NCBI GenBank assembly: GCA_963719985.1
Contig: CAVRDU010000005.1
Coordinates: 578,817 to 642,816, forward strand
DNA: 64,000 nucleotides
Direction: 5' to 3'
From: Candidatus Aminicenantes bacterium
Lineage (GTDB): Bacteria; Acidobacteriota; Aminicenantia; Aminicenantales; Saccharicenantaceae
Part shown: positions 1 through 64,000 of the stretch, piece after piece
Numbering within the stretch: the stretch's first letter is position 1
How the letters are laid out: each line of letters opens with the position of its first letter
Made by a program: the position numbers and the translations under genes
Notes under the pieces: generated by a model
The model's database searches: none
Told to the model about the DNA's origin: nothing
Seen by the model: only the letters and a program-made list of their open reading frames with translations

Positions 1-93
1 TGCCTCATTTTAATACAGGCGCGGGCGCATTTCAATGCGGGCCCTGGGCCGGGATTGACGGGCCGGGAAAGGCCGGGATAAGATGGGCGGGCC

Positions 94-1173
94 ATGACCA
101 CCCGCGAGAGGTTCAACAGGGTCTTCCGCCGGGAGAAGCCGGACCGCGTCCCGGACATGGAGTTCGGCTACTGGGACAAGACGATCGCCGTCTGGCACGA
201 ACAGGGATTGCCGCGGGAGTGCCGGACGAACGAGGACGTCGAGCGCCACCTCGGGCTGGAGGGGATCTCCATCATCCCCGAGGCGCCGATCCACAAGGGG
301 CTCTTCCCGGCGTTCGTGGAGGAGACGATCGAGCGGCGGGGAGACAGGCGCGTCGTCCGGACCAGGGACGGCGCGCTCACGGAGATGCTCGACTACGATT
401 CGTCCATGCCCAAGTTCCTCAAGTTCGCCGTCGAGACGCGGGCCGACTGGGAGAGGCTGAGGGACGAGCGGCTCGATCCGCGGCGCCCGGGGCGGGTCGG
501 CGATGTCGGAGCGGCCGTCGAAGCCGCCCACGCGGCCGGCATGCCCATCCTCTTCCATTGCGGCTCGCTCTACGGCTGGCTCCGGGACTGGATGGGCCTC
601 GAGAACCTGTCCATCGCTTTGATGACCGACCGGGACTGGGTCGAGGAGATGATGGAGCACGTCACCCGGATGGACCTTGAATTCATCGAGCGCCACATCC
701 CGGGCGGCGGCGAGGTCGACGTCGCCTGGTGGTGGGAGGACATGTGCTACAACCACGGCCCGCTCATGTCCCCCCGGCTCTTCGAGGAGCTCATGGTGCC
801 CCGCTACAAGCGGATCACGGACGCCCTTAAGGAGAAGGGGATCCTCGTCAACGTCCTCGACTGCGACGGCCGGATCTACGACCTCGTGCCCGGGTGGCTC
901 CGGGGCGGGATCAACTGCATGTTCCCCATCGAGTCCCTGCACACGGACCCGTGGAAGCTCCGGGAGGACTATAGGGATGAAGTTTTGCTTCTCGGCGGCG
1001 TCGACAAGATGGCCCTGATCGCGGGCCGGGAAGCCATCGACCGGGAGCTCGAGCGGCTCCACCCGCTCGTCGAGCGGGGCGGCTACCTGCCCTGCGTCGA
1101 CCACCGCGTCCCGCCGGACGTCACCTACGAGAACTACCTCTACTATCTGGAGAGAAAGAAGGCCATCCTCTAG
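94..1173 (+). CDS. Uroporphyrinogen decarboxylase (URO-D) family protein, possibly methyltransferase-associated
   Basis: 359 aa ORF with URO-D-like fold signature (MTTRERFNRVFRREKPDRVPDMEFGYWDK...). Ends with a conserved C-terminal block. Confidence 0.55.
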   Translation: MTTRERFNRVFRREKPDRVPDMEFGYWDKTIAVWHEQGLPRECRTNEDVERHLGLEGISIIPEAPIHKGLFPAFVEETIERRGDRRVVRTRDGALTEMLDYDSSMPKFLKFAVETRADWERLRDERLDPRRPGRVGDVGAAVEAAHAAGMPILFHCGSLYGWLRDWMGLENLSIALMTDRDWVEEMMEHVTRMDLEFIERHIPGGGEVDVAWWWEDMCYNHGPLMSPRLFEELMVPRYKRITDALKEKGILVNVLDCDGRIYDLVPGWLRGGINCMFPIESLHTDPWKLREDYRDEVLLLGGVDKMALIAGREAIDRELERLHPLVERGGYLPCVDHRVPPDVTYENYLYYLERKKAIL

Positions 1174-1181
1174 GACCGCGC

Positions 1182-2864
1182 TCAGGCCTTGGCGACCCGT
1201 TCCAGCCGCTTCATGATGGAGAACATGAAGGCGGCAGAGAGCAGGCAGGTGCCGACCAGGATGGCCCACACCGCCCAGAGGGGGACCCTCATCCAGAACC
1301 AGGCGATGACCCCGACGAGGTAGTTGCCGGCGGCCGTCGCCGCGAACCAGCCGCCTTGCATCGTGCCCTTGTACTTGGGCGGGGCGACGCGGGAGACGAA
1401 CGAGATGCCGATCGGGCTGAGGAAGAGCTCGGCGACCGTCAGCATGAAATAGGTCGAGATGAGCCAGTAGACGGAGACCTGGGACTCGGCCGGGGCGACC
1501 AGGCCGCCCAGGGCCTTCGGGCTGAGCAGGGCGATCGAGCCCAAGATCAGGATGGAGTAGGCCGCGGCCGTGATGAGCATGCCGATGCCGATCTTGCGCG
1601 GCGCCGAAGGCTCCTTGCCCTTGCGGTTCATCCAGCCGAAGAGGCCGATGACGATCGGCGTCAGGACGACGATGAAGAAGGGGTTGAAGTGCTGGAACAT
1701 CTGGGGTTGGAAGGGGTTCGTCGCCGCGTAGCCGCTGTAGCGGAGGTAGGCCAGGACGCCGAAGCCGGCGAACGAGGCCCCTCCCAGAAGCCTGGCCAAT
1801 CCTCCGGAGGCCTTCCTGACGAGGAAGAACAGGCCGAGGACGGACAGGAAGACGGGCAGGAGGCCGGTCATGTCGAACAGGAGATTGGCCGCCTTGCCGA
1901 CGCTGGGGACGGTGTAGTCCCGGGCGAAATAGGTCAAAGTGACGGCGCTCTGGTGGAAGGCCATCCAGAAGAAGATGACGACGCCGAAGACGAGGCCGAG
2001 GGCGACGAGCCGCTCGCGCGTCTGCTCCCGGGTGAGCTCGACGACCTGATCCTTGTGGGCCTCAGACTTGGCTTTCTGACGCTCGGTCAGGTCGGCCGTC
2101 TTGTAGTGCTTGCGGAAGGCCAGGAAGATGGCCATGGAGAGGATCAGGCTGACGCAGGCGACGCCGAAGCCGAAATGGTAGGACTTGCTCAGGGTATTGA
2201 CGTAGGTTTCCGAGAAGCCGCGCAAGGTGTCCAAGGTCACCGAGGCGTCCTGTCCCTGGGCGATGGCGAGATAAGACGAGGCGTCGGCCAGCTTGTCCTT
2301 GAGGAATTCGTTGGCCAGGGCCGGGATCCGGGCGTCGTACGCGAGATGGGCCTTGCCCAGGACCCAGTTGGACACGGCTTCCGAGGCCGACGGGGCGAAC
2401 ATGGCCCCGACGTTGATGCCCATGTAGAAGACATTGAAGGCCCGGTCGCGCATGGACGAGTATTTCGGATCGTCGTAGAGGTTCCCGACGAGCGCCTGCA
2501 GGTTGCCTTTGAACAGGCCGGTCCCCAGCGAGATGACGACCAGAGAGGCGATGATGAGGGGGAATCCCGTGTCCATGGCCGTCGGCAGGGTCAGCATGAC
2601 GTAGCCGACGAACATGACCACGATGCCCAGGGTGATCGTCCGCCCGTAGCCGAGGAAGCGGTCGGCCAAGAATCCGCCGAGCAGGGGGAAGATGTAGACC
2701 CCGACCATGAAGGTCGAATACATGAAGCCCGCCGACGCCGCGGACATGCCGTACTTCGCCTGCATGAACAGGACGAAGATCGAGATCATCGTGTAGAAGC
2801 CGAATCGTTCGCCCATGTTGGCGAAGAAGGCGACGAACAGGCCCTTGGGATGTCCTTTGAACAT
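1182..2864 (-). CDS. POT/PTR2 family proton-dependent di/tripeptide MFS transporter
   Basis: 560 aa polytopic membrane protein. The N-terminal motif GERFGFYTMISIFVLFM...GGFLADRFLG is typical of DtpA/DtpT-like POT transporters. Confidence 0.8.
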   Translation of the reverse strand: MFKGHPKGLFVAFFANMGERFGFYTMISIFVLFMQAKYGMSAASAGFMYSTFMVGVYIFPLLGGFLADRFLGYGRTITLGIVVMFVGYVMLTLPTAMDTGFPLIIASLVVISLGTGLFKGNLQALVGNLYDDPKYSSMRDRAFNVFYMGINVGAMFAPSASEAVSNWVLGKAHLAYDARIPALANEFLKDKLADASSYLAIAQGQDASVTLDTLRGFSETYVNTLSKSYHFGFGVACVSLILSMAIFLAFRKHYKTADLTERQKAKSEAHKDQVVELTREQTRERLVALGLVFGVVIFFWMAFHQSAVTLTYFARDYTVPSVGKAANLLFDMTGLLPVFLSVLGLFFLVRKASGGLARLLGGASFAGFGVLAYLRYSGYAATNPFQPQMFQHFNPFFIVVLTPIVIGLFGWMNRKGKEPSAPRKIGIGMLITAAAYSILILGSIALLSPKALGGLVAPAESQVSVYWLISTYFMLTVAELFLSPIGISFVSRVAPPKYKGTMQGGWFAATAAGNYLVGVIAWFWMRVPLWAVWAILVGTCLLSAAFMFSIMKRLERVAKA

Positions 2865-2933
2865 GGCTCAGCCTCCTCGGAAGGGATTTGATGGACGCCG
2901 GAAAGCCGTCAAAGCGGGGGGATTATATCATAC

Positions 2934-4466
2934 CTAGCGCTTGCCGCCGAGGATGGAACCGAGGACACCGCGCAGAATGGAACGCCCGAGCTGGCTGCCG
3001 ACCGAGCGGGCGGCGCTCTTGGCCATAGCCTCCATCAGGGTGTCCTTGGACCGCCCGGGGGCACGCCGCGGGGCCGGCGGGTAGCCGGCCTGGCCCCGCC
3101 GGGGAGCCGGCGGGGAGGGGTAACCGTAGGGCGCCTGCGCGGCCCTGGCCTGGGCCTCCGCCTGGGCCTGGGCTTCGGCCGCCGCCCTCTCGGCCCGCGC
3201 CTTGAGCATCTCGTAGGCCGAATCCCGGTCGACGGCCTTCTCGTAGTGCCCGTAGACGACCGAGCCCTGGATCGCGGCCTGCCGCTCCGGCGGCGTGATC
3301 GGCCCGATGCGGCTCCACGGCGGCAGCACGAGGGCCCGCTCGACGACCCCCGGCTGCCCCTTCTCGTCGAGGAAGGAGACGAGAGCCTCGCCGGTCCCGA
3401 GCTGGGTGATCACGGTCTCGACGTCGATCTTGGGGTTCTGGCGGAACGTCTCGGCCGCGGCCCGGACGGCCTTCTGGTCCCTGGGCGTGAAGGCCCGCAG
3501 GGCGTGCTGGACGCGGTTGCCGAGCTGCCCCAGGACGACGTCTGGGACGTCGAGGGGGTTCTGGGTGACGAAGTAGATCCCGACGCCCTTCGACCGGATG
3601 AGCCGGACGACCTGCTCGATCTTCTCGAGAAGGACCTGGGGGGCGTCCGTGAACAGGAGGTGGGCCTCGTCGAAGAAGAAGACGAGGCGCGGCTTGTCCC
3701 GGTCGCCGACCTCGGGCAGGCGCTCGAAGAGCTCGGCCATGAGCCAGAGGAGGAAGGTCGAGTAGGCCCGGGGCGACATCATCAGCTTGTCGGCGGCCAG
3801 GATGTTGATGATCCCCCGGCCGGCGCCGTCGGTCTGCATGAGATCGTCGAGGCCGAGGGCGGGCTCGCCGAAAAACCGGTCGGCCCCCTGGTCCTCGAGG
3901 GCGAGGAGGTTCCGCTGGATCGTCCCGATGCTGGCTGGCGAGATCCGGCCGTAGTCGGTCTCGAACTCGTCGGCGTGCTCCCCGGCGTACTGGGCCAGGG
4001 CCCGGAGGTCCTTGAAATCGAGGAGGTGGAGCCCGGTGTCGTCGGCGACGCGGAAGACGATGGTCAGCACCCCGCTCTGGACGTCGTTGAGATTGAGCAG
4101 GCGCGAGAGAAGGAGCGGCCCCATGTCCGACACGGTCGTCCGCACGGGATGGCCCTGCTCGCCGAAGATGTCCCAGAACGCGACCGGGCTCCCCTCGAAG
4201 GGGTGGTCGCCGAGCTTGAGTGTCCCGATCCGCTCCTGGATCTTCGGGCTGGCCATGCCGGCCTGGCTGACGCCGGCGAGGTCGCCCTTGACGTCGGCCA
4301 TGAAGACCGGGACGCCGAGCCGGCTGAAGCGCTCGGCCATGACCTGGAGCGAGACGGTCTTGCCCGTGCCCGTCGCGCCGGCCACGAGGCCGTGGCGGTT
4401 GGCCATCTTCGGGAGGAGCAACAGGTCCTTTTCCCCCCGGGCGATCAGCATCCCTTCGAGTGCCAT
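2934..4466 (-). CDS. HerA-like helicase/DUF853 (YjgR-like) P-loop ATPase with low-complexity Ala/Gln/Pro C-terminal tail
   Basis: Walker A GATGTGKT and Walker [11 protein letters not shown], with YjgR-like overall similarity. The track ORF 2934..5300 is over-extended; I take the start at the internal ATG (MALEGM) preceded by GGAGG. The C-terminal ~80 aa are [22 protein letters not shown] low-complexity. Confidence 0.75.
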
Positions 4467-4501
4467 GGTCCCCTCCTTATCGTCCGTCGGCCCGGGCCGT
4501 C

Positions 4502-5260
4502 TTACCAGCTCAGGCTCTCGCGAAAGAGCCCGGAAACGGAATGCTCCAGGGCCGCCCGGAACTTTTCGACGGTCGTCTTTTCCTCGCCCGTCCAGTGGTC
4601 CCGGATCCACAGCGGCGGGCCGACGTTGACCTTGATGGTCGCCGGAACGCCCCACATGATGTGCGTGCCGAAGATGGACATGGGTGTCACGGGCACGTCG
4701 GCCCCGCTCTCCTCGCGGAGGTTGTAGGCCATGATCGAGACGCCCCGGCGGAACCCCGCGACGTAGGGGTTCGCGTCCCTGGGCTGGACGCGGCCTCGGC
4801 CCTGCAGGGCGATGACGGCCCGGCCCTTCCGTAAATAGTCCTGGCACCTGAGGATGGACTCGCGCTTGCTGCCGTAGATGTCGACGGGGATCGTCCCGAT
4901 GCGCGCGATGTGCCCGGCGACGAAGTGGACCATGTAAGAGTAGAACGGGTTGAGGATGAGGTGGACGAAACCGCCGAAATTCCCCATATGGCGCCGCAGG
5001 TGGCGCATGACGAGCTCGCTCGCCTCCGCCCGGTTGAAGAACATCTTGTTCCCCGTGAAGTAGATCATCCGGGGCACGGTCCGGAGCAGGATGGAGACGT
5101 CCTTGTAGGCCCCGATGTGGTTTCCGATGATGACGTTCGGGCCCTCGCGGACGAAGTTCTCGGCGCCGCGCAGGTCGATCTTTTTGGGCAGGAGGAAGAG
5201 CTTCGTCACGACGGTGACGAACTTCTCGATGCGGCGGAATTCCTCTTCGAACGTGGCCAT
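4502..5260 (-). CDS. 1-acyl-sn-glycerol-3-phosphate (lysophospholipid) acyltransferase, PlsC family
   Basis: 252 aa with the HX4D acyltransferase motif (GNHIGAYKD) and a PlsC-like downstream PVDIYG block. Confidence 0.7.
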
Positions 5261-5384
5261 GGGCGAGGCGTATTCTACCCAATCCGCCCCGGAATTTCAA
5301 AGAAGGCCCCGGAGACCCCCCCCCGCTTGCGAACGCCCGGCAGGCATGCTACTTTAGCCCGGTCACCCGTTCGAGGAGGCGCCC

Positions 5385-6554
5385 ATGGTCACCCTGATCC
5401 GCGACGGAGAGGTCTTCGCCCCCGAGCCGCTCGGCCGGAAGGACGTCCTCATGGCCGCCGGCGCCATCGCCGCGGTGGCCGACCCGGGTTGCGTCCGCCT
5501 CGAAGGCATCGACGTCGAGGTCGTCGAAGCCGCCGGTAAGCGAGTCCTGCCCGGGCTCATCGACCCCCACGTCCACATCCTCGGCGGGGGCGGCGAGGGC
5601 GGGCCGGCGACGCGCGCCCCCGAGATCCGCGTCGAGGACATCGTCGCGAGCGGCGTCACGACGGTCATCGGCTGCCTGGGGACCGACGGCGTCACCCGCC
5701 ACATGACCTCCCTCCTGGCCAAGGCCCGGGCCCTAGAGATCGAGGGCGTCTCGGCCTTCATCTTCTCCGGCTCCTACGAGATCCCGGTCCGGACCCTGAC
5801 CGGAAGCGTCCGTTCCGACCTCATCCTCATCGACAAGGTCGTCGGCGCGGGCGAGATCGCTGTGAGCGACCACCGCTCCTCCCAGCCGACCTTCGACGAG
5901 ATCGCCCGCCTGGCGGCGGAGTGCCGGGTCGGCGGGATGCTCGGCGGCAAGGCCGGCGTCCTCCACCTCCATCTCGGCGACGGGAAGCGCCGGCTCGATT
6001 TCCTCTTCCGCCTAGTCCGCGAGACGGAGATCCCCGTGACCCAGGTCGTTCCGACCCACATCAACCGCAATCCCCAGCTCTTCGAGCAGGGACTCGAGTG
6101 GGTGGCCGCGGGCGGATCCGTCGACATGACCGTCGGGCCGGACCCGGCGCCGGACGATCCCGAGGTCCGGCCGGAGGACGTGATCGCCGCGTTCCGGGAC
6201 AAGGGCCTGCCCTTCACCCGCCTGATGGCCAGCTCGGACAGCAACGGCAGCCTGCCCGTCTTCGACGCCGAAGGGCGCCTGGTCCGCCTGGACATCGCCA
6301 GGGAGAAAGACCTCTTCCGCAAGTTCACCGACGTCCTCCGCCGCGGGCTCCTGCCGGTCGAGACGGCCGTCCGCGTCTTCTCGACCAACGCCGCCGACTT
6401 CTACAAGCTCGGGAAGAAGGGCCGCGTCGAGCCCGGTAGGGACGCCGACCTCATCGTCCTCGACGCCGATTTCGCGCTGAGCGAGGTCTTCGCCCGGGGC
6501 CGGCACATGATGGTCGGCGGGCGCGGCGTCGCCCGCGGCACTTTTAGCGCCTGA
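5385..6554 (+). CDS. iadA: Isoaspartyl dipeptidase (beta-aspartyl peptidase), amidohydrolase superfamily
   Basis: 389 aa, collinear with E. coli IadA (LIDPHVHILGGGGEGGPATRAPE, GCLGTDGVTRH, ISDHRSS, PTHINRN). RBS GAGGAGG precedes the ATG. Confidence 0.8.
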   Translation: MVTLIRDGEVFAPEPLGRKDVLMAAGAIAAVADPGCVRLEGIDVEVVEAAGKRVLPGLIDPHVHILGGGGEGGPATRAPEIRVEDIVASGVTTVIGCLGTDGVTRHMTSLLAKARALEIEGVSAFIFSGSYEIPVRTLTGSVRSDLILIDKVVGAGEIAVSDHRSSQPTFDEIARLAAECRVGGMLGGKAGVLHLHLGDGKRRLDFLFRLVRETEIPVTQVVPTHINRNPQLFEQGLEWVAAGGSVDMTVGPDPAPDDPEVRPEDVIAAFRDKGLPFTRLMASSDSNGSLPVFDAEGRLVRLDIAREKDLFRKFTDVLRRGLLPVETAVRVFSTNAADFYKLGKKGRVEPGRDADLIVLDADFALSEVFARGRHMMVGGRGVARGTFSA

Positions 6555-6601
6555 TCGGATTTTGGGGACTGTCCCTCTTGACGAGATAAAGGAGAGAGCC
6601 G

Positions 6602-8063
6602 ATGGCCGAAGAAGCACCCAAGCCGACCCCGTCACCGGCGCCGAGCGCGCCCCAGTCCCCCGCCGCCGGCCGACCGCCCAAGCTCGCCGTCGCCCTGATC
6701 CCGCTCATCTCCATGGCCCTGCTCCTCGGCGTCGGCTACGGCGTTTACAAGATCAAGGCCCAGGTCCTCCTCGTCGCCGCCGCGACGATCACCGGCTTCA
6801 TGGGCCTCGTCCTCGGCTTCAAATGGAAGGACATGGAGCGGGGCATCGTCGACAGCATCCACAAGGCCATGCCGGCCATCCTGATCATGCTCTCCGTCGG
6901 CATCCTCGTCGGCGCGTGGATGGCCAGCGGGACGATCCCCATGGTCATCTACTACGGCCTGAAGCTCATCTCGCCCAAGTTCTTCCTGGTCACGGCCTGC
7001 CTCGTCTCGTCCGTCGTCGCTGTCGCCTCGGGCACGTCCTGGGGCACGATCGGCACGGTCGGCGTGGCCTTCATCGGCATCGCCATGGGCCTCGGTATCC
7101 CGCTCGGCCCGGCCGCCGGGGCCGTCGTCGCCGGGGCCTACTTCGGCGACAAGCTGTCGCCGCTCTCCGACATCCCCAACCTGGCCACGGTCATCTCCGG
7201 CTCGAACCTGTTCGACCACATCAAGCACATGATGTGGTCGGCAGTACCGGCCTGGCTGGCCGGCCTGGCCATCTATTTCTTCGCCGGCCTGAAATACGGC
7301 GCGACCGCGGTCCAGTCGGAGACGCTCGACCTCATCCTCACGACCCTCAAGGCCAGCTTCCGCTTCAACCTCCTGCTCCTCCTGCCCATGGCCGTCATCT
7401 TCTATTTCGCCGTGGCCAAGAAGCCGACCATCCCGGCCATGGTCCTGTCCTCCCTCGTCGCGGCCGTCTCTGGCCGTCGTCGTCCAGAAGATCCCGCTGA
7501 CGACCGTGGCCACGGCCATGAACTCGGGTCTGCCGGCCCGGACCGGGGTCGAGCTCGTCGACCGGCTCCTGGCCAAGGGCGGCATGATGAGCATGATGGA
7601 GACCCAGCTCATCGCTTTCACCGCCTTCTCCTTCGGCGGCATCATGCAGAGGACGGGCTGCCTGGCCGTCATCCTGGAACGGGTGATGAAGTTCACCCGG
7701 CACGTCTGGAGCCTCGTCCTGACGACGATCGGCGCGGCCGTCCTCTCGGCCATGATCACCGGCAGCTCCTACCTGTCCATGATCCTGCCGGCCGACCTCC
7801 TGGCGCCGATCTACAAGAGGAAGGACCTGGCCGCCAAGAACCTGTCGCGCATCATCGAGGAGAGCGGGGCCATCATCGTCCCGCTCATCCCCTGGAGCAT
7901 GGCCGGCGTCTACATCACCGGCACCCTGGGCGTCTCGACCTTCTCCTACCTGCCCTGGGCCTTCATGAACTATCTCTCGGTCGCCATGCTGGCCCTCTTC
8001 GGCTTCACGAAGTGGACGATGGCCAAGCGGGTGCGGGAGGACGAAACGCAAGCCGGGAGCTAA
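6602..8063 (+). pseudogene. nhaC: NhaC family Na+/H+ antiporter interrupted by a single-base frameshift (~7470)
   Basis: The N-terminal half (frame of 6602) and C-terminal half (frame of 7506, MATAMNSGLP...) are both clean NhaC homologs. Removing one base near gccgtcTctggcc restores ...VAAVLAVVVQKIPLTTVATAMNSG. Probable indel error. Confidence 0.7.
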
Positions 8064-8347
8064 GTCTCCTCTTCCTCGCCCTTTTCGGCCTTTTCGAGCG
8101 CTTGCTTGAACAGCTCGTCGGCTTTGTTGTGCTTCTCTTTCTGCAATTCGAACGTGGCGTCGAACTTGCGGTCGAACTCGCTCTGCCGTTGGTGCTCTTT
8201 GACCAGGAGGTCGTCGAGCGAGCCCTTGGCTTTCTTGCCCTTCTCGGAACGCAGCACCGACCGCGTCCCGCCGTCGATCCACAGGGTCGCCCCGCAGCAG
8301 GGACAGGCGACGGAGAAGACGTTCCCTTCGTCCTTCGTCTCTGACAT
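8060..8347 (-). CDS. Hypothetical zinc-ribbon protein with charged helical C-terminus
   Basis: MSETKDEGNVFSVACPCCGATLWIDGG... has a CPCC motif followed by a Lys/Glu-rich tail. Sits immediately downstream of the sigma-54 activator on the same strand. Confidence 0.45.
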   Translation of the reverse strand: MSETKDEGNVFSVACPCCGATLWIDGGTRSVLRSEKGKKAKGSLDDLLVKEHQRQSEFDRKFDATFELQKEKHNKADELFKQALEKAEKGEEEET

Positions 8348-8422
8348 GGCCCGAATGTAGCACAAGGCGCCCGTGGTGTCACCTATGTATCTGAACCGGC
8401 CCGGGGGAACGCACTTATTCTC

Positions 8423-9874
8423 TCAAGGCGATCCGGAGACGTTCGATTTGGCGTCTATTCCGTGCTTTTTCAATAGCTTGAATAGGCCCTGACGGGTCAG
8501 GCCGACCTCGGCCGCGGTCCGGGTCCGGTGGTAGCGGCAGCGGACCAGGGCCTCGCGGAGGAAACGCCTCTCGAAATCGGCCTTGGCCTCGGCGAAGCAG
8601 TGCGTCGTCCGCGAATAGGTCTCCCCGGCCGGGTTGATCTTGGGCGAAAGGTACTCCTCGAGAATGAGCGGCCCGCCGTCGGCCATGATCAGGCACCGCT
8701 GGACCTCGTTCTGGAGCTCCCGGACGTTGCCCGGCCAAGGGTAGCGGAGGAGCATCTCCAGCGCGACCGGCGAGACGAAGGGCCGCGGCCGGCCCATCGA
8801 CCGCGAGTACTCGTCCAGAAAACGGTTGAGGAGAAGGAGCGCGTCGTCCGGGCGCTCGCGCAGGGGCGGCAGGTCGACGGCGATGATCTTGATCCGGTAG
8901 TAGAGGTCCTGGCGGAAGCGCCCCCGCTCGACCTCGTGGTCGAGGTCCTTGTTCGTGGCGCTGACGAAGCGGGTGTCGACGGGCCGGGGCCGCGTCTCCC
9001 CGATCCGGCGGACCCGCTTCTCCTCGAGGACGCGGAGGAGCTTGGACTGGAGGGCGAGCGGCAGGTCGCCGATCTCGTCGAGGAAGAACGTCCCGCCCGA
9101 GGCCTCCTCGACGAGCCCGGACTTGTCCCGGACCGCGCCGGTGAACGCCCCCCGGGCGTGGCCGAAGAGCTCGCTCTCGAGGAGGGTCTCGGGGATGGCG
9201 GCGCAGTTGACGGCGACGAACGGCCCCGTCCGCCGCCGGCCCGTGTCGTGGAGGATGCGGGCGGCCAGCTCCTTGCCCGTGCCGCTCTCCCCGGAGATGA
9301 AGACCGGGGCGTCCGTGTCGCGGACCCTTTCGAGCATGGTCCGGACGCGGCGGACCGAGGGGGCCTCGCCCATGAACGCGCAGTCCGGGGCGACGGCGGA
9401 CGGCGGCGCGGGCGGCAGGGAGGCCGCCTCCCCGGAAGCCCTGGCGCCGTTCCGGCGGAGAAGGAAGAGGAGCGGGGCCAGCGTCAGGGTCAGGAACTCG
9501 AGATCGCCCCTGTCGAACGGCCGTCCTCCGCCGTCGCGGGCCAGATAGACGAGCCCGGCCGGACGCCCCCGCATCGTCCAGGGGTAGGAGAGTACGCGCC
9601 GGGGGTGCCCGTTCGCGCCGAGCTCGAGGTCGGCGAAGAGCGGCTCCCTGTCGAGGTCCGCCACGAGGACGGGGCGGCCGATCTCGAGGGCGCGCCCCGC
9701 GATCGCCTCGTCGACGCCGTCCGAGGCCCCGGCCGCCCCCCGGGCGTTCCCGATGCCCCTCGAGGCCTCGAAGGCCCGGTCGCCCTTGCCGTCGAGCACC
9801 CGGAACAGGGCCCGGTCCGAGGCCATCTCGTCGAAGACGATCTCCGCGATCCGGGCCAGGAAGCGTTCCGTCAT
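8423..9874 (-). CDS. Sigma-54-dependent transcriptional activator (bEBP) with N-terminal GAF domain and C-terminal Fis-type HTH
   Basis: AAA+ sigma54-interaction domain (GESGTGKE, GAFTGA, RVLEEK..., PGNVRELQN) and C-terminal HTH. The track ORF 8423..11101 is over-extended; the start MTERFLARIAE is in frame at 9874. Confidence 0.85.
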   Translation of the reverse strand: MTERFLARIAEIVFDEMASDRALFRVLDGKGDRAFEASRGIGNARGAAGASDGVDEAIAGRALEIGRPVLVADLDREPLFADLELGANGHPRRVLSYPWTMRGRPAGLVYLARDGGGRPFDRGDLEFLTLTLAPLLFLLRRNGARASGEAASLPPAPPSAVAPDCAFMGEAPSVRRVRTMLERVRDTDAPVFISGESGTGKELAARILHDTGRRRTGPFVAVNCAAIPETLLESELFGHARGAFTGAVRDKSGLVEEASGGTFFLDEIGDLPLALQSKLLRVLEEKRVRRIGETRPRPVDTRFVSATNKDLDHEVERGRFRQDLYYRIKIIAVDLPPLRERPDDALLLLNRFLDEYSRSMGRPRPFVSPVALEMLLRYPWPGNVRELQNEVQRCLIMADGGPLILEEYLSPKINPAGETYSRTTHCFAEAKADFERRFLREALVRCRYHRTRTAAEVGLTRQGLFKLLKKHGIDAKSNVSGSP

Positions 9875-10021
9875 GGTCGTTGGCGGGCCGGGATCCCCGG
9901 CCTCATCATAACAACGCTCGGCCGGCTGCGGTTTTCTCATTCTTGCGGAGCCGGGCGTCGATACCCTAGAATAGGCCGACGGCCGGACAGTCCCGCCGTA
10001 CCACCCGTCGAGGAGGAGTCC

Positions 10022-12358
10022 ATGACCAAGATCGCCGCGGTTCTCGGCATCCTCTGCCTGTTCGGCAGCGCGTTCGCTTCCCAGCAGAAGCCCTCGGTCG
10101 CCGAGGCCTTGAAGAAGACGCGGGTCCTGGCCGTCCCCGGGAATGGGCGGCCGGTCGACAGGACCGTGGCCGAGGAGCTCCGCCGCGAGCTGGCCCCGCA
10201 GGCCCAGGTGCGGAGCGCCGGGCCGGACGAGGCGGCCGGGCCGGGCGTCGTCCGCATCGCCGTCGCCGACGAGAATCTCGCCGCCGGGCCTTCCCCCGAG
10301 GCGCGGCGCCGTGCGACCGGGAAAGATTGGATGTTCTTCAGGCTCGCCCCGGACGGCTCGGGCGAGCTCGTGACCTCCGCTCCCCACCTCCTCTACGCCC
10401 TGTATCGCCTGGTCAAGGACGACTGGGCCGGGCTCGACGCCGCCGGCTTCGAGAAAGGCAACGTCGTCTCGCCCGCGTTCTCCCGCCTCGAGGGCGGCGA
10501 CAACTACCTGGCCAATCCGAAGCGGGTGGCGGCGGGCTACGACGCCGAAACCTCGGTCCGCGAGCTGGCCCGGCTCGGCTTCAGCCACGTGCCCGTGAAC
10601 GCCCTGGCCAAGGACATGCCGGCCGAGCAAGGGCCGCCCGGGGAGATCTACTACCGCTTCTATTACTTCAGCCCCGACCTCGACCAGTTCGTCGAGACGC
10701 CGCTCAACGCCGGGGCCTACTCGCCCGAGTACCTCGAGGCCAATCTCACCCTGCTCAAGGAGAACGCCCGCCTGGCCGTGAAATACGGCCTGACGCCCGG
10801 GCTCAACATCAGCTCGCCGCGCTCGGTCCCCGACGCCGTCCTCGAGAAATACCCCTACCTCCGCGGCGCCCGGGTCGACCATCCCTTCAGGAGCTACCGC
10901 CCCCGCTTCACCCTGACCCTGTCGCACCCGGCCGTCCGCTGGCATTACGCCGAGCTCATGCGCCGGCTCATGCGCGAGGTCCCCGAGCTCGGCTACATCT
11001 ACCTCTGGACGAACGACAGCGGCTCGGGCTTCGAATATACGGCCAGCCTCTACGCCGGGCGCAACGGCGGCGCCTACCTCGTCCGCGAGTGGAAGTCGCA
11101 CGAGGCCGTCGCCAAGGCCGCGGCCGAGAACGTCCTGCGCTATTTCCGGACGCTGCGCGACGCGGCGGCCGAGACCCGGCCCGATTTCCGGCTCCTGTTC
11201 AACCTCTTCTCCTTCGCCAACGAAGAGGCGTTCATCCTCGACGGCCTATCCGAGGGCCTCGACCTCTGGGTCGCGCCGAAGGAGCTCGACGACTCGCCCC
11301 GCGGCCGCCGGCTCAAGTCCCTGCCGGGGAAAGGGAGCGAGATCTTCACGACGACACGGCTGCAGAACAACTATCTCCTGGGCATCCCCTCGCCGTGGCT
11401 CGCCGCCGAGGAGGTCCGCGCCCTCCGCGCGGCCGGCTTCGACAAGGCCCAGGTCACGGTCGACCCGCAGCCGCTCGCGCCTTACGACGTCAACCGCGAA
11501 GTGCTGAGGGCGCTCAACTTCGATCCCGACGCCAACGTCGATTCCGTCGTGATGGCCGCGGCCGCGCGCTTCGCCGGCAAGCGCGGCGCCCCGGCCCTCG
11601 TCCGGGCCTGGCGGCTCGCCGACGCGGCCGTGCGCGGCTTCCCCTCGATCATGCTCTACGGCGACAACAACTGGGGTTTCCCCTGGTACCGGCTCCTCGT
11701 CAGGCCCTTCGCCCCCGACATCGAGAAGATCCCCGAGCCGGAGCGGGCCTATTACGAGAAGTATATGACCGTGACCTTCAACAACCCCAACCTCGTCGAC
11801 CTCGGCGTGGACATCCTCTGGACGCTCATGAACACGGAACAGGCGGACGCGGCCGTGGCCCAGGCCGACGGCAAGACCTGGGCGCCGCTCGACCAAGCCA
11901 TCGCGGCCCTCGGCGAGGCCGTCGGGGAGACGGACGGCGCTCTCCAGGCCGTCTTCACGGACCAGCTCGACAGGCTCCGGGCCTTGCGCTGCTACTTCCG
12001 GACGCTCCGCAACACGGCCGCCTGGGTGGCCGGCGTCCACGGTTATATCGAGGCCAAGGACTCGGCCGAGAAAGCGAGGCGACGGGAGGCGGTGCGGGCC
12101 ATGGTCGACGACGAGATCCGGAACGCCCGGGACCTGGCCGCGCTCTTCGAGTCGTCGAAGACCCGGTTCATGCCCGTCGATCCGACCGGCGAGACCTTCA
12201 ACATGTACGGCGCGAACCTCCCCGAGCTCATCGGGAAGAAGGTCGCCCTCATGGAAAAGCACCGCGACGACGAGCCGCGGATCGACCCCGATTTCATGTG
12301 GAGGATGCCCCCGGACGCGGGCCTCGACCCCGCGGTGTATCTTAAATACCGGAAGTAG
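10022..12358 (+). CDS. Hypothetical secreted protein (~779 aa), possible glycoside-hydrolase-like fold
   Basis: Strong [12 protein letters not shown] then ATG, followed by a signal peptide MTKIAAVLGILCLFGSAFA. Upstream track ORF sequence is antisense to the regulator gene. No family recognised by eye. Confidence 0.5.
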   Translation: MTKIAAVLGILCLFGSAFASQQKPSVAEALKKTRVLAVPGNGRPVDRTVAEELRRELAPQAQVRSAGPDEAAGPGVVRIAVADENLAAGPSPEARRRATGKDWMFFRLAPDGSGELVTSAPHLLYALYRLVKDDWAGLDAAGFEKGNVVSPAFSRLEGGDNYLANPKRVAAGYDAETSVRELARLGFSHVPVNALAKDMPAEQGPPGEIYYRFYYFSPDLDQFVETPLNAGAYSPEYLEANLTLLKENARLAVKYGLTPGLNISSPRSVPDAVLEKYPYLRGARVDHPFRSYRPRFTLTLSHPAVRWHYAELMRRLMREVPELGYIYLWTNDSGSGFEYTASLYAGRNGGAYLVREWKSHEAVAKAAAENVLRYFRTLRDAAAETRPDFRLLFNLFSFANEEAFILDGLSEGLDLWVAPKELDDSPRGRRLKSLPGKGSEIFTTTRLQNNYLLGIPSPWLAAEEVRALRAAGFDKAQVTVDPQPLAPYDVNREVLRALNFDPDANVDSVVMAAAARFAGKRGAPALVRAWRLADAAVRGFPSIMLYGDNNWGFPWYRLLVRPFAPDIEKIPEPERAYYEKYMTVTFNNPNLVDLGVDILWTLMNTEQADAAVAQADGKTWAPLDQAIAALGEAVGETDGALQAVFTDQLDRLRALRCYFRTLRNTAAWVAGVHGYIEAKDSAEKARRREAVRAMVDDEIRNARDLAALFESSKTRFMPVDPTGETFNMYGANLPELIGKKVALMEKHRDDEPRIDPDFMWRMPPDAGLDPAVYLKYRK

Positions 12359-12395
12359 CGGCGATCCGAGGGCCTTTGGGGATCGGACGAAACCG

Positions 12396-12644
12396 TCAGT
12401 CAGTTCCGTAGAAGTGAGGATGGAGGTCCTGTTCAGGGATGAAACGGAGGGCTTGACGGTAGATCGCTTGGACCGTCCCGGGCGCGAGTTCCCGATGCAG
12501 GGGGACCGTCAGGATCTGTGAAGGCATGGTTTCGGTCTCGCGCTTCAGCTTGGCGTGGCTGCCCCGTATCGAAGCGGCCGAAAAGCCGAGCGCCCGGAGG
12601 ATCCGCAGGACCTGCTGGGCCGACAGGCGCCTAAGCCTCGCCAT
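12396..12644 (-). CDS. hicA: Type II toxin-antitoxin HicA family toxin (mRNA interferase)
   Basis: 82 aa YcfA/HicA-like (LRALGF...GSHAKL). Overlaps the upstream hicB by 14 nt. Confidence 0.8.
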   Translation of the reverse strand: MARLRRLSAQQVLRILRALGFSAASIRGSHAKLKRETETMPSQILTVPLHRELAPGTVQAIYRQALRFIPEQDLHPHFYGTD

Positions 12645-13182
12645 CGCCGGACAATCTTTCCTCGTAGGTCACGGCGATCCTCGGAGACGCCGAAAGGCCG
12701 AACTCGCCCGGGTCCTCGCCTTCGAGATGGAGCCGGACCGCTTGCCTGAGATTCCGCAGGAGCTCGTCGAGCGATCGGCCCTGTGTGACCAGGGCCAGCT
12801 CCAGGCTGTCGGCGACATAGAACCCTGCCGAACGGCGCACCACGACATGGATCGTGTCGCGCGCGGGGCCGGCCGGAGCGTAGGCCGACGGGCTCTCCGC
12901 GACCCGCTTCGGCGCTTCTTGTTTCACGTCATAGGGTGACAGGATCACATACTCGCCCCGGCCCACGCGCCGGAAATAGGCCCATTTGTGCGGATGGTTC
13001 TTGGGGGCGTTGACGCAGCACCGGCTGACGATATGGGTGCGGACCGAGCTCGGATTCAAGTGGGGGAGGGCGTGAACGACGTCCGCGACATGGAAGATCT
13101 TTTCCCCGCGTTCCCGGCAGATCCGCCTGGCCGTCGCAAGCACTTCCTCATGAATGGCCATGGCTTTAAACCTCGGGAGCAT
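12631..13182 (-). CDS. hicB: HicB family antitoxin (UPF0150 fold) fused to an uncharacterised ~110 aa N-terminal Cys/His-containing domain
   Basis: The C-terminal ~70 aa (IHVVVRRSAGFYVADSLELALVTQGRSLDELLRNLRQAVRLHLEGED) fit HicB. The N-terminal part (…HIVSRCCVNAPKNHPHKWAYF…) is unrecognised. Translationally coupled to hicA. Confidence 0.6.
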   Translation of the reverse strand: MLPRFKAMAIHEEVLATARRICRERGEKIFHVADVVHALPHLNPSSVRTHIVSRCCVNAPKNHPHKWAYFRRVGRGEYVILSPYDVKQEAPKRVAESPSAYAPAGPARDTIHVVVRRSAGFYVADSLELALVTQGRSLDELLRNLRQAVRLHLEGEDPGEFGLSASPRIAVTYEERLSGDGEA

Positions 13183-13418
13183 GATAACACTTGATAAATA
13201 TGCGTGTCAAGTTGATATATGAAGATGCGAGAGGGAAAACGAGAAGGGCCTAAAATCTCTTTCGGCTTCGCTTCACGGACGTGTTGGACGTTGACGGTGA
13301 CCCCACTTTGGCGGTCTATCAGGGCCTGGAACTCCCCGATCAAGCTCCGGCGTCCCGGCATTGACACTCCCGGGCGCCGGGGATAACCTTGGGCCATCCG
13401 TCGAGGAGGAGAGGTCCC

Positions 13419-15176
13419 ATGAGAATCCGCCCGATCGCCGCCATCACTTTGTGTCTACTGGCTCTGGGTGTCGCCGGCGCCGCCCCGGCCCCCTCACCCC
13501 CCGCCTCGGGCCAGGCTCAGGCCCATGCCCCCGACCGCCTGCAGTGGTTCCGCGAGGCCAAGTTCGGCCTGTTCATCCACTGGGGCGTCTACTCGATGAT
13601 CGGCCGCGAAGAATGGGCCCGCCAGATCCTTCAGATCCCGCTTAAGGAGTACCAGTACTACGCCGACAACTTCGACCCGGTCGAGTTCGACCCGGACGAG
13701 TGGGCCGCCCTGGCCAAGGAGGCCGGCGTCAAGTACGCCGTCATCACCTCGAAGCACCACGACGGCTTCGCCATCTACGACAGCGCCCACTCCGACTACG
13801 ACGTCATGCGCGCCAAGTACGGCCGGGACATCCTCGGGCCGCTCTCGGCCTCGATGAAGCGGGCCGCGATCCCGCTCGGGTTCTACTACTCGATCATGGA
13901 CTGGCACCACCCCGACTACCTCCCCCGCCGGGCCTGGGAGACGGACCGGACGGCCAAGGGCGCCGACTTCGGCCGCTACATGGACTTCGCCACGAACCAG
14001 ATAAAGGAGCTCGTCGCCAAGTACGACCCGGCCGTTCTCTGGTTCGACGGCGAGTGGGAGCACTCGAACGAGGAGCAGCGGGCCTTCGCCATCGGCGAGA
14101 TGCTGCTCGAGATGAAGCCCTCGCTCCTCATCAACGACCGCCTCTACCGGCGCGAGCCGGGCTACGGCGACTTCGGCACGCCGGAGAACTTCGTCCCGGC
14201 CACGGGCGTCCGCAACCCCGACGGCTCGCCCCGCCTCTGGGAGGCCTGCTACACGATGAACTGGAACGGCTGGGGCTTCAACCGTTACGAGACCGAGTTC
14301 CACAGCGCCCCCCAGCTCATCCGCCAGCTCGTCGAGATCGTCAGCAAGGGCGGCAATCTGCTCCTCAACGTCGGGCCGCAGCCGGACGGCAGGATCCAGG
14401 ACGACTTCGTCGCCCGCCTCCGGGAGATCGGCGTCTGGCTCAAGGCCAACGGCGAGGCTATCTACGGCACGACGGCCAGCGTCTTCGAGCGCCTGCCCTT
14501 CTTCGGCCGGTGCACGGTCAAGGGACAGACCCTCTACATCCACGTCATGGGCTGGCCGAACGACGGCCGGATCCGCTTGCCGGGTCTCCAGACCGACGTG
14601 AAGAAGGCCTATCTCCTGGTGGATAAGACGAAGGCCCTCCCGTTCCGGCGCGCCGGCCAGGACGTCGTCGTGACGCTCCCCGCGCGGGCGTCCGATCCCG
14701 ACGCGACCGTCGTCGTCGTCGAGCTCGAAGGCGAGCCCGTCGTCGAGCCGTACCGGATCGTCCCCGGAGAAGGACGGCCGCGTCGAGCTTCCCAGTTTTC
14801 CTCGCCGATGTTCAGTCCGCTATGGGCCAGCGCGCCTACGTCGACCATTTCCACAAGACGACGATGCTGGCCAACTGGCAGAACGTCAACGACTACCCGG
14901 AGTGGGTGTTCACGACGGCCAAGCCCGGCGACCTACGAGGTCCGGGCCTCCTACGCCAGCATGTGGGGCGGGAAGGCCGGTTACGAGGTCGAGGTCGACG
15001 GCCAGAAGCTCGCCGCCCAGACGGAGTCGTCGCCGAGCGTCTACGTCCCCAAGACGTTCACGGTCGGCACCGTCAAGCTCGAAGCGGGCGAGCACAAGCT
15101 CCAAGTCCGGATCACGTGCGTCACCAACAACCACGCCATGAACCTGGAGAAGGTGGTCCTTGTCCCGGCGAAGTAG
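13419..15176 (+). CDS. Alpha-L-fucosidase (GH29) with C-terminal carbohydrate-binding-like domain; two compensating frameshifts near 14778 and 14935
   Basis: Signal peptide MRIRPIAAITLCLLALG, then GH29 motifs (AKFGLFIHWGVYS, HHDGFAIYDS, WFDGEW). A ~150 nt segment (…VDHFHKTTMLANWQNVNDYPEWVFTTAKPGD) is encoded in another frame and rejoins as YEVRASYASMWGG. Confidence 0.75.
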   Translation: MRIRPIAAITLCLLALGVAGAAPAPSPPASGQAQAHAPDRLQWFREAKFGLFIHWGVYSMIGREEWARQILQIPLKEYQYYADNFDPVEFDPDEWAALAKEAGVKYAVITSKHHDGFAIYDSAHSDYDVMRAKYGRDILGPLSASMKRAAIPLGFYYSIMDWHHPDYLPRRAWETDRTAKGADFGRYMDFATNQIKELVAKYDPAVLWFDGEWEHSNEEQRAFAIGEMLLEMKPSLLINDRLYRREPGYGDFGTPENFVPATGVRNPDGSPRLWEACYTMNWNGWGFNRYETEFHSAPQLIRQLVEIVSKGGNLLLNVGPQPDGRIQDDFVARLREIGVWLKANGEAIYGTTASVFERLPFFGRCTVKGQTLYIHVMGWPNDGRIRLPGLQTDVKKAYLLVDKTKALPFRRAGQDVVVTLPARASDPDATVVVVELEGEPVVEPYRIVPGEGRPRRASQFSSPMFSPLWASAPTSTISTRRRCWPTGRTSTTTRSGCSRRPSPATYEVRASYASMWGGKAGYEVEVDGQKLAAQTESSPSVYVPKTFTVGTVKLEAGEHKLQVRITCVTNNHAMNLEKVVLVPAK

Positions 15177-15257
15177 AGATCAAGCCCACTTCTCCGGGGT
15201 CGGGGAGTTCCCTCTCTACGGCTTTGCTCGGGAATCAACAACGGCGTGGAGGAAGCT

Positions 15258-15956
15258 ATGAGAGTTACGGTCACAACGGTCCTATGGGGTCTGGTCATCG
15301 GCGGTCTCGTCGCCGGGGCGGCGCAGACGCCGGCCAAGAAGGGCTGGACCGACACGTTCGCCGTCGACAAGAAGGATTTCGTCTCCATCGGCGCGAACGA
15401 CTACTTCCGCCTCGAGCCGGGCTACGTCCTCGTCCTCGAGAAGGGCAAGGTCCGGTTGGTCATCACCGTGCTCGACGAGATGAAGCTCGTCGACGGCGTC
15501 GAGACCCGGGTCGTCGAGGAGCGGGAATCGAAGGGCGGCGAGATCGTCGAGGTCTCGCGGAACTACTTCGCCTTCAATACGGCCGACCGGGGCGTCTACT
15601 ATTTCGGCGAAGAGGTCGACATCTACAAGAATGGCCGGGTCGTCGACCACGAGGGCGCCTGGGAGTCGGGAAAGAAGGGGGCCCGCTTCGGCCTGATGAT
15701 CCCGGGCCGGCCCGCCGTCGGGGACCGCTTCTACCAGGAGGTCGCGCCCGGTATCGCCATGGACCGGGCCGAGATCGCCGCCCTCGATGCGTCGATCAAG
15801 ACACCGGCCGGCGAGTTCAAAGGCTGTCTCAGGTGCGTCGAGACATCGCCCCTCGAGCCCTTGGCCCGGGAGTCCAAGATCTACGCGCCGGGCATCGGGC
15901 TGGTCAAGGACGGCTCGCTGCTTCTCGTCGAGCACGGCCGCAAGGAGGAGAAATGA
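15258..15956 (+). CDS. Hypothetical secreted protein
   Basis: MRVTVTTVLWGLVIGGLVAGAAQ signal peptide. No family recognised. Confidence 0.45.
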   Translation: MRVTVTTVLWGLVIGGLVAGAAQTPAKKGWTDTFAVDKKDFVSIGANDYFRLEPGYVLVLEKGKVRLVITVLDEMKLVDGVETRVVEERESKGGEIVEVSRNYFAFNTADRGVYYFGEEVDIYKNGRVVDHEGAWESGKKGARFGLMIPGRPAVGDRFYQEVAPGIAMDRAEIAALDASIKTPAGEFKGCLRCVETSPLEPLARESKIYAPGIGLVKDGSLLLVEHGRKEEK

Positions 15957-18070
15957 GACAGCGAGTTCCCATCATCGCCCTGATCGCCGTCTTCGCCACG
16001 CTCATCGCGGGAACGGCTGGAACGAGGGCAGCAACGGGCGCCGAGAAGCCGTTCTCCCTCCAGGATGTCCTCGCGCCGGCCTATCCCATGGACCTCGTCT
16101 CGGCCGCCAAGGCCGACCGCGTCGCCTGGATCATGAACGACCGAGGCGCCAGAAACGTCTGGACCGCGGCCGGTCCGGACTTCAAGCCCGTCAACTTGAC
16201 CGGCTTCGCCCAGGACGAGGTCTTCGAGATCGACGAGGTCCTGCTCACGGACGACGGCCGGACCGCCGTCTTCGTCAAAGGCGGACGACCCAACGCCGCC
16301 GGCTGGGTGACGAACTCCGACAGCGACCCCGACGGGCGCGAGCAGGCCGTCTGGGCCGTCCTGACTGACGGGGGCAGACCCTGGAGGATCGCCTCCGGGA
16401 GCGGGCCGGTCCTCGCGCCGGACGGTCTTTCAGCGCTCCTCGTCAGGGAAGGGCTGATCTACCGCGTCCCGCTCGCTCCCCGCCAAGGCCCGGGCGAGGG
16501 CCCGGAGCCCGAGCTCCTGTTCCGCGCGGCCGGCCGCAACGGCCAGCCCCGCTTCTCCCCCGACGGCGGCCGCGTCGCCTTCGTCAGCGAGCGGGACGAC
16601 CACAGCTTCGTCGGCGTCTTCGACCTGGCCCGCCGACGGATCACCTGGATCGCCCCGAGCGTCGACCGCGACAGCGAGCCGCGCTGGTCGGCCGACGGGA
16701 CGCGCGTCGCCTTCATCCGCCGGGCCGGCCTGACGTTCGACGCGGCCGCCGCCTCCGAATTCCGCGGCCGGGGGCCGGTCGACCTGGCCGTCTGGGTGGC
16801 CGAAGCCGCCTCCGGTGAAGCGCGCGAAATATGGCGGACGCCCGAGGACGGGCCGCGGTTCCACGCCTTCCGGAACTTCGACCTCGCGGCGAACGGCCGG
16901 ATCCTCTTCACCGCCGAGCGGGAGGAGTGGAACCACGTCTTCTCCCTGCCCCTCGCGGGCGGGGCGCCCGAGGACATCACTCCCGGCGACGGGTTCGTCG
17001 AGCACCTCGGCCTCTCGGCCGACGGCGCGACCCTCTACTACTCGAGCAACCTCGGCGACCTCCACGGCCGGCGCGTCTGGAAGGTCGCGACCGCCGGGGG
17101 CAAGCCCGTCCCGCTCAGCCCGAGCGACGCCATCGGAACGTTGCCCGTCGCCCTCGCCTCGGGCCGCGGCGCGGCCTTCCTCTACGCCACGGCCGTCCAT
17201 CCGACCTCGGTGGCGACGATTGGCGCCGCCGACGGCAAGGTCGCGGTCGTCGCCCCGCGCGAGCTCCCGGCCGAGTTCCCACTGAAGGAGCTCGTCAAGC
17301 CGCAGCTCGTCGTCGTCAAGGCGGCCGACGGCCTCGAGGTCCCCTGCCAGCTCTTCCTGCCCAAGGGGGCCAAGGCCGGCGACCGCCGCCCGGCCGTCGT
17401 CTACACCCACGGCGGGCCCATCCGGCAGATGCTCCTCGGCTGGCACTACATGGAGTTCTACTCGGAGGCCTACGGCATCAACCAGTTCTTCGCCTCGCGC
17501 GGCTACGTCGTCATCTCCATCAACTACCGGAGCGGCATCGGCTACGGCCGGTCCTTCCGTGAGGCCCCGAACTGCGGGATGGAGGGCGCGGCCGAGTACC
17601 AGGACGTCCTGGCCGGCGTCGAGTACCTGCGGAAGAGGCCCGAGGTCGACCCCGAGCGCGTCGGGGCCTGGGGATTGTCCTACGGCGGGTTGCTCACGGC
17701 CATGTCGCTCTCCCGCGACTCCGACATCTTCAAGGTCGGCGTCGACATGGCCGGCGTCCACGACTGGTCGCAGATGCGCTGGGGACGGCTCGACGAGGCC
17801 CGGCGCAAGGTCGCCCGGGAGTCCTCGCCGGTCGCCTCGGTCGCGTCCTGGACCTCGCCGGTCCTGTTCATCCACGGCGACGACGACCGCAACGTCGCCT
17901 TCCAGCAGACGACCGACATCGTCCAGCGGCTGCGGGCCAAGGGGGACGTCACGGTCGAGCTGATGATCGCCCCCGACGAACCCCACGAGTTCTTGCTCCA
18001 CCGCAACCGCTTGGAGGCCTACGAGAGGACGTTCGCCTTCATCGACCGATTCATCGGCGGGAAGAGATGA
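15953..18070 (+). CDS. S9 family serine peptidase (prolyl oligopeptidase/dipeptidyl-peptidase type) with N-terminal beta-propeller
   Basis: Signal peptide, WD40/TolB-like propeller region, C-terminal alpha/beta hydrolase with GLSYGG nucleophile elbow plus Asp/His. The ATG overlaps the previous stop (ATGA). It is embedded in the chimeric track ORF 14822..18070. Confidence 0.8.
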
Positions 18071-18077
18071 GGCGCGA

Positions 18078-20162
<2,085 letters not shown>

Positions 20163-20171
20163 CCCCGGCCA

Positions 20172-20759
20172 TCAGTTCAGGACGACCTCGCACTCGCCGA
20201 CGAGCTCAGGATTCTTCTTGTCCCTGACCCTGATGGTCAGCGTGTCGCCCTTGGCGAAGCCGGGATTCTTGAAGTACAAAGGCGTCATGAACCCGTTCTG
20301 GCCGACCACGGAGCCCTCCGAGGCGGCCAGGGGCGCCGTCAAAGTCAGCGGGGGGAAGAAGTTGGATTCCTCCGGGAACTGGTAGAATCGGATCCAGGAC
20401 GAGGCGATGCCTTCTTTGCCGAGACGCTGGTAGAAGCTGACGTCGCGGATCGCGCCCCGGTATTCGCTCCGGAGCTCTTTCACCGAAGGCATGCGGTATT
20501 CTTCGCCCTTGAAAACCATGACCACGTCCTTCGCGGCGATGGTCAGGGATCGGCTTTTGTCCGCCGTCGCGAAAAAGCCGGCGAACATGACGTAGGGATT
20601 GTCCCGGTCCAGGTTGACGAGGGAGGCGTCGACGGCCACCAGGATGGCCCCGCTCTCGTTGGAGAAGGCCCCCAGCCCGAGGTCTTTCGTCTGGGTCTGG
20701 GCCGCGGCCGCGAGGACGAGAACCATTAACGCTATTTTCGCGATATTCGCGATTTTCAT
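20172..20759 (-). CDS. Hypothetical secreted protein
   Basis: 195 aa with signal peptide MKIANIAKIALMVLVLAAAAQTQ. Convergent with the preceding gene (9 nt gap). Locally AT-richer 5' end. Confidence 0.45.
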   Translation of the reverse strand: MKIANIAKIALMVLVLAAAAQTQTKDLGLGAFSNESGAILVAVDASLVNLDRDNPYVMFAGFFATADKSRSLTIAAKDVVMVFKGEEYRMPSVKELRSEYRGAIRDVSFYQRLGKEGIASSWIRFYQFPEESNFFPPLTLTAPLAASEGSVVGQNGFMTPLYFKNPGFAKGDTLTIRVRDKKNPELVGECEVVLN

Positions 20760-20962
20760 CGTGATCTCCTTTCTGGCTCGCTTTCGGCGTGCCGCTCAGG
20801 ATAAATGCAAGCATCGTGCCAAGCGACGATATGTCAGTCCGGCCAGGCAGGGCGGCACGCAAGGCCCCCGGAGACTGGGGCAAAGCGGTGTCCGAAGAGG
20901 AGGACAGGCTGTCCTATTTCCTACTAATTTAATAAGATTTGATCCTGTGGTATATTCGGACC

Positions 20963-21415
20963 ATGGACAAAAAGGTACTCACTGGATCCCTGGCCCTTAT
21001 CCTCATGGTCGGACCGCTCCTGGCCGCGCCTGAGAAAATGACCTTCCAGGAAGCCAAGTCCAAGGCCGCCGAACTCCATGGATCGCTCATCGGCTCGGCC
21101 TCCCCCGCGGTGAAAGCGCGTATCACCGCCTCGGCCCAAGCAGCCCGAAGCTACCTGGCCAAGTGCGGCGCGAAATGCGACCTGGGGACGTTCCTGTCCG
21201 CAGACTTGAAACGGCGCTTCACCCGCGTCCGGCCCGACGAGCTCCAGCTCCTCGAGACCCTCGCCTTTTCCGAGACGGTCTCCGACATGAGCCAGATGGA
21301 CCAATTGAAACTCCAGGATGCGATGCAGAAACAGGCCCAGATGATGCAGACGCTGTCCAACATCAGCAAGATGACCCACGACACGCTCAAAGGGATCATT
21401 CAAAATATGCGCTGA
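20963..21415 (+). CDS. Hypothetical secreted protein, Gln/Met-rich C-terminus
   Basis: MDKKVLTGSLALILMVGPLLAAPE signal peptide. C-terminal LKLQDAMQKQAQMMQTLSNISKM. No family recognised. Confidence 0.4.
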   Translation: MDKKVLTGSLALILMVGPLLAAPEKMTFQEAKSKAAELHGSLIGSASPAVKARITASAQAARSYLAKCGAKCDLGTFLSADLKRRFTRVRPDELQLLETLAFSETVSDMSQMDQLKLQDAMQKQAQMMQTLSNISKMTHDTLKGIIQNMR

Positions 21416-21538
21416 GCCCGCCGGGGGCGGGTTGAAATGGCCCTCCCCTTTCGCATAGAATCTCCCTATCGTGGGCGAGCGGAGAGCTTCCGACGTCCGT
21501 CCTCGAGCCGCCCCGAATCGCGGGACAGGAGGGTATCC

Positions 21539-22483
<945 letters not shown>

Positions 22484-22496
22484 AGAAGGAGAAGAA

Positions 22497-23774
22497 TATG
22501 AGCACGACAACGGACTGACGCGCAGGGACTTCATCAAGACGGCCTCGGCGGCCTCCATGGCCGCGCTGGTCGCGGGCGTTGCGGGCTCGGGCGGGCGCTG
22601 CGCCGCGGGCTCCGACGCGATCCGCGTCGGCGTCATCGGCTGCGGCGGCCGGGGCACGGGCGCGACCATCGACGCCGTGAACGCCGCCCCCGGAGTCGAG
22701 ATCGTGGCCCTCTACGATCCCTTCCAGGACCGTGTCGACAGCTGCCTCAAGCGGCTCCGGGAGAAGGTCCCGGACGCGGTCAAGGTCACGCCGGAGACGT
22801 GCTTCACCGGCCTCGACGGCTACAAGAAGCTCCTGGCCATCAAAAAGATCAACTATATCGTCACGGCCGCACCGCCCGGCTTCCGGCCCCTCCACCTCGA
22901 GGCCGCGGTCAAGGCCGGCAAGAACGTCTTCATGGAGAAGCCGGTCGCCGTCGACCCGGTCGGGGTCCGCTCCGTCATCGCCAGCTCGGAGCTGGCCGCG
23001 AAGAAGGGACTGGCCATCGTCGCCGGCACCCAGCGCCGCCACCAGCAGAGCTATCTCGAGACGATGAAGCGCGTCCACGACGGGGCCATCGGCGAGATCG
23101 TCGGCGGGCAGTGCTACTGGAACCAGGGCGACCTCTGGGTCATCAAGCAAACCCCGGAGATGAGCGACATGGAATGGCAGTGCCGCAACTGGCTCTACTT
23201 CACCTGGATCTCGGGCGATCACATCGTCGAGCAGCACGTCCACAACATCGACGTCATGAACTGGGCCTTCAACGCGACGCCGGTCAAGGTCATGGGCATG
23301 GGCGGCCGCCAGGTCCGGACGGCCCCCGAGTACGGCAACATCTTCGACCACTTCGCCGTCGAGTTCGAATACCCGAACGGCGCCCGTGTCATGAGCATGT
23401 GCCGCCAGACCAAGGGCTGCGCCGACCGGGTCGAGGAGAAGATCGTCGGGACCAAGGGCCACGCCTTCGGCTACGGCGAGATCTCCGGGCCGAACGCCTG
23501 GAAGTTCGAGGCCGAGGAGGCCAATCCCTACGTCGTCGAGCACACCGACCTGATCGCCAGCATCCGGGACGGGAAGCCCATCAACGAGGGCAAGCGCATC
23601 GCCGAGAGCACGCTCTGCGCCATCATGGGCCGGATGAGCGCCTACACCGGGCGGGCCATCTCCTGGGAGTGGGCCATGAACGCCTCCAAGCTCGACCTCT
23701 TTCCGGCCAAGCTCGAGTTCGGGCCGCACCCGGTCGATCCGGTCGCCGTGCCCGGCACGACGCCGCTCGTCTGA
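22497..23774 (+). CDS. TAT-exported Gfo/Idh/MocA family oxidoreductase
   Basis: GGAG then ATG (MSTTTD), then a 1-nt frameshift into LTRRDFIKTASAAS (TAT signal). Rossmann GVIGCGGRG and GFRPLH... plus the Gfo/Idh/MocA C-terminal domain. 476 aa in the track frame. Confidence 0.7.
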   Translation, partial: YEHDNGLTRRDFIKTASAASMAALVAGVAGSGGRCAAGSDAIRVGVIGCGGRGTGATIDAVNAAPGVEIVALYDPFQDRVDSCLKRLREKVPDAVKVTPETCFTGLDGYKKLLAIKKINYIVTAAPPGFRPLHLEAAVKAGKNVFMEKPVAVDPVGVRSVIASSELAAKKGLAIVAGTQRRHQQSYLETMKRVHDGAIGEIVGGQCYWNQGDLWVIKQTPEMSDMEWQCRNWLYFTWISGDHIVEQHVHNIDVMNWAFNATPVKVMGMGGRQVRTAPEYGNIFDHFAVEFEYPNGARVMSMCRQTKGCADRVEEKIVGTKGHAFGYGEISGPNAWKFEAEEANPYVVEHTDLIASIRDGKPINEGKRIAESTLCAIMGRMSAYTGRAISWEWAMNASKLDLFPAKLEFGPHPVDPVAVPGTTPLV

Positions 23775-23851
23775 GACGGAAGCGCGATGCCCGCGCCGCG
23801 CGCGATTCCCCGGCGCTCCGGCGCGTGTGAAGAACTGCACCAGGAGGGCGC

Positions 23852-25170
23852 ATGAATAAATACGGCCGAAGGCAATTTCTCAAGACCGCCGCCGCGGCCG
23901 GGGCCGCCGCCGTGGCCGGATTCCCGACCATCGTCAAGGCTTCGGCCCTGGGCAAGGACGGGGCCGTCGCGCCCTCGGACCGCATCGTCATGGCCGGCAT
24001 CGGCTTCGGCATGATGGGCCCGGGCAACATGTCGAGCTTCCTCGAGAAACCCGAGGTCCAATGGGTCGCCGTTTGCGACATCGACAAGGAGCCGCTGGCC
24101 ATGGCCAAGGGGATGGTCGACAAGAAGTACGGCAACAACGCCTGCGCGACCTACCACGATTTCCGCGAGCTCTACGCGCGCAAGGACCTCGACGCCGTGT
24201 CCATCGCCGTGCCCGACCACTGGCACGCGATACTGTCGATCGCCGCTCTTCGGGCCGGCCTCGACGTCTACGGCGAGAAGCCCCTGACCCACAACCTGCG
24301 CGAGGGCCGGGCCCTCTGCGACGCGGTCGAGCGCTACGGCCGGGTCTGGCAGACGGGCTCGTGGCAGCGCTCGGTCGAGAACTTCCACCAGGCCGCGGAG
24401 CTCGTCCGCAACGGCCGCGATCGGCAAGATCAAGCGGATCGAGGTCGGCCTGCCGTCGGGGCATTACGACTTCGCCCGGACCTTCGGCCAGGAGGCGCTC
24501 GTCGCCCCGCCGCCCAATCTCGACTACGAGTTCTGGGTCGGCCCGGCGCCCTGGTGGCCCTACTGCAAGGCCCGCGTCCACATGAACTGGCGCTGGAACA
24601 TGGATTTCGGCGGCGGCCAGTACATGGACTGGATCGGCCACCACCTCGACATCGCCCACTGGGGCATGGGCTGGGACGAGACCGGCCCGGTCGAGATCGA
24701 GGCGGAAGGCGAGTTCCCGACCTCGGGCATCTACAACTCGCCGACCCGTTATTACGTCAAAGCCAAGTACGCCGACGGGACGCCCATGGTCTTAGCGGGC
24801 GGGCACGACGAGATCTGGAGCGGGACGAAGTGGATCGGCGAGTACGGCTGGATCTGGGTCGACCGGGGCCAGTTCGAGACGGAGCCCGCGAGCCTGAAGC
24901 GACGAGGTCATCGGGCCGGAGGAGGTCCGCCTCACCAAGAGCCGGGACCACCACCAGAACTTCCTCGACTGCGTCCGCAGCCGGGGGAGGACGATCACCC
25001 CGGCCGAGACGGCCCACCGGTCGGCGAGCGTCGGGCACCTCGGCGTCATCGCCATGGAGGTCGGCCGCAAGGTCCGGTGGGACCCGGCGACCGAGACGAT
25101 CATCGGCGACCCCGAGGCGGAGCGGCTCCTCGGCCACTCCTACCGCAAGCCCTGGCAGCTGCCGGAGTGA
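23852..25170 (+). CDS. TAT-exported Gfo/Idh/MocA family oxidoreductase, two frameshifts (~24419, ~24900)
   Basis: MNKYGRRQFLKTAAAAGAAAVAG TAT signal, GIGFGMMG Rossmann, EKPL motif. Continues in the frame of 24582 (IGKIKRIEVGLPSGHYDF…) and a third frame (…DEVIGPEEVRLTKSRDHHQNFLDCV…WQLPE stop). Confidence 0.65.
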
Positions 25171-25181
25171 GGAGGGCGACC

Positions 25182-27188
25182 ATGAGAAGAATGAAGAAAA
25201 CCACCGTGGTCGCCGTCGCGGCGCTCGGCCTTTTCGCTTCCTTGGCGCTTGTTCCCCTCCCCGTGGCTGGGCAAATGACAGAACGGGTGAAGCAGGGCAT
25301 GGGACTCACCTACGAGTCGCTCGAGGCCATACTCGAGGACCTCCGGGCCTACGACTTCGCCGCCGGCGTCGGCGCCCCGTTGGCGCTCCGGGCCTACGTC
25401 TTCGCGCACAAGGACGATCCGCTGGCGCGGCGGGCGACCGAGGCGGCGCTCCTCGAGTTCATCCAGGCCTCCCCCGGGCCCGCGCCGGGGGGGCTGATGG
25501 CCGCGTGCCGCGCGCTCGGGCTCATCGGGGGGACGGACGCTGTTCCGGCGCTCGCCGGGCTCGTCGCGAAAGTTGAGACGACCGACGCGGCCCGATACGC
25601 CCTGGAGAGGATCCCGGGGACGGAGGCCGGCCAGGCGCTCATCGCCGCGTTGGACAAGACGCGGGGCGACGTCAAGCGCGGCCTCGTCTTTTCCCTCGGC
25701 GCGAGGCGGACGGCGGCGGCCGTCCCCGCGCTTTCGCGGCTGGCCGGCGGCAAGGACGCCGTCCTGGCGGCGGACGCGATCAAGGCCTTGGGCAGGATCG
25801 GCGGGACCGAGGCCGTGAAGGCGCTGACCGCGGCTCTCGGAAGATCCGGCCCGGCGTTGAAGTCGGAAGCCGCTTCGGCTCTGCTCGTCGCCGCGGAAGG
25901 ATCGCTCGAAGGCGGGGACAAGGCCGGCGCCGCCTCGATCTACGACAAGGTCTTCGCGTCGGGCGCTCCATCCATCGCGCGGCAGGCCGCGTTCAAAGGC
26001 AAGATCGCTTTAGCGGCCGACCCCAAGGGGACCATCCTCGCGGCCTTGGCCGGGAAGGAGACGCTCCTTCACTCCCCGGCGCTGGCCGCGGTCCCGACGC
26101 ATTTCGGCCCGCGAGAGATCGGAGAGGTCGCGGATCTCATGGCCCGCCTGCCCGAGGACACTCAGATCCAGCTCGCCGCCATCCTGGCGAAGTATCCCGC
26201 GGACGTGGCCAGGCCCACGCTCCTCGCGGCCGCGGAAGGCCCGTCCCTGAACTTGAGGCTGGCCGCGCTCCGGGCCATCGCCGCGGCCGGCGACGGCAAG
26301 TCGGTCCTCTTCCTGGCGAACAAAGCGGCCCGGACGGCCGGGGCCGAACAGGAGGCCGCGCGGGAGGCTCTGGCCCGGATGAAGGGCCTCGATGTCGACA
26401 CGGCGGTCCTCGAAAATCTCGCCAAGGCCACGGACGACGCGGTCAAGGCCGAGCTCGTCCAGGCCGCGAGCGTACGGCGTATCGCGGCGGCGAAGCCCGC
26501 TCTCATGGACCTGGTCGCGTCCGGCTCGCCGGCCCTCAAGACGCGGGCCGCGGCCGCTCTCCGGACGCTCGGCGGCCAGGCGGACCTCCCCGAGCTGCTC
26601 GACCTGCTCGGCGGGCTCGAGGACGAGACGGGCCGCGAGGCCATGCAGGACACGATCGCCGCGGTCGCCCGGACGAACCCGAGAGAGCTGGCCCGGGCCG
26701 GCGAGGTCAAGAGCCGGCTGGTCGCCGAGAAAGACCCGGCGAAGCGGGCCGACCTGCTCCGCGTCTTGGGCAAGATCGGCGACGACTCCGCCCTGGCCCT
26801 CGTCCGGGGCGCCCTCTCCGACCCGAACGCGGTCGTCGTCGACGCCGCGGTCCGGGCCCTCGCGGATTGGCCGACGGTCTCCGCCCGCGACGACGTCTTC
26901 GAGGTCGCCCGGACGTCGCTCGACCTCACTCACCGCGTCCTGGCCGCGCGGGCCTTCGTCCGGATGGTCGATCTCGAGCCGTACCGCTCGCCCGAAGGAG
27001 CGGCGGCAGATCTGCTCCGGGTCCTGGCCCTGGCCCCGCGGCCGGAGGAGAAGAGGCTCGTCCTGAGCGCGCTCGTGCGGTTCCCCTGCGTTACGGCCCT
27101 CAGGACGGCCGAGTCCCTGCTGGCCGATCCTTCCGTCGCCAAAGAGGCCCAGCTGGCCGCCGACCGCATCCGCAACGCGTTGAAATGA
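25182..27188 (+). CDS. Secreted HEAT/PBS-lyase-like repeat protein
   Basis: Signal peptide MRRMKKTTVVAVAALGLFASLA. About 668 aa of Ala/Leu-rich repeats (ALGRIGGTEAVKAL, VRALADW…). RBS GAGGAGG. Confidence 0.65.
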   Translation: MRRMKKTTVVAVAALGLFASLALVPLPVAGQMTERVKQGMGLTYESLEAILEDLRAYDFAAGVGAPLALRAYVFAHKDDPLARRATEAALLEFIQASPGPAPGGLMAACRALGLIGGTDAVPALAGLVAKVETTDAARYALERIPGTEAGQALIAALDKTRGDVKRGLVFSLGARRTAAAVPALSRLAGGKDAVLAADAIKALGRIGGTEAVKALTAALGRSGPALKSEAASALLVAAEGSLEGGDKAGAASIYDKVFASGAPSIARQAAFKGKIALAADPKGTILAALAGKETLLHSPALAAVPTHFGPREIGEVADLMARLPEDTQIQLAAILAKYPADVARPTLLAAAEGPSLNLRLAALRAIAAAGDGKSVLFLANKAARTAGAEQEAAREALARMKGLDVDTAVLENLAKATDDAVKAELVQAASVRRIAAAKPALMDLVASGSPALKTRAAAALRTLGGQADLPELLDLLGGLEDETGREAMQDTIAAVARTNPRELARAGEVKSRLVAEKDPAKRADLLRVLGKIGDDSALALVRGALSDPNAVVVDAAVRALADWPTVSARDDVFEVARTSLDLTHRVLAARAFVRMVDLEPYRSPEGAAADLLRVLALAPRPEEKRLVLSALVRFPCVTALRTAESLLADPSVAKEAQLAADRIRNALK

Positions 27189-27192
27189 AGAG

Positions 27193-27244
27193 GGGGTCAG
27201 ATCTACCTTTTACCCATTTTTGGGTAAAAGGTAGATCTGACCCC
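27193..27244. terminator. Perfect 24-bp inverted repeat with 4-nt loop (probable bidirectional terminator/structured element)
   Basis: ggggtcagatctaccttttaccca tttt tgggtaaaaggtagatctgacccc, 5 nt after the HEAT-repeat gene stop. Comparatively AT-rich for this genome. Followed by TTCT. Confidence 0.5.
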
Positions 27245-27277
27245 TTCTGAAAGACCGCCCCATATCGGGAGGATAAC

Positions 27278-28454
27278 ATGATCGAAGGACAGGCGTCGGG
27301 CGGCAAGGCGCAGAAGCTCCGTTATGGGATGATCGGCGGCGGCCAGGGAGCGTTCATCGGCGACGTCCACCGCAAGTCGATCGCCATGGACGGCAAGGCG
27401 GAGATCGTCTGCGGAGCGTTCTCGCAAAGCTACGACAACACCTTGGCCACGGGCGAGGCGCTCGGCCTCCCGAAGGAGCGCCTCTACCGGACCTTCGAGG
27501 AGATGATCCGGTCCGAGTCGAAGCGCCCCGACAAGCCCGACTTCATCAGCGTCGTCACGCCCAACAGCACCCACTTCCCGGCCGCCAAGCTGGCCCTCGA
27601 GCACGGCTTCTCCGTCGTCTGCGAGAAGCCGCTGGCCACGAGCTCGGCCGACGCCTCGGAGCTCGCCTGCCTCGTCCGCGAGACGGGTCTGCTCTTCTGC
27701 GTCACCTACGCCTACTCGGGCTACCCCATCGTCAAGCACCTCCGCGACTTGATCGCCTCGGGCGAGATCGGCGAGGTCCGCTTCGTCAACGGCGAGTATC
27801 CCCAGGAGTGGCTCATGACCAAGCTCGAGGACGACCGGCCAGAAGCAGGCCGCCTGGCGGACCGATCCCAAGCTCGCCGGCGCCTCCAACTGCGTCGGCG
27901 ACATCGGCAGCCACATCGAGTTCATGGCCGCCCACATGACCGGCCTCGAGATCGAGTCGCTTTGCGCCCGCCTGGACCGCTTCGGCGCCGGCCGCCCCCT
28001 CGACGACAACGCCACGATCATGGTCGACTTCAAGGGCGGCGCGAAAGGCGTCTACTGGAGCTCCCAGATCGCCGCCGGCCACGACAACGCCCTTCGCCTC
28101 CGCATCTACGGCACCAAGGGCGCCGTCGAATGGTTCCAGGAGACGCCGAACACGGCCCGCGTCTCCTTCCTCGACCGGCCGTCCGGGACGATCTCGCGCG
28201 GCCGCGACCCGATGTCGCCCCGGGCCCAGTCGCTCTCCCGCATCCCCTCGGGCCATCCCGAGGGCTACTTCGAGAGCTTCGCCAACGTCTACTCGACTTT
28301 CATCGCCGCCCTGGCCAAGAAGCTCCGCGGCGAGCCGCTCTCCGCCGCCGACCTCGACTTTCCCAGCGTCGACGACGGCGTTCGCGGCGTCCGCTACATC
28401 GAGAAGTGCGTCGAGAGCTCGGCCAAGGGCGCGATCTGGGTCGCGATGGAGTGA
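27278..28454 (+). CDS. Gfo/Idh/MocA family oxidoreductase (cytoplasmic, no signal peptide), one frameshift (~27830)
   Basis: GMIGGGQGAFIG Rossmann and CEKPLATS motif. The C-terminal domain continues in the frame of 27924 (…QKQAAWRTDPKLAGASNCVGDIGSH…). Confidence 0.7.
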
Positions 28455-28510
28455 GAGCCCGGCAGGATCGCTGGATCGGGCTCGAGGGGGAACACGCAAA
28501 GGGGGTATCT

Positions 28511-29698
28511 ATGAAAAAGCGCATCATGGTCCGGCCGGCCTGCTGCGGAGCGGTGCTGATCCTCGCCGTGCTTACTGTCTCGCGCTGCCGCGGGGAGAAG
28601 ACCTACGCGGTCGAGATCAGGGACGGCGTCCGGTACGTCCATAACATCAGGCCCGCGTCCGAGAAGCCCGTGGCCGGGCTGGTCTTTGTCGGCAAGATCG
28701 GGGAGCTCGAGTCGAAAGACCCGGACCGCCAGTTCGTCCGCCCCATGAGCGCCGACGAGGACGCCGCGGGGAATCTCTTCATCCTCGACGACAAGGAGTC
28801 CTGCGTCAAGAAGTTCGGCGCCCGCAGGGAATACCTGGGCCGTTTCGGCCGGAACGGCCAGGGGCCGGGCGAATTCCAATACGCGATGAAGGTCGCGGTC
28901 AGCGCGAGCGGCCAGGTCGTCGTCTCGACGATGTCCTCGGAATTCCACGTCTTCGGGAACGACGGGACCTATGTCGACCGCTTCCGGCTCCCTCCCTACA
29001 GGGGGATCAGCCCGGTCGTCCTCGGCGCGGACCGCGTCGCCGCCTACGCCTTCCTGGTCAACGGGGAGAATGACCGGGACAATCACGTTCTGGCCATCTT
29101 CGATTTCCAGGGACAGGTCCTCCATGAATTCGGGGAGCCCTATCTTCTGGACGCGACGAGGAGGACCTGGAACGCCAATTTCCTGAGCCTGGCCGTCGAC
29201 GGGGAAGAGAACATCTACGCGGCCTTCACCTCTCTCAACCGGATCGAGAAATATTCATCGGCCGGGCGGCTGCTCCTGTCGATCGACCGGGCCCTGCCTT
29301 ATGAGATCACGCACCGTTACAAGCAATCGTCGATGGACGTCGGCGGCCGGGTCGCCCTCGTCGACGAGCCGGATTTCACGCCGGTCAGCAGCGGGATCGG
29401 CATCGACCGCAGCGGCCGCATCTGGGTGCTGAGCGTCCAGAAGGCGATCAGCCAGTCCAGCCTGCCCAAGGATTTCAGGCTCCGGGACTACGTCGCCTTC
29501 GAGATCTACGGTCCGGAGGGCGTTCTCCTGTCGCGTCTGCCCTTCCCGCCCGAGGTCGTGAAATTCGACAACATGACGATGCGCGGCGATCACGTGTTCT
29601 TCGTGGACCCGTTCGACGAAGCCTGTGTCTACGAATACGCTGTCGTCGATCGTCGAGGACTGAAGGTCCTTCATGCCCCGGCCTCGGGTATGAGATAA
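28511..29698 (+). CDS. Six-bladed beta-propeller (NHL-like) repeat protein, secreted/lipoprotein-like
   Basis: MKKRIMVRPACCGAVLILAVLTVSRC signal. Repeated FGxxGxGPGEF-type blades. Paralogous to 51623..52777. Confidence 0.5.
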   Translation: MKKRIMVRPACCGAVLILAVLTVSRCRGEKTYAVEIRDGVRYVHNIRPASEKPVAGLVFVGKIGELESKDPDRQFVRPMSADEDAAGNLFILDDKESCVKKFGARREYLGRFGRNGQGPGEFQYAMKVAVSASGQVVVSTMSSEFHVFGNDGTYVDRFRLPPYRGISPVVLGADRVAAYAFLVNGENDRDNHVLAIFDFQGQVLHEFGEPYLLDATRRTWNANFLSLAVDGEENIYAAFTSLNRIEKYSSAGRLLLSIDRALPYEITHRYKQSSMDVGGRVALVDEPDFTPVSSGIGIDRSGRIWVLSVQKAISQSSLPKDFRLRDYVAFEIYGPEGVLLSRLPFPPEVVKFDNMTMRGDHVFFVDPFDEACVYEYAVVDRRGLKVLHAPASGMR

Positions 29699-29736
29699 TG
29701 AGGCCGCCGATCAACGCTGCGACTGAGGAGGGCATC

Positions 29737-30726
29737 ATGGCCCGACCGGTAACTCTGTTCACCGGCCAGTGGGCCGACCTGCCCTTCGAGGAGATCTGCA
29801 AGAAGGCCAAGGCCTGGGGCTACGACGGCCTCGAGATCGCCTGCTGGGGCGACCACATGGACGTCCGCAAGGCCGCCGCCGACCCGGCCTACGTCCGCGA
29901 CAGGAAGCGCATCCTCAAGAAACACGGCCTCAGCTGCTGGGCCCTCGGCGCCCACCTCGCCGGCCAGTGCGTCGGCGACGAGTACGACCCGCGCCTCGAC
30001 GGCTTCGCCCCCGACGCCGTCAAGGGCAAGCCCGAGGCCCTCCGCAAGTGGGCCGTCGAGGAGATGAAGACCGCGGCCAGGGCCGCCCGGGCCATGGGCT
30101 GCTACGTCGTCAACGGCTTCATGGGCTCGCCCATCTGGAAGGCCTGGTACTCCTTCCCGCCGACGACCGAGGAGATGATCGAGGCCGCCTTCCAGAAGAT
30201 CAAGGAGCTCTGGACGCCCATCTTCGACGAGTTCGACGAGCAGGGCGTCAAGTTCGCCCTCGAGGTCCACCCGACCGAGATCGCCTTCGACTTCTACACC
30301 ACCCAGCGCCTCCTCGACACCTTCAACGGCCGCCCGACCCTCGGCTTCAACTTCGACCCGAGCCACCTCGTCTGGCAGGGCATCGAGCCGCACCTCTTCA
30401 TCCGCGACTTCGCCGACCGCGTCTACCACGTCCACATGAAGGACGTGGCCGTGACCCTCGACGGGCGGGCCGGCATCCTGGGCTCGCTCCTGCCCTTCGG
30501 CGACACGCGCCGCGGCTGGAACTTCCGCTCGCTCGGCCACGGCGACGTCGACTTCGAGGCCATCATCCGCGAGCTCAACGCCGCCGGCTACGACGGTCCG
30601 CTCTCGGTCGAGTGGGAGGACAACGCCATGGACCGCGAGTTCGGCGCGAAGGAAGCGCTCGACTTCGTCCGCACGATGAACTTCTCGCCGTCCAAGGTCG
30701 CCTTCGACAAGGACATGAAGAAATAG
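29737..30726 (+). CDS. Sugar phosphate isomerase/epimerase (xylose isomerase-like TIM barrel)
   Basis: GAGGAGGG then ATG (MARPVTLFTGQW…). Conserved TIM-barrel His/Glu/Asp blocks (EVHPTEIAF, HVHMKD). Confidence 0.8.
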   Translation: MARPVTLFTGQWADLPFEEICKKAKAWGYDGLEIACWGDHMDVRKAAADPAYVRDRKRILKKHGLSCWALGAHLAGQCVGDEYDPRLDGFAPDAVKGKPEALRKWAVEEMKTAARAARAMGCYVVNGFMGSPIWKAWYSFPPTTEEMIEAAFQKIKELWTPIFDEFDEQGVKFALEVHPTEIAFDFYTTQRLLDTFNGRPTLGFNFDPSHLVWQGIEPHLFIRDFADRVYHVHMKDVAVTLDGRAGILGSLLPFGDTRRGWNFRSLGHGDVDFEAIIRELNAAGYDGPLSVEWEDNAMDREFGAKEALDFVRTMNFSPSKVAFDKDMKK

Positions 30727-33340
30727 GTCCGACCGGCGCCTGATTCAGCGGCCGCCGCGACGGGCCGGGCTGACCACCTGGAACCGTCCGCTCGAGCCGC
30801 CGGCCCTCCTCGTCCACGAGGACGATCCGGTGCGCGCCGGGCTCGGGGTTCAGGGCGATCTGGTGGAAGATCCGGGTCGACGCCACATAATCCTCGTCGA
30901 GATGCCAGTGGATGGTCGCCCCGCTCTCCCGGTGGACGGCCTCGAAGATGACCTCCCCCGCCCGGCCGTCGAGCCCGACCGGGACGTACACGGACATGTC
31001 GGGCTCGGGGTAGACGAGGCTCATCACCCGCGACCCGCGCTCGCCCGCCGGCCCGCCGCCGCAATCGGACCGGAACGGGGGCAGGGGCCGGTATTCGGGA
31101 TGTTCGGCCCGGTAGTAGTATTCCTGGATGGGCGGCAGGACGAACCACGCCTCGTGCCGCATGCGGTCGACCGGCTCGCAGCGGCTGTCGACCCGGAACC
31201 GGCCCGTGGCGTCGAGATGGACCGTCTGATGGAACGAGCACATCCGGTCGAAGCGGCTCTCCTCGGGGACCAGCACCGTCTCGGCCGGGCAGAGCTCCGT
31301 CGCCAGGAATCCCGAGTCCCGGCAGACCTTGATCTCCTTCAGCCCCGACCACGGCCGCTCGATCCGCCCGCCGCCGTCGACCGCGCCGATGAGGTCGAAC
31401 AGGACCGGGGCCGCGGCCGCGAGCCCGGTCAGGCCGGGCTTGCCCTCGCCGTCGGCGTTGCCGGCCCAGACGCCGATCGTGTAGTTCGGCATGACCCCGA
31501 TCGCCCAGGCGTCCCTCAAGCCGAAGCTCGTCCCGGTCTTCCAGGCCAGCCACTTCGAGGAGCTGAAGTTCCGCCAGAAGCCCTCCTCGTCGGGCCGGTT
31601 GACCGCGGTCAGGGCCTGGAGCGTCAGATAGGCGGCCGCCGCGCCGAGGTCCTTCATCTTCGACGGCGCCTCCCTCTCGTCCCGGAGAAGCCGGACCTCG
31701 CGTCCTCCTCCCGGCGCGCCCGACGCGAGCTGGGCCAGCTTGGCGTAGAGTGCGGCGACCTCGGAGAGCCGGCCCTCCGCCCCTCCCAGCACCAGGGTCA
31801 GGCCGTAGTCCTCCGGCGAGCGGTCGAGGGTCGTCATCCCCCACCGCCTCAGCCGGTGCTCGAACCGGGGGATGCCGTACTCGCGGAGCTCGCGCACGGC
31901 CGGGACGTTGAGCGACCAGGCCAGGGCCGTCCGGGCCGGGACGGCGCCGCGGAACCGCCGGTCGAAGTTCTCGGGCTTGAACCCCTCGAAGCGGACGGGC
32001 GTGTCGGCGACGAGCGTCACCGGCGTGAACCCGCCCTCCCGGACCATGGCGGCGTAGAGGAACGGCTTGAGGATGCTGCCCGTGCTCCTCCGGCTCCGGA
32101 GGATGTCGACGCTCTGGCCGAACTCCCCGCTCCGCTCGAGCCCGGCGTTCCCGACGTAGGCGACGACGGCCGCCCGGCGGTTGTCGATGACGACGGCGGC
32201 GACGTTCCGGATGTCCCGGCCGACGAGCCGCCGGCCGTGATCCTCGACGATCCTCCTCACGCTCCGCTGCAGGTCGGCGGCGACGAACGACCGGAACGGG
32301 GAAGCGGCGCCCCCGCGCGCCGCCAGGGTGTCGAGCAGATGAGGCGCCTCCCGGGGCACGGGCCGCGTCCCCCCCGGCATGGGCTCGGCCAGGGCCAGAC
32401 GGCACTCGAGCTCCGGCAGGACGCCCCTCGCCCGCAGCCGCTCGAGGAGACCGTCGCGCTTCCAAAGGAGGCGCGCCCGCCCCGCCGCGGACGCGAGGAG
32501 CCCCGGGTCGTTGGGCAGGACGGCCAGGTAGGCCGCTTCGGCCCAGCTCAGCTGTTCCGGGCTCCGGCCGAAGTACATCCACGACGCGGCGTCGAGGCCG
32601 ACGACGTTGCCGCCGAACGGGGCATGGGCGGCGAACAGGGCCAGGATCTCCTTCTTCGACCGCCCCGCTTCGAGCCTCAAGGCCAGGACCGCCTCCCGGG
32701 CCTTTTCGGCGTAGGTCCGCCTCCGGTTCTTGCGGGCCAGCCGCACGACCTGCATGGTGATCGTGCTCGCGCCGCTCTCGACCCTCCCGGAGCGCAAGTT
32801 CTGGCCGACCGCCCGGGCCACGGCCAGCGGATCGACGCCTGGGTGGATATAGAAGCGGCGGTCCTCGAAGCCGACCAGGACACGATAGAACCTCTCCGGG
32901 ACGCGCTCGCCCGCCGGGAACCGCCATTGACCGTCCGCGGCCGGCCGGGCCCCGAGAAGCTCGCCCTCGGCGCTGAAGAGCACGGGCGAGACGGGATCGT
33001 CGAAGCGGACGACGGGCAGGGCGAAGAAGAGGCCGAGGAGAAGAAGCGTCGCAATGCCAAAAGAGAAGAAGACGCGGCGCTTTGAAAAGGCTCTTCCGAT
33101 TCCGGAAATTTCCTCTCTCCGGCTTGGCTCGGGATATGCCTCTAGCTCCCCGGCCCCCCGGGAACCAGTCGTCCGGTTCCCCCCAGAGGGCCCCCCCTCC
33201 ACGGACGGGGATCTTCGAGGCATCATCCCTAGCCGCCGCGTGAGGATTCCCGGCAAAGGGAGAAGAACCCTTAAAAGGGGGACATGGACCCTTGGTGCGT
33301 GTCCCCGTTCGTTACCGGCCCGCCCCGTCTCTGACATCAT
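30575..33340 (-). CDS. pbpC: Penicillin-binding protein 1C (glycosyltransferase/transpeptidase)
   Basis: GT51 motifs (FEDRRFYIHPGVDP, GASTITMQ, RKxxE) and a transpeptidase domain. The start is ambiguous (ATGATG at 33340, 7 nt after the A2M stop, or ATGATG at 33226). The C-terminal ~50 aa and a 150 nt overlap with the convergent gene suggest a frameshift; an alternative frame ends …FQVVSPARRGGR near 30745. Confidence 0.75.
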   Translation of the reverse strand: MMSETGRAGNERGHAPRVHVPLLRVLLPLPGILTRRLGMMPRRSPSVEGGPSGGNRTTGSRGAGELEAYPEPSRREEISGIGRAFSKRRVFFSFGIATLLLLGLFFALPVVRFDDPVSPVLFSAEGELLGARPAADGQWRFPAGERVPERFYRVLVGFEDRRFYIHPGVDPLAVARAVGQNLRSGRVESGASTITMQVVRLARKNRRRTYAEKAREAVLALRLEAGRSKKEILALFAAHAPFGGNVVGLDAASWMYFGRSPEQLSWAEAAYLAVLPNDPGLLASAAGRARLLWKRDGLLERLRARGVLPELECRLALAEPMPGGTRPVPREAPHLLDTLAARGGAASPFRSFVAADLQRSVRRIVEDHGRRLVGRDIRNVAAVVIDNRRAAVVAYVGNAGLERSGEFGQSVDILRSRRSTGSILKPFLYAAMVREGGFTPVTLVADTPVRFEGFKPENFDRRFRGAVPARTALAWSLNVPAVRELREYGIPRFEHRLRRWGMTTLDRSPEDYGLTLVLGGAEGRLSEVAALYAKLAQLASGAPGGGREVRLLRDEREAPSKMKDLGAAAAYLTLQALTAVNRPDEEGFWRNFSSSKWLAWKTGTSFGLRDAWAIGVMPNYTIGVWAGNADGEGKPGLTGLAAAAPVLFDLIGAVDGGGRIERPWSGLKEIKVCRDSGFLATELCPAETVLVPEESRFDRMCSFHQTVHLDATGRFRVDSRCEPVDRMRHEAWFVLPPIQEYYYRAEHPEYRPLPPFRSDCGGGPAGERGSRVMSLVYPEPDMSVYVPVGLDGRAGEVIFEAVHRESGATIHWHLDEDYVASTRIFHQIALNPEPGAHRIVLVDEEGRRLERTVPGGQPGPSRRPLNQAPVGPISSCPCRRRPWTARSSSCGRSRALPSRRTRGPWRCPPTRPRADRRSRRR

Positions 33341-33347
33341 TCCTCGC

Positions 33348-36300
33348 TCAGACCCGTCTTAAAGAGGGACATCCCCTGCCGGGACAGTCCCATCGGACGA
33401 TCTCGATCCACTGTCCTTTCGTGTTGGCGTGCACGCTCGCGTCGTACATGGCCTCGACGGCGACGCCCGGCAGGTAATAGCGGCCGCGGTAGGACGCGTT
33501 CATGACGACGAGGAAGACCTTCTCCTGCCCCTTGTCCAGCCCGAAATAGTTGAAGACGCGGTCGTCGCGGATGTCCTGGTAGTCGACGTCGGCGGCCGCC
33601 CCGCTCTCGCCGCCGAACCTCGGGTTCTTGATCTGGAAGCCGGCGGCCACGAGGTGGGTCAGGACGAGGTTCCGCAGCTTCGCCGATCCCAGGTTCATGA
33701 CCCGGACCTCGGCCACGAGATCGAGCCCCTGCGTGATCTTGTCCATCGCCAGCGGGTTCATCTTCATGTCGCGATAGCGGACGTCGACCGAGAGGCCCTC
33801 GGACGACCCGGTCTCCGCCCCGGCCGGGGGCAGGCCCCGGCGATACACGCTGACGTAGAGCGTCAAGCCCCCGGTGTTCGTGACCGTGAGCTTGCGTCCT
33901 TGGGCCGGGAACGCAGGGAACTCGCGCCGGTCGATTGGCTTCGTCGCCTCGACGTCGACGGGCTTGTCGCCGTCCCAGGCGAAGCGGTAGCCGAAGGGCC
34001 TGACCTCGGCGCTGCCGTAGTAGGAGGACAGGGCCATCAGGCCGAACGACGTCTCCTGGGTCGAGAACCAGAGGTCCGAGGCCATGGCCTTGGAGATATC
34101 CTCGAGGAGCGGCCGGGCCTTGTCGGACCGCCCGATCAGAACGAACGCCCTCACGGCCAGGGCCTTGTCGCGGAAGTCGGAGCCGAAGGTCACGCCGTCG
34201 TCGCGGTAGGCCTTGAAGTCGGGCCGGGCGCGATCGGCCAGGTCGGCCGCAGCGTCGGCCTGACCGGTCATGTGGAAGGCCGCGGCGAGCGTCAGGCCGG
34301 CGAGTCCGGGGAGTCCGGGCGTCTCCCGGAGCCGGTTCATCGCCCCCAGGTCGGGGTCGCGAGCCAGAGCCAGGCCGAACAGGCGGAAGGCCTGGGTGAG
34401 CTCGGCCGCGTCGCCGCCCGTGACGTAATTGTTGGCCAGCGTTCTCTGGCTGGCCCGCCAGCCGTCGAGCATGGCCTGCGGCACGTGATAGCCGAGGCGC
34501 TGGGCCTCGAGCAGGAAATAGCCGGCGTAGGCCGTCGTCCACTCGTGTCCCGCAAAACCTCCGGGCCAGTAGGAGAAGGCGCCGTTGGCCATTTGGAAGC
34601 CGGCCATCTTCTGGATGGCCGCCTTGACGTGCTCCTCTATCCGCCGGGTTTGCCGCTCGTCGAGCCGGACCAGGTCCCTGAGGTAGAGCTGGGGCATGGC
34701 CGCGGACAGGGTCTGCTCCAGGCAGCCGTGGGGGAAATGGATGAGGTAGTCGAGCCTCTTCTCGAGGCCGAGGGGAGGCAGGGAGGAGGCCTCCAGCGTG
34801 ATCTGGTTCGTCCCCTCCAGCCCGAAGGGAACGACTTGCTCGCTTTGAGTCCGCCCCGGCGCGACCTCGAGCCGCGTCGTCTGGGTCACGACGGCGTTGG
34901 AGGCCAGGACGGGGATGGAGATGGCGTCCTCGACGCGCGCGGACCCGCCCGCCGCGCGGAACCGGACCTCGCCCTGTCCCAGAGCCCCTGTCGTCCGGAG
35001 CGCGAACGAGACGATGTCGTCGCCGGGCCGGGCAAACGCGACCGTCTTCGTCCGTTCGCCGACGACCTCGAGAAGCGCGTTCGTCTCGACGCTCACCGCG
35101 ACCTCCTTCAGCGCCGGGTCGGTGACGAACACGGCGATGGGCATGACCACGTCCTCGCCGGGCCGGACGACCCGCGGCAGGGTGGCCAGCGTCATCAGGT
35201 CGCGCCGGACCGGGACGGACTTCTCGGCCGATCCGAACGCGCCGCCGCGGCCGGCCACGACCATGACCCGGACGGCGCCGAAGTACTGCGGCATGAGGAG
35301 ATCGTGGACGCCGCTCGCGCCCGCCTTGAGCTCGAACGGCCCCTCGAACAGGACGACCGGCGGGAACCGCCGCGGCTTTTTGGCCAGGTCGGCCGACCCG
35401 GCGCCCTCGTCGCCGCCGATCGAGAGGATGCGGGCCATCTCGGCCCCGTAGGCCTCGGCGACGATGTCGAAGAGGTCCCAGGTCGCGACGCCGAGCGCCT
35501 CGCGGGCGTAGAAGCCCTGGCGCAGATCGGGCGTCGCGTACCGGGTCAGGCCGAGGAGCCCCTCGTCGACGACGGCCAGCGTATAGGTCATGGGCCGGCC
35601 GCCGCCCTCGCGGACCTCGACCCGGAACTTTTCCTTGGGCCGGATCTCGTCGGCCACCTTGAGCGCGGGCTCGAGGCGCGTCCCCCGGTCCTCGACGAGG
35701 AGGGGGATGGCCCCGTAGAGCCGGATCGGCGCGTCGCTCGTCTTGTCTCGGTGCGGCTGGATCAGGGTGACGTGGACGTAGACGTTGGGCGTCATGGCCG
35801 CGGTGACCGGGATCTCGAAGCGGTTCTCGCCCTTGACCGTGGACACCCACATCTTGTCGAGGACCGAGGTCCCGTTCTCGATGGAGACGAGGGCCCGGCC
35901 CTGGACGGCTTCGGGCAGGTAGATGACGGCCCGCTCGCCGACCGTGTAGCCGGGCTTGTCCGAGGTCAGAGTGAGCACGGTCGCGCCCGGCCCCGCCTCC
36001 TCGCGGGCCCGGCCGGCCCAGCCGGGCCAGTCGATGTAGACGATCCGGCCCGCGGCGTGGCCGCTCTCGGGGTCCTCGACCCGGACGAGATAGCGCCCCC
36101 AATCGGGGTAGCGGACCTGGAACGTCCACTTGCCGGCGCCGTCCTTCGTCGCGACCTCGCCCGTGAGCAGCGGCCGGTTCCGGACGTCGGAGACGTACTG
36201 GGCCAGCGATTCCCCGCTCTTGTCCCACCACCACTTCCACTCGACCTTGTAGAGAGAGACGAGGACCTTGTCCCGGGAGACGGGCCGGCCCGAGGGATCG

Positions 36301-38912
36301 ACGGTGGCGATCGCGACCTCGTGGTCCTTGTCGGTCAGGAGCATCCCCCGGACCGCGTCGCCCTTGGGCGCCTTCAGCCCGACGTAGGCGTCGTAGGGAT
36401 GGAAGGGCAGCGAGAAGGTGTCGACGCTGAAGTCGCCGCTGGCCTCGAAGACCCGGCTGGTGAACGCGGCGTCGAGAAGGCCCGGGCTCGCCTGCGGCGG
36501 GTCGATCTCGATCCGGGCCGTGCCCCGGCCTTGGGCGTCGAGGACCCCCTTGGCCACGTCGAGCGTCCCGCCCTCGAAATCGCGGGCCGGATCGTCGAAG
36601 ACGAAGTCCTGGAAGTGGTCGAACCGCGTCGGCCGGCGCGAGAGCCGGACCGAGACGTCGAAGGCCAGGTCGGCCGCCGGGGCCCCGTGGAGCCACTGGG
36701 CCGTGACCGCGGCGTCGAACGGCATGTCCTTGCGGGCCAGCGTCTCGCGGCCCGGGTCGAGCAGGATCTTGAGCCGGTTGGGTACGACGGTCTCGACCTT
36801 GATGGTCCTGCTGAAGGTCATGCCGCCGACGAGGACGCGGGCCTGCCAGTTGCCCGTGGGCGCCGACTCGTCCGTGGCGGCGACGAAGGCGTGGAAGGGC
36901 TCGACCGACCGTTCCGGCTTGAGCGTCCGGACGAGCTGGCCCTGGGGCGAGTAGAGCTCCAGGACGACCGGGTGGCCCGCCGGCAGGACCTTCTCCCGGT
37001 CGAACAGGGCGAAGGTCAGATAGAGGGTGTCGCCCGGCCGCCAGACGCCGCGCTCGCCGTAGAGGATGCCCTTGACGCCCTTCTCCGTCGTCTCGCCGCC
37101 GACGTCGAAGTGGCTCATCGGCAGGACGCCCTCGCCCGCGATCCGGAGATAGCCGGTGTCGCCACCGCCCTCCGCCGAGACGTAGAACGGACGGTCCTTG
37201 AGGCCGAGGAAGGCGAAGCCGTTGCCGTCGCTCGTCGTCTCGCCGAGGAGCTGGTTCTGGTAGTTGAAGGCCCGGACCCGGAGCCCGGAGAGCGGCCGGG
37301 CCGTCCCGAGGTCAGTCGTCACGACGTGGAGCCCGCCGTTGGCCTCGAGCTTGGCCACGAGGCCGATATCGGAGGCCAGGAAGTTCCGGCCGGCGACGGC
37401 CGCCCGGTTGTAGCGGGGCATGTAATAGGCGTCGGAGCAGGGGTTGTCGCGGTTGTACCAGTCCCGGCCGTCATAGGCATAGGACTCCTCGGCGTAGTCC
37501 CAGTTCGAATAGCGGTCGTAGCCCGCGTCGTCAAGGTTCCTGAGCGGCGCTTCGGCGACGACTGGCTTGTCGCTCGCCGGGCAGGGGTAGGTCGAGTTGC
37601 CGCGGTTGAACGACAGGACGATGCGGAAGAGGCTGCCCGGGCTCTCCCGGAAGAGCCGCGTGACGTCGAGCTCGTAGCGCGACCAGCGACCGGTCTGGGC
37701 CGGGTCGTCGGAGAGGGGGACCGTCCTGCGCCAGAGGTAGCGCCCGACCCGGGCCAGCTCGTCCGAGCCCTCGAGGCTGTTGACCTGGAAGAACTGGGCC
37801 ATGTTGCCCGGATAGATCTGGAAGGCCGCGACCTGGAGGGACCTGAGGTTGACGGCCTCGATAGGCACGGTCAGGCGGTCCTTGCGCGGCAGGATGAGGC
37901 CCCGGCCGACGAACCGCGCCGCGGGCCGGATCGACTCGAACGTGGCCTGGCGGCTCAAGCCTTCTTTGAGGCGGCGGTTGAAGGCGTTCCGGACGCCGGG
38001 CATGACTTGGACGGTGACGGTGCCGACGAACTCTTTGGTCGAATAGGCCCGGACGGCGTTTCCTTCGACCTCGAACGTCAGGGGCATGGTCCCGACCCGG
38101 ATGAGGCCCTGGAGGCTCTGGTCCCGGGCCAGGGGATCGGAAAAGCGCAACAGGACGTGCCGCGTCTCCCCGAGAACGGGCTCCACGGAGACGAGGGCGA
38201 ATTCTCCCAGGGCCGGGACCTCGACCTCGCGGCGCCCGCGCGCGTCGACGCGGAGCGGAGCGCCGTCCCACGAGAGGACGACCATAGAGGGCTCCTCTCC
38301 CCGCTCGACGTCCTTGACCGAGAAATAATGTGTCAGCCCATCCTGGGCGTGGCTCCATTCGATCGTGAGCGATCGGCCGCCCTGCCCGGCCTCGAGCACC
38401 TTTTCGACAAGGGTCTTCTCCTCCATGTCGGCCGTGACGACCCGGCCCCGAAGGACCTGGACCTGCGGCCGGCCCGCGTCCTCGGCGAAGAGGCCTTCCA
38501 AGCCGACCTCCATGTTCGGCCGGACGACGTCGAAGCCGAACTCGAAGCGGGCGAAGGCCTTCGGTAGGTCGAGGGCCTTGCCGACGTGCAGGACCGCCCT
38601 GTAGTTCTGGCCCGGCTTCAGCTCGCCCTTGGGCGTGAAGACGAGCTCGCGCGCGCTCTTCCACTCCGCGGTCCCGGCGATCGCGGGCGAGAACTCGAGG
38701 AGGCCGGCCGCGGCCGGGCCCGGGGCCCCGACGCTCGGCACGAACAGGACGCGGATGGGCGACCCGCGGAAGACCGTCCCCGTCGTGAACGCGCTGATGT
38801 ACCGGTACCATTCCTTCTCGGCGCCCGCCGGCTCCGGTTCTTTCGACTTGCAGGCGGCGAACGCGAGAACCCCAAGGACGATCAGGAGGCCGGACACGGT
38901 TCTCTTCGTCAT
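33348..38912 (-). CDS. Alpha-2-macroglobulin family lipoprotein (YfhM-like) with thioester motif
   Basis: 1854 aa. Lipoprotein signal (LAFAAC). Thioester CLEQ motif (FPHGCLEQT). Classic operon partner of pbpC. Confidence 0.85.
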   Translation of the reverse strand: MTKRTVSGLLIVLGVLAFAACKSKEPEPAGAEKEWYRYISAFTTGTVFRGSPIRVLFVPSVGAPGPAAAGLLEFSPAIAGTAEWKSARELVFTPKGELKPGQNYRAVLHVGKALDLPKAFARFEFGFDVVRPNMEVGLEGLFAEDAGRPQVQVLRGRVVTADMEEKTLVEKVLEAGQGGRSLTIEWSHAQDGLTHYFSVKDVERGEEPSMVVLSWDGAPLRVDARGRREVEVPALGEFALVSVEPVLGETRHVLLRFSDPLARDQSLQGLIRVGTMPLTFEVEGNAVRAYSTKEFVGTVTVQVMPGVRNAFNRRLKEGLSRQATFESIRPAARFVGRGLILPRKDRLTVPIEAVNLRSLQVAAFQIYPGNMAQFFQVNSLEGSDELARVGRYLWRRTVPLSDDPAQTGRWSRYELDVTRLFRESPGSLFRIVLSFNRGNSTYPCPASDKPVVAEAPLRNLDDAGYDRYSNWDYAEESYAYDGRDWYNRDNPCSDAYYMPRYNRAAVAGRNFLASDIGLVAKLEANGGLHVVTTDLGTARPLSGLRVRAFNYQNQLLGETTSDGNGFAFLGLKDRPFYVSAEGGGDTGYLRIAGEGVLPMSHFDVGGETTEKGVKGILYGERGVWRPGDTLYLTFALFDREKVLPAGHPVVLELYSPQGQLVRTLKPERSVEPFHAFVAATDESAPTGNWQARVLVGGMTFSRTIKVETVVPNRLKILLDPGRETLARKDMPFDAAVTAQWLHGAPAADLAFDVSVRLSRRPTRFDHFQDFVFDDPARDFEGGTLDVAKGVLDAQGRGTARIEIDPPQASPGLLDAAFTSRVFEASGDFSVDTFSLPFHPYDAYVGLKAPKGDAVRGMLLTDKDHEVAIATVDPSGRPVSRDKVLVSLYKVEWKWWWDKSGESLAQYVSDVRNRPLLTGEVATKDGAGKWTFQVRYPDWGRYLVRVEDPESGHAAGRIVYIDWPGWAGRAREEAGPGATVLTLTSDKPGYTVGERAVIYLPEAVQGRALVSIENGTSVLDKMWVSTVKGENRFEIPVTAAMTPNVYVHVTLIQPHRDKTSDAPIRLYGAIPLLVEDRGTRLEPALKVADEIRPKEKFRVEVREGGGRPMTYTLAVVDEGLLGLTRYATPDLRQGFYAREALGVATWDLFDIVAEAYGAEMARILSIGGDEGAGSADLAKKPRRFPPVVLFEGPFELKAGASGVHDLLMPQYFGAVRVMVVAGRGGAFGSAEKSVPVRRDLMTLATLPRVVRPGEDVVMPIAVFVTDPALKEVAVSVETNALLEVVGERTKTVAFARPGDDIVSFALRTTGALGQGEVRFRAAGGSARVEDAISIPVLASNAVVTQTTRLEVAPGRTQSEQVVPFGLEGTNQITLEASSLPPLGLEKRLDYLIHFPHGCLEQTLSAAMPQLYLRDLVRLDERQTRRIEEHVKAAIQKMAGFQMANGAFSYWPGGFAGHEWTTAYAGYFLLEAQRLGYHVPQAMLDGWRASQRTLANNYVTGGDAAELTQAFRLFGLALARDPDLGAMNRLRETPGLPGLAGLTLAAAFHMTGQADAAADLADRARPDFKAYRDDGVTFGSDFRDKALAVRAFVLIGRSDKARPLLEDISKAMASDLWFSTQETSFGLMALSSYYGSAEVRPFGYRFAWDGDKPVDVEATKPIDRREFPAFPAQGRKLTVTNTGGLTLYVSVYRRGLPPAGAETGSSEGLSVDVRYRDMKMNPLAMDKITQGLDLVAEVRVMNLGSAKLRNLVLTHLVAAGFQIKNPRFGGESGAAADVDYQDIRDDRVFNYFGLDKGQEKVFLVVMNASYRGRYYLPGVAVEAMYDASVHANTKGQWIEIVRWDCPGRGCPSLRRV

Positions 38913-39023
38913 GGTTTTCCCTCCCCTTGAAGGCGATGATCGGTCATGCCGGTATCGTCGGACAAGCTGGCCGGAAGCGTAGCTCCGGGGCCCGAAAAAG
39001 TCAACTCGGCGGCGGCCGGGGGC

Positions 39024-39059
39024 TTGACAAGCCCGCCTATTTGTGGATAATTATTCATT
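39024..39059 (+). promoter_or_regulatory. Sigma70-like promoter (TTGACA-16nt-GATAAT) overlapping an ARG box operator upstream of argR
   Basis: cTTGACAagcccgcctatttgtgGATAATtattcatt. The sequence tgtggataattattcatt matches the ARG-box consensus TnTGAATwwwwATTCAnw at 17/18. An additional ATTCAT…ATGAAT palindrome spans the start codon. Confidence 0.5.
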
Positions 39060-39063
39060 GATC

Positions 39064-39528
39064 ATGAATAAGCATCCAGCCGCCGAGCGCCGCCGCGTCC
39101 TTCGGGAGATCCTCCGGGACGAGCCGGCGGGAAGCCAGGCCGCGCTCTTGCGGGCCCTGCGCCGGCGCGGCCGGCGGGCCGCCCAGGCGACCCTGTCCCG
39201 CGATCTGCGCGAGATGGGCGCGGTCCGCGTCCGGACGTCCGAGGGGGCCTTCCGGTACGAGGTCCCGGCGGCCGGCCCGACACCCGGCCCGCCGCGGGAG
39301 AAGCTGCGGACGCTCTTCCGCTCCCTCGTCACCGGCCTCCGTGGGACGGGCTCCCTGGTCCTGGTCAAGACCACGCCGGGGAACGCCGCGGGGGTCGCCT
39401 CCCTGATCGACGCCCTCGGCCATCCGCACATTCTGGGCACGGTGGCCGGCGACGACACCATCCTCGTCGTCGTCGACGGCGAGGGACGTCGCCGCGGCGT
39501 CGAGAAGGAGTTCCATGATCTCCTCTGA
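39064..39528 (+). CDS. argR: Arginine repressor
   Basis: 154 aa with an N-terminal winged-helix (LREILRDE…SQAALLRALRRRG…ATLSRDLRE) and a C-terminal oligomerisation/arginine-binding domain (GDDTILVV). Confidence 0.85.
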   Translation: MNKHPAAERRRVLREILRDEPAGSQAALLRALRRRGRRAAQATLSRDLREMGAVRVRTSEGAFRYEVPAAGPTPGPPREKLRTLFRSLVTGLRGTGSLVLVKTTPGNAAGVASLIDALGHPHILGTVAGDDTILVVVDGEGRRRGVEKEFHDLL

Positions 39529-39649
39529 GTTCATCCACACCCGGGGGATGATCAAGCGCCGGGGCTCCCGGCGCGCCTGATCCCCCCGTCCCATCCCGGG
39601 CCTCGACGGCCCCCACCGAGACATCTCCGTCGATCGAAAGGACAAGAAC

Positions 39650-40906
39650 ATGGACAAAGTCATCCTCGCCTACTCCGGCGGGCTGGACACGTCGGTCATC
39701 CTCAAATGGCTGGCCGAAAAAGGCCTGACCGTCGTCGCTTACGTGGCCGACGTGGGCCAGAACGAGGACATGGCCGCCATCGCGGCCAAGGCCGAGGCCA
39801 CCGGCGCCGCCAAGGTCTATGTCGAGGACCTCAAGGACGAGCTCGTCACGGACTACGTGTTCGCGGCGATCAAGGCCAACGCTATCTACGAAGGCCGGTA
39901 CCTTTTGGGGACCTCCCTGGCCCGGCCGCTCATCGCCAAGCGTCAGATCGAGATCGCCCACAAGGAACGGGCCCCCTTCGTGGCCCACGGGGCCACGGGG
40001 AAAGGCAACGACCAGGTCCGGTTCGAGCTGAGCTACTTCGCCCTCGACCCCGCGATCAAGGTCATCTCCCCCTGGAAGGACCCCGAGTTCCTGGCCTCCT
40101 TCCGGGGCCGGCCGGACCTGCTCGCCTACGCCGCCGCCCACGGCATCGACGTCAAGGCTTCTCAGGCCAAGCCCTACTCCGAGGACGCCAACCTCATCCA
40201 CATCAGCCACGAGTCCGGGGTCCTCGAGGATCCCCAGACCGCGCCCGACGAGCACGTTTTCTCCTGGACGAAGCACCCGAAGGACGCGCCCGATGCAGAG
40301 ACCCACCTGGAGATCCGATTCAAGGACGGCGTGCCCGTCCAGGTCGCAGACCGCACCCGCGGCGTCACCCGGACGGGGCCCTACGAGCTGTTCGCCTATC
40401 TCAACGAGGTCGGGGCCGAGAACGCCGTCGGCCGCGTGGACATGGTCGAGAACCGCTTCGTCGGCGTCAAGAGCCGGGGCGTCTACGAGTCGCCCGGCAT
40501 GACCATCCTCCGGGCCGCCCACATGGACATCGAGGGCATCGCCATGGACCGCGAGGTCATGCGCCTGCGGGACATGCTGTCGCCCAAGTTCGCCGAACTC
40601 GTCTACAACGGCTTCTGGTTCTCGCCCGAGATGGACTTCCTGATGGCCGCCGTGGACAAGAGCCAGGAGGTCATCGACGGCGTCGTCCGCCTGACCCTCT
40701 ACAAAGGCAACGTCACCGTCACCGGGAGGGAGTCGCCGAGCTCGCTCTACGACAAGGACCTCTCCAGCATGGATATCGAGGGCGGATTCGACCAGCAGGA
40801 TTCGCGCGGCTTCATCGCCATCAACGCCATCCGTCTCAAGGCCCACAACGCCATCATGACGCGCCGGGGCAAGAAGGTGACGGATTTCATGAGGAACGGA
40901 CGATGA
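39650..40906 (+). CDS. argG: Argininosuccinate synthase
   Basis: [21 protein letters not shown]… is the PP-loop motif AYSGGLDTS. 418 aa. Confidence 0.9.
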
Positions 40907-42291
40907 GCGGCACGGTCTGGGGCCGCCGCTTCGCCGCGAGGAAGGGGCTCCCCGCCCTCGAGAGCTACAACGCGTCGATCGGCGAGGACGCCTTCCTGCT
41001 GGAAGCCGAGCTGGCCGCCTCCCGGGCCTACGCGCTGGCCCTGCGCTCGGCCGGCGTCCTCGACGGGGAGGAGGCCGCGGCCGTGCTGCGAGGCCTGGCG
41101 GCCGTCGCCCGGCGCGCCGCGGCCGGCGAGGACCTCTCCCGGTTCGAGGACGTCCATACGGCCGTAGAGCTGCTCCTCGTCGAGGAGGCCGGGGAGCCCG
41201 GTCTCAAGCTCCACACGGGCCGGAGCCGCAACGAGCAGGTGGTGACGGACGAGCGACTGTTCCTGAAATCCGCCCTGCCCGAGGCCGAGGCCGCCGTCGC
41301 GGCGGTCCAGTCCGCCCTCCTGGACCTGGCCTCGGCCGCTCCCGACGCCGCGCTCCCGGGCTACACGCATCTCCAGCGCGGCCAGCCCCTTCTCTTCGCC
41401 CACTACTGTCTGTCCTTCTTCTGGGCCCTGGAACGGAGCCGGGGCCGCCTGGCCGACGCCTTGAAGCGCGTCGACGTCTGCCCTCTCGGATCGGGGGCCC
41501 TGGCGGGATCGACCGTCGCCCTGGACCGCGAAGCCATGCGGGCCGAGCTCGGATTCGCGGCGGTATCGGAGAACTCCCTGGACGCCGTGGCCGACCGGAG
41601 CTTCATCCTGGAAAGCCTGGGCGCGCTGGGCCTCGTCCTGCTCGATCTGTCCCGTCTGGCCGAGGACTTCGTCATCTTCGCGACGGCGGAATTCGGCTTT
41701 ATAGCCCTCGGCGACGCCGCGGCGACCTCGAGCAGCCTCATGCCGCAGAAGAGGAACCCCGATGTCCTGGAGCTCCTGCGGGCGGCACCCGCGCGTCTCT
41801 TCGGTCACTACAGCCGCCTCTTTTCCGTCCTCAAGGGCCTGCCGTGGTCCTATAACAAGGACCTGCAGGAGGACAAGGAACCTCTCCGCCGCGGCGTCGA
41901 GGACGCCCTCCGGGCCCTCGCGGCCTGCCGGCTCGTCCTTCAGAACGTCCGGCCGGTCCCGGAGCGCATGGCCGCGGCCCTGGATGCGTCCGTCTATGCC
42001 ACCGATCTCGTCGACGTCCTCGTCGAAAAGGGCCTCCCCTTCCGCCGGGCCCACGGCGTCGTCGCCGAGGCCGTCCGCGTGGCCGAAAGCTCCGGCCGGG
42101 CGATCGACGCGCTGACCCCGGACGAGCGGAGGGCGGTCGATCCGGCCCTGGCCGACCTGCCGGACGGCTTGTTCGATCCCCAACGTTCGATCCGGCGGAA
42201 AAAGACCTCCGGGTCCACCCACCCGGACAGCGTCCGGCGTCAGCTCGAAAAGGCCCGGGCGATCCTCGGCGGGACCCGGGCTCGCGCCTGA
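40903..42291 (+). CDS. argH: Argininosuccinate lyase
   Basis: The ATG overlaps the argG stop (ATGA). Fumarate-lyase signature [12 protein letters not shown]. About 462 aa. Confidence 0.9.
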
Positions 42292-42356
42292 CTCTTCATT
42301 GGGAGGCCCGATCTATAGTATGATGAGGCGGCCTCAACCGAGAGAGGAGCGATCCC

Positions 42357-43726
42357 ATGGGCATCACGGTCAAGAAAGCGGCGGGACGGATCAGCCGCCG
42401 CGATTTCCTCAGGTCCTCGGCCGCGGCCGGGCTCGGCGTCGCACTGTCCGGGCCGGTCTTGTCCCAGGACCCGCCCCCGGCGGCGCCCGCCGCCGCCAAG
42501 TCCGCCGACGAGCTCCGCGTGGCCGTCATCGGCTGCGGCGCCCAGGGCCGTGTCCTCGTCGAGTCGATGCTGCGCGTCCCTTCCGTCCGCATCGTCGCCA
42601 TCGCCGACATCTGGTCCTACAGCCGCCAGTACACCGGCAACTACCTCAAGAAATACGGCCACGTCGCCAACGTCTACGAGGACTTCCGCGAGCTGCTCGC
42701 CGCCGAGAAGGACCTCGACGCGGCGGTCGTGGCGACGCCCGACTGGGTCCACGCCGAGCAGACCAACGCCTGTCTCCGGCGGGGGCTCCACGTCTACTGC
42801 GAGAAGGAGATGTCCAACTCGCTCGACCAGGCCCGGTCCATGGTCCTCACGGCCCGCGAGACGGGCAAGCTCCTTCAGATCGGCCACCAGCGCCGATCCA
42901 ACCCGCGCTACATCCACGCCATCGACCGGCTCATCCGCGAGCGCAACCTCCTCGGCCGCGTCACCGTCGCCTACGCCCAGTGGAACCGGGCCAAGGCCGA
43001 CCTGCTCGGCTGGCCGGAGAGGTACGCCATCGATCAGGCCACCCTCGACAAGCACGGCTACGGCTCCATGACCGAATTCCGCAACTGGCGCCTCTTCAAG
43101 AAGTTCGGCGGCGGCCCGATGGTCGACCTGGGCTCCCACCAGATCGACCTCTTCGGCTGGGTCCACGGGACACCCCCAAGTCGGTCGTGGCCAGCGGCGG
43201 CCTGGACTTCTACAAGGACTGGGAGTGGTACGACAACGTCATGGCCGTCTACGAGTTCGAGACCAAGGCGGGCACGGCCCGGGCCTTCTATCAGGTCCAG
43301 ACGACGACCCAGCACGGCGGCTTCTATGAGACGTTCATGGGCGAGAACGGCTCGCTCGTCCTGTCCGAGATCCCCCAGCGGGGCAACTGGGCCATGCGCG
43401 AGCCGCACGCCCCCGAATGGGACTCCCTGGCCAAGGCGGGCCTCCTCCAGTCCGAGACCGTGCCCATCCAGAAGTCGGCGACCAAGAACATCTATGTCGA
43501 CGTCCGGGTGACGGCCGAAGCGGGACGCTGGCCCCTGCCGGTGGAGCTGGCCAAGCCGGCCCACCAGCCCCATCTCGAGAACTTCTTCGACGCCGTCAGG
43601 AACAGGGCCCTGCTCAATTGCCCGGCCGAGCTGGCCTACGAGTCCTGCGTCGCCGTCCTCAAGACCAACGAGGCGGTCAAGGCCCGGAGGGTCCTGGAGT
43701 TCCGCCCGGAGCAGTTCAAGGCATGA
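42357..43726 (+). CDS. TAT-exported Gfo/Idh/MocA family oxidoreductase, one frameshift (~43168)
   Basis: SRRDFLRSSAAAGLGVAL TAT signal and VIGCGAQGR Rossmann. The C-terminal domain continues in the frame of 42299 (…KSVVASGGLDFYKDWEWYDN…EFRPEQFKA stop). Confidence 0.7.
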
Positions 43727-46080
43727 TCGGCGCCGGACGGACCTCCATCGGCGGGCTCGCGGGGGCGCTCCTCTTCGCCCTCGCCCTCTCCGCTTCCGCC
43801 CCGGCCCAGACGTCGGCGCCGGCCGCCTCCCCGGACAAGCACCTCGTCTGGAACGGCGACCGGACGGTGCCCGTCCATCTCATCCCGCTCCGCGACGAGA
43901 ACGACGAGCTCATCGTCCCGACCGAGACGAACCCCCTCCCCTACTCCGCCCGCTTCACCTGCGGGCCGTGCCACGACTACGGGACGATCGCGGCGGGCTG
44001 GCACTTCGGGGCGATGACCGCGGCGGCGAGCGGGCGCCCCGGCGAGCCCTGGATCCGGTCCGACCCGAAGACCGGGACCGTCCTCCCTCTCTCTTACCGG
44101 AGATGGGACGGGACCTACGATCCGCGGGCCCTAGGTCTGAGCGCCTGGGACTTCACCCTGCTCTTCGGCCGCCACCTCGCCGGCGGCGGCCCGGCCGCCC
44201 CCCCGGAAGAAGAGACCCTGGCCCACCCCGAGGCGCGCTGGAGCGTTTCGGGCAAGGCCGAGATCAACTGCCTGGCCTGCCACAGCCGGTCGGGGCGCCA
44301 GGACCACTCCGAGTGGGCCAAGCAGGTCCTCCGCGAGAACCTCCGCTGGGCGGCCACGGCGGCCGGCGGCGTCGGCGAGGTCGGCGGCATGGCCTCGCGG
44401 CTCAAGGAGACGTGGGACATCGTCGACGGGCCCAACCTCGACGACCACGAGTGGGCCGTCGCTCCCTTCGTCAAGTACAGGACCGTCGACTTCGACTCCA
44501 AGCACCGCTTTTTCTTCGACCTCGACCACCGGCCCCCGGACGACCGCTGCCTGGCCTGCCACTCGGTCTCGGCCAAGGACGCGGCCCAATGGAGCGCCGA
44601 CGCCGACGTCCACTCGGCGGCCGGCCTGAAGTGCGCCGACTGCCACCGCAACGACCTCGGCCACGCCATGGTCCGGGGCTACGAGGGCGAGGCGGCCGAG
44701 ACCGGCGACCGGGCCGCGGAGGCGTTCACCTGCCGCGGCTGTCACCTGGGGGAGAACGCCGAGGGCAAGAGGACGGTCGTCCCCGGCCGCCTCGGCGCGC
44801 CCTATCCCAGGCACGTCGGCGTCCCGCTCGTCCACTTCAAGCGGCTTTCATGCACCGTCTGCCACTCCGGGCCGAAGCCGCGGGACGGCTTCACAAGGGT
44901 CAGGACGTCGCGGGCCAACCGGCTCGGCATCTACGGCGTCGCGACCTGGTCGACGGACGCGCCCGCGGTGTTCGAGCCGGTCTACAAGAAGGACTCCGCC
45001 CATCGCATCGCCCCGCACCGGCTGGTCTGGCCGGCCTTCTGGGCCAGGAAAACGGGCCCGACCATGACGCCGCTCCTGCCCGAGGTCGTCGAGGCCGCCG
45101 CGGGCGAGGTCCTCGGGCCCGAGGAGAGGATCTCGCTCGTCCTCGCCGCGCTGGGCCAGGTCATGGCTGAGGATGAAACGCCCGTGCTCGCTATCGGCAA
45201 GTTCGTCTTCGCGCCGAACGTCGACGGCGGCCTCGACGCGGCGACCGAAGCCGGCGCCTCCGCGGACCGCGCCGCGTTTTGGGGCATCCGCGAGGGCGGC
45301 GAGATCCGGCCTCTCGTTCCCGATTTCGATCCGGCGGCGGAAGTCAAGGACCCGGACATCGAGACGCGCTTTCAGGAGTTCCTCCAGGCCCTCGGGACGG
45401 TCGCCGGGCGCCCCGGCGAACCCGCGATCGTGGTCCGGAAGACGCTCTACCGTTTCGCCGGGGGTTACCTCGACATCGCCGAGGCGCCGGAGGAGCTAGC
45501 GGGGGCCGCCGGCCCGGGCTGGCTCGCGCGAGGAAAGCTCCTGCCCCTGGCCGCGGACTTCGACCTGCGCACCGTCGCCGCCAAGGCCGGGACGGAGCGG
45601 ACGCTGACCGAGGAGCAGGTCGGGCTCGTCCTCGAGGCGCTGGCCGCGACCGCCGGCGACGCCGAGATCGTCTACATCTCCGGCGGCCGGATGTTCCGGC
45701 GGACGAAAGAGGGAACCCTCGCCGCCGATAAGCACCCGGCCGCGGCTCCGGCGGCCTGGCCGCTGGCCCACGACGTCCGGCCGGCCCAGCAGTCGCTCGG
45801 CTGGAAGGGCTGCACGGACTGCCACAGCGGCGGCTCGAACTTCTTCTTCGCCGGGCTCGAGGGCCAGGGCCCCCTGCTGACGAAGAAGGTCGGCAAGCTC
45901 TCCGCCGCGTCGTTCATGGGTCTCGGCGGGCTCTTCCAGCGCTTCTTCGGCCTCTCGTTCGTCGTCCGGCCGGCGTTCAAGGTCGTCCTGGCCGTCTGCG
46001 CGATCGTCGCCGGGTCCCTTCTCTTCCTGGCCGGGCTCTTCGCCCTCGGCCGGGTGGCCGGGTTCCTGGAGAAGAGGTAA
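43723..46080 (+). CDS. Multiheme (7x CxxCH) c-type cytochrome with signal peptide and C-terminal transmembrane anchor
   Basis: Motifs CGPCH, CLACH (x2), CADCH, CRGCH, CTVCH, CTDCH. The ATG overlaps the upstream Gfo/Idh/MocA stop (ATGA). C-terminal hydrophobic helix VVLAVCAIVAGSLLFLAGLFALG. Confidence 0.75.
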   Translation: MIGAGRTSIGGLAGALLFALALSASAPAQTSAPAASPDKHLVWNGDRTVPVHLIPLRDENDELIVPTETNPLPYSARFTCGPCHDYGTIAAGWHFGAMTAAASGRPGEPWIRSDPKTGTVLPLSYRRWDGTYDPRALGLSAWDFTLLFGRHLAGGGPAAPPEEETLAHPEARWSVSGKAEINCLACHSRSGRQDHSEWAKQVLRENLRWAATAAGGVGEVGGMASRLKETWDIVDGPNLDDHEWAVAPFVKYRTVDFDSKHRFFFDLDHRPPDDRCLACHSVSAKDAAQWSADADVHSAAGLKCADCHRNDLGHAMVRGYEGEAAETGDRAAEAFTCRGCHLGENAEGKRTVVPGRLGAPYPRHVGVPLVHFKRLSCTVCHSGPKPRDGFTRVRTSRANRLGIYGVATWSTDAPAVFEPVYKKDSAHRIAPHRLVWPAFWARKTGPTMTPLLPEVVEAAAGEVLGPEERISLVLAALGQVMAEDETPVLAIGKFVFAPNVDGGLDAATEAGASADRAAFWGIREGGEIRPLVPDFDPAAEVKDPDIETRFQEFLQALGTVAGRPGEPAIVVRKTLYRFAGGYLDIAEAPEELAGAAGPGWLARGKLLPLAADFDLRTVAAKAGTERTLTEEQVGLVLEALAATAGDAEIVYISGGRMFRRTKEGTLAADKHPAAAPAAWPLAHDVRPAQQSLGWKGCTDCHSGGSNFFFAGLEGQGPLLTKKVGKLSAASFMGLGGLFQRFFGLSFVVRPAFKVVLAVCAIVAGSLLFLAGLFALGRVAGFLEKR

Positions 46081-46084
46081 GGCC

Positions 46085-46819
46085 ATGCTGTTCACGCTCC
46101 TCACGGTCCTCGTTCTCGGCGGGACGTATCTCGGCCTGGCCTTCCACCGCTTTTGGACGACCCGCGAGGAGGCCCGGTCGACCATCCTCTATGCCGAGAT
46201 CCTCAAGAAGTTCCTGGCCTGGCTCGCCCTCCGGACGATCCAGATCGGCCGCGGGGCCACGACCACGTCGTCGTGGGAATTCCTCATGGCCCTGCCGCTC
46301 TGGAAAAAGCCCGTTCTGGATAGATGGCTCCTGATCGCGCTCTACGGAAGCTTTCTCTATCTCGCCGCGAGCGGCTTTGTCTTCGCCGTCTTCGTCCCCC
46401 GCGGTCTCTACGGCTTTCCGCTCATCGGGCACGTCATGGCCGGCGGCCTGTTCGCCGTCTCCCTGACCGCCCTGGTCCTCTTCAAAGGCCGCGATTTCAT
46501 CTCCGCGCCGAAGCCGGCTCCCCTTAGCCTGACGCTCCTCGATCTTCGGAAGATGGGCATCACGGCGGCCCGGGTCAAGCTCTGGTCCTTCTGGCTCTTT
46601 GCCGCGGCCGGGACCCTGCTCATCCTGTCGGCCCTCCTGCCCATGCTGCCTCTTCTGCGAACGGCGGGGCAGAGGCTCGTTTTCGAGCTCCATCGCTACG
46701 GCGCGCTCCTCTCGGCCGCGGCCGCGATGGTCTTCGCCGGCCTCACGCTTTTCGAGCCCGACCAGGCCTATCGTTCCCGGCCGCGCGAGGGGGACGCTCC
46801 CGCGCCGCCCTCGGCGTAG
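46085..46819 (+). CDS. Small polytopic membrane protein (possible b-type haem membrane anchor, DUF4405-like)
   Basis: 244 aa with about 4 TM helices and conserved His residues. Starts 5 nt after the cytochrome gene. Confidence 0.45.
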   Translation: MLFTLLTVLVLGGTYLGLAFHRFWTTREEARSTILYAEILKKFLAWLALRTIQIGRGATTTSSWEFLMALPLWKKPVLDRWLLIALYGSFLYLAASGFVFAVFVPRGLYGFPLIGHVMAGGLFAVSLTALVLFKGRDFISAPKPAPLSLTLLDLRKMGITAARVKLWSFWLFAAAGTLLILSALLPMLPLLRTAGQRLVFELHRYGALLSAAAAMVFAGLTLFEPDQAYRSRPREGDAPAPPSA

Positions 46820-47880
46820 ATCGTCTGCGTGGGATAGGCGAACGCGATCCCTTCCTTCTCGAACCGGCGGAAAAGGCCCAGGTTGATGGCCTGCTGGACG
46901 TCCATATAGACTTCGTAATCCGGAGCGGTCACGAAATAGACCGTTTCGAAATTGAGGGAAAAATCCCCGAACGCGGCGAAGTGGGAGCGGTCGAAGCGGC
47001 AGTTCTCCTGGGCCTCGACGACCTCGCGGACGATCGCGGGGATCCTCTCGAGCTTCTCCGCCGGGGTCTGATAGACCACGCCGACCGTGAACGCGATCCG
47101 CCGCTCTTCCATCCGCTTGTAGTTCCGGACCCGGCTCTTGAGCAGGTCGCTGTTGGCGAAGATGATCTGCTCTCCCCCGAGGCCGCGGACGCGGGTCGTC
47201 TTCAGGCCGATGTGCTCGACCGTCCCCTTCAGATCGTCGACGACGATGAAGTCGCCGATGACGAACGGCTTGTCCATGACGATGGACAGCGAGGCGAAGA
47301 GGTCCCCCAGGACGTTCTGTATGGCCAGGGCGACCGCGATGCCGCTGACGGCCCCTCCGGCGACGAGGGCGGTGACCTTGACCCCCAGGTTGTCCAGGGC
47401 CAGGAGCAGGACCAGTGACCAGAGAACGAGCCGGAAAATGAACCCGAGGGCCGCGAGCTTGGTCTTGTCCTCCCCCTCGGCTCCCGGCTTTCCGTCCTTG
47501 GCCCGAGCGAGCACGTGGTCGAAGATGGCGCTGCCCCAAACCGCCCCCTGGAAGATCATGGCGATGGTAACGAGCTTGGCCAGGATATCGTCGGCCCCTC
47601 CGGACAGGCGGAGGACCTTGGAGCCCAGGAAGACGGACACGGCCAAGAGGAAAAAGAACTTGATCCGCCCGATGAGATCGGCCACGAGATCGTCGACGTC
47701 GGTGGAGGTCGTGGCCGACAGGGTCTTGAGCCTGCGGTGGAAAACGGCCTTCACGACCCGCAGGACGGTGTAGATGGCCATGACCACGGCCAGGGCGATG
47801 AGCCACGTCTTGACGCTGTTGCCGAGATAGATCCTGTTCAACATGCCTATAAACTTACCATCTCGGAACGGGACAGTCAA
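46768..47880 (-). CDS. Mechanosensitive ion channel, MscS family
   Basis: TM3/beta-domain signature (GGAVSGIAVALAIQNVLGDLFASLSIVMDKPFVIGDFI…GTVEHIGLKTTRVR). Confidence 0.8.
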   Translation of the reverse strand: MTVPFRDGKFIGMLNRIYLGNSVKTWLIALAVVMAIYTVLRVVKAVFHRRLKTLSATTSTDVDDLVADLIGRIKFFFLLAVSVFLGSKVLRLSGGADDILAKLVTIAMIFQGAVWGSAIFDHVLARAKDGKPGAEGEDKTKLAALGFIFRLVLWSLVLLLALDNLGVKVTALVAGGAVSGIAVALAIQNVLGDLFASLSIVMDKPFVIGDFIVVDDLKGTVEHIGLKTTRVRGLGGEQIIFANSDLLKSRVRNYKRMEERRIAFTVGVVYQTPAEKLERIPAIVREVVEAQENCRFDRSHFAAFGDFSLNFETVYFVTAPDYEVYMDVQQAINLGLFRRFEKEGIAFAYPTQTIYAEGGAGASPSRGRER

Positions 47881-47913
47881 AGGCCCCGCGGCGGGGGCCG
47901 CGCGATCGAGCGC

Positions 47914-49252
47914 TTATTTCGTCCGCGGAGAGGGCTCGCGCCTGCCGTCGTCGTAGAGGCCGACGAGCTCGACGGCCCGGCCGTCCTTGACCGTGAACTC
48001 GATCCGGAAGTAGTCGAGGCCCTCGACGGCGAACAGCGTGGCGGACATCGGGACGAGCCGGTATTTCGGCCCCGTGCGCTGGTAGTGGAGGGCGCCGTTC
48101 TCCACCGTGACCTTGCGCTCGCCGTAGACGCCGGCGTAGCTCTTCAGTGTCGCCTCATCGAGGCGCCGCGGGACCTTCTTGGCCCTCTCTGCGGCCAGGA
48201 TCCACTCGTATTCGGCCTTCCGGGCGGGATCGGTCGCCTTGGCGGCCAGCTTCTCGACGGCCATCGCGTAGGCCCGGTCGAACGCCTCGGCGGCGGGGAC
48301 GTCGATATCGGGCGAGACGCCCGTGCCTTCCCAGTTCGTCTTGGAGTAGGGGTTGATGGCCCGGGCGAAGGGGACCCGGAGGACGAAGTCGCGCTGGACG
48401 ATCCTCGTCGCCGTCGGGTGCGCGCCGCCGCCGGTCGTCTCGCCGATGACGGTCGCCCGCTTGAGGTTCTTCATGTTGTAGGTGAATTCCTCGGCCCCCG
48501 AGAAGGTCCGCGAGCTCGTCAGGATGTAGAGGTCGGCGCCGGAGGCCCGGGGCCCGGGGACGTAGGGCAGGGTCCAATAGTGCTCGGTCCGATCCGCGGC
48601 CCGGGCGTAGAGGTCGTTGAGGTGGACCGGCTCGTCGAAGAAATAGGTGCTGATGAGCTGGATCTGGGCCGGGTCGCCGCCGCCGTTCTGGCGCAGGTCG
48701 ACGATGACGGCGTCGCAGTGGGCCAGGAAGCTCATCGCGGCGATGGCCGTCGGCCCGGCCTGGTCGGGCGAGGCGAACATGCGGAAGTCGATGTAGCCGA
48801 CGTTCCCCGCGAGGCGCTCGACCTTGCGGAAGCCGAAGTTGTTCCGCCGGGCCTCGAGGTCCCGGCGCGCGCGGACCTTGGCCGCCTCCTCCTCGCTCTG
48901 GCCCTGGAGACGCCTCATGTCCTCGGCCAGGGCCGGATTGTAGGCGAAGCCGATGTGCCCGTCCTTGCTGACCATGGAGAGGACCGTCGAAACGGCCTGG
49001 GCGAAGGCCGGGGCGGTAGCGGCCTTGTCGAAGCTCCCGCTCTTGAGCTGAGCGCGCAGGGCCTCCTCCATCTTCTTGGCCGTGTCGGCGAAGACGTATT
49101 CCCTGTTGAGGAGCGCCGAGACTTCGTCGACGATGGCCTGCTTGCCTCGCGGCGTCGAGGGCCGGCGCCGCCGCCTCCTGGGCGAATACGGTCCCGGCCC
49201 CGAAGGCCAGAATGGCGATGACGATGACGGTATCGCGGAGCGTCTTGGACAT
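47914..49252 (-). CDS. S41 family peptidase (C-terminal processing/tail-specific protease-like), one frameshift near the signal peptide (~49190)
   Basis: Signal peptide MSKTLRDTVIVIAILAFGAGTVFAQEAAAP in the frame of 49252. The rest is in the frame of 49071, with S41 blocks (ILTSSRTFSGAEEFTYNMKNL, GETTGGG). Confidence 0.7.
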
Positions 49253-49263
49253 GTCGTGCCTCC

Positions 49264-50763
49264 TCAGCGCGCCTTGACCCGGGCCAGGATCGTTCCTATC
49301 TTGTTGGCCAGGGGCGAGGCGCCGTTGTCATAATTGCACATCGCGGCCACGATGTAGCCGGAATCGACGTAGATATCGAGCTGGGAATTGATGCCCGGGA
49401 AGCCGCCGCTGTGCCCGACGGCCTTGCCGCCCGGGCCCTGGACCACCGTGAACCCGTAGCCGTAGTTGGCGCCCTTGAAGTCCGTCCACATCAGGTCCCG
49501 CGTCTTGGGAGAGACCAGCTTGCCGGAGAGCAGGGCCAGGGCGAACCGGTGGAGGTCCTTGACCGTGGAGAAGCCGCCGCCGGCCGGCCCGCCCTTGATG
49601 ACATGCTTGTAGAGGTTGTTCTGCCACTTGTAGGGGCTCCCGAAGTCGGGGCTGTAGCCGATGGCCAGGTTCTCGACGGGGCGATCCATCTCGTAGCAGT
49701 CGGAATCGGTCATCCCGGCCGGGGCGTGGACGGCCTTGCGGATGTGGTCGAAATAGTCCTCGCCCGCGACCTTCTCGATGACGACCCCGAGGAGGAACAT
49801 GCCCGTGTTGCTGTACTGGAACCGGTCTCCCGGGGTGAAGGCGGGCTTGTCGTCCTTGATGAGCGGCTTGTAGTCGTCGAGCTTGCGGAAAAGGGCCCGC
49901 GAGCTCTTCTGATAGACGTCGTTGAAGTAGCTGCCGAGCCCGGAGGTGTGGGTGATGAGGTGGCGGACGGTGATCCGGCTCGTGACGTCCTTGGGCAGCC
50001 AGGTCTCGTCGACCCACTTGCCGATCGGATCGTCGAAGGAGAGCTTGCCGGCTTCGACGAGCCGCGCGACGGCGACGGACGTGAACATCTTGTTCATCGA
50101 GCCCAGGTTGAACTTGGTGTCGATGTTGATGGGGGCGTGGAAGGCCTTGCTGGCCTCCCCGGCGAAATCGGTCAGGAGGACCGTGGGCCCTTTGGCGACG
50201 AGCGCGGTCCCCGAGTACCAGTCCTTCTCCTTGATCCCGGCCAGGAGGGACCGGATCTCGGCGATGGCCTCCTTCTCGGTGAGCGGCGGCTCGACGACGC
50301 CGGAAGGCGGGCGCGCGGGGCCCATCCCCAGACCGGCGACAAGGAACTGGGGCGCTCCGCCGAAGCGAAAGGTCAACCCCCACCATCCTCCGAGGACGCG
50401 GTCCTTGACGATGACCACGGTCGCGCCCGGCCGCTCGGGAGTGTAGGTCCGGACCGAGTGGAACTGGATGCCGCCCGTGTCCCTATGGAATCCGAGAGCG
50501 GTGGAGATGTGGTCGTCGACCGGCACCATCTCCCGGAATTCCTTCGTGCATTCCTCTGCGAGGAAGCGCTTGACCCGCTCGGCGTCGCCGGAGCTCATGA
50601 CCTCGATCAGGGACTTGACGCGGGCCCCGACCGGGCCTTCGGGCAGGACCGTCGTGTCCTTGAACGCCGGAGCGGGCGGCTGTTGCGGAAGCGCGTCCGG
50701 GCCGGAGAGAGCCGCGATAACACAGGAGAGAAAGATGATCCGCTTGGCGGTCGTTCGGAACAT
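49264..50763 (-). CDS. Serine hydrolase, beta-lactamase/transpeptidase-like family (class C beta-lactamase-related)
   Basis: GGAGG then ATG (MFRTTAKRII…) with a signal peptide. Contains SMNK (SxxK) and YSN motifs. Confidence 0.8.
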   Translation of the reverse strand: MFRTTAKRIIFLSCVIAALSGPDALPQQPPAPAFKDTTVLPEGPVGARVKSLIEVMSSGDAERVKRFLAEECTKEFREMVPVDDHISTALGFHRDTGGIQFHSVRTYTPERPGATVVIVKDRVLGGWWGLTFRFGGAPQFLVAGLGMGPARPPSGVVEPPLTEKEAIAEIRSLLAGIKEKDWYSGTALVAKGPTVLLTDFAGEASKAFHAPINIDTKFNLGSMNKMFTSVAVARLVEAGKLSFDDPIGKWVDETWLPKDVTSRITVRHLITHTSGLGSYFNDVYQKSSRALFRKLDDYKPLIKDDKPAFTPGDRFQYSNTGMFLLGVVIEKVAGEDYFDHIRKAVHAPAGMTDSDCYEMDRPVENLAIGYSPDFGSPYKWQNNLYKHVIKGGPAGGGFSTVKDLHRFALALLSGKLVSPKTRDLMWTDFKGANYGYGFTVVQGPGGKAVGHSGGFPGINSQLDIYVDSGYIVAAMCNYDNGASPLANKIGTILARVKAR

Positions 50764-50800
50764 GGGGAACCTCCAGACTATCATCCGTTCGCCCCGTCCT

Positions 50801-51430
50801 TCATCGCGTCCAGCTGGCCTGGCGAGTTGGACAGGTCAAAAGCCCTTTTATAAGCAGGTCGGCGATATGCCCGACTTGGCTCTCGAGCTCCTCCCGCCGG
50901 CCGAGCTCCCGGGCCGAGAGGTTGAAGGGAAGGTGGGAATTCGTGCTCTGGATGAGGACGGATGCCGTCGCGCGCGGATCGGGGCAGTCGAGCTCCCCGA
51001 GGCGGGCCCCCTCGCGCAGGACGTCTTCGAAGACCGCCGCCTCCTTCTCGAAATAGGCCTGGCGCCGGATGAGCAGGGGCGCCCGGACCGACGACAGGAG
51101 TTCGCCGAGGCTCTGGGAATAATGGGCGACGCTGTCGAAGCGATGAAGGACGCGGAGGACGAGCATGCGGCGAAGGCGCCTATCGACGGGATCGGGCGAG
51201 CCGGCCAGCTCCCGGAGCTTGCCGACGACGGTCTCGGCGATGCGGTCGATATGGGCCAGAACGAGCTCCTCCTTCCCCGGGAAGTGGAGGTAGATCGTCC
51301 CTTTGCCGATCCCGACCTCTCTGGCCACGTCCTCCATGGTCATTTTTTTATAGCCGAACCTGGCCAAGAGGGAATCGACGGCGTCGAGGATCAGGTCACG
51401 GATGTTTTCCTGCCTGGCTATTTTGCCCAT
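50801..51430 (-). CDS. TetR/AcrR family transcriptional regulator
   Basis: N-terminal HTH (ITMEDVAREVGIGKGTIYLHF). 209 aa. Confidence 0.85.
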   Translation of the reverse strand: MGKIARQENIRDLILDAVDSLLARFGYKKMTMEDVAREVGIGKGTIYLHFPGKEELVLAHIDRIAETVVGKLRELAGSPDPVDRRLRRMLVLRVLHRFDSVAHYSQSLGELLSSVRAPLLIRRQAYFEKEAAVFEDVLREGARLGELDCPDPRATASVLIQSTNSHLPFNLSARELGRREELESQVGHIADLLIKGLLTCPTRQASWTR

Positions 51431-51622
51431 AATGACTCTTGACCGCTATTATATTCTGGTCATTTGCATTTGTCAACTGCGGCGCAATTGAACACCCGGA
51501 GGATCTTTCGAACGCTGCGCGTCCAGCCCCGCAGTTGACACGCTCTGCCGAAAGTCCCACAATGGGACCAGGGGTTGTTATCGGAAGGGTCTCCTTTCGG
51601 GTATCACGAAAAGGAGGCGCTC

Positions 51623-52777
51623 ATGAGCATGAAGAAAGACTTGCCGGTCCTTGCTTTCTGTTGTCTGATCGCCACCGGGGACGTAGGCGCCAACGCCAAT
51701 GGGGCGCCTACTTCTGGATCCGTCCCGGCTCAGAAGATCGACATCCGGACCCAGGATGGCGTCATCGTCGTCCGCAATCCCAGGGCTCCCGTCCCTCAGC
51801 CCGGGGGGCCCTCCCAGCTCCTGCTGACCCAGGACCTTGTCCTCGGCAAGGATCCCGCCGGAGGTCCCGCGATCATCGCGGAGCTCCGTTCGGTCGGCGT
51901 CGACGACCAGGAGAACATCTGGACCCTCGATTGGGAGGACATCAAGGTCCGCGTCTTCGACAAGACGGGAAAACTCGTCAGCGAGTTCGGCAAAAAAGGC
52001 CAGGGGCCCCGGGAGTGGCAGAACCCCAGCCGCATGGTCGTCCTCCCCGGCGGGACGGCTGTCGTCCTCGACGTCAACAAGCTGACTTTCTATTCCCTCG
52101 ATGGGACCTGCCTCAAGGAGCTCTCGACGGCCCGGTCCCGCCTGGCCAGGTTCAGGTTCGACTCCCGAGGGAACATCTACGGGGACTCCTTCGATTTCGC
52201 CCCTCCGAAGCTGAAGCTAGGCCTGGTCAAGTACGATCCGTCGTTGGATCCCATCCAAACCCTCGCCGAGGTCGAAGAGTCCCTGCCGGCCGGGGGTGGA
52301 TTCAATGCGTTCACGACATTGCTCTACCATCACATCACGGCGGACGACCGCATCGTCTGGCTGGTGACATCGAAGTACGAGTTCCGCGTCCTCGACGCGC
52401 AGGGGAGCCTTATCCGGCGCATCATCAAGGCGTACGAGCCCATGAAGGTCACGGCCTCTGAAAAAAAGCGCCTGCTCGAGGAGCGCTATGGCAACTCGTT
52501 GGTCCGCGATCGGATCGTCTTTCCCGAAGTGTTCCCGCCCGTCTCGTATTTTATCGGCGACGCCGAGGGCCGGCTTTACGCCCAGACCTACGAGACCGAC
52601 GACAAGGGCTGGCTCCTTTATGACGTTTTCGACGCCGAGGGCCGATGCATCGCCAGGTTCTCCCTGCCCCGCGAGGAAATGCCGTTCGTCGTCAAGAAGG
52701 ACAAGCTCTACGCACTGATCATCGAGGACGAGGAAGGATTCCCGCTCGTCAAGCGCTATACCCTAGCCTGGAGGTAA
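51623..52777 (+). CDS. Six-bladed beta-propeller (NHL-like) repeat protein, lipoprotein-like; paralog of 28511..29698
   Basis: GGAGG then ATG (MSMKKDLPVLAFCCLIATG). Repeated FGKKGQGPREW-type blades. Divergent from the TetR gene. Confidence 0.5.
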   Translation: MSMKKDLPVLAFCCLIATGDVGANANGAPTSGSVPAQKIDIRTQDGVIVVRNPRAPVPQPGGPSQLLLTQDLVLGKDPAGGPAIIAELRSVGVDDQENIWTLDWEDIKVRVFDKTGKLVSEFGKKGQGPREWQNPSRMVVLPGGTAVVLDVNKLTFYSLDGTCLKELSTARSRLARFRFDSRGNIYGDSFDFAPPKLKLGLVKYDPSLDPIQTLAEVEESLPAGGGFNAFTTLLYHHITADDRIVWLVTSKYEFRVLDAQGSLIRRIIKAYEPMKVTASEKKRLLEERYGNSLVRDRIVFPEVFPPVSYFIGDAEGRLYAQTYETDDKGWLLYDVFDAEGRCIARFSLPREEMPFVVKKDKLYALIIEDEEGFPLVKRYTLAWR

Positions 52778-52825
52778 CTTCCTCCCTCGCGGCCGGGCGG
52801 CCCGGCCTCGGTCCTCCGGACGCCC

Positions 52826-54691
52826 CTACGAGACGATGATGATGGCCTCGCCGGCGACCGCGTCGAACTTGCAAACCTCGTAGCAGGAGCGGCACTTGAT
52901 GCACTTGCTCTGGTCGAGGTTGTGCGGCTGCGAGCGGGGGCCGGAGATGGCCTTGGTCGGGCAGACCTTGACGCACATCTGACAGCCCGTGCAGCGGTCG
53001 GGGATGATCCGGAAGGTGACCAGCTCGCGGCAGACGGTGGCCGGACACCTCTTGTCGACGACGTGGGCGATGAACTCCGACCGGAAATACCGGAGCGCCG
53101 TCAGCACCGGGATGGGGGCGGTCTGGCCAAGCCCGCAGAGCGAGCTCGCCCGGACGATCTCGCCGAGCCGCTCCAGCTTGTCCAGGTCCGCTTCCGTCCC
53201 CCCGCCCGTGGCGATCTTGTCGAGCAGGCCCACCATGTGGCGCGTGCCGACGCGGCAGGCCACGCACTTGCCGCACGATTCGCCCTGGACGAAGGACAGG
53301 AAGGTCCGGGCGGCGTCCACCATGCAGGTCTCCTCGTCCATGACCATGATGCCGCTCGAACCCATGATGCCCCCCGCTTCCGTGAGCGAGTCGAAGTCTA
53401 GCGGGGTCTCGATCTTTCCTCCCGGCAGGAACCCTCCCGACGGACCACCGATCTGGACGGCCTTGAGGCCCTTCTTGTCGGGGATGCCGCCGCCGATCTC
53501 GTAGATCAGCTTGGAGAGGGGGGTCCCCATGGGGACCTCGGCGACGCCGGAGTTGGAGACCTTGCCGGTGAGCGAGACGACCACGGTCCCCGGGCTTTTC
53601 TCCGTGCCGACGGAGGCGAACCAGGCCCCTCCCCGCGAGACGATCGGCGGGACAGAGGCCAGGGTCTTGATGTTGTCGACGACCGTCGGCTTCCCCCAGA
53701 GGCCGCTCGTCGCGGGAAAGGGCGGCCTGCTTCGGGGCATGCTCCGCGCGCCTTCGAGGGAGCTCAGGAGGGCCGTTTCCTCTCCGGACACGAACGTCCC
53801 CCCGCCCTGGAAGATCTCGACATCGAAGGCGAAACCCGTGCCCATGACCCGGGCCCCGAGATAGCCCTTCCCGTAGGCCTGATCGAGGGCCGCCTGGGCG
53901 CGCCGTGGCGGCCAGGGAGTACTCCGCGCGGCAATAGATGAAGCCCCGTTGGACGCGCCGACCGCGTAGCCGAGAAGGGCCAGCCCCTCGATGACCGAGT
54001 GCGGGTCCGCCTCGAGCAGGCTCCGGTCCATGAACGCGCCCGGCGAGCTCTCGTTGGCATTGCAGATGACGTATTTCTCGTCGCCGGGCTGACGGCGGCA
54101 GAGGTCCCACTTGACCCAGGTCGGGAACCCCGCCCCGCCGCGGCCACGCAGGCCCGCGCGCTTGACTTCGTCGACGACCCGCTCCGGCGTCATGGACGTC
54201 ACGGCCTTCTTCAGGCCGCCATACCCTCCCCGCTCCTCGGCGTCCTCGATCCGCTCGGGATTGACGAAGCCGCAGTTGCGCAGGATCAGCCGATACTGGT
54301 TCTTGTAAAAAACGATATCCTCGTAGCGGGGCACGGCCTCCTTGGTCACCGGGTGGCGGTAGAACAGGCGCTTGACCGGCTCCCCGCCGGGCCGGAGGGA
54401 CGCGGCGATGTCTTCCGCGTCGCCGGGCTTCACCTGGCAGTAGAAGATCCCCTCCGGCTCGACGACCACGATCGGCCCCTTCTGGCAGAAGCCGTGGCAG
54501 CCCGTGAAGCCGACCTTCACCCTGTCTGCGAGGTTCAGCCGGCCCACGGCGGCCTCGAGGCCGGCGCGGATCTCGGCCGACTTAGAGGAGGCGCAAGCCG
54601 TGCTTTCGCAGACAAGGATCCTCGTCGTCGCGGCGGCCGCCTTCGGCCGCGCCGCGGACTGCCCGGAGGCCTTCGGTCGACGGGCGCTCAT
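52826..54691 (-). CDS. NuoF-like NADH-binding flavoprotein subunit (HndC/HydB type: N-terminal 2Fe-2S thioredoxin-like domain, FMN/NADH domain, C-terminal 2x[4Fe-4S])
   Basis: Motifs GRGGAGFPT, GEETALLSSLEG, ESCGKC plus a C-terminal CxxCxxCxxxCP ferredoxin pair. The start MSARRPK overlaps the nuoE-like stop. A compensating frameshift pair lies near 53890 to 53920 (GFIYCRAEYSLAA in an alternate frame). Confidence 0.8.
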   Translation of the reverse strand: MSARRPKASGQSAARPKAAAATTRILVCESTACASSKSAEIRAGLEAAVGRLNLADRVKVGFTGCHGFCQKGPIVVVEPEGIFYCQVKPGDAEDIAASLRPGGEPVKRLFYRHPVTKEAVPRYEDIVFYKNQYRLILRNCGFVNPERIEDAEERGGYGGLKKAVTSMTPERVVDEVKRAGLRGRGGAGFPTWVKWDLCRRQPGDEKYVICNANESSPGAFMDRSLLEADPHSVIEGLALLGYAVGASNGASSIAARSTPWPPRRAQAALDQAYGKGYLGARVMGTGFAFDVEIFQGGGTFVSGEETALLSSLEGARSMPRSRPPFPATSGLWGKPTVVDNIKTLASVPPIVSRGGAWFASVGTEKSPGTVVVSLTGKVSNSGVAEVPMGTPLSKLIYEIGGGIPDKKGLKAVQIGGPSGGFLPGGKIETPLDFDSLTEAGGIMGSSGIMVMDEETCMVDAARTFLSFVQGESCGKCVACRVGTRHMVGLLDKIATGGGTEADLDKLERLGEIVRASSLCGLGQTAPIPVLTALRYFRSEFIAHVVDKRCPATVCRELVTFRIIPDRCTGCQMCVKVCPTKAISGPRSQPHNLDQSKCIKCRSCYEVCKFDAVAGEAIIIVS

Positions 54692-55158
54692 GAGGGCTTC
54701 TCCGGGGTGTCGAGGGATTCGACGAGCCGCATGAAGGTGACCCTGTTCATCCTCCCATGGACCTCGTTGTCGACGACGACGACGGGGGCGTTGGCGCAAC
54801 AGCCCAGGCATCCGACGGCTTCGAGACTGAGCTCGCGGTCCGGAGTCGTCTGGCCGTGGACGAGGTTCCTCTCGATCTTCATGGCTTCCATGAAGTTCGG
54901 CGCTCCGCCGACGTGGCAGGCGTTGCCCAGGCAGACCTGGATGTGGTGCCGCCCGGGCGGCGCGAAGCGGAACTGGGGGTAGAACGAGGCCACTCCGTAT
55001 ATCTCGTTCTCGGAGACGCGGAGCTCGCGGGAGATGCGCCGGACGGTCTCCCGCGAGAGATATCCTTCGGTCTCCTGGGTCCTTTTCAACAGGGGGAGGA
55101 GGCTTTTCCGCCGCTCCCGGGACCTCTGTCGAACGGTCTCGGGCAAGCTCACCGCCAT
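54688..55158 (-). CDS. NuoE-like [2Fe-2S] subunit (HndA/HydC type)
   Basis: 156 aa. The four-Cys thioredoxin-like motif spans CLGNACHVGG … CLGCCANAP. Confidence 0.85.
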   Translation of the reverse strand: MAVSLPETVRQRSRERRKSLLPLLKRTQETEGYLSRETVRRISRELRVSENEIYGVASFYPQFRFAPPGRHHIQVCLGNACHVGGAPNFMEAMKIERNLVHGQTTPDRELSLEAVGCLGCCANAPVVVVDNEVHGRMNRVTFMRLVESLDTPEKPS

Positions 55159-55182
55159 GTCGTCTCCTCTCAGGGGCCGGCC

Positions 55183-56502
55183 TCAGCGCGCGCGCCGATC
55201 GTGCTCCGGCCTCCTTCTGATATAGATGTCCCTCAGGGCGTCGATCCGGTCCTTGGAGAGGAACACGCACTCCCCGATCTGGTCCCGGCCGGCGGCGGCG
55301 TCCTCCGCGTGGCTCTTGCAGGTCGGGGCCCCGCACAGGCCGCAGTTCAGGAGCGGCAGGGCCCTCAGGAGCTCGGCCGCCCGCTTCTTCCGCTCGACCC
55401 GCTCCCGCAAGCCGACGCCCTTGCCCTCGGTGTTCCTGGGCCGGAGCGGGGCCCGCAGCGCGAACTCCTCCTGCGCGAACCGCCGGTCGACCTCGCTCAG
55501 GAACGCGGGCCTGGGCTCCGACCGGGCGGCGACCAGGCGGAGGTACTTGCTGCGGGCCACATAGATGTTCTCCACGGTCAGGTTGCCGCCGATGCAGGCG
55601 CCCTGACAGGCATGGCACTCCAGGAACTCGACGTTCCGGATCTTGCCCTTCTCGACGTCGTTGAGGACCTTGATGATGTCCGAGAGGCCCTGGAGCGGCA
55701 GGTAGTGCTCGCGCGACAGGCTGGGGAACTCACCCTCGGGCGAGCCGGAGAAATACCACCCGGCCGTCCCGCCCTCGGGCCTCGCGCCGTCGGCGTTCGG
55801 CGGGCCCTTGCGCATGATGGCCAGCAGATCGTTGTAGATCTGCGAGATGCCGACGGCGCCGTCGAGGTGGCTGCCCGCGCCCTCCGCGGGGTGGAGGATG
55901 GAGATCGTCTTGGCCTGGCAGGGCGCGATGTAGATGGCCGCGACCTCCTCCGGCTCGACGCCGACCGCCCGGGAATAGTGGCGCTTGAGCTCCCGGCCGG
56001 CGACCTCCCGGGGGGCCTCGATCCGGATGAGCTGGTCGACCATCGTGGGGTAGACGACCTGCACCAGGCGGACGACGACGGGACAGGAGTTGGAGATCAA
56101 GGGGAAGGGCCCGGACCACTTCTGCACGTAGTCGCGGATGGCCCGGTCGATCAGCTCGATGTCGACGGCGTATTCCCAGACCGCGTCGAAGCCGAGCGCC
56201 AGGAGGGCCTGGCCGACCTGGGCGGGGGTGTCCTTCAGGCCGAACTGGGTGAAGAGGGCGGGCGAGGCCACCGCCACCTTGAACTTGAAGCGGTCGAGCT
56301 CGTCGAAGGTGATGGTCGTCGCCGCGATGGCCCCCGGGGCGCACACGCCGAGGCAGGAGCCGCAGTCGATGCAGAGCTCCGGTATGACCGTCGCCCGGCC
56401 CTTCTTGACCCGGACGGCGTGCGTCGGGCAGGCCCGCATGCAGGCCATGCACCCGGTGCACTTCTCCGGGACGATCCGGAAGCCGTGCGTCAGCTCAGTC
56501 AT
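55183..56502 (-). CDS. [FeFe]-hydrogenase-like protein with degenerate H-cluster motifs (HydS-type putative sensory hydrogenase, no PAS domain)
   Basis: N-terminal 2x[4Fe-4S] domain. Motif L1 reads SNSCP instead of TSCCP; L2 reads APCQAK; L3 reads ECHACQGACIGG. A C-terminal extra 4-Cys motif (NCGLCGAPTC…GEC) is present. Confidence 0.7.
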   Translation of the reverse strand: MTELTHGFRIVPEKCTGCMACMRACPTHAVRVKKGRATVIPELCIDCGSCLGVCAPGAIAATTITFDELDRFKFKVAVASPALFTQFGLKDTPAQVGQALLALGFDAVWEYAVDIELIDRAIRDYVQKWSGPFPLISNSCPVVVRLVQVVYPTMVDQLIRIEAPREVAGRELKRHYSRAVGVEPEEVAAIYIAPCQAKTISILHPAEGAGSHLDGAVGISQIYNDLLAIMRKGPPNADGARPEGGTAGWYFSGSPEGEFPSLSREHYLPLQGLSDIIKVLNDVEKGKIRNVEFLECHACQGACIGGNLTVENIYVARSKYLRLVAARSEPRPAFLSEVDRRFAQEEFALRAPLRPRNTEGKGVGLRERVERKKRAAELLRALPLLNCGLCGAPTCKSHAEDAAAGRDQIGECVFLSKDRIDALRDIYIRRRPEHDRRAR

Positions 56503-56932
56503 GGGCGTCCAGCCTGATCTTGGCGAAGACCGCGGTCCCCTTCCCGACCTCGGTCTCGACCCTGAGGTCGTCGGAGTTCTTCCGCATGTTCGGCAGGCCC
56601 ATGCCGAAGCCGAAGCCGAGCTCGCGCATCTCGTCCGAGGCCGTCGAGTAGCCCTCCTGGAACGCGAGCTCGAGGTCCGGGATCCCCGGCCCCTCGTCCC
56701 GGACCTCCAGGTTGACCTCGTCCTCCGACAGGATGAAGGTCAGCGTCCCCTGCCGGGCGTACATGACCACGTTCATCTCGGCCTCGAAGGCGACGACCAC
56801 GATCCGTCTCAGCGAGGACGCCTCGATGCCGAGGTCCCGGAGAGTCGTCTTGATCTCCCCCGAGACCTCGCCGGCGGTGTCGAAGTTCCCGCCCTGGATC
56901 GCGTAGCTCTCCCGCATCAGCTCGGCCGCCAT
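56495..56932 (-). CDS. Histidine-kinase-like ATPase (anti-sigma regulatory factor / serine kinase fold)
   Basis: The start MAAELMRE is in frame inside the over-extended track ORF. GHKL-like motifs (NVVMYARQG, RDEGPGIPD, GFGFGMGLP). Confidence 0.7.
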   Translation of the reverse strand: MAAELMRESYAIQGGNFDTAGEVSGEIKTTLRDLGIEASSLRRIVVVAFEAEMNVVMYARQGTLTFILSEDEVNLEVRDEGPGIPDLELAFQEGYSTASDEMRELGFGFGMGLPNMRKNSDDLRVETEVGKGTAVFAKIRLDAHD

Positions 56933-57276
56933 CAGGACACGCCCTTCAATCCCTTGTTGTAGAGGACCGCGCAGATGTCGAACATGACCATGCGGGTCGC
57001 CAGGACGGGGATCCCCTTCTTCTTGGCGAACTCGACGACCCGAGCGTCGGGGCGCTTGCCGCGGCAGAAGACGATCGCGCTGACGCCGGCGATGTCGGCC
57101 GTCCGGACGGCCTGGATGTTCGTCAGGCCGGTGATCATCAGCTCCCGGGACCTGGCGAAGGCCAGGATCTCGCTCATGCCGTCGGAGGCCACGACGAACT
57201 GGACGTCCAAGCCGAGGTCGTCGCCCTCCGTGAGGACCTCGCACTGAAGGATGTCCCGGATCTCGTCCAGCGTCAT
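56932..57276 (-). CDS. DRTGG domain protein
   Basis: 114 aa (MTLDEIRDILQCEVLTEGDDL…MITGLTNIQAVRTA…). Start and stop are overlapped by the neighbouring genes. Confidence 0.7.
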   Translation of the reverse strand: MTLDEIRDILQCEVLTEGDDLGLDVQFVVASDGMSEILAFARSRELMITGLTNIQAVRTADIAGVSAIVFCRGKRPDARVVEFAKKKGIPVLATRMVMFDICAVLYNKGLKGVS

Positions 57277-57277
57277 G

Positions 57278-58703
57278 TCATTCCTGGCCCGTCAGATACT
57301 TGTGGATGGAGGCGGCGGCGATCCGGCCGTCCCCCATCGCGCTGATGACGGTGGCCGCCCCTCGGACGACGTCCCCGCCGGCCCAGACCCGGGCCCTGGA
57401 CGTCAGGGCGGTCGGCGGGATCGGTCGCGAGCCCGCCCTTCTTGCTGAGCTCCAGCCCCTGCGTCGTCATCGGGATGAGGGGATTGGGGCTGTTGCCGAT
57501 GGCGATGACCACGGCGTCGGCGGGCATGAGGAACTTCGAGCCCTTGACGGGGACCGGCCGGCGGCGGCCCGAGTCGTCCGGCTCGCCGAGCTCCATCTCG
57601 CAGGCACTCCATCTCCTTGAGCCAGCCGTGCTCGTCGCCGATGAGCCGGACGGGCAGCGTGAGGAGGTCGAAGATGACCCCCTCCTCCTCGGCGTTCTCG
57701 ACCTCCTCGAGGCGGGCGGGCAGCTCCGTCCGGCCGCGGCGGTAGACGAGGTGGACCTCGTCGGCGCCGAGGCGCAGGGCCGTGCGGGCGGAGTCCATGG
57801 CCACGTTGCCGCCGCCGACGACGGCCACGCGGGCGGGCTGCTTGACCGGCGTGTCGTACTCGGGGAACCGGTAGCCCTTCATCAGGTTGCACCCGGGTGA
57901 GGTACTCGTTGGCCGAGTAGACGCCGTTGAGGTTCTCGCCCGGGATCTCCATGAACCAGGGCAGCCCGGCGCCCGCGCCGACGAAGACGGCGTCGAACTC
58001 CTCGAGGAGCTCGTCGACCGTCCGGGTCTTGCCGACGATGTAAGTCCATCTCGATCCTGACCCCCAGCGCTCTGCACGTAGTCCACCTCGCGGCTGACGA
58101 TGCTCTTGGGCAGCCGGAACTCGGGGATGCCGTAGATCAGGACGCCCCCCGCACTCGTGCAGGGCCTCGAAGATCGTCACGTCGTGGCCGAGGATGAGCG
58201 AGGTCGTTGGCCACGGTGACGCCGGCCGGCCCCGCGCCGACGATGGCCACCTTCTTGCCCGTCTTCGGGGCCAGCTTCGGGATCTCGATCTTGCCCCGTT
58301 CGGCCTCCCAGTCGGCCAGGAAGCGCTCCAGCCGGCCGATGGCGACGGGCTCGCCCTTCTTGCCCAGGACGCACATCTTCTCGCACTGCTCCTCCTGGGG
58401 GCAGACGCGGCCGCAGATCGCCGGCAGGGCGTTGGTCTCCTTGATCTTCCGGATCCCCGGCGGCGAAGTCGCCCTCGACGATGCACTGGATGAAGCCGGG
58501 GATGTCGATGCCGACGGGACAGCCCTTGTTGCACAGCGCGGCTTCTTGCAGTCCAGGCAGCGCGAGGCCTCCTCCCGCGCCGTCGCGACGGGATAGCCGA
58601 GGGCGACCTCGTCGAAGTTCTTGACCCGCTCGTAGGGGTCCTGCTTCGGCATGGGCCGCCGCAGGAGGTCCAGCTTCTTCTTGGTCGTCTGTTCGTCAGC
58701 CAC
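57278..58703 (-). CDS. GltD/SfrB/NfnB-like NAD(P)H-dependent FAD/FeS oxidoreductase (glutamate synthase small-subunit family), at least 4 frameshifts
   Basis: GTG start after GGAG (…TTKKKLDLLRRPMPKQDPYERVKNFDEVALGY). Fragments in three frames include CLDCKKPRC, EEQCEKMCVLGKKGEPVAIGRLERF, KKVAIVGAGPAG, RVAVVGGGNVAMDSAR and the C-terminal …AMGDGRIAAASIHKYLTGQE. Confidence 0.6.
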
Positions 58704-58740
58704 TTTTCGCTCCCTTCTCCCGCGAGGCGCGCGCCCCGGC

Positions 58741-59578
58741 TCAGAAGTGCGAGGCGCAGCTGCTCCGGCGCAGCGGATCGACCTCTTCGGGATTGTAGCT
58801 CTTGCGCCGGGCCAGGAACTCTCCCAGTCGATCTCGTGCCCGTCGAAGTCGGGCCCGTCGACGCAGGCGAACTTCATCTTCCCGCCGACGGACAGCCGGC
58901 AGACGCCGCACATCCCCGTCCCGTCGATCATGATCGGGTTCATGTTGACGATGGTCTTCCAGCCCAGCGGCCGGGTCAGCTCCGACGTCCGCATCATCAG
59001 GAACGTGCAGCCGTTGACGATGATCAGGTCGGGGGCGATCCCGGCCGCCGCCAGCATGTCCGGCATGTCGCCGATGTGCCCCTTCTGGCCCTTCGTCCCG
59101 TCCCGCGTGGCGACGAACAGCCCGTTCGGACGTCGCGGCCAGCTTGTCCTCCCAGTAGAGCAGAAAGGCTCCGCGGGCCTCGAGGAACGTATAGACCGTG
59201 TTGCCGGCCTCCTTGAGGGCCCGGGCGACGGGGTAGATGCGAGCCGATGCCGTAGCACCCGCCGACGCACAGGACCGTCCCGAAGCTCTCGATCTCGGCG
59301 TGCTCTTGCCGAGCGGCCCGGCGTAGGTCGGAATGGTCTGGCCGGGCTTCAGGCGGGCCAGCTTGGCGGTCGAGGCGCCGACCTGCATGAAGATCGACGT
59401 CACCGTCCCGCTCTCCCTGTCCCAGTCCGCGACCGAGAGGGGGATCCGCTCGCCCTGGTCGTCGGGGCGGACGATGACGAACTGGCCCGGCTTGACGGAC
59501 CGGGCCACGGCCGGCGCCTCGAACGGTGAGCTCGTGGAGGTTCGGGACGATCATGCGCCGCTCGATCACCTCATACAT
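58741..59578 (-). CDS. NfnA/SudB/PyrK-like FAD-binding electron-transfer subunit with C-terminal [2Fe-2S], at least 3 frameshifts
   Basis: MYEVIERRMIVPNLHELTV start. Fragments include VKPGQFVIVRPDDQGERIPLSVAD, YPVARALKEAGNTVYTFLEARG, TGMCGVCRLSVGGKMKFACVDGPDFDGHEIDW. Confidence 0.55.
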
Positions 59579-59613
59579 TCCAGCCTCCCTCCAGCGCCCG
59601 AAGGGGCCCGCGC

Positions 59614-62098
59614 TCAAGCTCCATGACGCGCCACCTTGACGCGGGCCGGGTTCTCCCCGAGGCGGACGAGCGGCCGCAGCCCGCTCCGGCCTTCGAGACC
59701 TCCCCAGACGACCGGCCGCGCGAGGTACACGACTCCCCGGGGGCACTCCTCGTCCGCCCTGACGGCGCCGACGCCGCCCGGCCGGCCGCCGTCGGGCGAC
59801 AGGGCCGCCAGGTCGCCGGCGCGGAGGCCCAGGGCTTCGAGGTCCTGGGGGTTCATCCTCAGTCCTTCTTCGAGGGCCAGCTCTTTGAGCCCCCCGACCT
59901 TGGACGAAAGGTCGACGCCCCGATGACGGTAGCCGGAGGGGGCCGCGACCAGCAGGAACTCCCCCTCACCGGCGGTCGCGGGCTCCGACCTCGATCCCGC
60001 GGCGGCGCCGTCCGCCGAAAGCCGGCGCGGCCTCCGGTTGATCCCGGCCGGGAATCCGGGGACCGACCGGCGGATGTCCTTGAAGACGTCCCGGGGCGAC
60101 TTGTAGTTCATCAGGTGACAACCCATGGCGTTGGCGAGGTCGGAGAAGATCCTCCAATCCGGCCGCATGAACCCGTTCTGGGGGCTCTCCGGCTGGTCCT
60201 CGATCCTGACGACCTCCTGGACGCGGCCCTCGAGATTGACGAGGGTCCCGCCGGCCTCCGCGAAGGACGCGGCCGGGAGGAAGACGTCGACCGGGAACGG
60301 CGGAAGGTAGGTGTCCTGGACGATCAGGAGATCGCAGTCGGGCCTTTCCGGGAACGGGACGTCCCCGACGAGATAGAGGACCTTGGGCCGCGGCGAGGCG
60401 GCGAGGAGGCCGTCGAGCCCGGCCGGGACCTTGTCCTGATAGAGCCCCAGCTCGAGGGCCCCGCGAGCGTTGGCCCCGAAATAGAGAGGGATGACATTCG
60501 TGTTCTTGCGCTTCGCGAGCGTCCTCAGGCCTTCGACGAGCGCGTCGGTCGCTCCGTAGTGGAACGCTTGGGGCCCGACGATGACGGCCAGGCGGTCGCT
60601 GGAAGCGAGGACCTTCGCGGCCCTGTCGAGGGAGGACGCGTCGACGCGGGCGTCCTTGGCCGCGGCCGCGAGAGAGGTCTTCCCGTCCTTCCCGGCCGAC
60701 GCCAGCGCTCTCAGGAGCGACCCCTCCCGGCCGGGAAGGGGGCGCAGCCAGTCGTCGGTGTAGCGGGCCAGGTTGCTGTCCCTGGGATCGATGGTGACCA
60801 GCCGCGCGCCGGCGTTGATGGCCTGCCTGACCTTCGTCCCGACCACGGAGAAGTCGAAGCGGCTGTCGAGCCCGACGGCCAGGATCGTGTCGGCCCGGAG
60901 GATGTCCTTGATGGAGACCGGCAGGGAGAACAGCCACGTCCAGAGGCCCGGGCCCCCGGGAAGCTCCAGCCGGGCCGTGGAGTCGACGTTCTCCGAGCCC
61001 AGGCAATCGCGGACGAACTTCCGGGCGGCGAACAGGCTCTCGTTGGTGAGGTCGGGCGAGACGAGCATGGTCATGCCGCCGGGACCGGCCGCTTGGAGCT
61101 CGCCGGCCACTTTGGTCAGGGCCTCCTCCCAGGCCACCTCCCGGAAGAACTCGCCTTTCTTGAGCATGGGCTTCCGCGCCCGGCTGAAATGGTGCGTCGT
61201 CTCGGGAAGGCCGAAGCGGCCCTTGACGCAGAGCTGCCCGTCGTTGACCTCCGGGTCCAGGTGGGCCTTGACCCGGGTCAGTCGGCCGTTCTTGTGGTGG
61301 ACCTCGATCTGGCAGCCGACGGCGCAGATCGGGCAGGTCGAGACGTGGACCCCGTCCGACTTCCCCTCCCACTTCGAGGCCTTGTCCGAGAGGGCGCCCG
61401 TCGGGCAGACGTCGACGCAGGCGCCGCAGAACTCGCAGCCCGCTTCGATGTGGCTCCGGCCGAAGGCCGGCCCGATCTTCGTCTTGGAGCCGCGCTGGGT
61501 GAAGGCCAGGACCGCGGTGCCGCGGACCTCCTGGCACATCCGGACGCACCGGCCGCAGAGGATGCAGATGTTGTAGTCCCGGTCGTAGAAGGGGTCGTCG
61601 TGCTCCGGCTCGAAGCCGTGATACAGGATGGGGTAGTCGAAGTCCGCCGAGGCCGACGCGGTCGATGACGTCCTGCAGCTCGCACTGGCCGTCGTTGGGG
61701 CAGAAGCGGCAGCCCGTCGTCACGCCCGTCTTCCGGATGGTCCCCTGGTAGGTTCGGCAGGCCTCGCTCTCGTCGCAGATGAGGCAGCTCGAGGGGTGCT
61801 CGCTCAAAATGAGCTTGAGCATCTCCTGGCGGAACGCCCTGAGCGCGTCCGTCTCCGTCCGGACCTTCATCCCCTCCTCGGCGGCCGTGGTGCAGGACAG
61901 GGGATAGCCGCGCAGCCCCTCGATCTCCACCATGCACAGCCGGCAGCCGCCGAACGGCGACAGGTCCTTGTGGGAGCACAGGGAGGGGATGGAGACGCCG
62001 TTGATCTCGGCCGCGCGGAGGACGGTCACGCCTTCGGGGAAGGGGACGGTCCGCCCGTCGATCTCCATGGTGAAAGTGCGAGGTTCGCGGAGAGCCAT
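59614..62098 (-). CDS. NuoG/SfrA-like subunit: N-terminal 2Fe-2S and 4Fe-4S domains plus molybdopterin-oxidoreductase (MopB) domain with Glu at the formate-dehydrogenase Cys/Sec position; one frameshift (~61655)
   Basis: MEIDGRTVPFPEGVTVLRAAEINGVSIPSLCSH… (2Fe-2S), CVRMCQEV…CEFCGACVDVCPTGAL, and the MopB Fe-S motif CPICAVGCQIEVHH…VNDGQLCVKGRFG. The aligned VDNCARxU/CH block reads VDSTARLELPGG. Confidence 0.7.
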
Positions 62099-62141
62099 GG
62101 TTCACCCTCGTCGGTTGGGATGCGGGGTCACGGGCGCGATC

Positions 62142-62468
62142 CTATCGGACCCCGAGCTCGTAGAGGCTTTTGGCCAGCGTCCAGGTGTCCTTGTCGTACC
62201 CGAGAAGCCGGATCTTGGCCCGGTTGGCCAGGGCGACGACGTCTTCGGGAGGGACCTTGCCCCGGGCGTAGACGACGGCGGAGACATCGACCAGGTTGGC
62301 CGCGGCGATCAGGTTCTTGTGGGTCTGCAGGGTGACGAGGAGGTTCCCTTCCTTGATCCCGATGATGTCGCTGACCATGTCGGAGATGTAGACGCCCCGG
62401 ATCTCCTTGTCGCTCTGCTCGTTGAATGTCTTGAGGCCCAGCCGTTGGACGAGTTCGGAAGTGTTCAT
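62142..62468 (-). CDS. DRTGG domain protein (second copy)
   Basis: 108 aa (MNTSELVQRLGLKTF…LLVTLQTHKNLIAAANLVDVSAVVYARGK). Confidence 0.7.
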   Translation of the reverse strand: MNTSELVQRLGLKTFNEQSDKEIRGVYISDMVSDIIGIKEGNLLVTLQTHKNLIAAANLVDVSAVVYARGKVPPEDVVALANRAKIRLLGYDKDTWTLAKSLYELGVR

Positions 62469-62496
62469 GTGGATCCTATCCCTTCATTGTTTATTA

Positions 62497-63024
62497 TTAA
62501 TAGAGCTCCGTCAGGCCGACGTCCGCGAGGACGATGCCCTGGCACGAATCCACTGACCGCCGGAGCCGGCAGGGGACGACCTTGATCCGCCGCGGCTCCC
62601 GCGGCCCTCCCTGATAGTATTCGTTGAGGGCCCGGATGCCCGCCTCCGGGACGCATGTCTGGGACGCGTGCGAGGTGTCCGCGCACAGGGCGACATAGAC
62701 CCACGCCCTCTCCCCCTGTTCGAGCTCGGCGGCCTTGGAGACGCCGCACTCCGGGTCGCAGCGAACGCAGAGCATCAGGGCCATGAGCTCCTTCAGCGGC
62801 ACGACCTGGCCGCACGCGTCGCACCGGAGGTCGAACTTGGTGGCCTGGGCGCTGCCGAGGTAGTTCCAGAAATGGTCCCCCTCGTGGTAGGACTCGATGG
62901 GCGGGACAGGCTCTCCCGAGAAAAAGGAGATCCGGTTCAGGCAGTGATAGCACCCCTCGGTGACCAGGTATCCGTCGCGGATATCGGCCATCGCCCACTT
63001 ATGACGGCAGACGGACTCGTTCAT
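62497..63024 (-). CDS. Hypothetical Cys-rich (multiple CxxC) protein at head of redox operon
   Basis: 175 aa with motifs C6, CYHC, CDAC, CVRCDPEC, C…C. No family recognised. Confidence 0.45.
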   Translation of the reverse strand: MNESVCRHKWAMADIRDGYLVTEGCYHCLNRISFFSGEPVPPIESYHEGDHFWNYLGSAQATKFDLRCDACGQVVPLKELMALMLCVRCDPECGVSKAAELEQGERAWVYVALCADTSHASQTCVPEAGIRALNEYYQGGPREPRRIKVVPCRLRRSVDSCQGIVLADVGLTELY

Positions 63025-63220
63025 GGGGACCGCACCTCTCTAGGGAAATCCCGGGTCCGGAAGGCGGTCGAAGCGAGACCGGCCGCGACAGACCTGTCCA
63101 CCGCCTTCATTTTCCCCTGTCATACGTCATCAGACCTCGTTCTCGACTCGGCCTGGTCGTTACGTTTGGGCGCACTATACCATCGGGCCCGAATCCCTGT
63201 CAACGATTTTTGGCCGGCGG

Positions 63221-64000
63221 TTATCGAGCTCTGACGAGCAAGATGAAGGCGGCGGCCAGGGCCAGGGCGAGGGAGCCGGCGACGATCTTCCAGAGAGGGG
63301 CCCGCCGCCGCTTCTCGTCCTCACGGATCTCCATGACCGAGCCCAGGAGGAAGCCCGCGGCGAAGCCGCCGGCGTGGGCGAAGTTGTCGGCCCGGACGAA
63401 GAGCCCGAAGACGAAAGCGTAGAGGGCCCAGCGGAGCATGAAGGCCCGGATGTCCCGGCCCCGGGCGCTCCCCTCGCGGCGGTAGTAGGCGACGGCGAAC
63501 CCGATCAGGCCGAAGATGGCCCCCGAGGCGCCGGCCGAGACGACCCGCGCGTGGAGAAGATAGGAGGCCGCCGATCCGCCCAGCCCCGAGAGCATGAACA
63601 ACGAAAAATACCGGGCCGAGCCGATCTCGGCCTCGAGGAAGCTCGAGACGCTGAGAAGGGCGTAGAGGTTGAAGAGGACGTGGATGACCCCGATGTGGAC
63701 GAAGACGCACGTCAGGAGCCTCCACCACTCCCCCGCGGCCACGAGGCGCGTTTCCAGGGCGCCGGCCCGTACGAGCGACTCGAGGCCCGGAGAGAGGAGC
63801 GCCCTTCCGCCCGAGGACGTCACCTGGAGGAGGAAGCCGATCCCGATGAGGGCGGTGAGCAGGGCGGTCACCGGGGAGACGCCGGGCATGATCAGGCCGA
63901 AGACCCTGTAGAGGAACTGCCCCGCCGCGGACGGCAGCCGGGCCCCGCAGATGGCGCACCGCTTATCGCCGGCCCCGGCCAGGGCGCCGCATTTCCGGCA
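63221..64000 (-). CDS. Rhomboid family intramembrane serine protease with N-terminal zinc-ribbon; 5' end beyond window
   Basis: GASGAIFG (GxSG) and AHAGG (His) motifs with multiple TM helices. The in-frame upstream sequence CRKCGALAGAGDKRCAICGARL continues to the window edge. Confidence 0.75.
   Translation of the reverse strand, partial: CRKCGALAGAGDKRCAICGARLPSAAGQFLYRVFGLIMPGVSPVTALLTALIGIGFLLQVTSSGGRALLSPGLESLVRAGALETRLVAAGEWWRLLTCVFVHIGVIHVLFNLYALLSVSSFLEAEIGSARYFSLFMLSGLGGSAASYLLHARVVSAGASGAIFGLIGFAVAYYRREGSARGRDIRAFMLRWALYAFVFGLFVRADNFAHAGGFAAGFLLGSVMEIREDEKRRRAPLWKIVAGSLALALAAAFILLVRAR

What the first reader, a model, noticed from the sequence alone, without database searches (positions are those of the whole stretch)
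1..64000. Pervasive single-base frameshifts (about 25 in 64 kb)
At least 14 genes are split across frames by 1-nt indels: nhaC, the fucosidase, the TIM-barrel isomerase, four Gfo/Idh/MocA genes, pbpC C-terminus, the S41 peptidase, nuoF-like, gltD-like, nfnA-like and nuoG-like. In each case the flanking sequence has perfect family conservation and compensating pairs lie close together. This pattern fits uncorrected long-read assembly error, not decay. It matters for any functional inference here, notably for the redox operon.
Basis: seen in the sequence. Interest (0 to 1): 0.6.

Follow-up and report, generated by a model that had tools for sequence, protein, structure and literature searches.

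The report
Assembly-error frameshifts, not gene decay
About 32 tiny extra or missing bases break 12-14 otherwise well-conserved genes in this Aminicenantes contig, and every test points to consensus errors of a long-read metagenome assembly, not real gene loss, so the genes should be treated as intact.

Summary
I map 32 frame-disrupting indels (a 33rd is possible) in 12 genes, or 13 if gfoA is counted. Each is private to this sequence and absent from every related locus that covers it, up to 74 of 74. Stitched reading frames give single full-length family hits above curated cut-offs. Restored frames contain no stop codons. The most broken genes (gltD-like with 9 events, nfnA-like with 5) have the lowest or typical dN/dS in their operon (0.11 and 0.19). 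So this is not decay.

There are 29 insertions against 3 deletions. The events are not enriched at homopolymers. They are strongly clustered, with 14 in 2.1 kb. Two thirds look like two synonymous third-codon-position bases written in tandem.

The decisive control used the same pipeline on related loci. It finds 0 private frameshifts in 319 kb of short-read-style loci. It finds 32 in 81 kb of Nanopore-only Microflora Danica MAG loci, with the same insertion bias (28:4), the same tandem-base fraction (18/27) and the same clustering.

Verdict: an artefact of long-read metagenome consensus. No reads were available, so the proof is comparative rather than direct.

The parts
6602..8063 (+). nhaC (Na+/H+ antiporter) with one +1 insertion at 7469 (GTC[T]CTG)
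   Evidence: The stitched protein matches TIGR00931 at 476 bits (cut-off 370) in one stretch, 4-449 of the protein to 7-452/454 of the model. All 74 of 74 covering relatives lack the base.
13420..15176 (+). alpha-L-fucosidase-like gene with three +1 insertions (14761-14768, 14789-14794, 14929). They sum to +3, so the ORF stays open but about 54 codons are garbled.
   Evidence: (26/26 refs). The N-terminus and start at 13420 were checked and are intact.
21437..22483 (+). TIM-barrel AP_endonuc_2 / hydroxypyruvate-isomerase-like gene with four +1 insertions (22078, 22089, 22206, 22322) and one -1 deletion (22404)
   Evidence: (7-8/8 refs). The orthologue in L056 is an intact 313 aa protein.
22498..23774 (+). 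gfoA (Gfo/Idh/MocA). The body is intact. The ATG at 22498 has a good RBS but is out of frame with the body, so there may be a 33rd event (-1 or +2 between 22501 and 22512), or the start may be an alternative in-frame ATG at 22470.
   Evidence: Not resolved.
23852..25170 (+). gfoB (Gfo/Idh/MocA, glycoside 3-dehydrogenase-like) with +1 insertions at 24418/24419 (CG[C][G]ATC) and 24902/24903
   Evidence: The stitched protein is 94% identical to intact 438-445 aa proteins. 4/4 refs lack the bases.
27278..28454 (+). gfoC (Gfo/Idh/MocA) with a +1 insertion at 27833
   Evidence: (2/2 refs).
30745..33085 (-). pbpC with a net +1 at about 30784-30789, which puts the last 14 codons (RFQVVSPARRGGR*) in another frame
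   Evidence: Single reference, L057.
42357..43726 (+). gfoD (Gfo/Idh/MocA) with a -1 deletion at 43174 in a C run. This is the only event in a clear homopolymer.
   Evidence: tblastn with the L056 orthologue switches frame at 43175-43178.
47914..49252 (-). S41 peptidase with a +1 insertion at 49144, between the signal peptide and the mature part
   Evidence: (2/2 refs).
52826..54690 (-). NuoF-like subunit with +1 at 53906 and +2 at 53950. The ORF stays open but about 15 residues of the FMN-binding region are garbled.
   Evidence: (11/11 refs).
57278..58712 (-). gltD/NfnB-like NADPH-dependent glutamate-synthase-type subunit with eight +1 insertions (57414, 57598, 57889, 58041, 58068, 58144, 58198, 58457) and one +2 (58543)
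   Evidence: The stitched protein matches TIGR01316 at 574 bits (cut-off 472) in one stretch, 18-458 of the protein to 2-449/449 of the model. It is 90% identical to intact 471 aa proteins. 35-36/36 refs lack the bases. dN/dS is 0.109 with no stop codons.
58741..59580 (-). nfnA-like FAD/NAD-binding subunit with -1 at 58822, +1 at 59125, 59239 and 59521, and +2 at 59298
   Evidence: The stitched protein matches NF004862 at 294 bits (cut-off 220). 35-37/37 refs lack the changes. dN/dS is 0.185.
59614..62068 (-). NuoG/formate-dehydrogenase-like subunit (Fer2_4, NADH-G_4Fe-4S_3, Molybdopterin) with a +1 insertion at 61647-61649
   Evidence: (31/31 refs).
57414..59521 (.). Dense error cluster: 14 events in 2.1 kb
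   Evidence: In 20,000 random placements the maximum was 9 events in any 2.2 kb. Median spacing is 221 nt against 1375 nt simulated.

Best explanation
The frameshifts are consensus errors of a long-read metagenome assembly, most probably Nanopore-only. They are not mutations of the organism. The window comes from an uncultured Candidatus Aminicenantes population. In the real genome the 12-13 affected genes are almost certainly intact.

Shown here: the events are private to this sequence, they leave no evolutionary trace, and they match in four respects (density, direction, codon position, clustering) the private frameshifts of known Nanopore-only MAGs. Short-read assemblies of the same gene clusters have none.

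Inferred: the proximate mechanism. Most events look like two alternative synonymous third-position bases written one after the other, for example CGC/CGG giving CGCG. This is what a consensus or polishing step produces when reads from co-assembled micro-diverse strains are aligned as insertion plus deletion instead of as a mismatch, at modest coverage. On that view clusters mark stretches where such heterogeneity, or recruitment of reads from related populations, is highest. I put about 0.4-0.5 on this sub-mechanism. The alternative is a C/G-context insertion bias of the basecaller or polisher at low coverage.
For: Private to the window: 0 of up to 74 relatives share any event.

Intact function signal: stitched nhaC, gltD-like and nfnA-like score 476, 574 and 294 bits against cut-offs of 370, 472 and 220, each as one contiguous match. 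Stitched gltD-like and gfoB are 90% and 94% identical to intact full-length proteins.

No decay: dN/dS is 0.109 and 0.185 in the two most broken genes against 0.14-0.29 in intact neighbours, and restored frames have zero stop codons.

Spectrum: 29 insertions against 3 deletions, p 2.6e-6; no homopolymer enrichment; strong clustering.

Controls: 9 Nanopore-only MFD MAG loci carry 32 private events in 80.7 kb, 28:4 insertions, also clustered. These MAGs were made with Flye --meta --nano-hq and one round of Medaka (PMC12313526). 28 short-read-style loci carry 0 events in 318.9 kb.

Tandem synonymous third-position doublets: 17/25 in the window and 18/27 in the MFD loci, against 0.375 for simulated random insertions (p 0.002 each).

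Precedent: nearby allelic variants cause INDEL errors in collapsed long-read assemblies (PMC8445201). Nanopore consensus indels cause frameshifts, more so at low coverage (PMC9262707; PMC8103633).
Against: No reads, coverage or quality values are available, so the errors are not shown directly.

The sequencing platform of the window is unknown, and the source record was not found in the collections.

The signature is not the textbook one. Published residual long-read errors are mostly homopolymer indels, and in high-GC PacBio assemblies mostly G/C deletions (PMC8574707; PMC9262707).

The tandem-allele idea was formed after seeing the data. A plain bias towards inserting a C or G next to another C or G would raise the null from 0.375 to roughly 0.5 and weaken the test. 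Four or five events have the same form at two-fold codons, where the doublet is non-synonymous.

The event rate in the window (0.72/kb in well-covered parts) is somewhat higher than the MFD average of 0.40/kb (p 0.03).
Confidence: 0.9

Rival explanations
1. Real, very recent pseudogenisation: a lineage undergoing gene decay that has fixed about 32 frameshifts in 64 kb.
For: The frameshifts are really in the sequence. Some genes carry many, as old pseudogenes do. The densest cluster coincides with one gene pair.
Against: Restored frames have zero nonsense codons, and dN/dS in the most broken genes is as low as or lower than in intact neighbours. Family scores of stitched proteins are full length and above cut-off. 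GC3 of about 0.95 is kept in every fragment. The 29:3 insertion bias, with no event longer than 2 nt, is opposite to the deletion bias of bacterial pseudogenes (own knowledge: Mira, Ochman and Moran 2001). Core energy-metabolism and transport genes are hit. The same signature appears in Nanopore MAGs of unrelated phyla and never in short-read MAGs.
Confidence: 0.04
2. Classical homopolymer-length errors of long reads, the specific form the first reader proposed.
For: A few events can be placed in short runs: 43174 (C5), 58144 (C6), 58457 (C4), 14765 (C4). The literature describes homopolymer indels as the main residual long-read error.
Against: A homopolymer of >=4 lies within 3 nt at 6/32 events against an 11.6% background (p 0.16), and one of >=5 at 2/32 against 3.3%. 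Most inserted bases differ from both neighbours. Insertions dominate, whereas deletions are what is reported for high-GC genomes.
Confidence: 0.05
3. The insertions are real and are read through by a recoding mechanism, such as pervasive programmed +1 frameshifting or quadruplet decoding.
For: Nearly all events are +1. The downstream frames remain perfectly conserved. Many extra bases sit right after a third codon position.
Against: There is no shared slippery or stimulatory motif. The 'quadruplets' involve at least eight different codon families. No motif is enriched. No orthologue in 137 loci has a frameshift at any of the sites. +2 and -1 events are mixed in. Most genes of the window have none. 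The pattern tracks the sequencing technology of the assembly.
Confidence: 0.01

Closest known systems
Frameshift-causing indel errors in Nanopore-only metagenome-assembled genomes (e.g. the Microflora Danica long-read catalogue, PMC12313526; Sereika et al. 2022, PMC9262707; PMC8103633)
   Same: The events are private single-base indels that fragment conserved genes. Density is 0.4-0.7 per kb. Direction is the same (28:4 and 29:3 insertions). Clustering is the same, and so is the fraction of third-position tandem doublets.
   Different: The literature stresses homopolymers. Here, and in the MFD loci I examined, most events are non-homopolymer insertions. The platform of the window itself is not known.
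INDEL errors created when allelic variants are collapsed in a long-read consensus (Trypanosoma brucei Lister 427, PMC8445201)
   Same: These are apparent frameshifts in otherwise conserved genes that arise where nearby variants cause misalignment in a collapsed consensus. That fits the tandem synonymous-allele look of 17/25 events.
   Different: That case is a diploid eukaryote sequenced with PacBio. Here the heterogeneity would be strain micro-diversity in a metagenome, and it is inferred, not observed.
Systematic PacBio indel errors in high-GC genomes (ARAMIS, PMC8574707)
   Same: Both concern a high-GC genome with several indels per gene and truncated predicted proteins.
   Different: There, more than 70-99% of errors are in homopolymers and are mostly G/C deletions. 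Here they are insertions outside homopolymers.
Genuine pseudogene-rich bacterial genomes (e.g. Mycobacterium leprae; own knowledge)
   Same: Many genes are interrupted by frameshifts.
   Different: Real decay also brings nonsense mutations, larger deletions and relaxed constraint. None of these is seen here.

Membership tests
Long-read metagenome consensus artefact | The indels are private to the assembly and absent from all close relatives. | tested here: met
   0 of 2-74 covering references share any event. All 80 nhaC relatives and the 120 listed gltD and 120 listed gfoB homologues are in one frame or full length.
Long-read metagenome consensus artefact | Rate and spectrum match assemblies of known long-read origin and differ from short-read assemblies. 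| tested here: met
   Nanopore-only MFD loci: 32 events in 80.7 kb, 28:4 insertions. Short-read-style loci: 0 events in 318.9 kb. Window: 25 clusters in 34.5 kb, 29:3 insertions.
Long-read metagenome consensus artefact | The indels are concentrated in homopolymers (the classical description). | tested here: not met
   6/32 events lie near a run of >=4 against an 11.6% background, p 0.16.
Long-read metagenome consensus artefact | The extra bases are absent from accurate reads, and the sites have low coverage or mixed alleles. | not testable with these tools
   No reads or coverage are available, and the source record was not found.
Collapsed-allele (micro-diversity) consensus error | The insertion forms a tandem of two alternative alleles at a likely polymorphic (synonymous third-position) site. 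| tested here: inconclusive
   17/25 events in the window and 18/27 in the MFD loci, against 0.375 simulated (p 0.002 each). However, a C/G-context bias would raise the null to about 0.5, and 4-5 events are non-synonymous doublets.
Genuine pseudogenes / gene decay | Relaxed selection (raised dN/dS) and nonsense codons accompany the frameshifts. | tested here: not met
   dN/dS is 0.109 and 0.185 in the most broken genes. Restored frames have 0 stop codons.
Genuine pseudogenes / gene decay | Deletion-biased indel spectrum with mixed lengths. | tested here: not met
   29 insertions against 3 deletions, all 1-2 nt.
Programmed frameshifting / recoding | A conserved shift site and motif shared by orthologues. 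| tested here: not met
   No orthologue has the shift. There is no common motif.

The most novel reading that the evidence does not exclude
The extra bases are really in the DNA of this Aminicenantes population, and the genes stay functional through pervasive +1 recoding (quadruplet-like decoding right after third codon positions). Alternatively, the population is caught in the first moments of massive gene inactivation. A milder methodological reading is more likely (about 0.4). It says that the main residual error of Nanopore-only MAGs from micro-diverse communities is a tandem-allele insertion at synonymous polymorphic sites, not a homopolymer slip.
Probability: 0.02. Interest if true: 0.85.

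Novelty: not a real feature. Interest (0 to 1): 0.1.

Why it matters
The finding has practical rather than biological importance. Gene callers will split or garble 12-13 genes in this window. Some ORFs stay open but carry nonsense stretches: about 54 codons in the fucosidase and about 15 residues in the FMN-binding region of NuoF. Pseudogene counts, completeness estimates and metabolic reconstruction of the NuoEFG/NfnAB-type redox operon would therefore be wrong unless the frames are restored.

The comparison also shows that public Nanopore-only MAGs that serve as species representatives carry the same kind of private frameshifts, at about 0.4 per kb in these loci. Most of those are non-homopolymer insertions next to third codon positions, which homopolymer-focused quality checks would miss.

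Tried and rejected
- Exact-protein look-ups for two window proteins, to find the source or an independent assembly, returned nothing on record. No relative is closer than 82-95% amino-acid identity, so no same-population comparison was possible.
- Rfam and tRNA scans, to see whether RNA genes are also damaged, found no RNA genes in the window.
- A self-similarity search, to test whether error clusters sit in intra-window paralogues, found only two weak 44-167 nt matches, so it was uninformative.
- Placing each extra base from DNA alignments alone was too noisy among 75-85% identical references.
- A first protein-guided placement was wrong, because open off-frames in this high-GC DNA matched each other. 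It was redone with the frame fixed by GC3.
- Methylation-type motifs near the events (GATC, CCWGG, CCGG, GCGC, CGCG, GGCC) are not significant. GATC is at 7/32 events against 10.9% background, p 0.053.
- A suspected extra frameshift in the fucosidase N-terminus (13393-13464) was rejected. It is length variation in the signal peptide, and the start at 13420 is in frame.
- A suspected argR C-terminal shift was rejected. The ORF 39043-39528 is intact.
- A PacBio-type explanation was rejected as the specific source, because the published high-GC PacBio residual errors are homopolymer deletions.
Full report
**What the window is.** The window has 68% G+C and a third-codon-position G+C of about 0.95, so the reading frame can be read directly from base composition. 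A Viterbi segmentation into six frames plus non-coding shows many switches between frames on the same strand. These occur with no room for a gene boundary. They are densest at 57.3-59.6 kb on the minus strand. Relatives fetched with a NuoG-like protein identify the organism as an uncultured Candidatus Aminicenantes bacterium. The closest genome locus, L001 (RBG_16_66_30, a scaffold-named MAG I treated as short-read on the basis of its contig naming; its sequencing platform was not checked), is 82% identical in protein and 84% in DNA over 10.4 kb, in the same gene order. Exact-protein look-ups and all homology searches failed to find the source record or any same-population assembly.

**Checking the observation.** I gathered 137 related loci:
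- 55 around the redox operon;
- two syntenic contigs around the Gfo/Idh/MocA cluster;
- 80 around nhaC.

For every blastn alignment to the window I recorded places where the running insertion-minus-deletion offset changes by a non-multiple of three between stable stretches of at least 24 columns. Events fall into two classes. Some are seen against only a subset of references; these lie at gene ends, in intergenic DNA, or are private to a reference. The rest are seen against essentially all covering references. There are 32 in this second class, and they are listed under the observation check. They lie in nhaC, the fucosidase, the AP_endonuc_2 TIM-barrel gene, three Gfo/Idh/MocA genes, the pbpC C-terminus, the S41 peptidase and the NuoF-, GltD-, NfnA- and NuoG-like genes. 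A fourth Gfo gene (gfoA) has its well-placed ATG at 22498 out of frame with the body. That may be a 33rd event.

Concatenating the fragments restores single, full-length family matches above curated cut-offs:

| Stitched gene | Family | Score (bits) | Cut-off (bits) |
|---|---|---|---|
| nhaC | TIGR00931 | 476 | 370 |
| gltD-like (ten fragments) | TIGR01316 | 574 | 472 |
| nfnA-like | NF004862 | 294 | 220 |

The stitched gltD-like and gfoB proteins are 90% and 94% identical to intact 471-aa and 438-445-aa proteins from many metagenomes. tblastn confirms the frame switches in gfoD and at the pbpC C-terminus.

**Real decay or artefact.** Using the DNA alignment to L001, I compared codons in the restored frame.
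- The two most damaged genes have 92% and 90% amino-acid identity, and dN/dS of 0.109 and 0.185.
- The intact genes of the same operon range from 0.14 to 0.29.
- No restored frame contains a stop codon.

Fourteen independent indels in 2.1 kb with no excess of replacement changes and no nonsense mutation are not what a decaying gene looks like. The spectrum is also wrong for decay: 29 insertions against 3 deletions (p 2.6e-6), and none longer than 2 nt. From my own knowledge, bacterial pseudogenes are deletion-biased.

- *Homopolymers.* The events are not enriched at homopolymers: a run of >=4 lies within 3 nt at 6/32 events against an 11.6% background. Alignments to the closest references show that most inserted bases differ from both neighbours, for example GTC[T]CTG at 7469, CCGG[C]GAC at 14929 and AGAT[G]CGAG at 59239.
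- *Published profiles.* In high-GC PacBio assemblies the residual errors are mostly G/C deletions in homopolymers (PMC8574707). Nanopore consensus errors are usually described as homopolymer indels (PMC9262707).
- *Clustering.* Median spacing is 221 nt against 1375 nt expected. Fourteen events fall in 2.2 kb, where 20,000 random placements never gave more than nine.
- *Frame restoration.* Where the frame is restored (fucosidase, TIM barrel, NuoF), it is because insertions sum to +3, not because +1/-1 pairs compensate. As a result, ORFs stay open but carry garbled stretches.

**A technology control from the reference set.** Some references had private frameshifts of their own, and nearly all of these were 'MFD...bin' loci. 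Those are Microflora Danica long-read MAGs, assembled from Nanopore reads only with Flye --meta --nano-hq and one round of Medaka (PMC12313526). I applied the same automatic rule to each locus in turn, requiring an event to be supported by at least 80% of at least four covering sequences.

| Sequence set | Private events | Span tested | Rate per kb | Insertions : deletions |
|---|---|---|---|---|
| 9 Nanopore-only MFD loci | 32 | 80.7 kb | 0.40 | 28: 4 |
| 28 short-read-style loci | 0 | 318.9 kb | 0 | none |
| This window | 25 clusters | 34.5 kb | 0.72 | 23: 2 (29: 3 among the 32 mapped events) |

The MFD events are also unevenly spread: 10 each in L034 and L049, none in three loci, and eight within 1.4 kb in L049. 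The Nanopore-only loci come from Aminicenantes, Thermoleophilia, Actinomycetes and a deltaproteobacterium. A shared biological cause is therefore implausible, and a shared technical cause is the simple reading.

**How the errors probably arise (inferred).** I placed each extra base with the help of the reference proteins, fixing the frame by GC3. Seventeen of 25 single-base insertions then appear as two different bases in tandem at a third codon position, either of which gives the same amino acid. Examples are CG[C][G] (Arg) at 24418/9, where relatives carry CGC or CGG, and GT[G][C] (Val) at 22206/7, where relatives carry GTC or GTG. Six hundred simulated random insertions give this pattern 37.5% of the time (p 0.002). 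The Nanopore-only loci, examined after the idea was formed, show 18 of 27 (p 0.002).

This is what a consensus produces when reads carrying two alleles are aligned as insertion plus deletion and both columns pass the vote. A related effect, allelic variants causing INDEL errors in a collapsed long-read assembly, has been documented (PMC8445201). It would also explain why clusters sit in the most conserved genes, where reads of related populations can be recruited.

The case is not closed.
- A plain tendency to insert C or G next to another C or G in GC-rich DNA would raise the null to about one half.
- Four or five events have the same form at two-fold codons, where the doublet is not synonymous (27833, 58068, 22322, 49144).
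- No methylation-type motif is enriched.

**Consequences and verdict.** The finding is an assembly artefact. It is of practical importance for annotation and of little biological novelty. Its homopolymer and compensating-pair details do not. Direct confirmation needs the reads.

Noticed in passing
L034, L049, L046, L027, L041, L007 (whole loci; events listed): Public Nanopore-only Microflora Danica MAGs that serve as GTDB species representatives carry their own private frameshifts in this operon. There are 32 in 80.7 kb, 28 of them insertions, mostly outside homopolymers and next to third codon positions. 28 short-read-style loci have none.
   Followed up: yes
window 52826-63031 (minus strand): A conserved redox gene cluster. 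It comprises a small Cys-rich protein with no Pfam hit (62503-63030), DRTGG, a NuoG/formate-dehydrogenase-like molybdopterin subunit, NfnA-like, GltD/NfnB-like, a second DRTGG, HATPase_c, a HydS-like protein (partial Fe_hyd_lg_C plus a putative Fe-S domain), NuoE-like and NuoF-like. Relatives of its NuoG-like gene were recovered in 55 loci titled Aminicenantes, Planctomycetota, Thermoleophilia, Actinomycetota, Desulfocapsaceae and others. Gene order was checked only in the closest one (L001).
   Followed up: partly
window 30723-42176 versus L056 10849-13320: In the JGI contig L056 the second AP_endonuc_2 gene is followed directly by gfoD. In the window an 11.5-kb block sits between them: pbpC, a 1,854-aa alpha-2-macroglobulin, argR, argG and argH. 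L057 has pbpC and A2M at the same place as the window. This looks like an insertion or deletion polymorphism among close relatives.
   Followed up: partly
window 12340-13400: This stretch has weak coding periodicity and lower G+C (0.65). It contains a minus-strand ORF (12634-13182) with a DUF7669 match (E 1.6e-6). It may be a foreign or atypical gene between the 777-aa protein of unknown function and the fucosidase.
   Followed up: no
window 13360-13419: The upstream region of the fucosidase gene (ATTGACA...GGGATAACCTTGGGCCATCCGTCGAGGAGGAGAGG) is much better conserved among relatives than the signal-peptide coding region that follows. It looks like a TTGACA-type promoter plus a conserved leader and RBS.
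   Followed up: no
window 22322 and 49144: Two unrelated insertion events share the identical 7-mer context AGG[C]AAG on the coding strand. This may be chance or may hint at a k-mer-specific consensus error.
   Followed up: no
window 10007-12337 and 43723-46077: Two large conserved proteins have little or no family assignment. One is a 777-aa secreted-looking protein with no Pfam hit. The other is a 785-aa multi-haem-type protein with only weak Cytochrome_C7/c3 matches, followed by a 239-aa membrane protein. Both are conserved next to gfoD in L056.
   Followed up: no

Follow-up and report, generated by a model that had tools for sequence, protein, structure and literature searches.

The window analysed here, a stretch of 64,000 nucleotides from a Candidatus Aminicenantes bacterium (assembly GCA_963719985.1, contig CAVRDU010000005.1), contains on its minus strand a two-gene unit composed of two co-directional open reading frames, one at 13182..12631 (183 aa if counted from the first ATG) and the other at 12644..12396 (82 aa). 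The gene of the antitoxin lies upstream and hicA lies downstream, and the two overlap by 14 nt (ATGGCGAGGCTTAG). Both frames and this overlap, already described in a first-pass annotation of the locus, were recovered in the present analysis, and the core of that earlier reading, in which a HicA toxin is linked by translational coupling to a HicB-type antitoxin enlarged by an additional domain at its N-terminus, is upheld (the features are collected in Table 1). The module is flanked on both sides by glycoside-hydrolase-type genes, with no defence island around it, and a tblastn search found no second copy of HicA, HicB or DUF7669 (the N-terminal domain of the antitoxin) in the window; a weak HicA match at 24022 is a chance one, located inside an oxidoreductase-like gene. 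No terminator could be proposed for hicA, the hairpin downstream of it not surpassing shuffled sequence (z=-0.02), and a plus-strand terminator returned by the scan was rejected for its placement within a convergent gene. The AT-rich character that had been ascribed to the region upstream of the pair is confirmed by a GC content of 0.51-0.58 in the intergenic stretch 13100-13400, versus 0.65-0.70 in the flanks.

The true start of the antitoxin gene is Met8 of the 183-aa frame, that is, the ATG at 13161, which makes the gene 13161..12631 and its product 176 aa long. This is deduced from the starts of the homologues, from the position and the lack of conservation of the earlier ATG, and from the conservation of the Met8 codon together with its ribosome-binding sequence. 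Among the 120 best of 1052 homologues (E<=0.001), nearly all have 176 aa and begin with MAIHEEVL; the ATG at 13182-13180 falls within the -10 hexamer and is absent from two of the homologous loci (L002 and L003); and the ATG of Met8 is conserved in homologous loci along with the GAGG that stands 9 nt before it, the Shine-Dalgarno sequence being kept as GAGG or GGAGG in most of them. The length of 183 aa given in the first-pass annotation is hence replaced by 176 aa. A real start at an internal codon, with the N-terminal part left as a separate small gene, had been named there as a result that would count against the reading, and only its first half holds: Met8 is indeed an internal start and trims seven residues, but no separate small gene is split off. 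Upstream of this start, a sigma-70 scan detected one site, where 0.2 would be expected by chance, consisting of TTGACA-18 nt-TATCAT, with 11 of 12 matches and a TG before the -10, and with TATCAT 19 nt ahead of the start codon at 13161. The promoter core and its spacer are conserved across loci, and the sequence farther upstream is not.

Table 1. Features of the hicBA module, with positions in the window and the evidence for each of them.
Feature	Position	Strand	Evidence and remarks
Antitoxin gene, 176 aa + stop (DUF7669, linker, HicB-like domain)	12631..13161	-	homologue starts and alignment
DUF7669 domain, residues 1-75, predicted winged helix	12937..13161	-	Pfam PF24706; AlphaFold2
Variable linker, residues 76-98, probably disordered	12868..12936	-	pLDDT and alignment
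HicB-like C-terminal domain, residues 99-176, DUF1902/TTHA1756 type	12634..12867	-	PDB 2yzt match; Foldseek
hicA toxin gene, 82 aa + stop	12396..12644	-	Pfam; its ATG is 14 nt within the antitoxin gene
-35 hexamer TTGACA of the hicBA promoter	13205..13210	-	sigma-70 scan; conserved in homologous loci
-10 hexamer TATCAT, extended (TGn upstream)	13181..13186	-	overlaps the ATG earlier taken as the start
Shine-Dalgarno GAGG	13171..13174	-	read from sequence; 9 nt ahead of the start codon at 13161
Candidate operator site 1, palindrome TCAAsTTGA, here TCAAGTTGA	13207..13215	.	overlaps the -35 box
Candidate operator site 2, second copy, ATTTATCAAGTGTTA	13185..13199	-	within the spacer of the promoter, at 21 bp from site 1
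Candidate operator site 2, also given as ATCAAGTG			CACTTGATA at 13188-13196

The product of the downstream gene is a HicA toxin, as had been proposed, since it matches the Pfam family HicA_toxin over residues 10-65 with 50.8 bits (cut-off 27, E=1.9e-13); toxins of this family have a dsRBD-like fold. PHROG 353 ('toxin'), the only PHROGs family found for the pair, matches it as well (E=7.6e-11). In HicA proteins, the histidine of the G-S/G-H motif is the catalytic residue. The corresponding residues here, R27-G28-S29-H30, align with those of HicA proteins of solved structure, RGSH of PDB 9svk and KGGH of 1whz, and H30 is present in 76 of the 79 distinct HicA homologues from related loci. The protein ends in a conserved C-terminal tail of 17 aa.

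Regarding the antitoxin, the assignment of its C-terminal domain as HicB-like (the HicB fold being a partial RNase H-like one) is well supported at the level of the fold, although it stays short of the curated Pfam thresholds. The domain matches PDB 2yzt (TTHA1756, from T. thermophilus) with E=5.2e-5 when a single sequence is used and E=1.8e-8 with the family profile, it shows a beta-beta-beta-alpha-beta topology in the AlphaFold model, and the top Foldseek matches of the full antitoxin model are 2yzt and the putative antitoxin 3k6q, all of which agrees with the C-terminal HicB-like fold of about 75 aa described in the first pass. No Pfam family of HicB type reaches its curated cut-off with this domain, and DUF1902 (E=0.0014) and DUF7387 (E=0.0064) are matched with scores below theirs; TTHA1756 itself weakly matches HicB_lk_antitox (E=0.021) and DUF1902. 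In addition, several homologues have been named 'predicted RNase H-like HicB family nuclease' by JGI annotators. The part of the protein that precedes this domain had been taken for a single domain of about 110 aa, and is resolved here into a folded domain of about 75 aa and a linker (residues 76-98), the latter with a pLDDT below 50 in the AlphaFold model and with the lowest conservation in the family alignment, throughout which these ~23 aa vary in sequence yet remain in frame. The linker may represent a protease-accessible site.

The N-terminal domain, left unassigned in the first pass, matches along residues 1-75 the Pfam family DUF7669 (PF24706), which has no described function, with 28.6-28.8 bits against a gathering cut-off of 23, and the same family is matched by all 20 of the 20 family members aligned. 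When modelled alone with AlphaFold2, using an alignment of 61 sequences, the domain reaches a pLDDT of 92.6 and a pTM of 0.80, and the succession of its elements (helix 3-18, strand 22-24, helices 25-31 and 37-47, a long loop, and strands 63-67 and 70-73) corresponds to a winged-helix topology. In the structural comparison that had been suggested for this region, which was performed with Foldseek against the PDB, winged-helix proteins predominate among the neighbours (the cullin WHB, the MCM8 WH, IdeR, IclR, MecI/BlaI, forkhead and TFIIE-beta), none of them at a significant level (E at least 0.4, the best being 0.42, with TM values of 0.32-0.57), and the viral library BFVD provides a similar winged-helix picture, with a best E of 0.086. 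Sequence profiles of DUF7669 compared with solved structures gave only chance-level matches to helices of TetR and vinculin. On the basis of the model, DUF7669 can be confidently predicted to be a winged helix. A match of this region to a standard HicB-associated DNA-binding domain, such as RHH or HTH, had been named in the first pass as a result that would count against its reading, and is seen only in a broad sense: no RHH, Xre-HTH or Phd/YefM family matches the antitoxin in Pfam at E<=1, but the domain is a catalogued one and its predicted winged helix belongs to a class of DNA-binding folds. NCBIfam yielded no match for either of the two proteins, and neither did PADLOC.

As for the family as a whole, 155 relatives of DUF7669 were found among 1.84 billion representatives, and the Pfam family is matched by 134 of the 144 representatives carrying the domain. 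Most of its members are stand-alone proteins of ~80 aa, the fusion to HicB being one sub-architecture, and the residues conserved across the 144 representatives are R41, T42, H43, S46, R47, C49, N51, A52, P53, H56, R65, G69 and Y71.

The promoter of the module harbours a direct repeat (TTGATAAAT/TTGATATAT) with a spacing of 21 bp, whose two copies are the palindromes listed as candidate operators in Table 1. In close relatives, both palindrome sites and the spacer are kept, while the sequence farther upstream is not. At most loci, TCAAsTTGA, TTACAAsTTGTAA or TTACACGTGTAA is found between or over the promoter hexamers, and in the more distant relatives TTACAAsTTGTAA, TTACACGTGTAA, AATCACGTGATT or TTATCACATGATAA is found at or between them. 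In quantitative terms, the density of CAA[CG]TTG over 81 distinct loci is 3.70/kb in the 150 nt that precede the gene and 0.05/kb in the remainder of each locus, which amounts to a 74-fold difference. For sites free of any overlap with a TTGACA box, the density is 8.9/kb upstream, compared with 0.42/kb outside these upstream regions and 0.90/kb in control windows matched for AT content, so that these TTGACA-independent sites, present in 64 of the 81 loci, are enriched around 10-fold over the AT-matched controls. Furthermore, the predicted recognition helix, SVRTH[IV]VSRCC, is invariant within the HicB-fused subfamily, which fits the CA...TG core shared by the palindromes. There is some overlap between the palindromes and the -35 box, another regulator could also recognise them, and no CAAsTTG palindromes were found upstream of four stand-alone DUF7669 genes. 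Altogether, the palindrome data constitute good indirect evidence, at the level of the sequence, that the predicted winged helix would be an autoregulatory DNA-binding domain.

The distribution of the architecture was studied by means of a scan of one genome per species, which returned 103 loci, of which 80 were kept, belonging to Candidatus Aminicenantes, other Acidobacteriota, Alpha- and Gammaproteobacteria and Thermodesulfobacteriota. The closest of them are those from Candidatus Aminicenantes, with 80-89% identity. It had been advised to look for the same N-terminal fusion in other HicB proteins, and the fusion does recur, with a HicA homologue directly downstream in 84 of the 85 loci, which represent several phyla. 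The neighbourhoods of these fusions are unrelated to one another (for instance, one locus has GH172 and radical SAM genes around it, and another a DNA methylase with Vsr and HNH genes), one MAG has three copies of the module, and the hicBA pair behaves like a mobile cassette of two genes. Neither the plasmids of PLSDB, where only the N-terminal domain finds matches, nor the phage collection contain the full fusion.

The pair is very probably a functional type II hicBA toxin-antitoxin module. In the mechanism proposed for it, the sigma-70 promoter at 13210-13181 (-) would drive the synthesis of a bicistronic mRNA with a short leader, in which the translation of hicA would be coupled to that of the antitoxin through the 14-nt overlap. 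HicA would act as an RNA-binding RNase with His30 as its conserved catalytic residue, and the HicB-like domain of the antitoxin would presumably bind to it and block its active site, as in related pairs. At the same time, dimers of the winged-helix domain would bind the two CAAsTTG-type sites over the -35 box and the spacer, which would repress the operon, and the loss or the displacement of the antitoxin would be expected, by analogy with established HicAB systems, to leave HicA free to cleave RNA and to cause growth arrest. Since DUF7669 is predicted to be a winged helix, a class of folds that binds DNA, operator binding is its most likely job, and it is probable, if by no means certain, that this domain is the operator-binding one of the hicBA module. 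A similar, moderate degree of confidence is placed in the proposal as a whole, namely, a type II hicBA module whose N-terminal winged helix autorepresses the promoter and whose C-terminal domain neutralises HicA.

Nonetheless, could the domain serve for something else? The predicted recognition helix and the loop following it hardly vary among DUF7669 proteins whose partners are unrelated, a constancy that is unusual for sequence-specific repressors and that could reflect a common ligand other than the operator. From this, DUF7669 could be thought of as mainly a sensor or trigger, or as both a sensor and an operator binder, that on recognising a common cue (for example some feature of DNA, a component of a phage, or a metal or redox signal) would release HicA in the manner of an abortive-infection switch, the same domain guiding the nuclease-fused members of the family. 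This reading is an unlikely one, although several observations speak in its favour: the motif [ST][IV]RTH[VI]xSRxCxNAPxxH is nearly invariant in the 144 representatives, the partners of the domain differ widely and include a RefSeq-annotated GIY-YIG nuclease as well as sub-threshold matches to PD-(D/E)xK-type families, HD and AAA, and stand-alone copies are located near an integrase, transposases and HSDR_N, in mobile or defence-like surroundings. Anti-phage roles have also been argued for HicA contexts (Gerdes, PMC10865869). However, no defence model of PADLOC matches either protein, the module of the window lies between glycoside-hydrolase-type genes instead of in a defence island, no ligand can be named, and the conserved promoter palindromes are more simply explained by autoregulation. 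Somewhat less likely still is the possibility that DUF7669 is a conserved sensing module, the near-invariant RTH..SR.C.NAP..H surface of which reads one common cue and makes hicBA a signal-gated toxin. If that were true, the common cue could be a structure or a modification of the DNA, or else a metal or redox signal perceived via H43, C49 and H56, and the domain would have been reused to control HicA via HicB, GIY-YIG and PD-(D/E)xK-like nucleases, and unannotated downstream genes.

A metal has also to be considered due to the CC...H...H segment (SRCCVNAPKNHPHKWAYF) highlighted in the first pass as conserved-looking. The segment is indeed present and does not vary among the close relatives, but across DUF7669 just one Cys and two His are kept. 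It forms a loop, CCVNAPKNHPH, directly after helix 3, the predicted recognition helix, and its C48, C49, H56 and H58 are all invariant only inside the HicB-fused subfamily. Across the DUF7669 representatives, C49 (142/144), H56 (131/143) and H43 (126/143) are conserved, whereas position 48, a Cys in 79 of 144, is occupied by Met or Leu in a further 64, and position 58 is His in 35 of 143. Because of this variation at C48 and H58, which leaves no four conserved ligands, a Cys2His2 zinc finger was rejected as a feature of the family; H43, C49 and H56 may build a smaller metal site. That the segment is a zinc- or redox-sensitive metal site in a small metal-binding domain, the state of which would control the stability of the antitoxin or its binding to DNA, is to be regarded as improbable. 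It would account for the invariant residues of the HicB-fused subfamily and for the three that are conserved in all DUF7669 proteins, and the Cys/His loop is the part with the lowest model confidence (mean pLDDT of 79 for residues 51-60); against it, there is no conserved four-ligand site, the winged-helix fold is confidently predicted without any metal, and no zinc-finger or zinc-ribbon family was matched. Finally, it is very improbable that the N-terminal region constitutes a small gene of its own or arises artificially from a misplaced start, with an antitoxin reduced to the HicB-like part of ~75 aa, similar to class 2 of Gerdes, since, even though the first ATG is indeed wrong and both stand-alone DUF7669 proteins (77-100 aa) and small stand-alone HicB proteins exist elsewhere, the frame of 176 aa is uninterrupted in the 120 best of 1052 proteins and in 80 genome loci, the linker varies and stays in frame, and the promoter and the Shine-Dalgarno sequence precede Met8.

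The preferred reading, that of a type II hicBA module with an autoregulatory N-terminal winged helix, can be placed within the survey of Gerdes (mBio 2024, PMC10865869), in which the contexts of HicA are sorted into 14 classes. Classes 3 and 4 comprise HicB proteins with C-terminal HTH or RHH domains, and the crystal structure of E. coli K-12 HicA2B2 is cited for the classical HicAB systems; classes 5 and 6 have the reversed gene order, hicBA, and an N-terminal Phd/YefM DNA-binding domain; and in class 7, HicB proteins of 216-233 aa contain two DUF1902 domains and no DNA-binding domain, those of class 8 being larger (PMC10865869). Genes for DUF1902 are, moreover, often juxtaposed to hicA, and the survey mentions neither the winged helix nor DUF7669 nor Acidobacteria (PMC10865869).

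The closest resemblance is to class 5, with which the module shares the antitoxin gene in first position, the overlapping genes, an N-terminal domain of DNA-binding type, a C-terminal domain of HicB-like fold and a HicA that is small and consists of a single domain. It differs from this class in having a predicted winged-helix DUF7669 (H-E-H-H-E-E) in place of Phd/YefM, as well as a disordered linker of ~23 aa and a HicA with a C-terminal tail of 17 aa. With the classical HicAB of classes 3 and 4 it has in common a HicA with the GSH histidine, a presumed neutralising domain of HicB type and a presumed autoregulation via an attached DNA-binding domain, but the gene order is reversed here, the DNA-binding domain is N-terminal and not C-terminal, and it is a predicted winged helix of an uncharacterised family, unlike the Xre-HTH or RHH of those classes. 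Class 7 and TTHA1756 are approached by the C-terminal domain, which is nearest to TTHA1756 (E=1.8e-8) and weakly similar to DUF1902, although one DUF1902-type domain is combined here with DUF7669, versus two DUF1902 domains in that class. In short, the module would work like class 5 without the Phd/YefM domain that defines it, and fits none of the other classes.

Outside toxin-antitoxin systems, DUF7669 is comparable to the winged-helix readers found on restriction-type nucleases (HARE-HTH, PF05066), in that both are small modules that occur alone or fused to GIY-YIG or PD-(D/E)xK-type nucleases. The N-terminal type of Mrr is another winged-helix reader domain on a restriction-type nuclease. 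One DUF7669 member weakly matches HARE-HTH (E=0.011), and P0238, with 411 aa the sole representative long enough to hold a second domain, matches it with E=2.1e-7; there, HARE-HTH appears to be a separate N-terminal domain, which places DUF7669 and HARE-HTH side by side and does not make them one family. A kinship between the two was rejected after an hhalign comparison of the DUF7669 profile with the N-terminal HARE-HTH domain of B. subtilis RpoE gave a probability of 0.2%.

In the literature searched, the coverage of which ends short of subscription journals, no paper was found on DUF7669 or on a winged-helix HicB. The hicBA arrangement with an N-terminal winged-helix DUF7669 is a widespread and apparently undescribed architecture of an ordinary HicAB type II toxin-antitoxin system, and a common one, as it encompasses 1052 proteins at E<=0.001 and more than 100 species-level genomes from at least three phyla, mostly uncultured. 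The understanding of HicAB systems is not changed by this module; what it adds is an architecture, hicBA with a predicted winged-helix DUF7669 at the N-terminus, that is absent from the survey of 14 classes. In practical terms, this allows a better annotation of such pairs in MAGs of Acidobacteriota and Proteobacteria and supplies a candidate operator-repressor pair. For the DUF7669 family, whose domain is also found alone and fused to nucleases, it offers a first testable function, the binding of operators at CAAsTTG-type palindromes.

The HicA toxins that are paired with DUF7669-HicB antitoxins present a conserved 17-aa tail past the Pfam HicA domain, in which, among 80 homologues, F78 is found in all of them, and L74 (78/80), R67 (75/80), F68 (68/80) and P70 (62/80) are widely maintained; this tail may contact the antitoxin.

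Regarding module copies, a single Aminicenantes MAG (MFD00905.bin.2.185) carries three paralogous ones (L009, L023 and L010), the first two lying on a common contig with ~20 kb between them. All three have the promoter/operator layout TCAACTTGACA...ATCAAGT (GTCAAGT instead in one copy) and, given this common layout, could cross-regulate each other. Only at L080 (antitoxin homologue at 3001-3540), the sole such case in the 85 related loci, was hicA not detected downstream.

Within the window, the second exact TCAAGTTGA palindrome is probably due to chance, since the 8-mer pattern matches 8 times vs 3.6 expected. As for the neighbouring genes, the divergent ORF next to the antitoxin gene (13389..15176, likely start at 13420) has a signal peptide, and its product looks like a secreted glycoside hydrolase. 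The plus-strand ORF 8528..12358 (1276 aa; window region 8423-12358) is over-extended: its 5' part is antisense to a minus-strand σ54-activator-like gene, and a signal-peptide-like start (MTKIAAVLGILCLF) sits mid-ORF.

Coordinates of the HicA tail, the additional palindrome and the other DUF7669 loci
Feature	Position	Strand	Remark
HicA C-terminal tail, residues 66-82	window 12396-12449	minus	beyond Pfam HicA domain
Second exact TCAAGTTGA palindrome	window 16191-16199		within long coding region, ORF 14822..18070
Stand-alone DUF7669 genes, L086-L090	4001-4255 in each locus
L091 feature	2470-3249		grouped with stand-alone/nuclease-fused DUF7669 loci

DUF7669 also occurs in other contexts. Stand-alone genes (80-84 aa), followed by unannotated genes, have integrase, IS transposase, HSDR_N or TrwB-like genes nearby, and on the RefSeq plasmid NZ_CP038016.1 DUF7669 forms the C-terminal part of a GIY-YIG nuclease whose gene adjoins UvrX- and UvrD-like genes. 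Furthermore, in six close DUF7669 relatives (P0144, P0152, P0155, P0159, P0162 and P0245) the C-terminal domain is of another kind and contains the motif IDRTLIRxxLxxSxEERLxxLQ; this domain gave no Pfam match in the four proteins scanned (P0144, P0152, P0155 and P0162) and may represent another antitoxin-type module sharing the DUF7669 N-terminal head.

Follow-up and report, generated by a model that had tools for sequence, protein, structure and literature searches.

The three genes at positions 42357 to 46819 of the window, the whole 64,000-nucleotide stretch of Aminicenantes DNA that was analysed, probably encode a periplasmic dehydrogenase complex, linked to quinone and acting on a sugar or glycoside, with an FDH-N-like layout, in which a haem-c wire would replace the Fe-S subunit. 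How TAT-exported Gfo glycoside 3-dehydrogenases are re-oxidised, and by which acceptor, was stated to be unknown (PMC8121099), and no published description of the unit was found in the literature. The near-invariable linkage of the dehydrogenase (DH), cytochrome (CYT) and membrane protein (MEM) genes suggests a route from exported NAD(P)-type sugar dehydrogenases into the respiratory chain. The features of the unit are as follows.

42357..43726, + strand: DH, TAT-exported Gfo/Idh/MocA dehydrogenase with Pfam and NCBIfam matches, 456 aa once repaired, broken by a 1-nt frameshift
42357..42464, + strand: DH twin-arginine signal peptide, SRRDFLRSSAAAGLG..., PF10518 and TIGR01409 both above cut-off
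43172..43176, + strand: frameshift site in DH, a C5 run with one C fewer than in orthologues
43723..46080, + strand: CYT, 785-aa heptahaem c-type cytochrome with signal peptide, non-haem beta-rich domain of ~300 aa and C-terminal TM anchor
43960..43974, + strand: CxxCH 1, CGPCH, residue 80, conserved
44269..44283, + strand: CxxCH 2, CLACH, residue 183, invariant
44548..44562, + strand: CxxCH 3, CLACH, residue 276, invariant
44632..44646, + strand: CxxCH 4, CADCH, residue 304, invariant
44731..44745, + strand: CxxCH 5, CRGCH, residue 337, invariant
44851..44865, + strand: CxxCH 6, CTVCH, residue 377, invariant
45811..45825, + strand: CxxCH 7, CTDCH, residue 697, invariant; membrane-proximal haem, ~50 residues ahead of the TM anchor
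45964..46050, + strand: CYT C-terminal TM anchor, hydropathy peak 754-772; a long helix lies at the equivalent place in the AlphaFold2 model of a fused homologue
46085..46819, + strand: MEM, membrane protein of 244 aa with five helices, distantly related to FdnI/HyaC-type cytochrome b
46430..46432, + strand: MEM His116 codon, periplasmic end of core helix 2, aligned with FdnI His57
46691..46693, + strand: MEM His203 codon, invariant histidine within HRYS at the periplasmic end of core helix 4

The DH start at 42357 is preceded by GAGAGGAG. Residues 12-30 of the protein scored 24.5 bits against the Pfam TAT signal model PF10518 (cut-off 22.7) and 22.5 bits against TIGR01409 (cut-off 16.7), and the RRxF of the signal peptide was invariant among orthologues. 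A profile search recovered both the N-terminal (E 7e-19) and the C-terminal (E 4e-12) GFO_IDH_MocA domains, the motifs GxGxxG, YCEKEMSNS, IGHQRRSNPRY and GGGPxVDLGSHQID were kept, and the protein was 79-90% identical to the intact 460-462-aa orthologues of close relatives. The best NCBIfam model, the BT_2158 glycoside 3-dehydrogenase family, gave 86 bits, far below its cut-off of 750. Matches in the PDB had E values of 1e-16 to 1e-7 in alignments confined mostly to the N-terminal domain, and the nearest solved structures include two reductases, 1,5-anhydro-D-fructose reductase and sugar 3-ketoreductase. The substrate of DH is presumably a sugar.

The first-pass annotation had the DH stop overlapping the CYT start (ATGA), which was confirmed (GCATGATC), and a gap of 5 nt between CYT and MEM, which is in fact 4 nt (GGCC; the CYT TAA occupies 46078-46080 and the MEM ATG begins at 46085). 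When synteny was checked in relatives, the linkage was kept. In genome loci seeded with CYT, DH was directly upstream in 70 of 70 and MEM was downstream or fused in 74 of 74, these being every locus that could be assessed; on independent metagenome contigs seeded with DH, CYT was the next gene in 63 of 66 and MEM followed CYT in 45 of 49. The unit was found in Aminicenantes, Verrucomicrobia, Planctomycetes and Kiritimatiellae, spanning at least four phyla and hundreds of uncultured bacteria, with varying flanking genes. Moreover, planctomycete proteins of 880-1000 aa consist of CYT fused to the MEM core, and the AlphaFold2 model of one such fusion was confident (pLDDT 87, pTM 0.82). In no case with upstream DNA to inspect did CYT occur without DH. 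Two divergent DH homologues (~52% identity) occurred without CYT, MEM or ApbE, with genes for an F5/8-type-C protein (F5/8C) and a PMT_2 glycosyltransferase directly after them, so this type of dehydrogenase can exist apart from the cytochrome.

The signal peptide, seven CxxCH motifs and C-terminal TM helix that had been ascribed to CYT were all located by residue position and hydropathy. The protein has two hydrophobic segments, one N-terminal (residues 8-26) and the other the C-terminal anchor, and 14 of its 15 cysteines lie inside CxxCH motifs. The seven motifs were invariant or nearly so among 135 homologues with identities down to ~41%, a conservation that argues against a chance pattern, and the same homologues share six invariant and two near-invariant histidines outside the motifs, which suffices for bis-His ligation of all the haems. 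Membership in a known family such as NrfA or ONR, raised earlier as an alternative, was rejected, as CYT had no above-threshold match to these or any other curated family and no CxxCK motif; the only similarities were sub-threshold haem-motif matches of the c3, c7 and NrfB type. A profile search of the PDB found no relative of CYT, and Foldseek gave no match with E < 0.3.

MEM has five TM helices both by hydropathy and in the AlphaFold2 model, and three independent weak signals, all of them below curated thresholds, support the earlier guess of a b-type subunit. The top three Foldseek matches were to E. coli hydrogenase-1 cytochrome b (probability 0.94-0.99), FdnI was the sole PDB profile match (E 0.056), and PF01292 matched 11 of 14 members of the family with a best E of 6e-6. 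By these comparisons MEM is distantly related to the cytochrome b subunits of the FdnI/HyaC family, and in one lineage a canonical multi-His PF01292 cytochrome b occupies its position. Of the four canonical haem-b ligand positions in FdnI/HyaC, MEM retains one histidine and has gained one new invariant histidine. The retained residue, His116, was placed by hhalign on the periplasm-side haem b ligand of FdnI and is kept in 59 of 59 MEM orthologues, with Arg instead in one of three fused forms; the second invariant histidine lies about two helical turns away from its FdnI counterpart. MEM may bind haem b.

In the proposed mechanism, DH would fold in the cytoplasm around its nicotinamide cofactor before TAT export, while CYT would be exported by Sec, loaded with seven c-type haems and tethered by its C-terminal helix, which would pack against the four-helix core of MEM, so that the three proteins would form a physical complex. 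A sugar or glycoside would be oxidised by DH, most likely to a keto-sugar, and the reducing equivalents would pass along the haem-c wire of CYT to haem 7, would then enter MEM at a haem b or quinone site on its periplasmic side, and would end in the quinone pool. Electron flow would presumably take this inward direction. No flavin-binding domain or [S/T]GA[S/T] flavinylation motif was conserved in DH, CYT, MEM or their neighbours, and consequently the first electron-transfer step, in which NAD(P)H is a hydride donor, has no visible catalyst. The hydride would have to be split into one-electron steps, and a flavin may act as the converter, since most distant relatives have a leaderless ApbE after MEM; no target motif was found.

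An accessory sugar cluster lies upstream of the unit in the window.

22344..30726, + strand: upstream accessory sugar cluster, comprising the six genes below
22344..23774, + strand: TAT-type Gfo
23849..25167, + strand: Gfo3, two frameshifts
25209..27185, + strand: HEAT-repeat protein
27278..28451, + strand: DH2, one frameshift
within 22344..30726, + strand: beta-propeller protein
29698..30726, + strand: AP_endonuc_2 TIM barrel

In distant relatives such modules stand directly upstream of DH-CYT-MEM, and the neighbours of the unit in relatives include further TAT-type Gfo enzymes, AP_endonuc_2, ThuA and 3-keto-disaccharide hydrolase. The unit of the distant relatives is also longer than three genes, with ApbE, F5/8C and PMT_2 added. 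DH might oxidise a sugar on a glycoconjugate, polyprenyl-linked or of the envelope, that is processed by PMT_2 (GT39-like), GT2 and F5/8C, the modification of envelope glycans rather than catabolism being its role and CYT-MEM serving for electron disposal only. Most distant relatives do have F5/8C and PMT_2 after the unit, and the two genes adjoin DH even where CYT, MEM and ApbE are missing, GT2 follows the unit in two loci (L039 and L088), and a fosmid with an Alistipes Gfo cluster also bore GT2 and GT39 genes (doi 10.1101/2024.03.25.586180). We nevertheless consider this unlikely, as the window and its close relatives have the unit without F5/8C or PMT_2 nearby, and the modules upstream are of a kind typical of 3-keto-sugar catabolism. 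It is similarly improbable that the genes are neighbours with separate functions, CYT-MEM being a general quinol dehydrogenase or conduit (CymA/NrfH- or CbcL-like) for other periplasmic or extracellular acceptors and DH regenerating its bound cofactor by means of a keto-sugar co-substrate, the scheme put forward for GFOR and BT2158. Published models of TAT-exported Gfo enzymes require no protein acceptor (PMC8121099; doi 10.1101/2024.03.25.586180), the two DH homologues without CYT fit this arrangement, and no flavin mediator is visible; however, the adjacency of DH and CYT and their stop/start overlap persist across four phyla despite the change of all other flanks, and CYT is not found apart from DH in loci whose upstream DNA is available. 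The complex could also run the opposite way, quinol being oxidised at MEM and electrons passing outward through CYT to hold the cofactor of DH in its reduced form, with DH acting as a periplasmic keto-sugar reductase. The reductases among the nearest solved relatives of DH are in keeping with this, and the architecture does not fix the direction, but we regard it as very improbable. On established redox chemistry, transfer from menaquinol (about -75 mV) to NAD(P)+ (about -320 mV) is energetically uphill, and MEM, whose conserved histidines are periplasm-side only, shows nothing that resembles a two-haem path across the membrane able to exploit the membrane potential. The 3-keto-disaccharide hydrolase, ThuA and AP_endonuc_2 neighbours are, moreover, oxidative 3-keto pathway genes.

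The state of the unit in this genome is a separate question. A frameshift had been placed in DH near 43168; it is present in the sequence, no more than about 5 nt further on, at 43172-43176. Frame 0 runs as far as ...FGWVHGTPP before turning to nonsense, and the next frame reads KSVVASGGLDFYK... up to the stop at 43724-43726. Addition of one C to the C5 run gives WVHGTPPKSVVASGG, where the intact orthologues have WVHGAPPRSVVASGG. Three further shifts, at about 24419, 24903 and 27833, fall in the paralogues Gfo3 and DH2, so the system may be inactive here. That the frameshifts are real, the dehydrogenases pseudogenes and the unit a decaying remnant is a serious possibility, though not the one we favour; this estimate is not to be added to those for the other readings, as it is compatible with any of them. 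All four frameshifts hit the three Gfo/Idh/MocA genes, and none was seen in ~19 kb of neighbouring genes for which a comparison with relatives was possible. On the other hand, the DH shift is located in a homopolymer, and the frames are otherwise intact, 79-92% identical to unbroken orthologues and free of stop codons or deletions. Broken copies of the same gene also occur in other large-contig MAG loci (MFD isolate names), and the 1.7 Mb length of the contig with the identical cytochrome suggests an assembly from long reads, which would be liable to indel errors.

The quinone-linked complex proposed here resembles E. coli FdnGHI and HyaABC in having a catalytic subunit exported to the periplasm by TAT, a subunit for electron transfer with one C-terminal TM helix as its anchor, and a four-helix cytochrome b in the membrane that links to quinone and to which MEM is remotely related. 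It differs in that the catalytic head is a nicotinamide-type Gfo/Idh/MocA protein instead of a Mo or NiFe enzyme, and the wire consists of seven c-type haems on a Sec-exported protein instead of Fe-S clusters. A pmf-generating transmembrane redox loop is unlikely, because MEM retains periplasm-side histidines only. The planctomycete CYT-MEM fusions can be likened to Geobacter CbcL, in which a periplasmic multihaem c domain is joined to a HydC/FdnI-type membrane cytochrome b. Proteins of the CbcL type take electrons from quinol for extracellular electron transfer and are not known to be linked to a dehydrogenase gene, and the curated libraries showed no sequence relationship to CYT.

DH shares its TAT signal, GxGxxG Rossmann motif, EK(P/E) and DxxxH catalytic motifs and sugar-pathway gene context with Zymomonas GFOR, Caulobacter aldose-aldose oxidoreductase and the glycoside 3-dehydrogenases Bacteroides BT2158 and Alistipes AL3, although its sequence similarity to these enzymes is low. 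A tightly bound cofactor is expected in periplasmic Gfo enzymes, since there is no pool of NAD(P) in the periplasm (PMC8121099). In the known enzymes the cofactor is thought to be recycled with a second sugar, whereas the DH subfamily is tied to a multihaem cytochrome gene. Periplasmic sugar oxidation, including that to 3-keto-glycosides, is also carried out by LacABC/glucoside 3-dehydrogenase and by those FAD/PQQ dehydrogenases of acetic acid bacteria that have a haem-c subunit; in these systems electrons pass through a dedicated c-type cytochrome subunit to the respiratory chain (PMC8121099, PMC9007349), as proposed here. FAD or PQQ can release single electrons, whereas DH is of the nicotinamide type, and CYT is set apart from the cytochromes of these systems by its seven haems, its unmatched fold and its own TM anchor, with a cytochrome-b-like subunit encoded separately.

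The three genes of the unit follow one another on the forward strand:

42357..43726 (+), DH: a dehydrogenase with a TAT signal followed by N- and C-terminal Gfo/Idh/MocA domains
43723..46080 (+), CYT: a 785-residue c-type cytochrome whose start overlaps the DH stop, with a signal-like N-terminus, seven CxxCH motifs and a C-terminal helix
46085..46819 (+), MEM: a 244-residue membrane protein with five predicted membrane helices

The ATGA overlap between the DH stop and the CYT start reported in the first-pass annotation was confirmed, and the spacing between CYT and MEM, given there as 5 nt, is actually 4 nt. Promoter and terminator scans found nothing above chance.

The proposal that these genes form a coupled unit was examined by synteny. 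A scan with the CYT profile, using one genome per species, found relatives in at least 322 species, and the best 80 loci were taken; the scanned genomes with the unit belonged to Aminicenantes and PVC-group bacteria. A DH orthologue lay directly upstream on the same strand in all 70 loci whose upstream DNA spans 1.5 kb or more, and MEM adjoined or was fused to CYT in all 74 loci that extend 0.9 kb or more downstream. These loci came from Aminicenantes, Saccharicenans, Verrucomicrobia and Planctomycetes, and further contigs with the unit from Kiritimatiellae and a metagenome-assembled genome (MAG) labelled Gammaproteobacteria. The closest CYT homologues carry the name Candidatus Aminicenantes. 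Across loci, DH was better conserved (51-90% identity) than CYT (40-82%). In the reciprocal test, independent metagenome contigs were seeded with the DH profile; CYT was directly downstream in 63 of the 66 loci with room, and MEM followed CYT in 45 of 49. Two of the three exceptions were more divergent DH homologues (about 52% identity), in both of which a gene for an F5/8-type-C (F5/8C) protein directly follows DH, with a membrane glycosyltransferase of the PMT_2 type (GT39-like) next in the one where it could be seen. The third had 724 nt of downstream sequence with nothing clear there. Planctomycetes encode CYT together with the four-helix MEM core as a single protein of 880-1000 residues, a fusion that is classic evidence of shared function.

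The N-terminus of DH has a twin-arginine motif and a hydrophobic stretch, SRRDFLRSSAAAGLG, recognized by both PF10518 and TIGR01409 above their cut-offs, and the RRxF is invariant among orthologues. The Rossmann N-domain matched PF01408 (E 7e-19, 69 bits vs a cut-off of 24), and the C-domain scored above the cut-offs of PF22725 (46.8 bits) and PF02894 (41.5 bits). Across phyla, the motifs for cofactor binding and catalysis do not vary: the GxGxxG element, IGCGAQG, is kept in orthologues, as are YCEKEM, with EKE instead of EKP, and VDLGSHQID, of the DxxxH type. The best NCBIfam match was the BT_2158 glycoside 3-dehydrogenase (NF058561), confined to residues 13-264, and its 86.4 bits fell so far below the equivalog cut-off of 750 that DH was assigned to a different, divergent Gfo/Idh/MocA subfamily on these scores. 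The nearest solved relatives are all distant (E 1e-16 to 1e-7, most matches covering the Rossmann domain alone) and include 1,5-anhydro-D-fructose reductase, the C-glycoside 3-oxidoreductase DgpA, periplasmic aldose-aldose oxidoreductase, GFOR and the recently solved glycoside 3-dehydrogenases.

The frameshift suspected in DH proved to be real in the assembly, a single nucleotide at a C5 run (43172-43176), and the frame is intact in orthologues. Frame 0 ends ...FGWVHGTPP and is nonsense thereafter, while the next frame runs KSVVASGGLDFYK... to the stop. Intact orthologues of 460-462 residues have WVHGAPPRSVVASGG at the break, so that one missing C accounts for it. Two paralogues in the upstream accessory sugar cluster are also broken:

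23849..25167, Gfo3: a Gfo/Idh/MocA gene with two frameshifts, at about 24419 and 24903
27278..28451, DH2: a Gfo/Idh/MocA gene with one frameshift, at about 27833

In total, four frameshifts affect three Gfo/Idh/MocA genes of the window. Assembly error is favoured by several observations: 1) the DH shift falls within a homopolymer, 2) the broken frames are otherwise intact, with 79-92% identity to orthologues, 3) similar breaks of the DH gene occur in other large-contig MAGs and 4) a 1.7 Mb contig holds the identical cytochrome, which suggests a long-read assembly. However, the neighbouring non-Gfo genes had no frameshifts across the approximately 19 kb that could be checked against relatives, and the restriction of all four shifts to one gene family is odd, as it would be unexpected if errors were random. 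No sequence motif was common to the four sites. The exact 384-residue truncated DH product is not on record, and the sole short-read contig with an identical cytochrome begins downstream of the DH shift. Separately, the peptidase S41 gene at 47914..49071 (-) may begin further upstream (49072..49252, -): a signal-peptide-like open reading frame starts at 49252, out of frame with the gene, and the similarity to relatives extends to 49143. Either a further frameshift or an alternative start codon could account for this.

Inspection of CYT agreed with its initial description as an exported, anchored heptahaem protein. It has a signal-like N-terminal segment, consistent with export by the Sec system, seven CxxCH motifs that account for all but one of its 15 cysteines, an extended segment free of haem motifs between motifs 6 and 7, and a strongly hydrophobic C-terminal helix that terminates in a basic tail. 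All seven motifs are kept in 135 homologues, together with eight further histidines, six of them invariant and two nearly so; consequently, the haems would fit bis-His electron transfer, not catalysis. An expanded homologue has 1108 residues and 11 rather than seven CxxCH motifs (L088:7001-10327).

An NrfA/ONR-type identity, which the first-pass annotation had named as an alternative, did not hold, as CYT has no CxxCK and no NrfA/ONR signature. Scores for NrfB (26.7 bits vs a cut-off of 166.6) and an octahaem enzyme (15.8 vs 375) were far too low, and the best PDB profile match was a stretch of NrfA at E 0.19. The cytochrome c3/c7 families PF14537 and PF14522 scored 30-31 bits, just above cut-offs of about 25, on residues 293-384 only, a match that spans three haem motifs and is uninformative on the other 700 residues. 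The searches rejected, or left uninformative, NrfA, ONR, HAO, MtrC and the c3 family as a home for CYT, and its family profile found no relative in the PDB. The AlphaFold2 model of a natural CYT-MEM fusion (961 residues) was confident (pLDDT 87, pTM 0.82), and a Foldseek search of the PDB with this model returned generic helical bundles only (E > 0.3). As judged by these profile and model searches, CYT belongs to no curated family.

The window MEM matched no Pfam or NCBIfam family. Its AlphaFold2 model (pLDDT 81) is a four-helix bundle (residues 77-103, 110-138, 161-187 and 193-222) with an extra N-terminal transmembrane helix. The three top Foldseek matches to the model were all HyaC, the cytochrome b of E. 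coli hydrogenase-1 (probability 0.94-0.99), and the family profile had exactly one PDB match, FdnI of formate dehydrogenase-N (E 0.056); hhalign gave E 0.016. The cytochrome b family PF01292 was matched by 11 of 14 MEM relatives, always below the cut-off (best E 6e-6); scored individually, the relatives reached 11-23 bits vs a gathering cut-off of 30.1. Profile-profile alignment with FdnI and HyaC placed MEM His116 on FdnI His57, a ligand of the periplasm-side haem b. Of the FdnI haem ligands H18, H57, H155 and H169, this is the only one kept; equivalents of H18 and H169 are absent from MEM and the cytoplasm-side haem histidines are missing. MEM and FdnI have in common an RYS motif in helix 4, and the invariant MEM His203 is one residue ahead of it, while FdnI H155 is six residues past its start.

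The earlier suggestion of a b-type subunit was thus upheld as a remote likeness to FdnI and HyaC, in fold and in profile, but not as family membership, since MEM stays under the PF01292 cut-off and has one of the four histidines. Because four lines converge on one family and the histidines are missing, MEM is called a reduced, remote relative of FdnI/HyaC on the strength of sequence and model. It would hold at most one putative site, for haem or quinone, on the periplasmic side. After CYT, one lineage has not MEM but a canonical cytochrome b of PF01292, rich in histidines and 239 residues long (L086:2728-3447). The MAG in question is labelled Gammaproteobacteria, and Gfo and HEAT-repeat genes follow its cytochrome b.

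The window has a G+C content of about 68%, with argininosuccinate-pathway genes upstream of the triad and a convergent gene for an MscS-type channel downstream. In relatives the gene context comprises further TAT-type Gfo enzymes, HEAT-repeat proteins, xylose-isomerase-like TIM barrels, ThuA, DUF6807 and 3-keto-disaccharide hydrolases, a set that suggests the oxidation of sugars or glycosides, with keto-sugars as the probable products. The accessory sugar modules of the relatives are also present in the window, at 22.3-30.7 kb. Between this cluster and the triad are genes for a 1854-residue bacterial alpha-2-macroglobulin (33348..38912, -) and a PBP1C-type penicillin-binding protein with Transgly, Transpeptidase and BiPBP_C domains (30578..33340, -), a known gene pairing.

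In most distant relatives a gene for an ApbE flavin transferase directly follows MEM, and a small secreted F5/8C protein is found after the unit across phyla, usually alongside PMT_2 and sometimes GT2. Their positions in the loci of relatives are:

ApbE after MEM: L039:8900-9796, L069:8804-9868, L084:8844-9809, L087:9999-10874, L088:10944-11981
F5/8C region: L039:9818-12790, L069:9879-12307, L088:12122-15966, L163:2240-2896, L165:5334-7596

The window has no copy of ApbE, and none of the relatives' ApbE proteins has a signal peptide. No conserved [S/T]GA[S/T] column was found in the seven families scanned (DH, CYT, MEM, F5/8C, PMT_2, HEAT and AP_endonuc_2), and the motif was likewise absent from the officially called proteins of three more loci. 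YISGG of CYT and TTTQHGG of DH were considered as flavinylation sites, and neither fits. The ApbE of the relatives is apparently a cytoplasmic orphan without a visible substrate. On a Kiritimatiellae contig, genes for a UbiA-family prenyltransferase and a polyprenyl synthase come straight after ApbE (L087:10852-12735), which hints at a tie to quinone or haem-O/A synthesis.

We infer that the three proteins would form a complex, and consider it reasonably probable that DH oxidizes a periplasmic sugar, that CYT re-oxidizes DH and that MEM, with or without a haem b, feeds the electrons into the quinone pool at the periplasmic face of the membrane. Chemically, the weakest step is hydride-to-haem transfer: NAD(P)H donates a hydride, haems accept single electrons, and no flavin domain is visible. 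The more specific proposal, a so far undescribed class of respiratory sugar dehydrogenase that combines a TAT-exported nicotinamide enzyme, a heptahaem re-oxidant of novel fold and a single-site FdnI-like quinone link, is put forward tentatively. If true, it would provide a natural answer to the question of cofactor regeneration in periplasmic glycoside 3-dehydrogenases of the Gfo type and would imply some hydride-to-haem converter, possibly a flavin, which the leaderless ApbE of the relatives might attach before TAT export at a site without the known motif.

Electrons could instead flow in reverse, with DH acting as a keto-sugar reductase, a rival direction that would be thermodynamically uphill and would have no transmembrane haem pair as its driver. 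Functional independence of CYT and MEM from DH agrees with published models in which GFOR and BT2158 rely on a co-substrate (PMC8121099; doi 10.1101/2024.03.25.586180), but is difficult to reconcile with genes that adjoin almost without exception, and with codons that overlap, across phyla. A role for the triad in envelope glycan modification was also raised, as F5/8C, PMT_2 and GT2 persist as neighbours and stay with DH even where CYT is missing; the window's own clade, however, has the triad without any of the three. F5/8C still adjoins DH in L163 and L165, both of which lack CYT, MEM and ApbE, and is followed by PMT_2 in L165. GT2 and GT39 genes have also been reported on the Alistipes fosmid that bears the AL Gfo cluster (doi 10.1101/2024.03.25.586180).

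Aminicenantes are usually described as fermentative, and the triad changes how their metabolism might be read. Periplasmic Gfo/Idh/MocA dehydrogenases initiate a recently recognized, widespread oxidative breakdown of glycosides. The re-oxidation of the TAT-exported glycoside 3-dehydrogenases has been left explicitly open (PMC8121099; doi 10.1101/2024.03.25.586180); recycling of the trapped NAD(P) by a co-substrate sugar, which was not named, has been proposed (PMC8121099), and cytochromes were mentioned merely as a possibility (doi 10.1101/2024.03.25.586180). The triad offers a concrete, testable candidate, a haem wire and a membrane subunit reserved for this enzyme, by which sugar oxidized in the periplasm would feed electrons into respiration, and it brings with it a large multihaem cytochrome family without a structural relative and a reduced form of the FdnI/HyaC subunit. 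No published description of it was found in the searchable literature, which covers few subscription papers, so that the absence is weak evidence on this point.

Dehydrogenase complexes that work in the periplasm and supply the quinone pool through a cytochrome subunit are a known kind of system. The layout of the triad matches that of formate dehydrogenase-N and hydrogenase-1, in which the catalytic subunit is exported by TAT, a single C-terminal helix anchors the electron-transfer subunit and a membrane cytochrome b connects to quinone. Judged against curated libraries, PDB entries and the literature that could be searched, three elements appear to be new: the use of a Gfo/Idh/MocA enzyme as the catalytic subunit of such a complex, the heptahaem subunit, which has no structural relative, and the stripped-down FdnI-like partner. 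Unlike in formate dehydrogenase-N and hydrogenase-1, a nicotinamide-type sugar dehydrogenase would serve as the catalytic head, and its electrons would travel along a wire made of seven c-type haems.

Follow-up and report, generated by a model that had tools for sequence, protein, structure and literature searches.

A ten-gene locus in an Aminicenantes genome resembles an unfused Stn/NfnABC-type transhydrogenase with an accessory HydS-like cassette

The stretch of DNA analysed here, a 64-kb window from a Candidatus Aminicenantes bacterium, carries ten tightly packed genes on its minus strand (52826-63024), with neighbouring genes overlapping by up to 8 nt or separated by up to 43 nt. A ten-gene operon had been proposed from a sequence-only reading of the window and was borne out, with every gene recovered in its place and on the minus strand. 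In operon order, followed by a promoter-like site, the features are:

62497-63024, minus strand: Cys-rich protein, 175 aa, fold unknown, no Pfam match
62142-62468, minus strand: DRTGG-domain protein 1 (DRTGG1), 108 aa, Pfam PF07085, E = 1.2e-5
59614-62098, minus strand: MopB/NuoG-like, BfuA-type subunit, ~827 aa, from Pfam and PDB alignments
58741-59578, minus strand: NfnA/NfnS-type subunit, 277 aa, FAD and [2Fe-2S]
57278-58703, minus strand: GltD/NfnB/NfnL-type subunit, 471 aa, two [4Fe-4S], FAD, NADPH site
56932-57276, minus strand: DRTGG-domain protein 2 (DRTGG2), 114 aa, Pfam PF07085, E = 1.5e-9
56495-56932, minus strand: stand-alone HATPase_c protein, SpoIIAB/RsbW-like, 145 aa, Pfam HATPase_c and HATPase_c_2
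55183-56502, minus strand: HydS-like [FeFe]-hydrogenase homologue, 439 aa, Pfam Fer4, Fe_hyd_lg_C and PF04060
54688-55158, minus strand: NuoE/HydC/BfuC-type [2Fe-2S] subunit, 156 aa, Pfam 2Fe-2S_thioredx, E = 3e-42
52826-54691, minus strand: NuoF/HydB/BfuB-type subunit, 620 aa, from Pfam domains
63174-63203, minus strand: promoter-like site, TTGACA, 18-nt spacer, TG-extended TATAGT

The promoter-like site lies about 150 nt upstream of the Cys-rich gene, the first of the operon, and matches 11 of 12 consensus positions. The scan found two sites against 0.6 expected, and both hexamers are kept in loci L001, L003, L008 and L076. The 64-kb window yielded no gene for HydA, FdhA or HydEFG, and in 80 related genomes neither a group-A HydA nor an FdhA of the Cys/Sec type came up within 10 kb of the cluster; over this range, the earlier view that the operon lacks a catalytic HydA or formate dehydrogenase holds. 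The extra hits within 10 kb were HydS-like sensor genes (L078 and L079), a short ferredoxin-like hit (L059) and one weak MopB match of 25% identity (L080).

The ten genes are all intact in the relative L001 (92% nucleotide identity) and likewise in L002, where MopB is 66-68% identical to that of the window and the flanks are unrelated. Since the same set also recurs in dozens of further loci, a chance grouping is excluded. A search for syntenic loci, as suggested by the sequence-only reading, showed that in 80 genomes, drawn from ten or more phyla, NuoE-NuoF and MopB-NfnA-NfnB were never separated. This core occurs in Aminicenantes, WOR-3, Krumholzibacteria, Planctomycetota, Anaerolineae, Thermoleophilia/Actinomycetota, Zixibacteria, Ignavibacteria, Holophagales/Thermoanaerobaculia and Syntrophorhabdales. 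Wherever the flanks were long enough to judge, the gene right after MopB was NfnA (72 of 72 loci), NfnB came next (67 of 67) and NuoF was there as well (44 of 44), counts that take in threshold failures resolved manually. Three gene orders and one core-only form were seen. The five accessory genes (for the Cys-rich protein, both DRTGG proteins, the SpoIIAB-like ATPase and the group-D-type HydS) shift position or are missing across the 80 genomes: eight loci lack the cassette despite 3-7 kb of clean flanking sequence, and in L078 a HydS-histidine-kinase fusion replaces it. It is optional, and dispensable in several lineages.

NuoF comprises an N-terminal thioredoxin-like 2Fe-2S motif, an FMN domain, a GGPSG loop, the NuoF [4Fe-4S] site and a C-terminal 2x[4Fe-4S] region, with motif conservation examined in 63 sequences. 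The N-terminal motif, the loop and the C-terminal clusters are hallmarks of bifurcating-type NuoF according to published criteria (PMC9304861, PMC12018979). The genes earlier called Nfn/Sfr-like are indeed of the Nfn type, although that label is too loose for what PDB matches and NCBIfam cut-offs identify as a near-canonical NfnAB. NfnB matches 4ylf_B (E = 7e-170) and 5jca_L (E = 2e-160), is 58% identical to the NfnB of T. maritima and P. furiosus, and scores 592 against TIGR01316 (cut-off 472); NfnA matches 5jca_S (E = 3e-75) and 4ylf_A (E = 2e-65), and scores 330 against NF004862 (cut-off 220). Four NfnB motifs, CPQE..C (with its Glu-containing cluster motif), PEFRLPK, GGGN and YRR, show little or no variation (at least 64 of 66 sequences agree), and the R201 equivalent and NADPH motifs are kept. 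No cofactor ligand is missing and the Arg and Glu linked to bifurcation are retained; NfnAB has every feature needed for stand-alone bifurcating work. The nucleotide-binding loops of NfnA carry an invariant GGCYGIG and NGC signature, pointing to a remodelled NAD site, and C107, Y108, E132, R157, H166 and C189 are invariant in all 71 core-associated sequences. A second, non-core NfnA on the same contig in L078 retains the canonical GGGVG and GP motifs.

Judging from sequence, we favour with moderate confidence a five-subunit, unfused relative of the transhydrogenase Stn/NfnABC, accompanied by an accessory H2- or redox-sensing cassette and with artefactual frameshifts. The sequence-only reading had envisaged a bifurcating NAD(P)H/ferredoxin supercomplex with a sensor hydrogenase; the gene parts, motifs and synteny agree with this, while the complex itself and its H2-responsive control are what we infer from them. 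The idea of a bifurcating assembly is strengthened because NuoE-NuoF and MopB-NfnA-NfnB are invariant, whereas the sensor genes change place or are missing. It is unlikely that two separate enzymes are merely co-transcribed, namely a stand-alone NfnAB and a NuoEF-MopB enzyme whose third substrate comes from elsewhere or is unidentified. That arrangement would fit the closeness of NfnA and NfnB to their crystallised counterparts from T. maritima and P. furiosus and their full set of bifurcation-linked features, and Matheus Carnevali et al. (2019; PMC6349859) read a similar Margulisbacteria/Saganbacteria neighbourhood as a formate dehydrogenase with a separate Nfn. However, the MopB-NfnA-NfnB adjacency is unbroken through four operon layouts, the NuoEF-MopB trio lacks a recognisable third-substrate site, and the NAD-site-loop signature is fixed in the core NfnA and missing from the L078 paralogue.

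The HydS-like protein contains 2x[4Fe-4S], an H-domain and a C-terminal Cx2Cx4Cx16C motif, lacks a PAS domain, and can be placed provisionally in group D (M2e) by architecture alone. Its earlier description as degenerate fails at the cluster ligands: the protein retains the four H-cluster cysteines together with the MPCxxK lysine (motifs SNSCP, APCQAK and ECHACQGAC), and across 53 sequences each of these cysteines is kept in 51-53. Replacements are confined to Met353/Met497 (Ala/His here) and the proton-relay Cys299, which is Ser; the relay position is never Cys among the 53 sequences, and that of Met353 is Thr in 26, Ala in 25, as in the window, and Ser in two. These cysteines, and the slow but reversible interconversion of H+ and H2 by TamHydS, for which the same architecture has been described (PMC8163306), would be compatible with a catalytic role in an H2-dependent, NADP-linked (Hnd-like) bifurcating hydrogenase feeding the Bfu and Nfn modules. 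We consider this quite improbable, given that the eight cassette-free loci keep the core without any HydS gene, the HydS domain of L078 is fused to a histidine kinase, the relay Cys is never present, the HydS gene is always translationally coupled to that of the SpoIIAB-like ATPase, the protein scores far below every hydrogenase family cut-off, and HydEFG genes were not found within the window. That group D HydS proteins act as sensors is itself unproven, even for TamHydS (PMC13104023).

The remaining accessory genes keep a consistent company. DRTGG2 always occurs within the block DRTGG2-HATPase-HydS, where the HATPase gene overlaps its neighbours by 1 nt and 8 nt, respectively; the encoded protein has the anti-sigma F factor SpoIIAB as its best PDB match (E = 7e-10) and falls below the NCBIfam cut-off. 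DRTGG1 is always paired with the Cys-rich gene, which is always the first of the operon and was found only at the head of operons of this type. The Cys-rich protein has invariant Cys (C25, C28, C68, C71, C86, C89, C93, C114, C124, C152 and C161) and His (H51 and H119) residues, which suggests a metal or Fe-S protein.

The coding sequence of the operon contains 17 frame-breaking indels (16 insertions and one deletion), where about ten frameshifts had been estimated. MopB is broken by one inserted base near 61646, NfnA by five indels (59519, 59296, 59239, 59126 and 58822) and NfnB by nine inserted-base events, while in NuoF a 2-nt (53954) and a 1-nt insertion (53905) together add 3 nt and scramble 16 codons. 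The insertions are mostly a single G or C at non-homopolymer sites. Once the indels are removed, the genes are intact and free of stop codons, and purifying selection is evident (dN/dS of 0.24 for NfnA and 0.22 for NfnB, on a level with their intact neighbours, and 0.09-0.31 for the other genes). The frameshifts are almost certainly sequencing or assembly errors. GC3 frame switches within two other ORFs hint at similar errors elsewhere in the window. That the frameshifts are real and mark a decaying pseudogene cluster in this organism might be argued from their number and from the crowding of 14 of the 17 into the 2.1 kb of nfnA and nfnB, beside intact neighbours, yet it is very improbable in view of the predominance of insertions, the selection seen after correction, the frame switches elsewhere, and the source, a 1.7-Mb contig taken as a long-read assembly.

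BfuA has an N-terminal [2Fe-2S] site, a His/Cys cluster motif with an extra invariant 3-Cys insert, two [4Fe-4S] motifs, the MopB [4Fe-4S] site and a NuoG-like MopB domain that lacks the Cys/Sec-His pair of formate dehydrogenases; no H-domain is present. Pfam recognises Fer2_4, NADH-G_4Fe-4S_3, Molybdop_Fe4S4 and Molybdopterin, and the protein could be aligned in PDB to FdsA, Csac NfnA and Nqo3. Its Cys/His residues are invariant among 76 sequences, and it falls below every NCBIfam cut-off, Fdh-alpha and NuoG included (TIGR01591: score 180, cut-off 666). At the FdsA Cys386-His387 site, ARVCHSPTG is aligned to STARLELPGG. The Glu previously noted at the FDH Cys/Sec position is real in the window and invariant among close relatives (alignment A1), but the position varies across the family at large (E 34, F 17, A 5, Y 5, S 4, G 4 and others among the 76) and is never Cys there. 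By these features the MopB domain is predicted to be without a catalytic active site. The automatic annotation 'formate dehydrogenase alpha subunit' would point to a formate dehydrogenase, either NAD(P)-linked or bifurcating, but this can practically be dismissed: several homologues carry such JGI names and FdsA-type enzymes are the best PDB matches of the N-terminal half, but the ligand Cys is never present, an in-frame TGA is absent because the ORFs are intact, the TIGR01591 score is far too low, the C-terminal half aligns better to NuoG/Nqo3, and Stn, with a comparable domain, was tested and had no formate activity (PMC7483475).

The locus is best described as a putative unfused Nfn-Bfu variant that additionally keeps an NfnS/NfnA subunit. 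In such a soluble enzyme, BfuC (NuoE-like), BfuB (NuoF-like) and BfuA (NuoG-like, no active site) would be joined by the NfnS/NfnL pair. NADP(H) would react at the FAD of NfnB, whose [4Fe-4S] clusters would hand electrons to the Fe-S chain of BfuA, and these would arrive at the FMN/Fe-S bifurcation site of BfuBC, coupled to NAD(H) and ferredoxin. The net, reversible reaction would be NADH + reduced ferredoxin + 2 NADP+ <-> NAD+ + oxidised ferredoxin + 2 NADPH. We know of no enzyme in which the FAD of a canonical, bifurcating NfnB works in series with another bifurcation site. NfnA, with its remodelled NAD-site loops, may have been retained as a piece of a recruited NfnAB module. The accessory cassette probably senses H2 or redox state and, because no DNA-binding protein is encoded in the operon, is proposed to modulate the enzyme post-translationally.

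Several known systems share parts of this arrangement. Like NfnAB/NfnSL of T. maritima (4YLF) and P. furiosus (NfnI, 5JCA), the operon encodes a two-subunit architecture that retains the R201 equivalent, the NADPH motifs and every cofactor ligand, and both subunits exceed NCBIfam cut-offs; unlike theirs, its nfn genes invariably lie inside a Bfu-type operon, between MopB and the remaining genes, and its NfnA has invariant GGCYG, NGC, E132, R157 and H166 where the three canonical sequences compared have GGGVG, GP and associated residues. The HydS-like protein shares with TamHydS, a putative sensory [FeFe]-hydrogenase (group D, M2e), the N-terminal 2x[4Fe-4S], the H-domain with four ligand cysteines, the loss of Cys299, the C-terminal Cx2Cx4Cx16C, the absent PAS domain and an adjoining stand-alone histidine-kinase-like HATPase gene; TamHydS, however, lies upstream of a genuine HydABC hydrogenase, whereas the operon is without HydA. 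For SfrAB of Geobacter sulfurreducens, we know of no NuoE/NuoF or NfnA partners. Its likeness to the operon, drawn from descriptions (PMC7483475) and not from sequence, is a pterin-less MopB-type subunit, SfrA, whose gene lies beside that of a separate, unfused GltD-type NADPH subunit, SfrB. The Margulisbacteria/Saganbacteria region, described as 'FDH (fdhA + nuoE/F-like) next to Nfn' and compared by that description, also brings together MopB, NuoE-like, NuoF-like and Nfn genes; its authors proposed a real Mo/W formate dehydrogenase, maybe Ehr-docked, and an independent Nfn (PMC6349859).

The closest likeness claimed here is to Stn/NfnABC (Nfn-Bfu) of Sporomusa ovata, Caldicellulosiruptor saccharolyticus and Thermococcus sibiricus. 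This enzyme consists of NuoE-like and NuoF-like subunits and one fused subunit, with a 2Fe-2S N-terminal domain, an NfnL/GltD-like domain and a pterin-free Fdh/NuoG-like domain; the operon's five-gene sensor cassette is not mentioned in the papers describing it (PMC7483475, PMC10482914, PMC11829005). The domain set is the same, including the extra Fe-S clusters and GGPSG loop of the NuoF-like subunit, the N-terminal 2Fe-2S and pterin-free domains of BfuA and the FAD/NADPH module of GltD/NfnL type; the earlier reading, which knew no characterised system of exactly this composition, needs changing to this extent. MopB matches both sides of the NfnL insertion in Csac NfnA (9bov_A), and the two share a CQGYxGxI motif just before the insertion point. 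Unlike Stn/NfnABC, the operon encodes its NfnL module on its own, as a canonical NfnB, which matches the fused NfnL domains much more weakly (E about 1e-91 to 1e-98) than it does NfnB (about 1e-170). Its proximal-cluster motif is of the NfnB type (CPQE) rather than the Lys-ligated type of Stn, and it is of the canonical bifurcating type, whereas the NfnL-like FAD of Stn/NfnABC is non-bifurcating. The conserved arrangement looks like an undescribed relative of this known transhydrogenase.

Ten co-directional genes on the minus strand of this window (~68% G+C), running from 63024 to 52826 with overlaps of up to 8 nt and gaps of up to 43 nt at their junctions, form a locus that we class in the bifurcating Bfu family, Nfn type, with a conserved, uncharacterised sensor cassette. 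Pfam domains were assigned to nine of the ten; the first gene, encoding a 175-aa Cys-rich protein, had no match. The sequence-only reading had described an operon of NuoEFG-like, Nfn/Sfr-like and hydrogenase-sensor-like genes lacking a catalytic HydA or formate dehydrogenase. That observation is real and goes beyond chance: all ten genes are present, their synteny recurs in relatives, and no HydA, FdhA or HydEFG look-alike is encoded elsewhere across the 64-kb window.

Operon genes with Pfam domains (all on the minus strand)
Two DRTGG genes, minus strand: DRTGG
59614-62098, minus strand, MopB subunit: Fer2_4, NADH-G_4Fe-4S_3, Molybdop_Fe4S4, Molybdopterin (and Fer4)
NfnA/PyrK-type gene: DHODB_Fe-S_bind
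GltD/NfnB-type gene: Fer4_20, Pyr_redox_2
HATPase gene: HATPase_c
HydS-like gene: Fer4, Fe_hyd_lg_C, PF04060
NuoE gene: 2Fe-2S_thioredx
NuoF/HydB-type gene: Complex1_51K, SLBB, NADH_4Fe-4S, two Fer4

A strong promoter-like site (TTGACA, an 18-nt spacer and a TG-extended TATAGT) lies ~150 nt 5' of the first gene and is kept in four relatives. The ~150-nt leader between this site and the Cys-rich gene (63025-63173, minus strand) is kept in the related loci L001, L003, L008 and L076, and carries a hairpin (CAGGCC...GGTCTG) with a compensated stem substitution (A>G / T>C) in L076; 3' of the hairpin stands 'GATGA...GGGGAAAATGA', readable as a 7-codon uORF. The leader has no Rfam match and is missing at more distant loci, and an Rfam scan of 52400-63400 returned nothing at E ≤ 0.1. 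Control by Rex is unsupported, as the single match to the operator TTGTGAA-N4-TTCACAA in the whole window has three mismatches and is distant from the operon. Elsewhere in the window, an intact gene for a 1854-aa bacterial alpha-2-macroglobulin adjoins a PBP1C-type transglycosylase/transpeptidase gene (30575-38912, minus strand), a pairing that is already known, and an 887-aa ORF (43417-46080, plus strand) has multihaem cytochrome c7/c3-like matches.

A pattern scan with one genome per GTDB species placed a relative of the MopB subunit in 191 genomes. The 80 loci retrieved cover at least ten phyla; the syntenic loci suggested as a check on the operon were found in related genomes. Mapping the ten proteins on these loci by tblastn gave four layouts.

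Layouts of the related loci (C, Cys-rich; d and D, DRTGG proteins; G, MopB; a and b, NfnA and NfnB; K, HATPase; S, HydS; E and F, NuoE and NuoF)
Layout I, C-d-G-a-b-D-K-S-E-F: the window and some Aminicenantes
Layout II, C-d-E-F-G-a-b-D-K-S: Aminicenantes, WOR-3, Planctomycetota, Anaerolineae, Thermoleophilia
Layout III, C-d-D-K-S-E-F-G-a-b: Zixibacteria, Ignavibacteria, Holophagales, Thermoanaerobaculia
Layout IV, E-F-G-a-b only: Actinomycetota, deltaproteobacteria, two unclassified MAGs

Eight core-only loci of layout IV have 3-7 kb of unrelated genes on each side, and two Syntrophorhabdales loci (L077, L079) have the same core with shorter flanks. Where the contig allows, NfnA follows MopB in 72/72 loci, NfnB follows NfnA in 67/67 and NuoF is in the cluster in 44/44, with threshold failures resolved by eye from the tblastn mapping; the NfnA/NfnS gene always sits between MopB and NfnB. 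A reverse check gave the same picture from the other end, as all 71 metagenome loci chosen via the Cys-rich protein ran on into the same operon, and the full ten-gene set was present in every one of the 21 that had at least 9.3 kb downstream. From the layouts, the core linkage, the core-only loci and the reverse check, we therefore conclude that the unit of selection is NuoE-NuoF plus MopB-NfnA-NfnB; the remaining five genes are an add-on cassette specific to this operon. Two Phycisphaerae loci (L034, L070) carry an extra GltD-like gene, ~35% identical to NfnB, between nuoF and MopB, perhaps a different route by which this core acquires an NADPH module.

The NuoE and NuoF proteins carry the features of BfuC and BfuB. 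NuoE has the Pfam domain 2Fe-2S_thioredx, while NuoF combines the FMN domain, SLBB and the NuoF 4Fe-4S domain with a C-terminal dicluster (B3/B4), the cysteines of both clusters being kept in 62-63 of 63 sequences. It also has an N-terminal thioredoxin-like [2Fe-2S] site (B5), which reads CxxxxC...CxxxC in the window and occurs in two family forms (17 and 46 sequences), and a GGPSG loop in 63/63. The C-terminal 2x[4Fe-4S], the N-terminal 2Fe-2S motif and GGPSG are the marks that set bifurcating BfuB/HydB apart from plain NuoF (PMC9304861, PMC12018979). When loci of layout I (e.g., L013 and L014) and layout II (e.g., L019) are compared with the window, MopB (64-67%), NfnA (~80%) and NfnB (~80%) are similarly identical in both, whereas NuoE/NuoF identity is 61-80% in layout I and 45-53% in layout II. 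NuoF also has a different N-terminal 2Fe-2S motif in the two. This suggests that the NuoEF pair was swapped as a module, perhaps together with the D-K-S block.

The GltD-type protein is a near-canonical NfnB. It is 58% identical to both Thermotoga maritima NfnB (4ylf_B, E = 7e-170) and Pyrococcus furiosus NfnL (E = 2e-160), scores 592 against the TIGR01316 cut-off of 472, and has an NADPH site, an FAD site bearing the R201-type Arg, and two [4Fe-4S] clusters of which the proximal one is Glu-ligated. The motifs CPQE..C, PEFRLPK, GGGN and YRR are kept in at least 64 of 66 sequences; the NADPH motifs and the equivalent of R201 are likewise invariant or almost so. The PyrK-type protein matches P. 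furiosus NfnI-S at E = 3e-75 and is NfnA/NfnS (NF004862 score 330, cut-off 220); its FAD site and [2Fe-2S] cluster with Asp and three Cys ligands are in place (DGTGMCGxC...FAC in 71/71). The canonical NAD(H) loops (GGGVG...P and GP) are absent from it: in all 71 core-associated sequences GGCYGIG replaces GGGVG(I/V)A and NGC replaces (V/I)GP, and E132, R157 and H166 are also invariant. GGGVG and GP are present in P. furiosus and T. maritima, and a second nfnA on contig L078 keeps the canonical residues. These signature residues presumably lie on the loops lining the pyridine-nucleotide cleft of the FNR-like fold, and on that placement the NAD(H) site of NfnA has probably been remodelled.

Because NfnAB looks self-sufficient, the locus could also be read as two independent enzymes that are merely co-transcribed, an alternative that we regard as unlikely but take seriously. 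Beside it stands the linkage itself, in which NfnAB is the sole candidate substrate module that always accompanies NuoEF-MopB. We prefer to treat the five proteins as a single core, to which the cassette has been added.

The hydrogenase-like protein of the cassette, which had been credited with sensor-type motifs, has two [4Fe-4S] clusters, an H-domain and a C-terminal Cx2Cx4Cx16C with no PAS domain, which is the M2e (group D) architecture of putative sensory [FeFe]-hydrogenases as defined from TamHydS, a group D HydS (PMC8163306). An identical HydS gene is present in the short-read set ERR12037370. Its motifs are SNSCP, APCQAK and ECHACQGAC in place of the group A HydA signature (TSCCPxW, MPCxxK, ExMxCxxGCxxG and a proton-relay Cys), and no hydrogenase NCBIfam model gives it a score above 100, where the cut-offs start at 406 or higher. 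Each of the four H-cluster cysteines is retained in 51-53 of 53 HydS sequences and the Lys in 50/53, while the proton-relay Cys299 position is Cys in 0/53. At the Met353 position, where group D expects Ser/Thr, the window has Ala and the family Thr (26), Ala (25) or Ser (2), the assignment to group D being by architecture rather than by a tree. Searches with the protein matched only close relatives, at 65% identity or more. That HydS is itself a catalytic hydrogenase is, despite the retained H-cluster cysteines, quite improbable: the proton relay is missing, the HydEFG maturases that an assembled H-cluster requires have no genes in the 64-kb window, some loci carry the core on its own, and in L078 the domain is fused to a kinase. 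At 15221-21085 of that locus (uncultured deltaproteobacterium CAWIGL010000002.1), a core-only cluster is followed by a HydS-like domain fused to HisKA and HATPase_c, and then by a response-regulator/PAS hybrid kinase and a second, canonical-looking nfnAB pair.

The 145-aa HATPase, whose gene overlaps that of HydS by 8 nt, has as its best PDB match SpoIIAB, an anti-sigma factor/serine kinase (E = 7e-10; TIGR01925 score 48.5, cut-off 135), and the operon includes neither a STAS partner nor a sigma factor. Neither a significant PDB relative of the DRTGG proteins nor a fold match for the Cys-rich protein was found; the latter has 11 Cys and 2 His that are invariant, and its family is very small (75 clusters at 50% identity among 1.84 billion proteins). 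By analogy with TamHydS, sensing of H2 or redox state is the most likely role of the cassette, and since the operon encodes no DNA-binding protein it probably acts post-translationally. Complete genomes that carry the cassette include OY970261.1, OY970208.1, CP070744.1 and CP070839.1, and the same cassette may also stand beside true HydABC operons in Firmicutes or Thermotogae (PMC8163306). The latest study of TamHydS sees the identification of its interaction partners as the key step still ahead (PMC13104023); the fixed set of Cys-rich protein, two DRTGG proteins, SpoIIAB-like ATPase and HydS offers concrete partner candidates for group D sensory hydrogenases.

Several reading frames of the operon are interrupted in the window. 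All ten are intact in the JGI metagenome contig L001, which is 92% identical in nucleotides and shares the flanking genes, with rhomboid at one end and TetR and beta-lactamase at the other. Relative to it the window has 17 coding indels: one in MopB, five in nfnA, nine in nfnB and two in nuoF (a total of +3 nt in nuoF). Sixteen of the 17 are insertions of 1-2 bases, mostly a lone G or C outside homopolymers, and removing the inserted bases gives stop-free ORFs with proteins 93% identical to those of L001. After correction, dN/dS is 0.24 for nfnA and 0.22 for nfnB, within the span of the other eight genes (0.09-0.31). So extreme a bias towards insertions, together with an undiminished signal of purifying selection, favours assembly error over decay in this 1.7-Mb contig, which we take to be a long-read assembly; the bias and the dN/dS values likewise contradict a true pseudogenisation of this copy, which we consider highly improbable. 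The GC3 frame plot changes frame within two plus-strand ORFs (6602-8344 and 27278-29698) that have partial Pfam matches (Na_H_antiporter 1-112 of 303, and the N-terminal domain only of GFO_IDH_MocA), and these may be further assembly indel errors.

The MopB subunit belongs to a large family from Aminicenantes, Acidobacteriota, WOR-3 and Krumholzibacteria: of the 8000 candidates scored, 1383 matched, all of them about 825-840 aa long. Its 2Fe-2S ferredoxin domain and 4Fe-4S dicluster (Fer2_4, NADH-G_4Fe-4S_3, Fer4) are those of a BfuA, and the Fe-S ligands are all invariant, as are C114, C130 and C133 of an extra insert duplicating HxxxCxxCxxxxxC. The His/Cys cluster motif is thereby doubled in residues 98-143 (H101-C105-C108-C114 and C130-C133-C139), all of these residues being invariant in 76 sequences. 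The best alignment of the C-terminal half is to cofactor-free NuoG/Nqo3/NDUFS1, and MopB falls below every NCBIfam cut-off (NuoG 307 vs 470; Fdh-alpha TIGR01591 180 vs 666). Where Rhodobacter FdsA (6tg9_A) has 'ARVCHSPTG' (Cys386-His387), MopB has 'STARLELPGG'. The Glu that the sequence-only reading placed at the Cys/Sec position of formate dehydrogenases is invariant among close relatives, but the wider family does not keep it: across 76 members the residue is E, F, A, Y, S, G or others, and Cys in none. A role for this Glu as Mo ligand was rejected, as it is unconserved beyond Aminicenantes-type sequences. Motifs resembling those that bind MGD (DPR, QD, LPA..E..GT..N.EGRVQ) were also dropped as evidence for a pterin because they persist in cofactor-free NuoG/NDUFS1. 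We infer that the domain holds no pterin cofactor, as in the Fdh/NuoG-like domain of Nfn-Bfu Type 1. With the Cys/Sec ligand and His replaced and the region of the active-site Arg unalignable, the defining residues fail and it is scarcely credible that the operon is a formate dehydrogenase.

Automatic annotation conveys a different impression. Homologues of MopB are named 'formate dehydrogenase alpha subunit' or 'YjgC', those of HydS 'RnfB', and the NCBIfam name for NfnB is 'NADPH-dependent glutamate synthase'. Many Aminicenantes, Zixibacteria and Planctomycetota MAGs have genes named formate dehydrogenase, RnfB or glutamate synthase, and wrong labels would distort their metabolic reconstructions.

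The NuoEF-MopB trio is a Bfu-type core without a recognisable third-substrate site. In a plausible scheme, NADP(H) would react at NfnB, electrons would pass through BfuA to the flavin/Fe-S bifurcation site of BfuBC, and there be coupled to NAD(H) and ferredoxin. A more speculative proposal, which we hold to be possible though rather doubtful, is that the five proteins assemble into a single machine in which both the NfnB FAD and the FMN/Fe-S site of BfuBC are competent to bifurcate. The remodelled NfnA pocket (invariant Cys, Tyr, Glu, Arg, His, Cys) would no longer bind NAD, serving instead as a new metal or contact site through which NfnAB is wired to the invariant 3-Cys insert of BfuA, and the Cys-rich protein, the DRTGG pair and the SpoIIAB-like ATPase would be the long-sought signalling partners of group D HydS that act post-translationally on the enzyme. 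If so, it would be a transhydrogenase with a different NADH:ferredoxin:NADPH stoichiometry and could be an evolutionary intermediate between NfnSL and fused Nfn-Bfu.

Literature searches for the gene set returned no paper describing it as a complex. A BfuABC core with separate NfnSL subunits is undescribed in the Bfu classification (PMC9304861), the Stn/NfnABC papers, the Nfn review (PMC6405883) and the Hydrogenedentota Bfu survey (PMC11406978), all of which treat Nfn-Bfu and NfnSL as alternatives. The text of the classification (Schut et al., 2022) holds no such extra class, and its supplement makes no mention of the relevant phyla. The closest earlier remark concerns 'fdhA plus nuoE/F-like genes' near Nfn genes in Margulisbacteria and Saganbacteria, a region that resembles the operon in its described gene content and was read as formate dehydrogenase and a separate Nfn (PMC6349859).

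The bifurcating interpretation of the sequence-only reading was broadly right, but it overlooked a characterised, fused counterpart. Stn of S. ovata and NfnABC of C. saccharolyticus and T. sibiricus have the same domains as the operon core. In these enzymes BfuA houses the NfnL/GltD-like domain as an insertion, and the Fdh/NuoG-like domain persists as a remnant that lacks its cofactor. The Type 1 insertion gives one polypeptide of ~960-1200 aa, whereas the operon BfuA is 827 aa with only a ~15-residue linker at the insertion point, and the GltD-type protein is encoded by a separate 471-aa gene. Type 1 is also a heterotrimer without an NfnS-type subunit, while the operon carries NfnA/NfnS, and the FAD site of NfnB has canonical features, unlike that of Stn. 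MopB aligns to Csac NfnA on both sides of the insertion, 'CQGYxGxI' just before it is common to both, and the short linker between the two copies of the MopB cluster motif is the site of NfnL insertion in Csac NfnA. The shared domains, the empty trio, the constant company of NfnAB and this alignment lead us to read the core as a probable unfused five-subunit relative of Nfn-Bfu. NfnSL and Nfn-Bfu have been presented as two unrelated, largely mutually exclusive couplers of NADPH, NADH and ferredoxin (PMC7483475, PMC12018979). That either/or picture does not accommodate a conserved operon in which canonical nfnAB accompanies a catalytically empty BfuABC core; such an operon is a plausible evolutionary bridge to the fused enzyme and may represent an additional Bfu class, BfuABC plus NfnSL.
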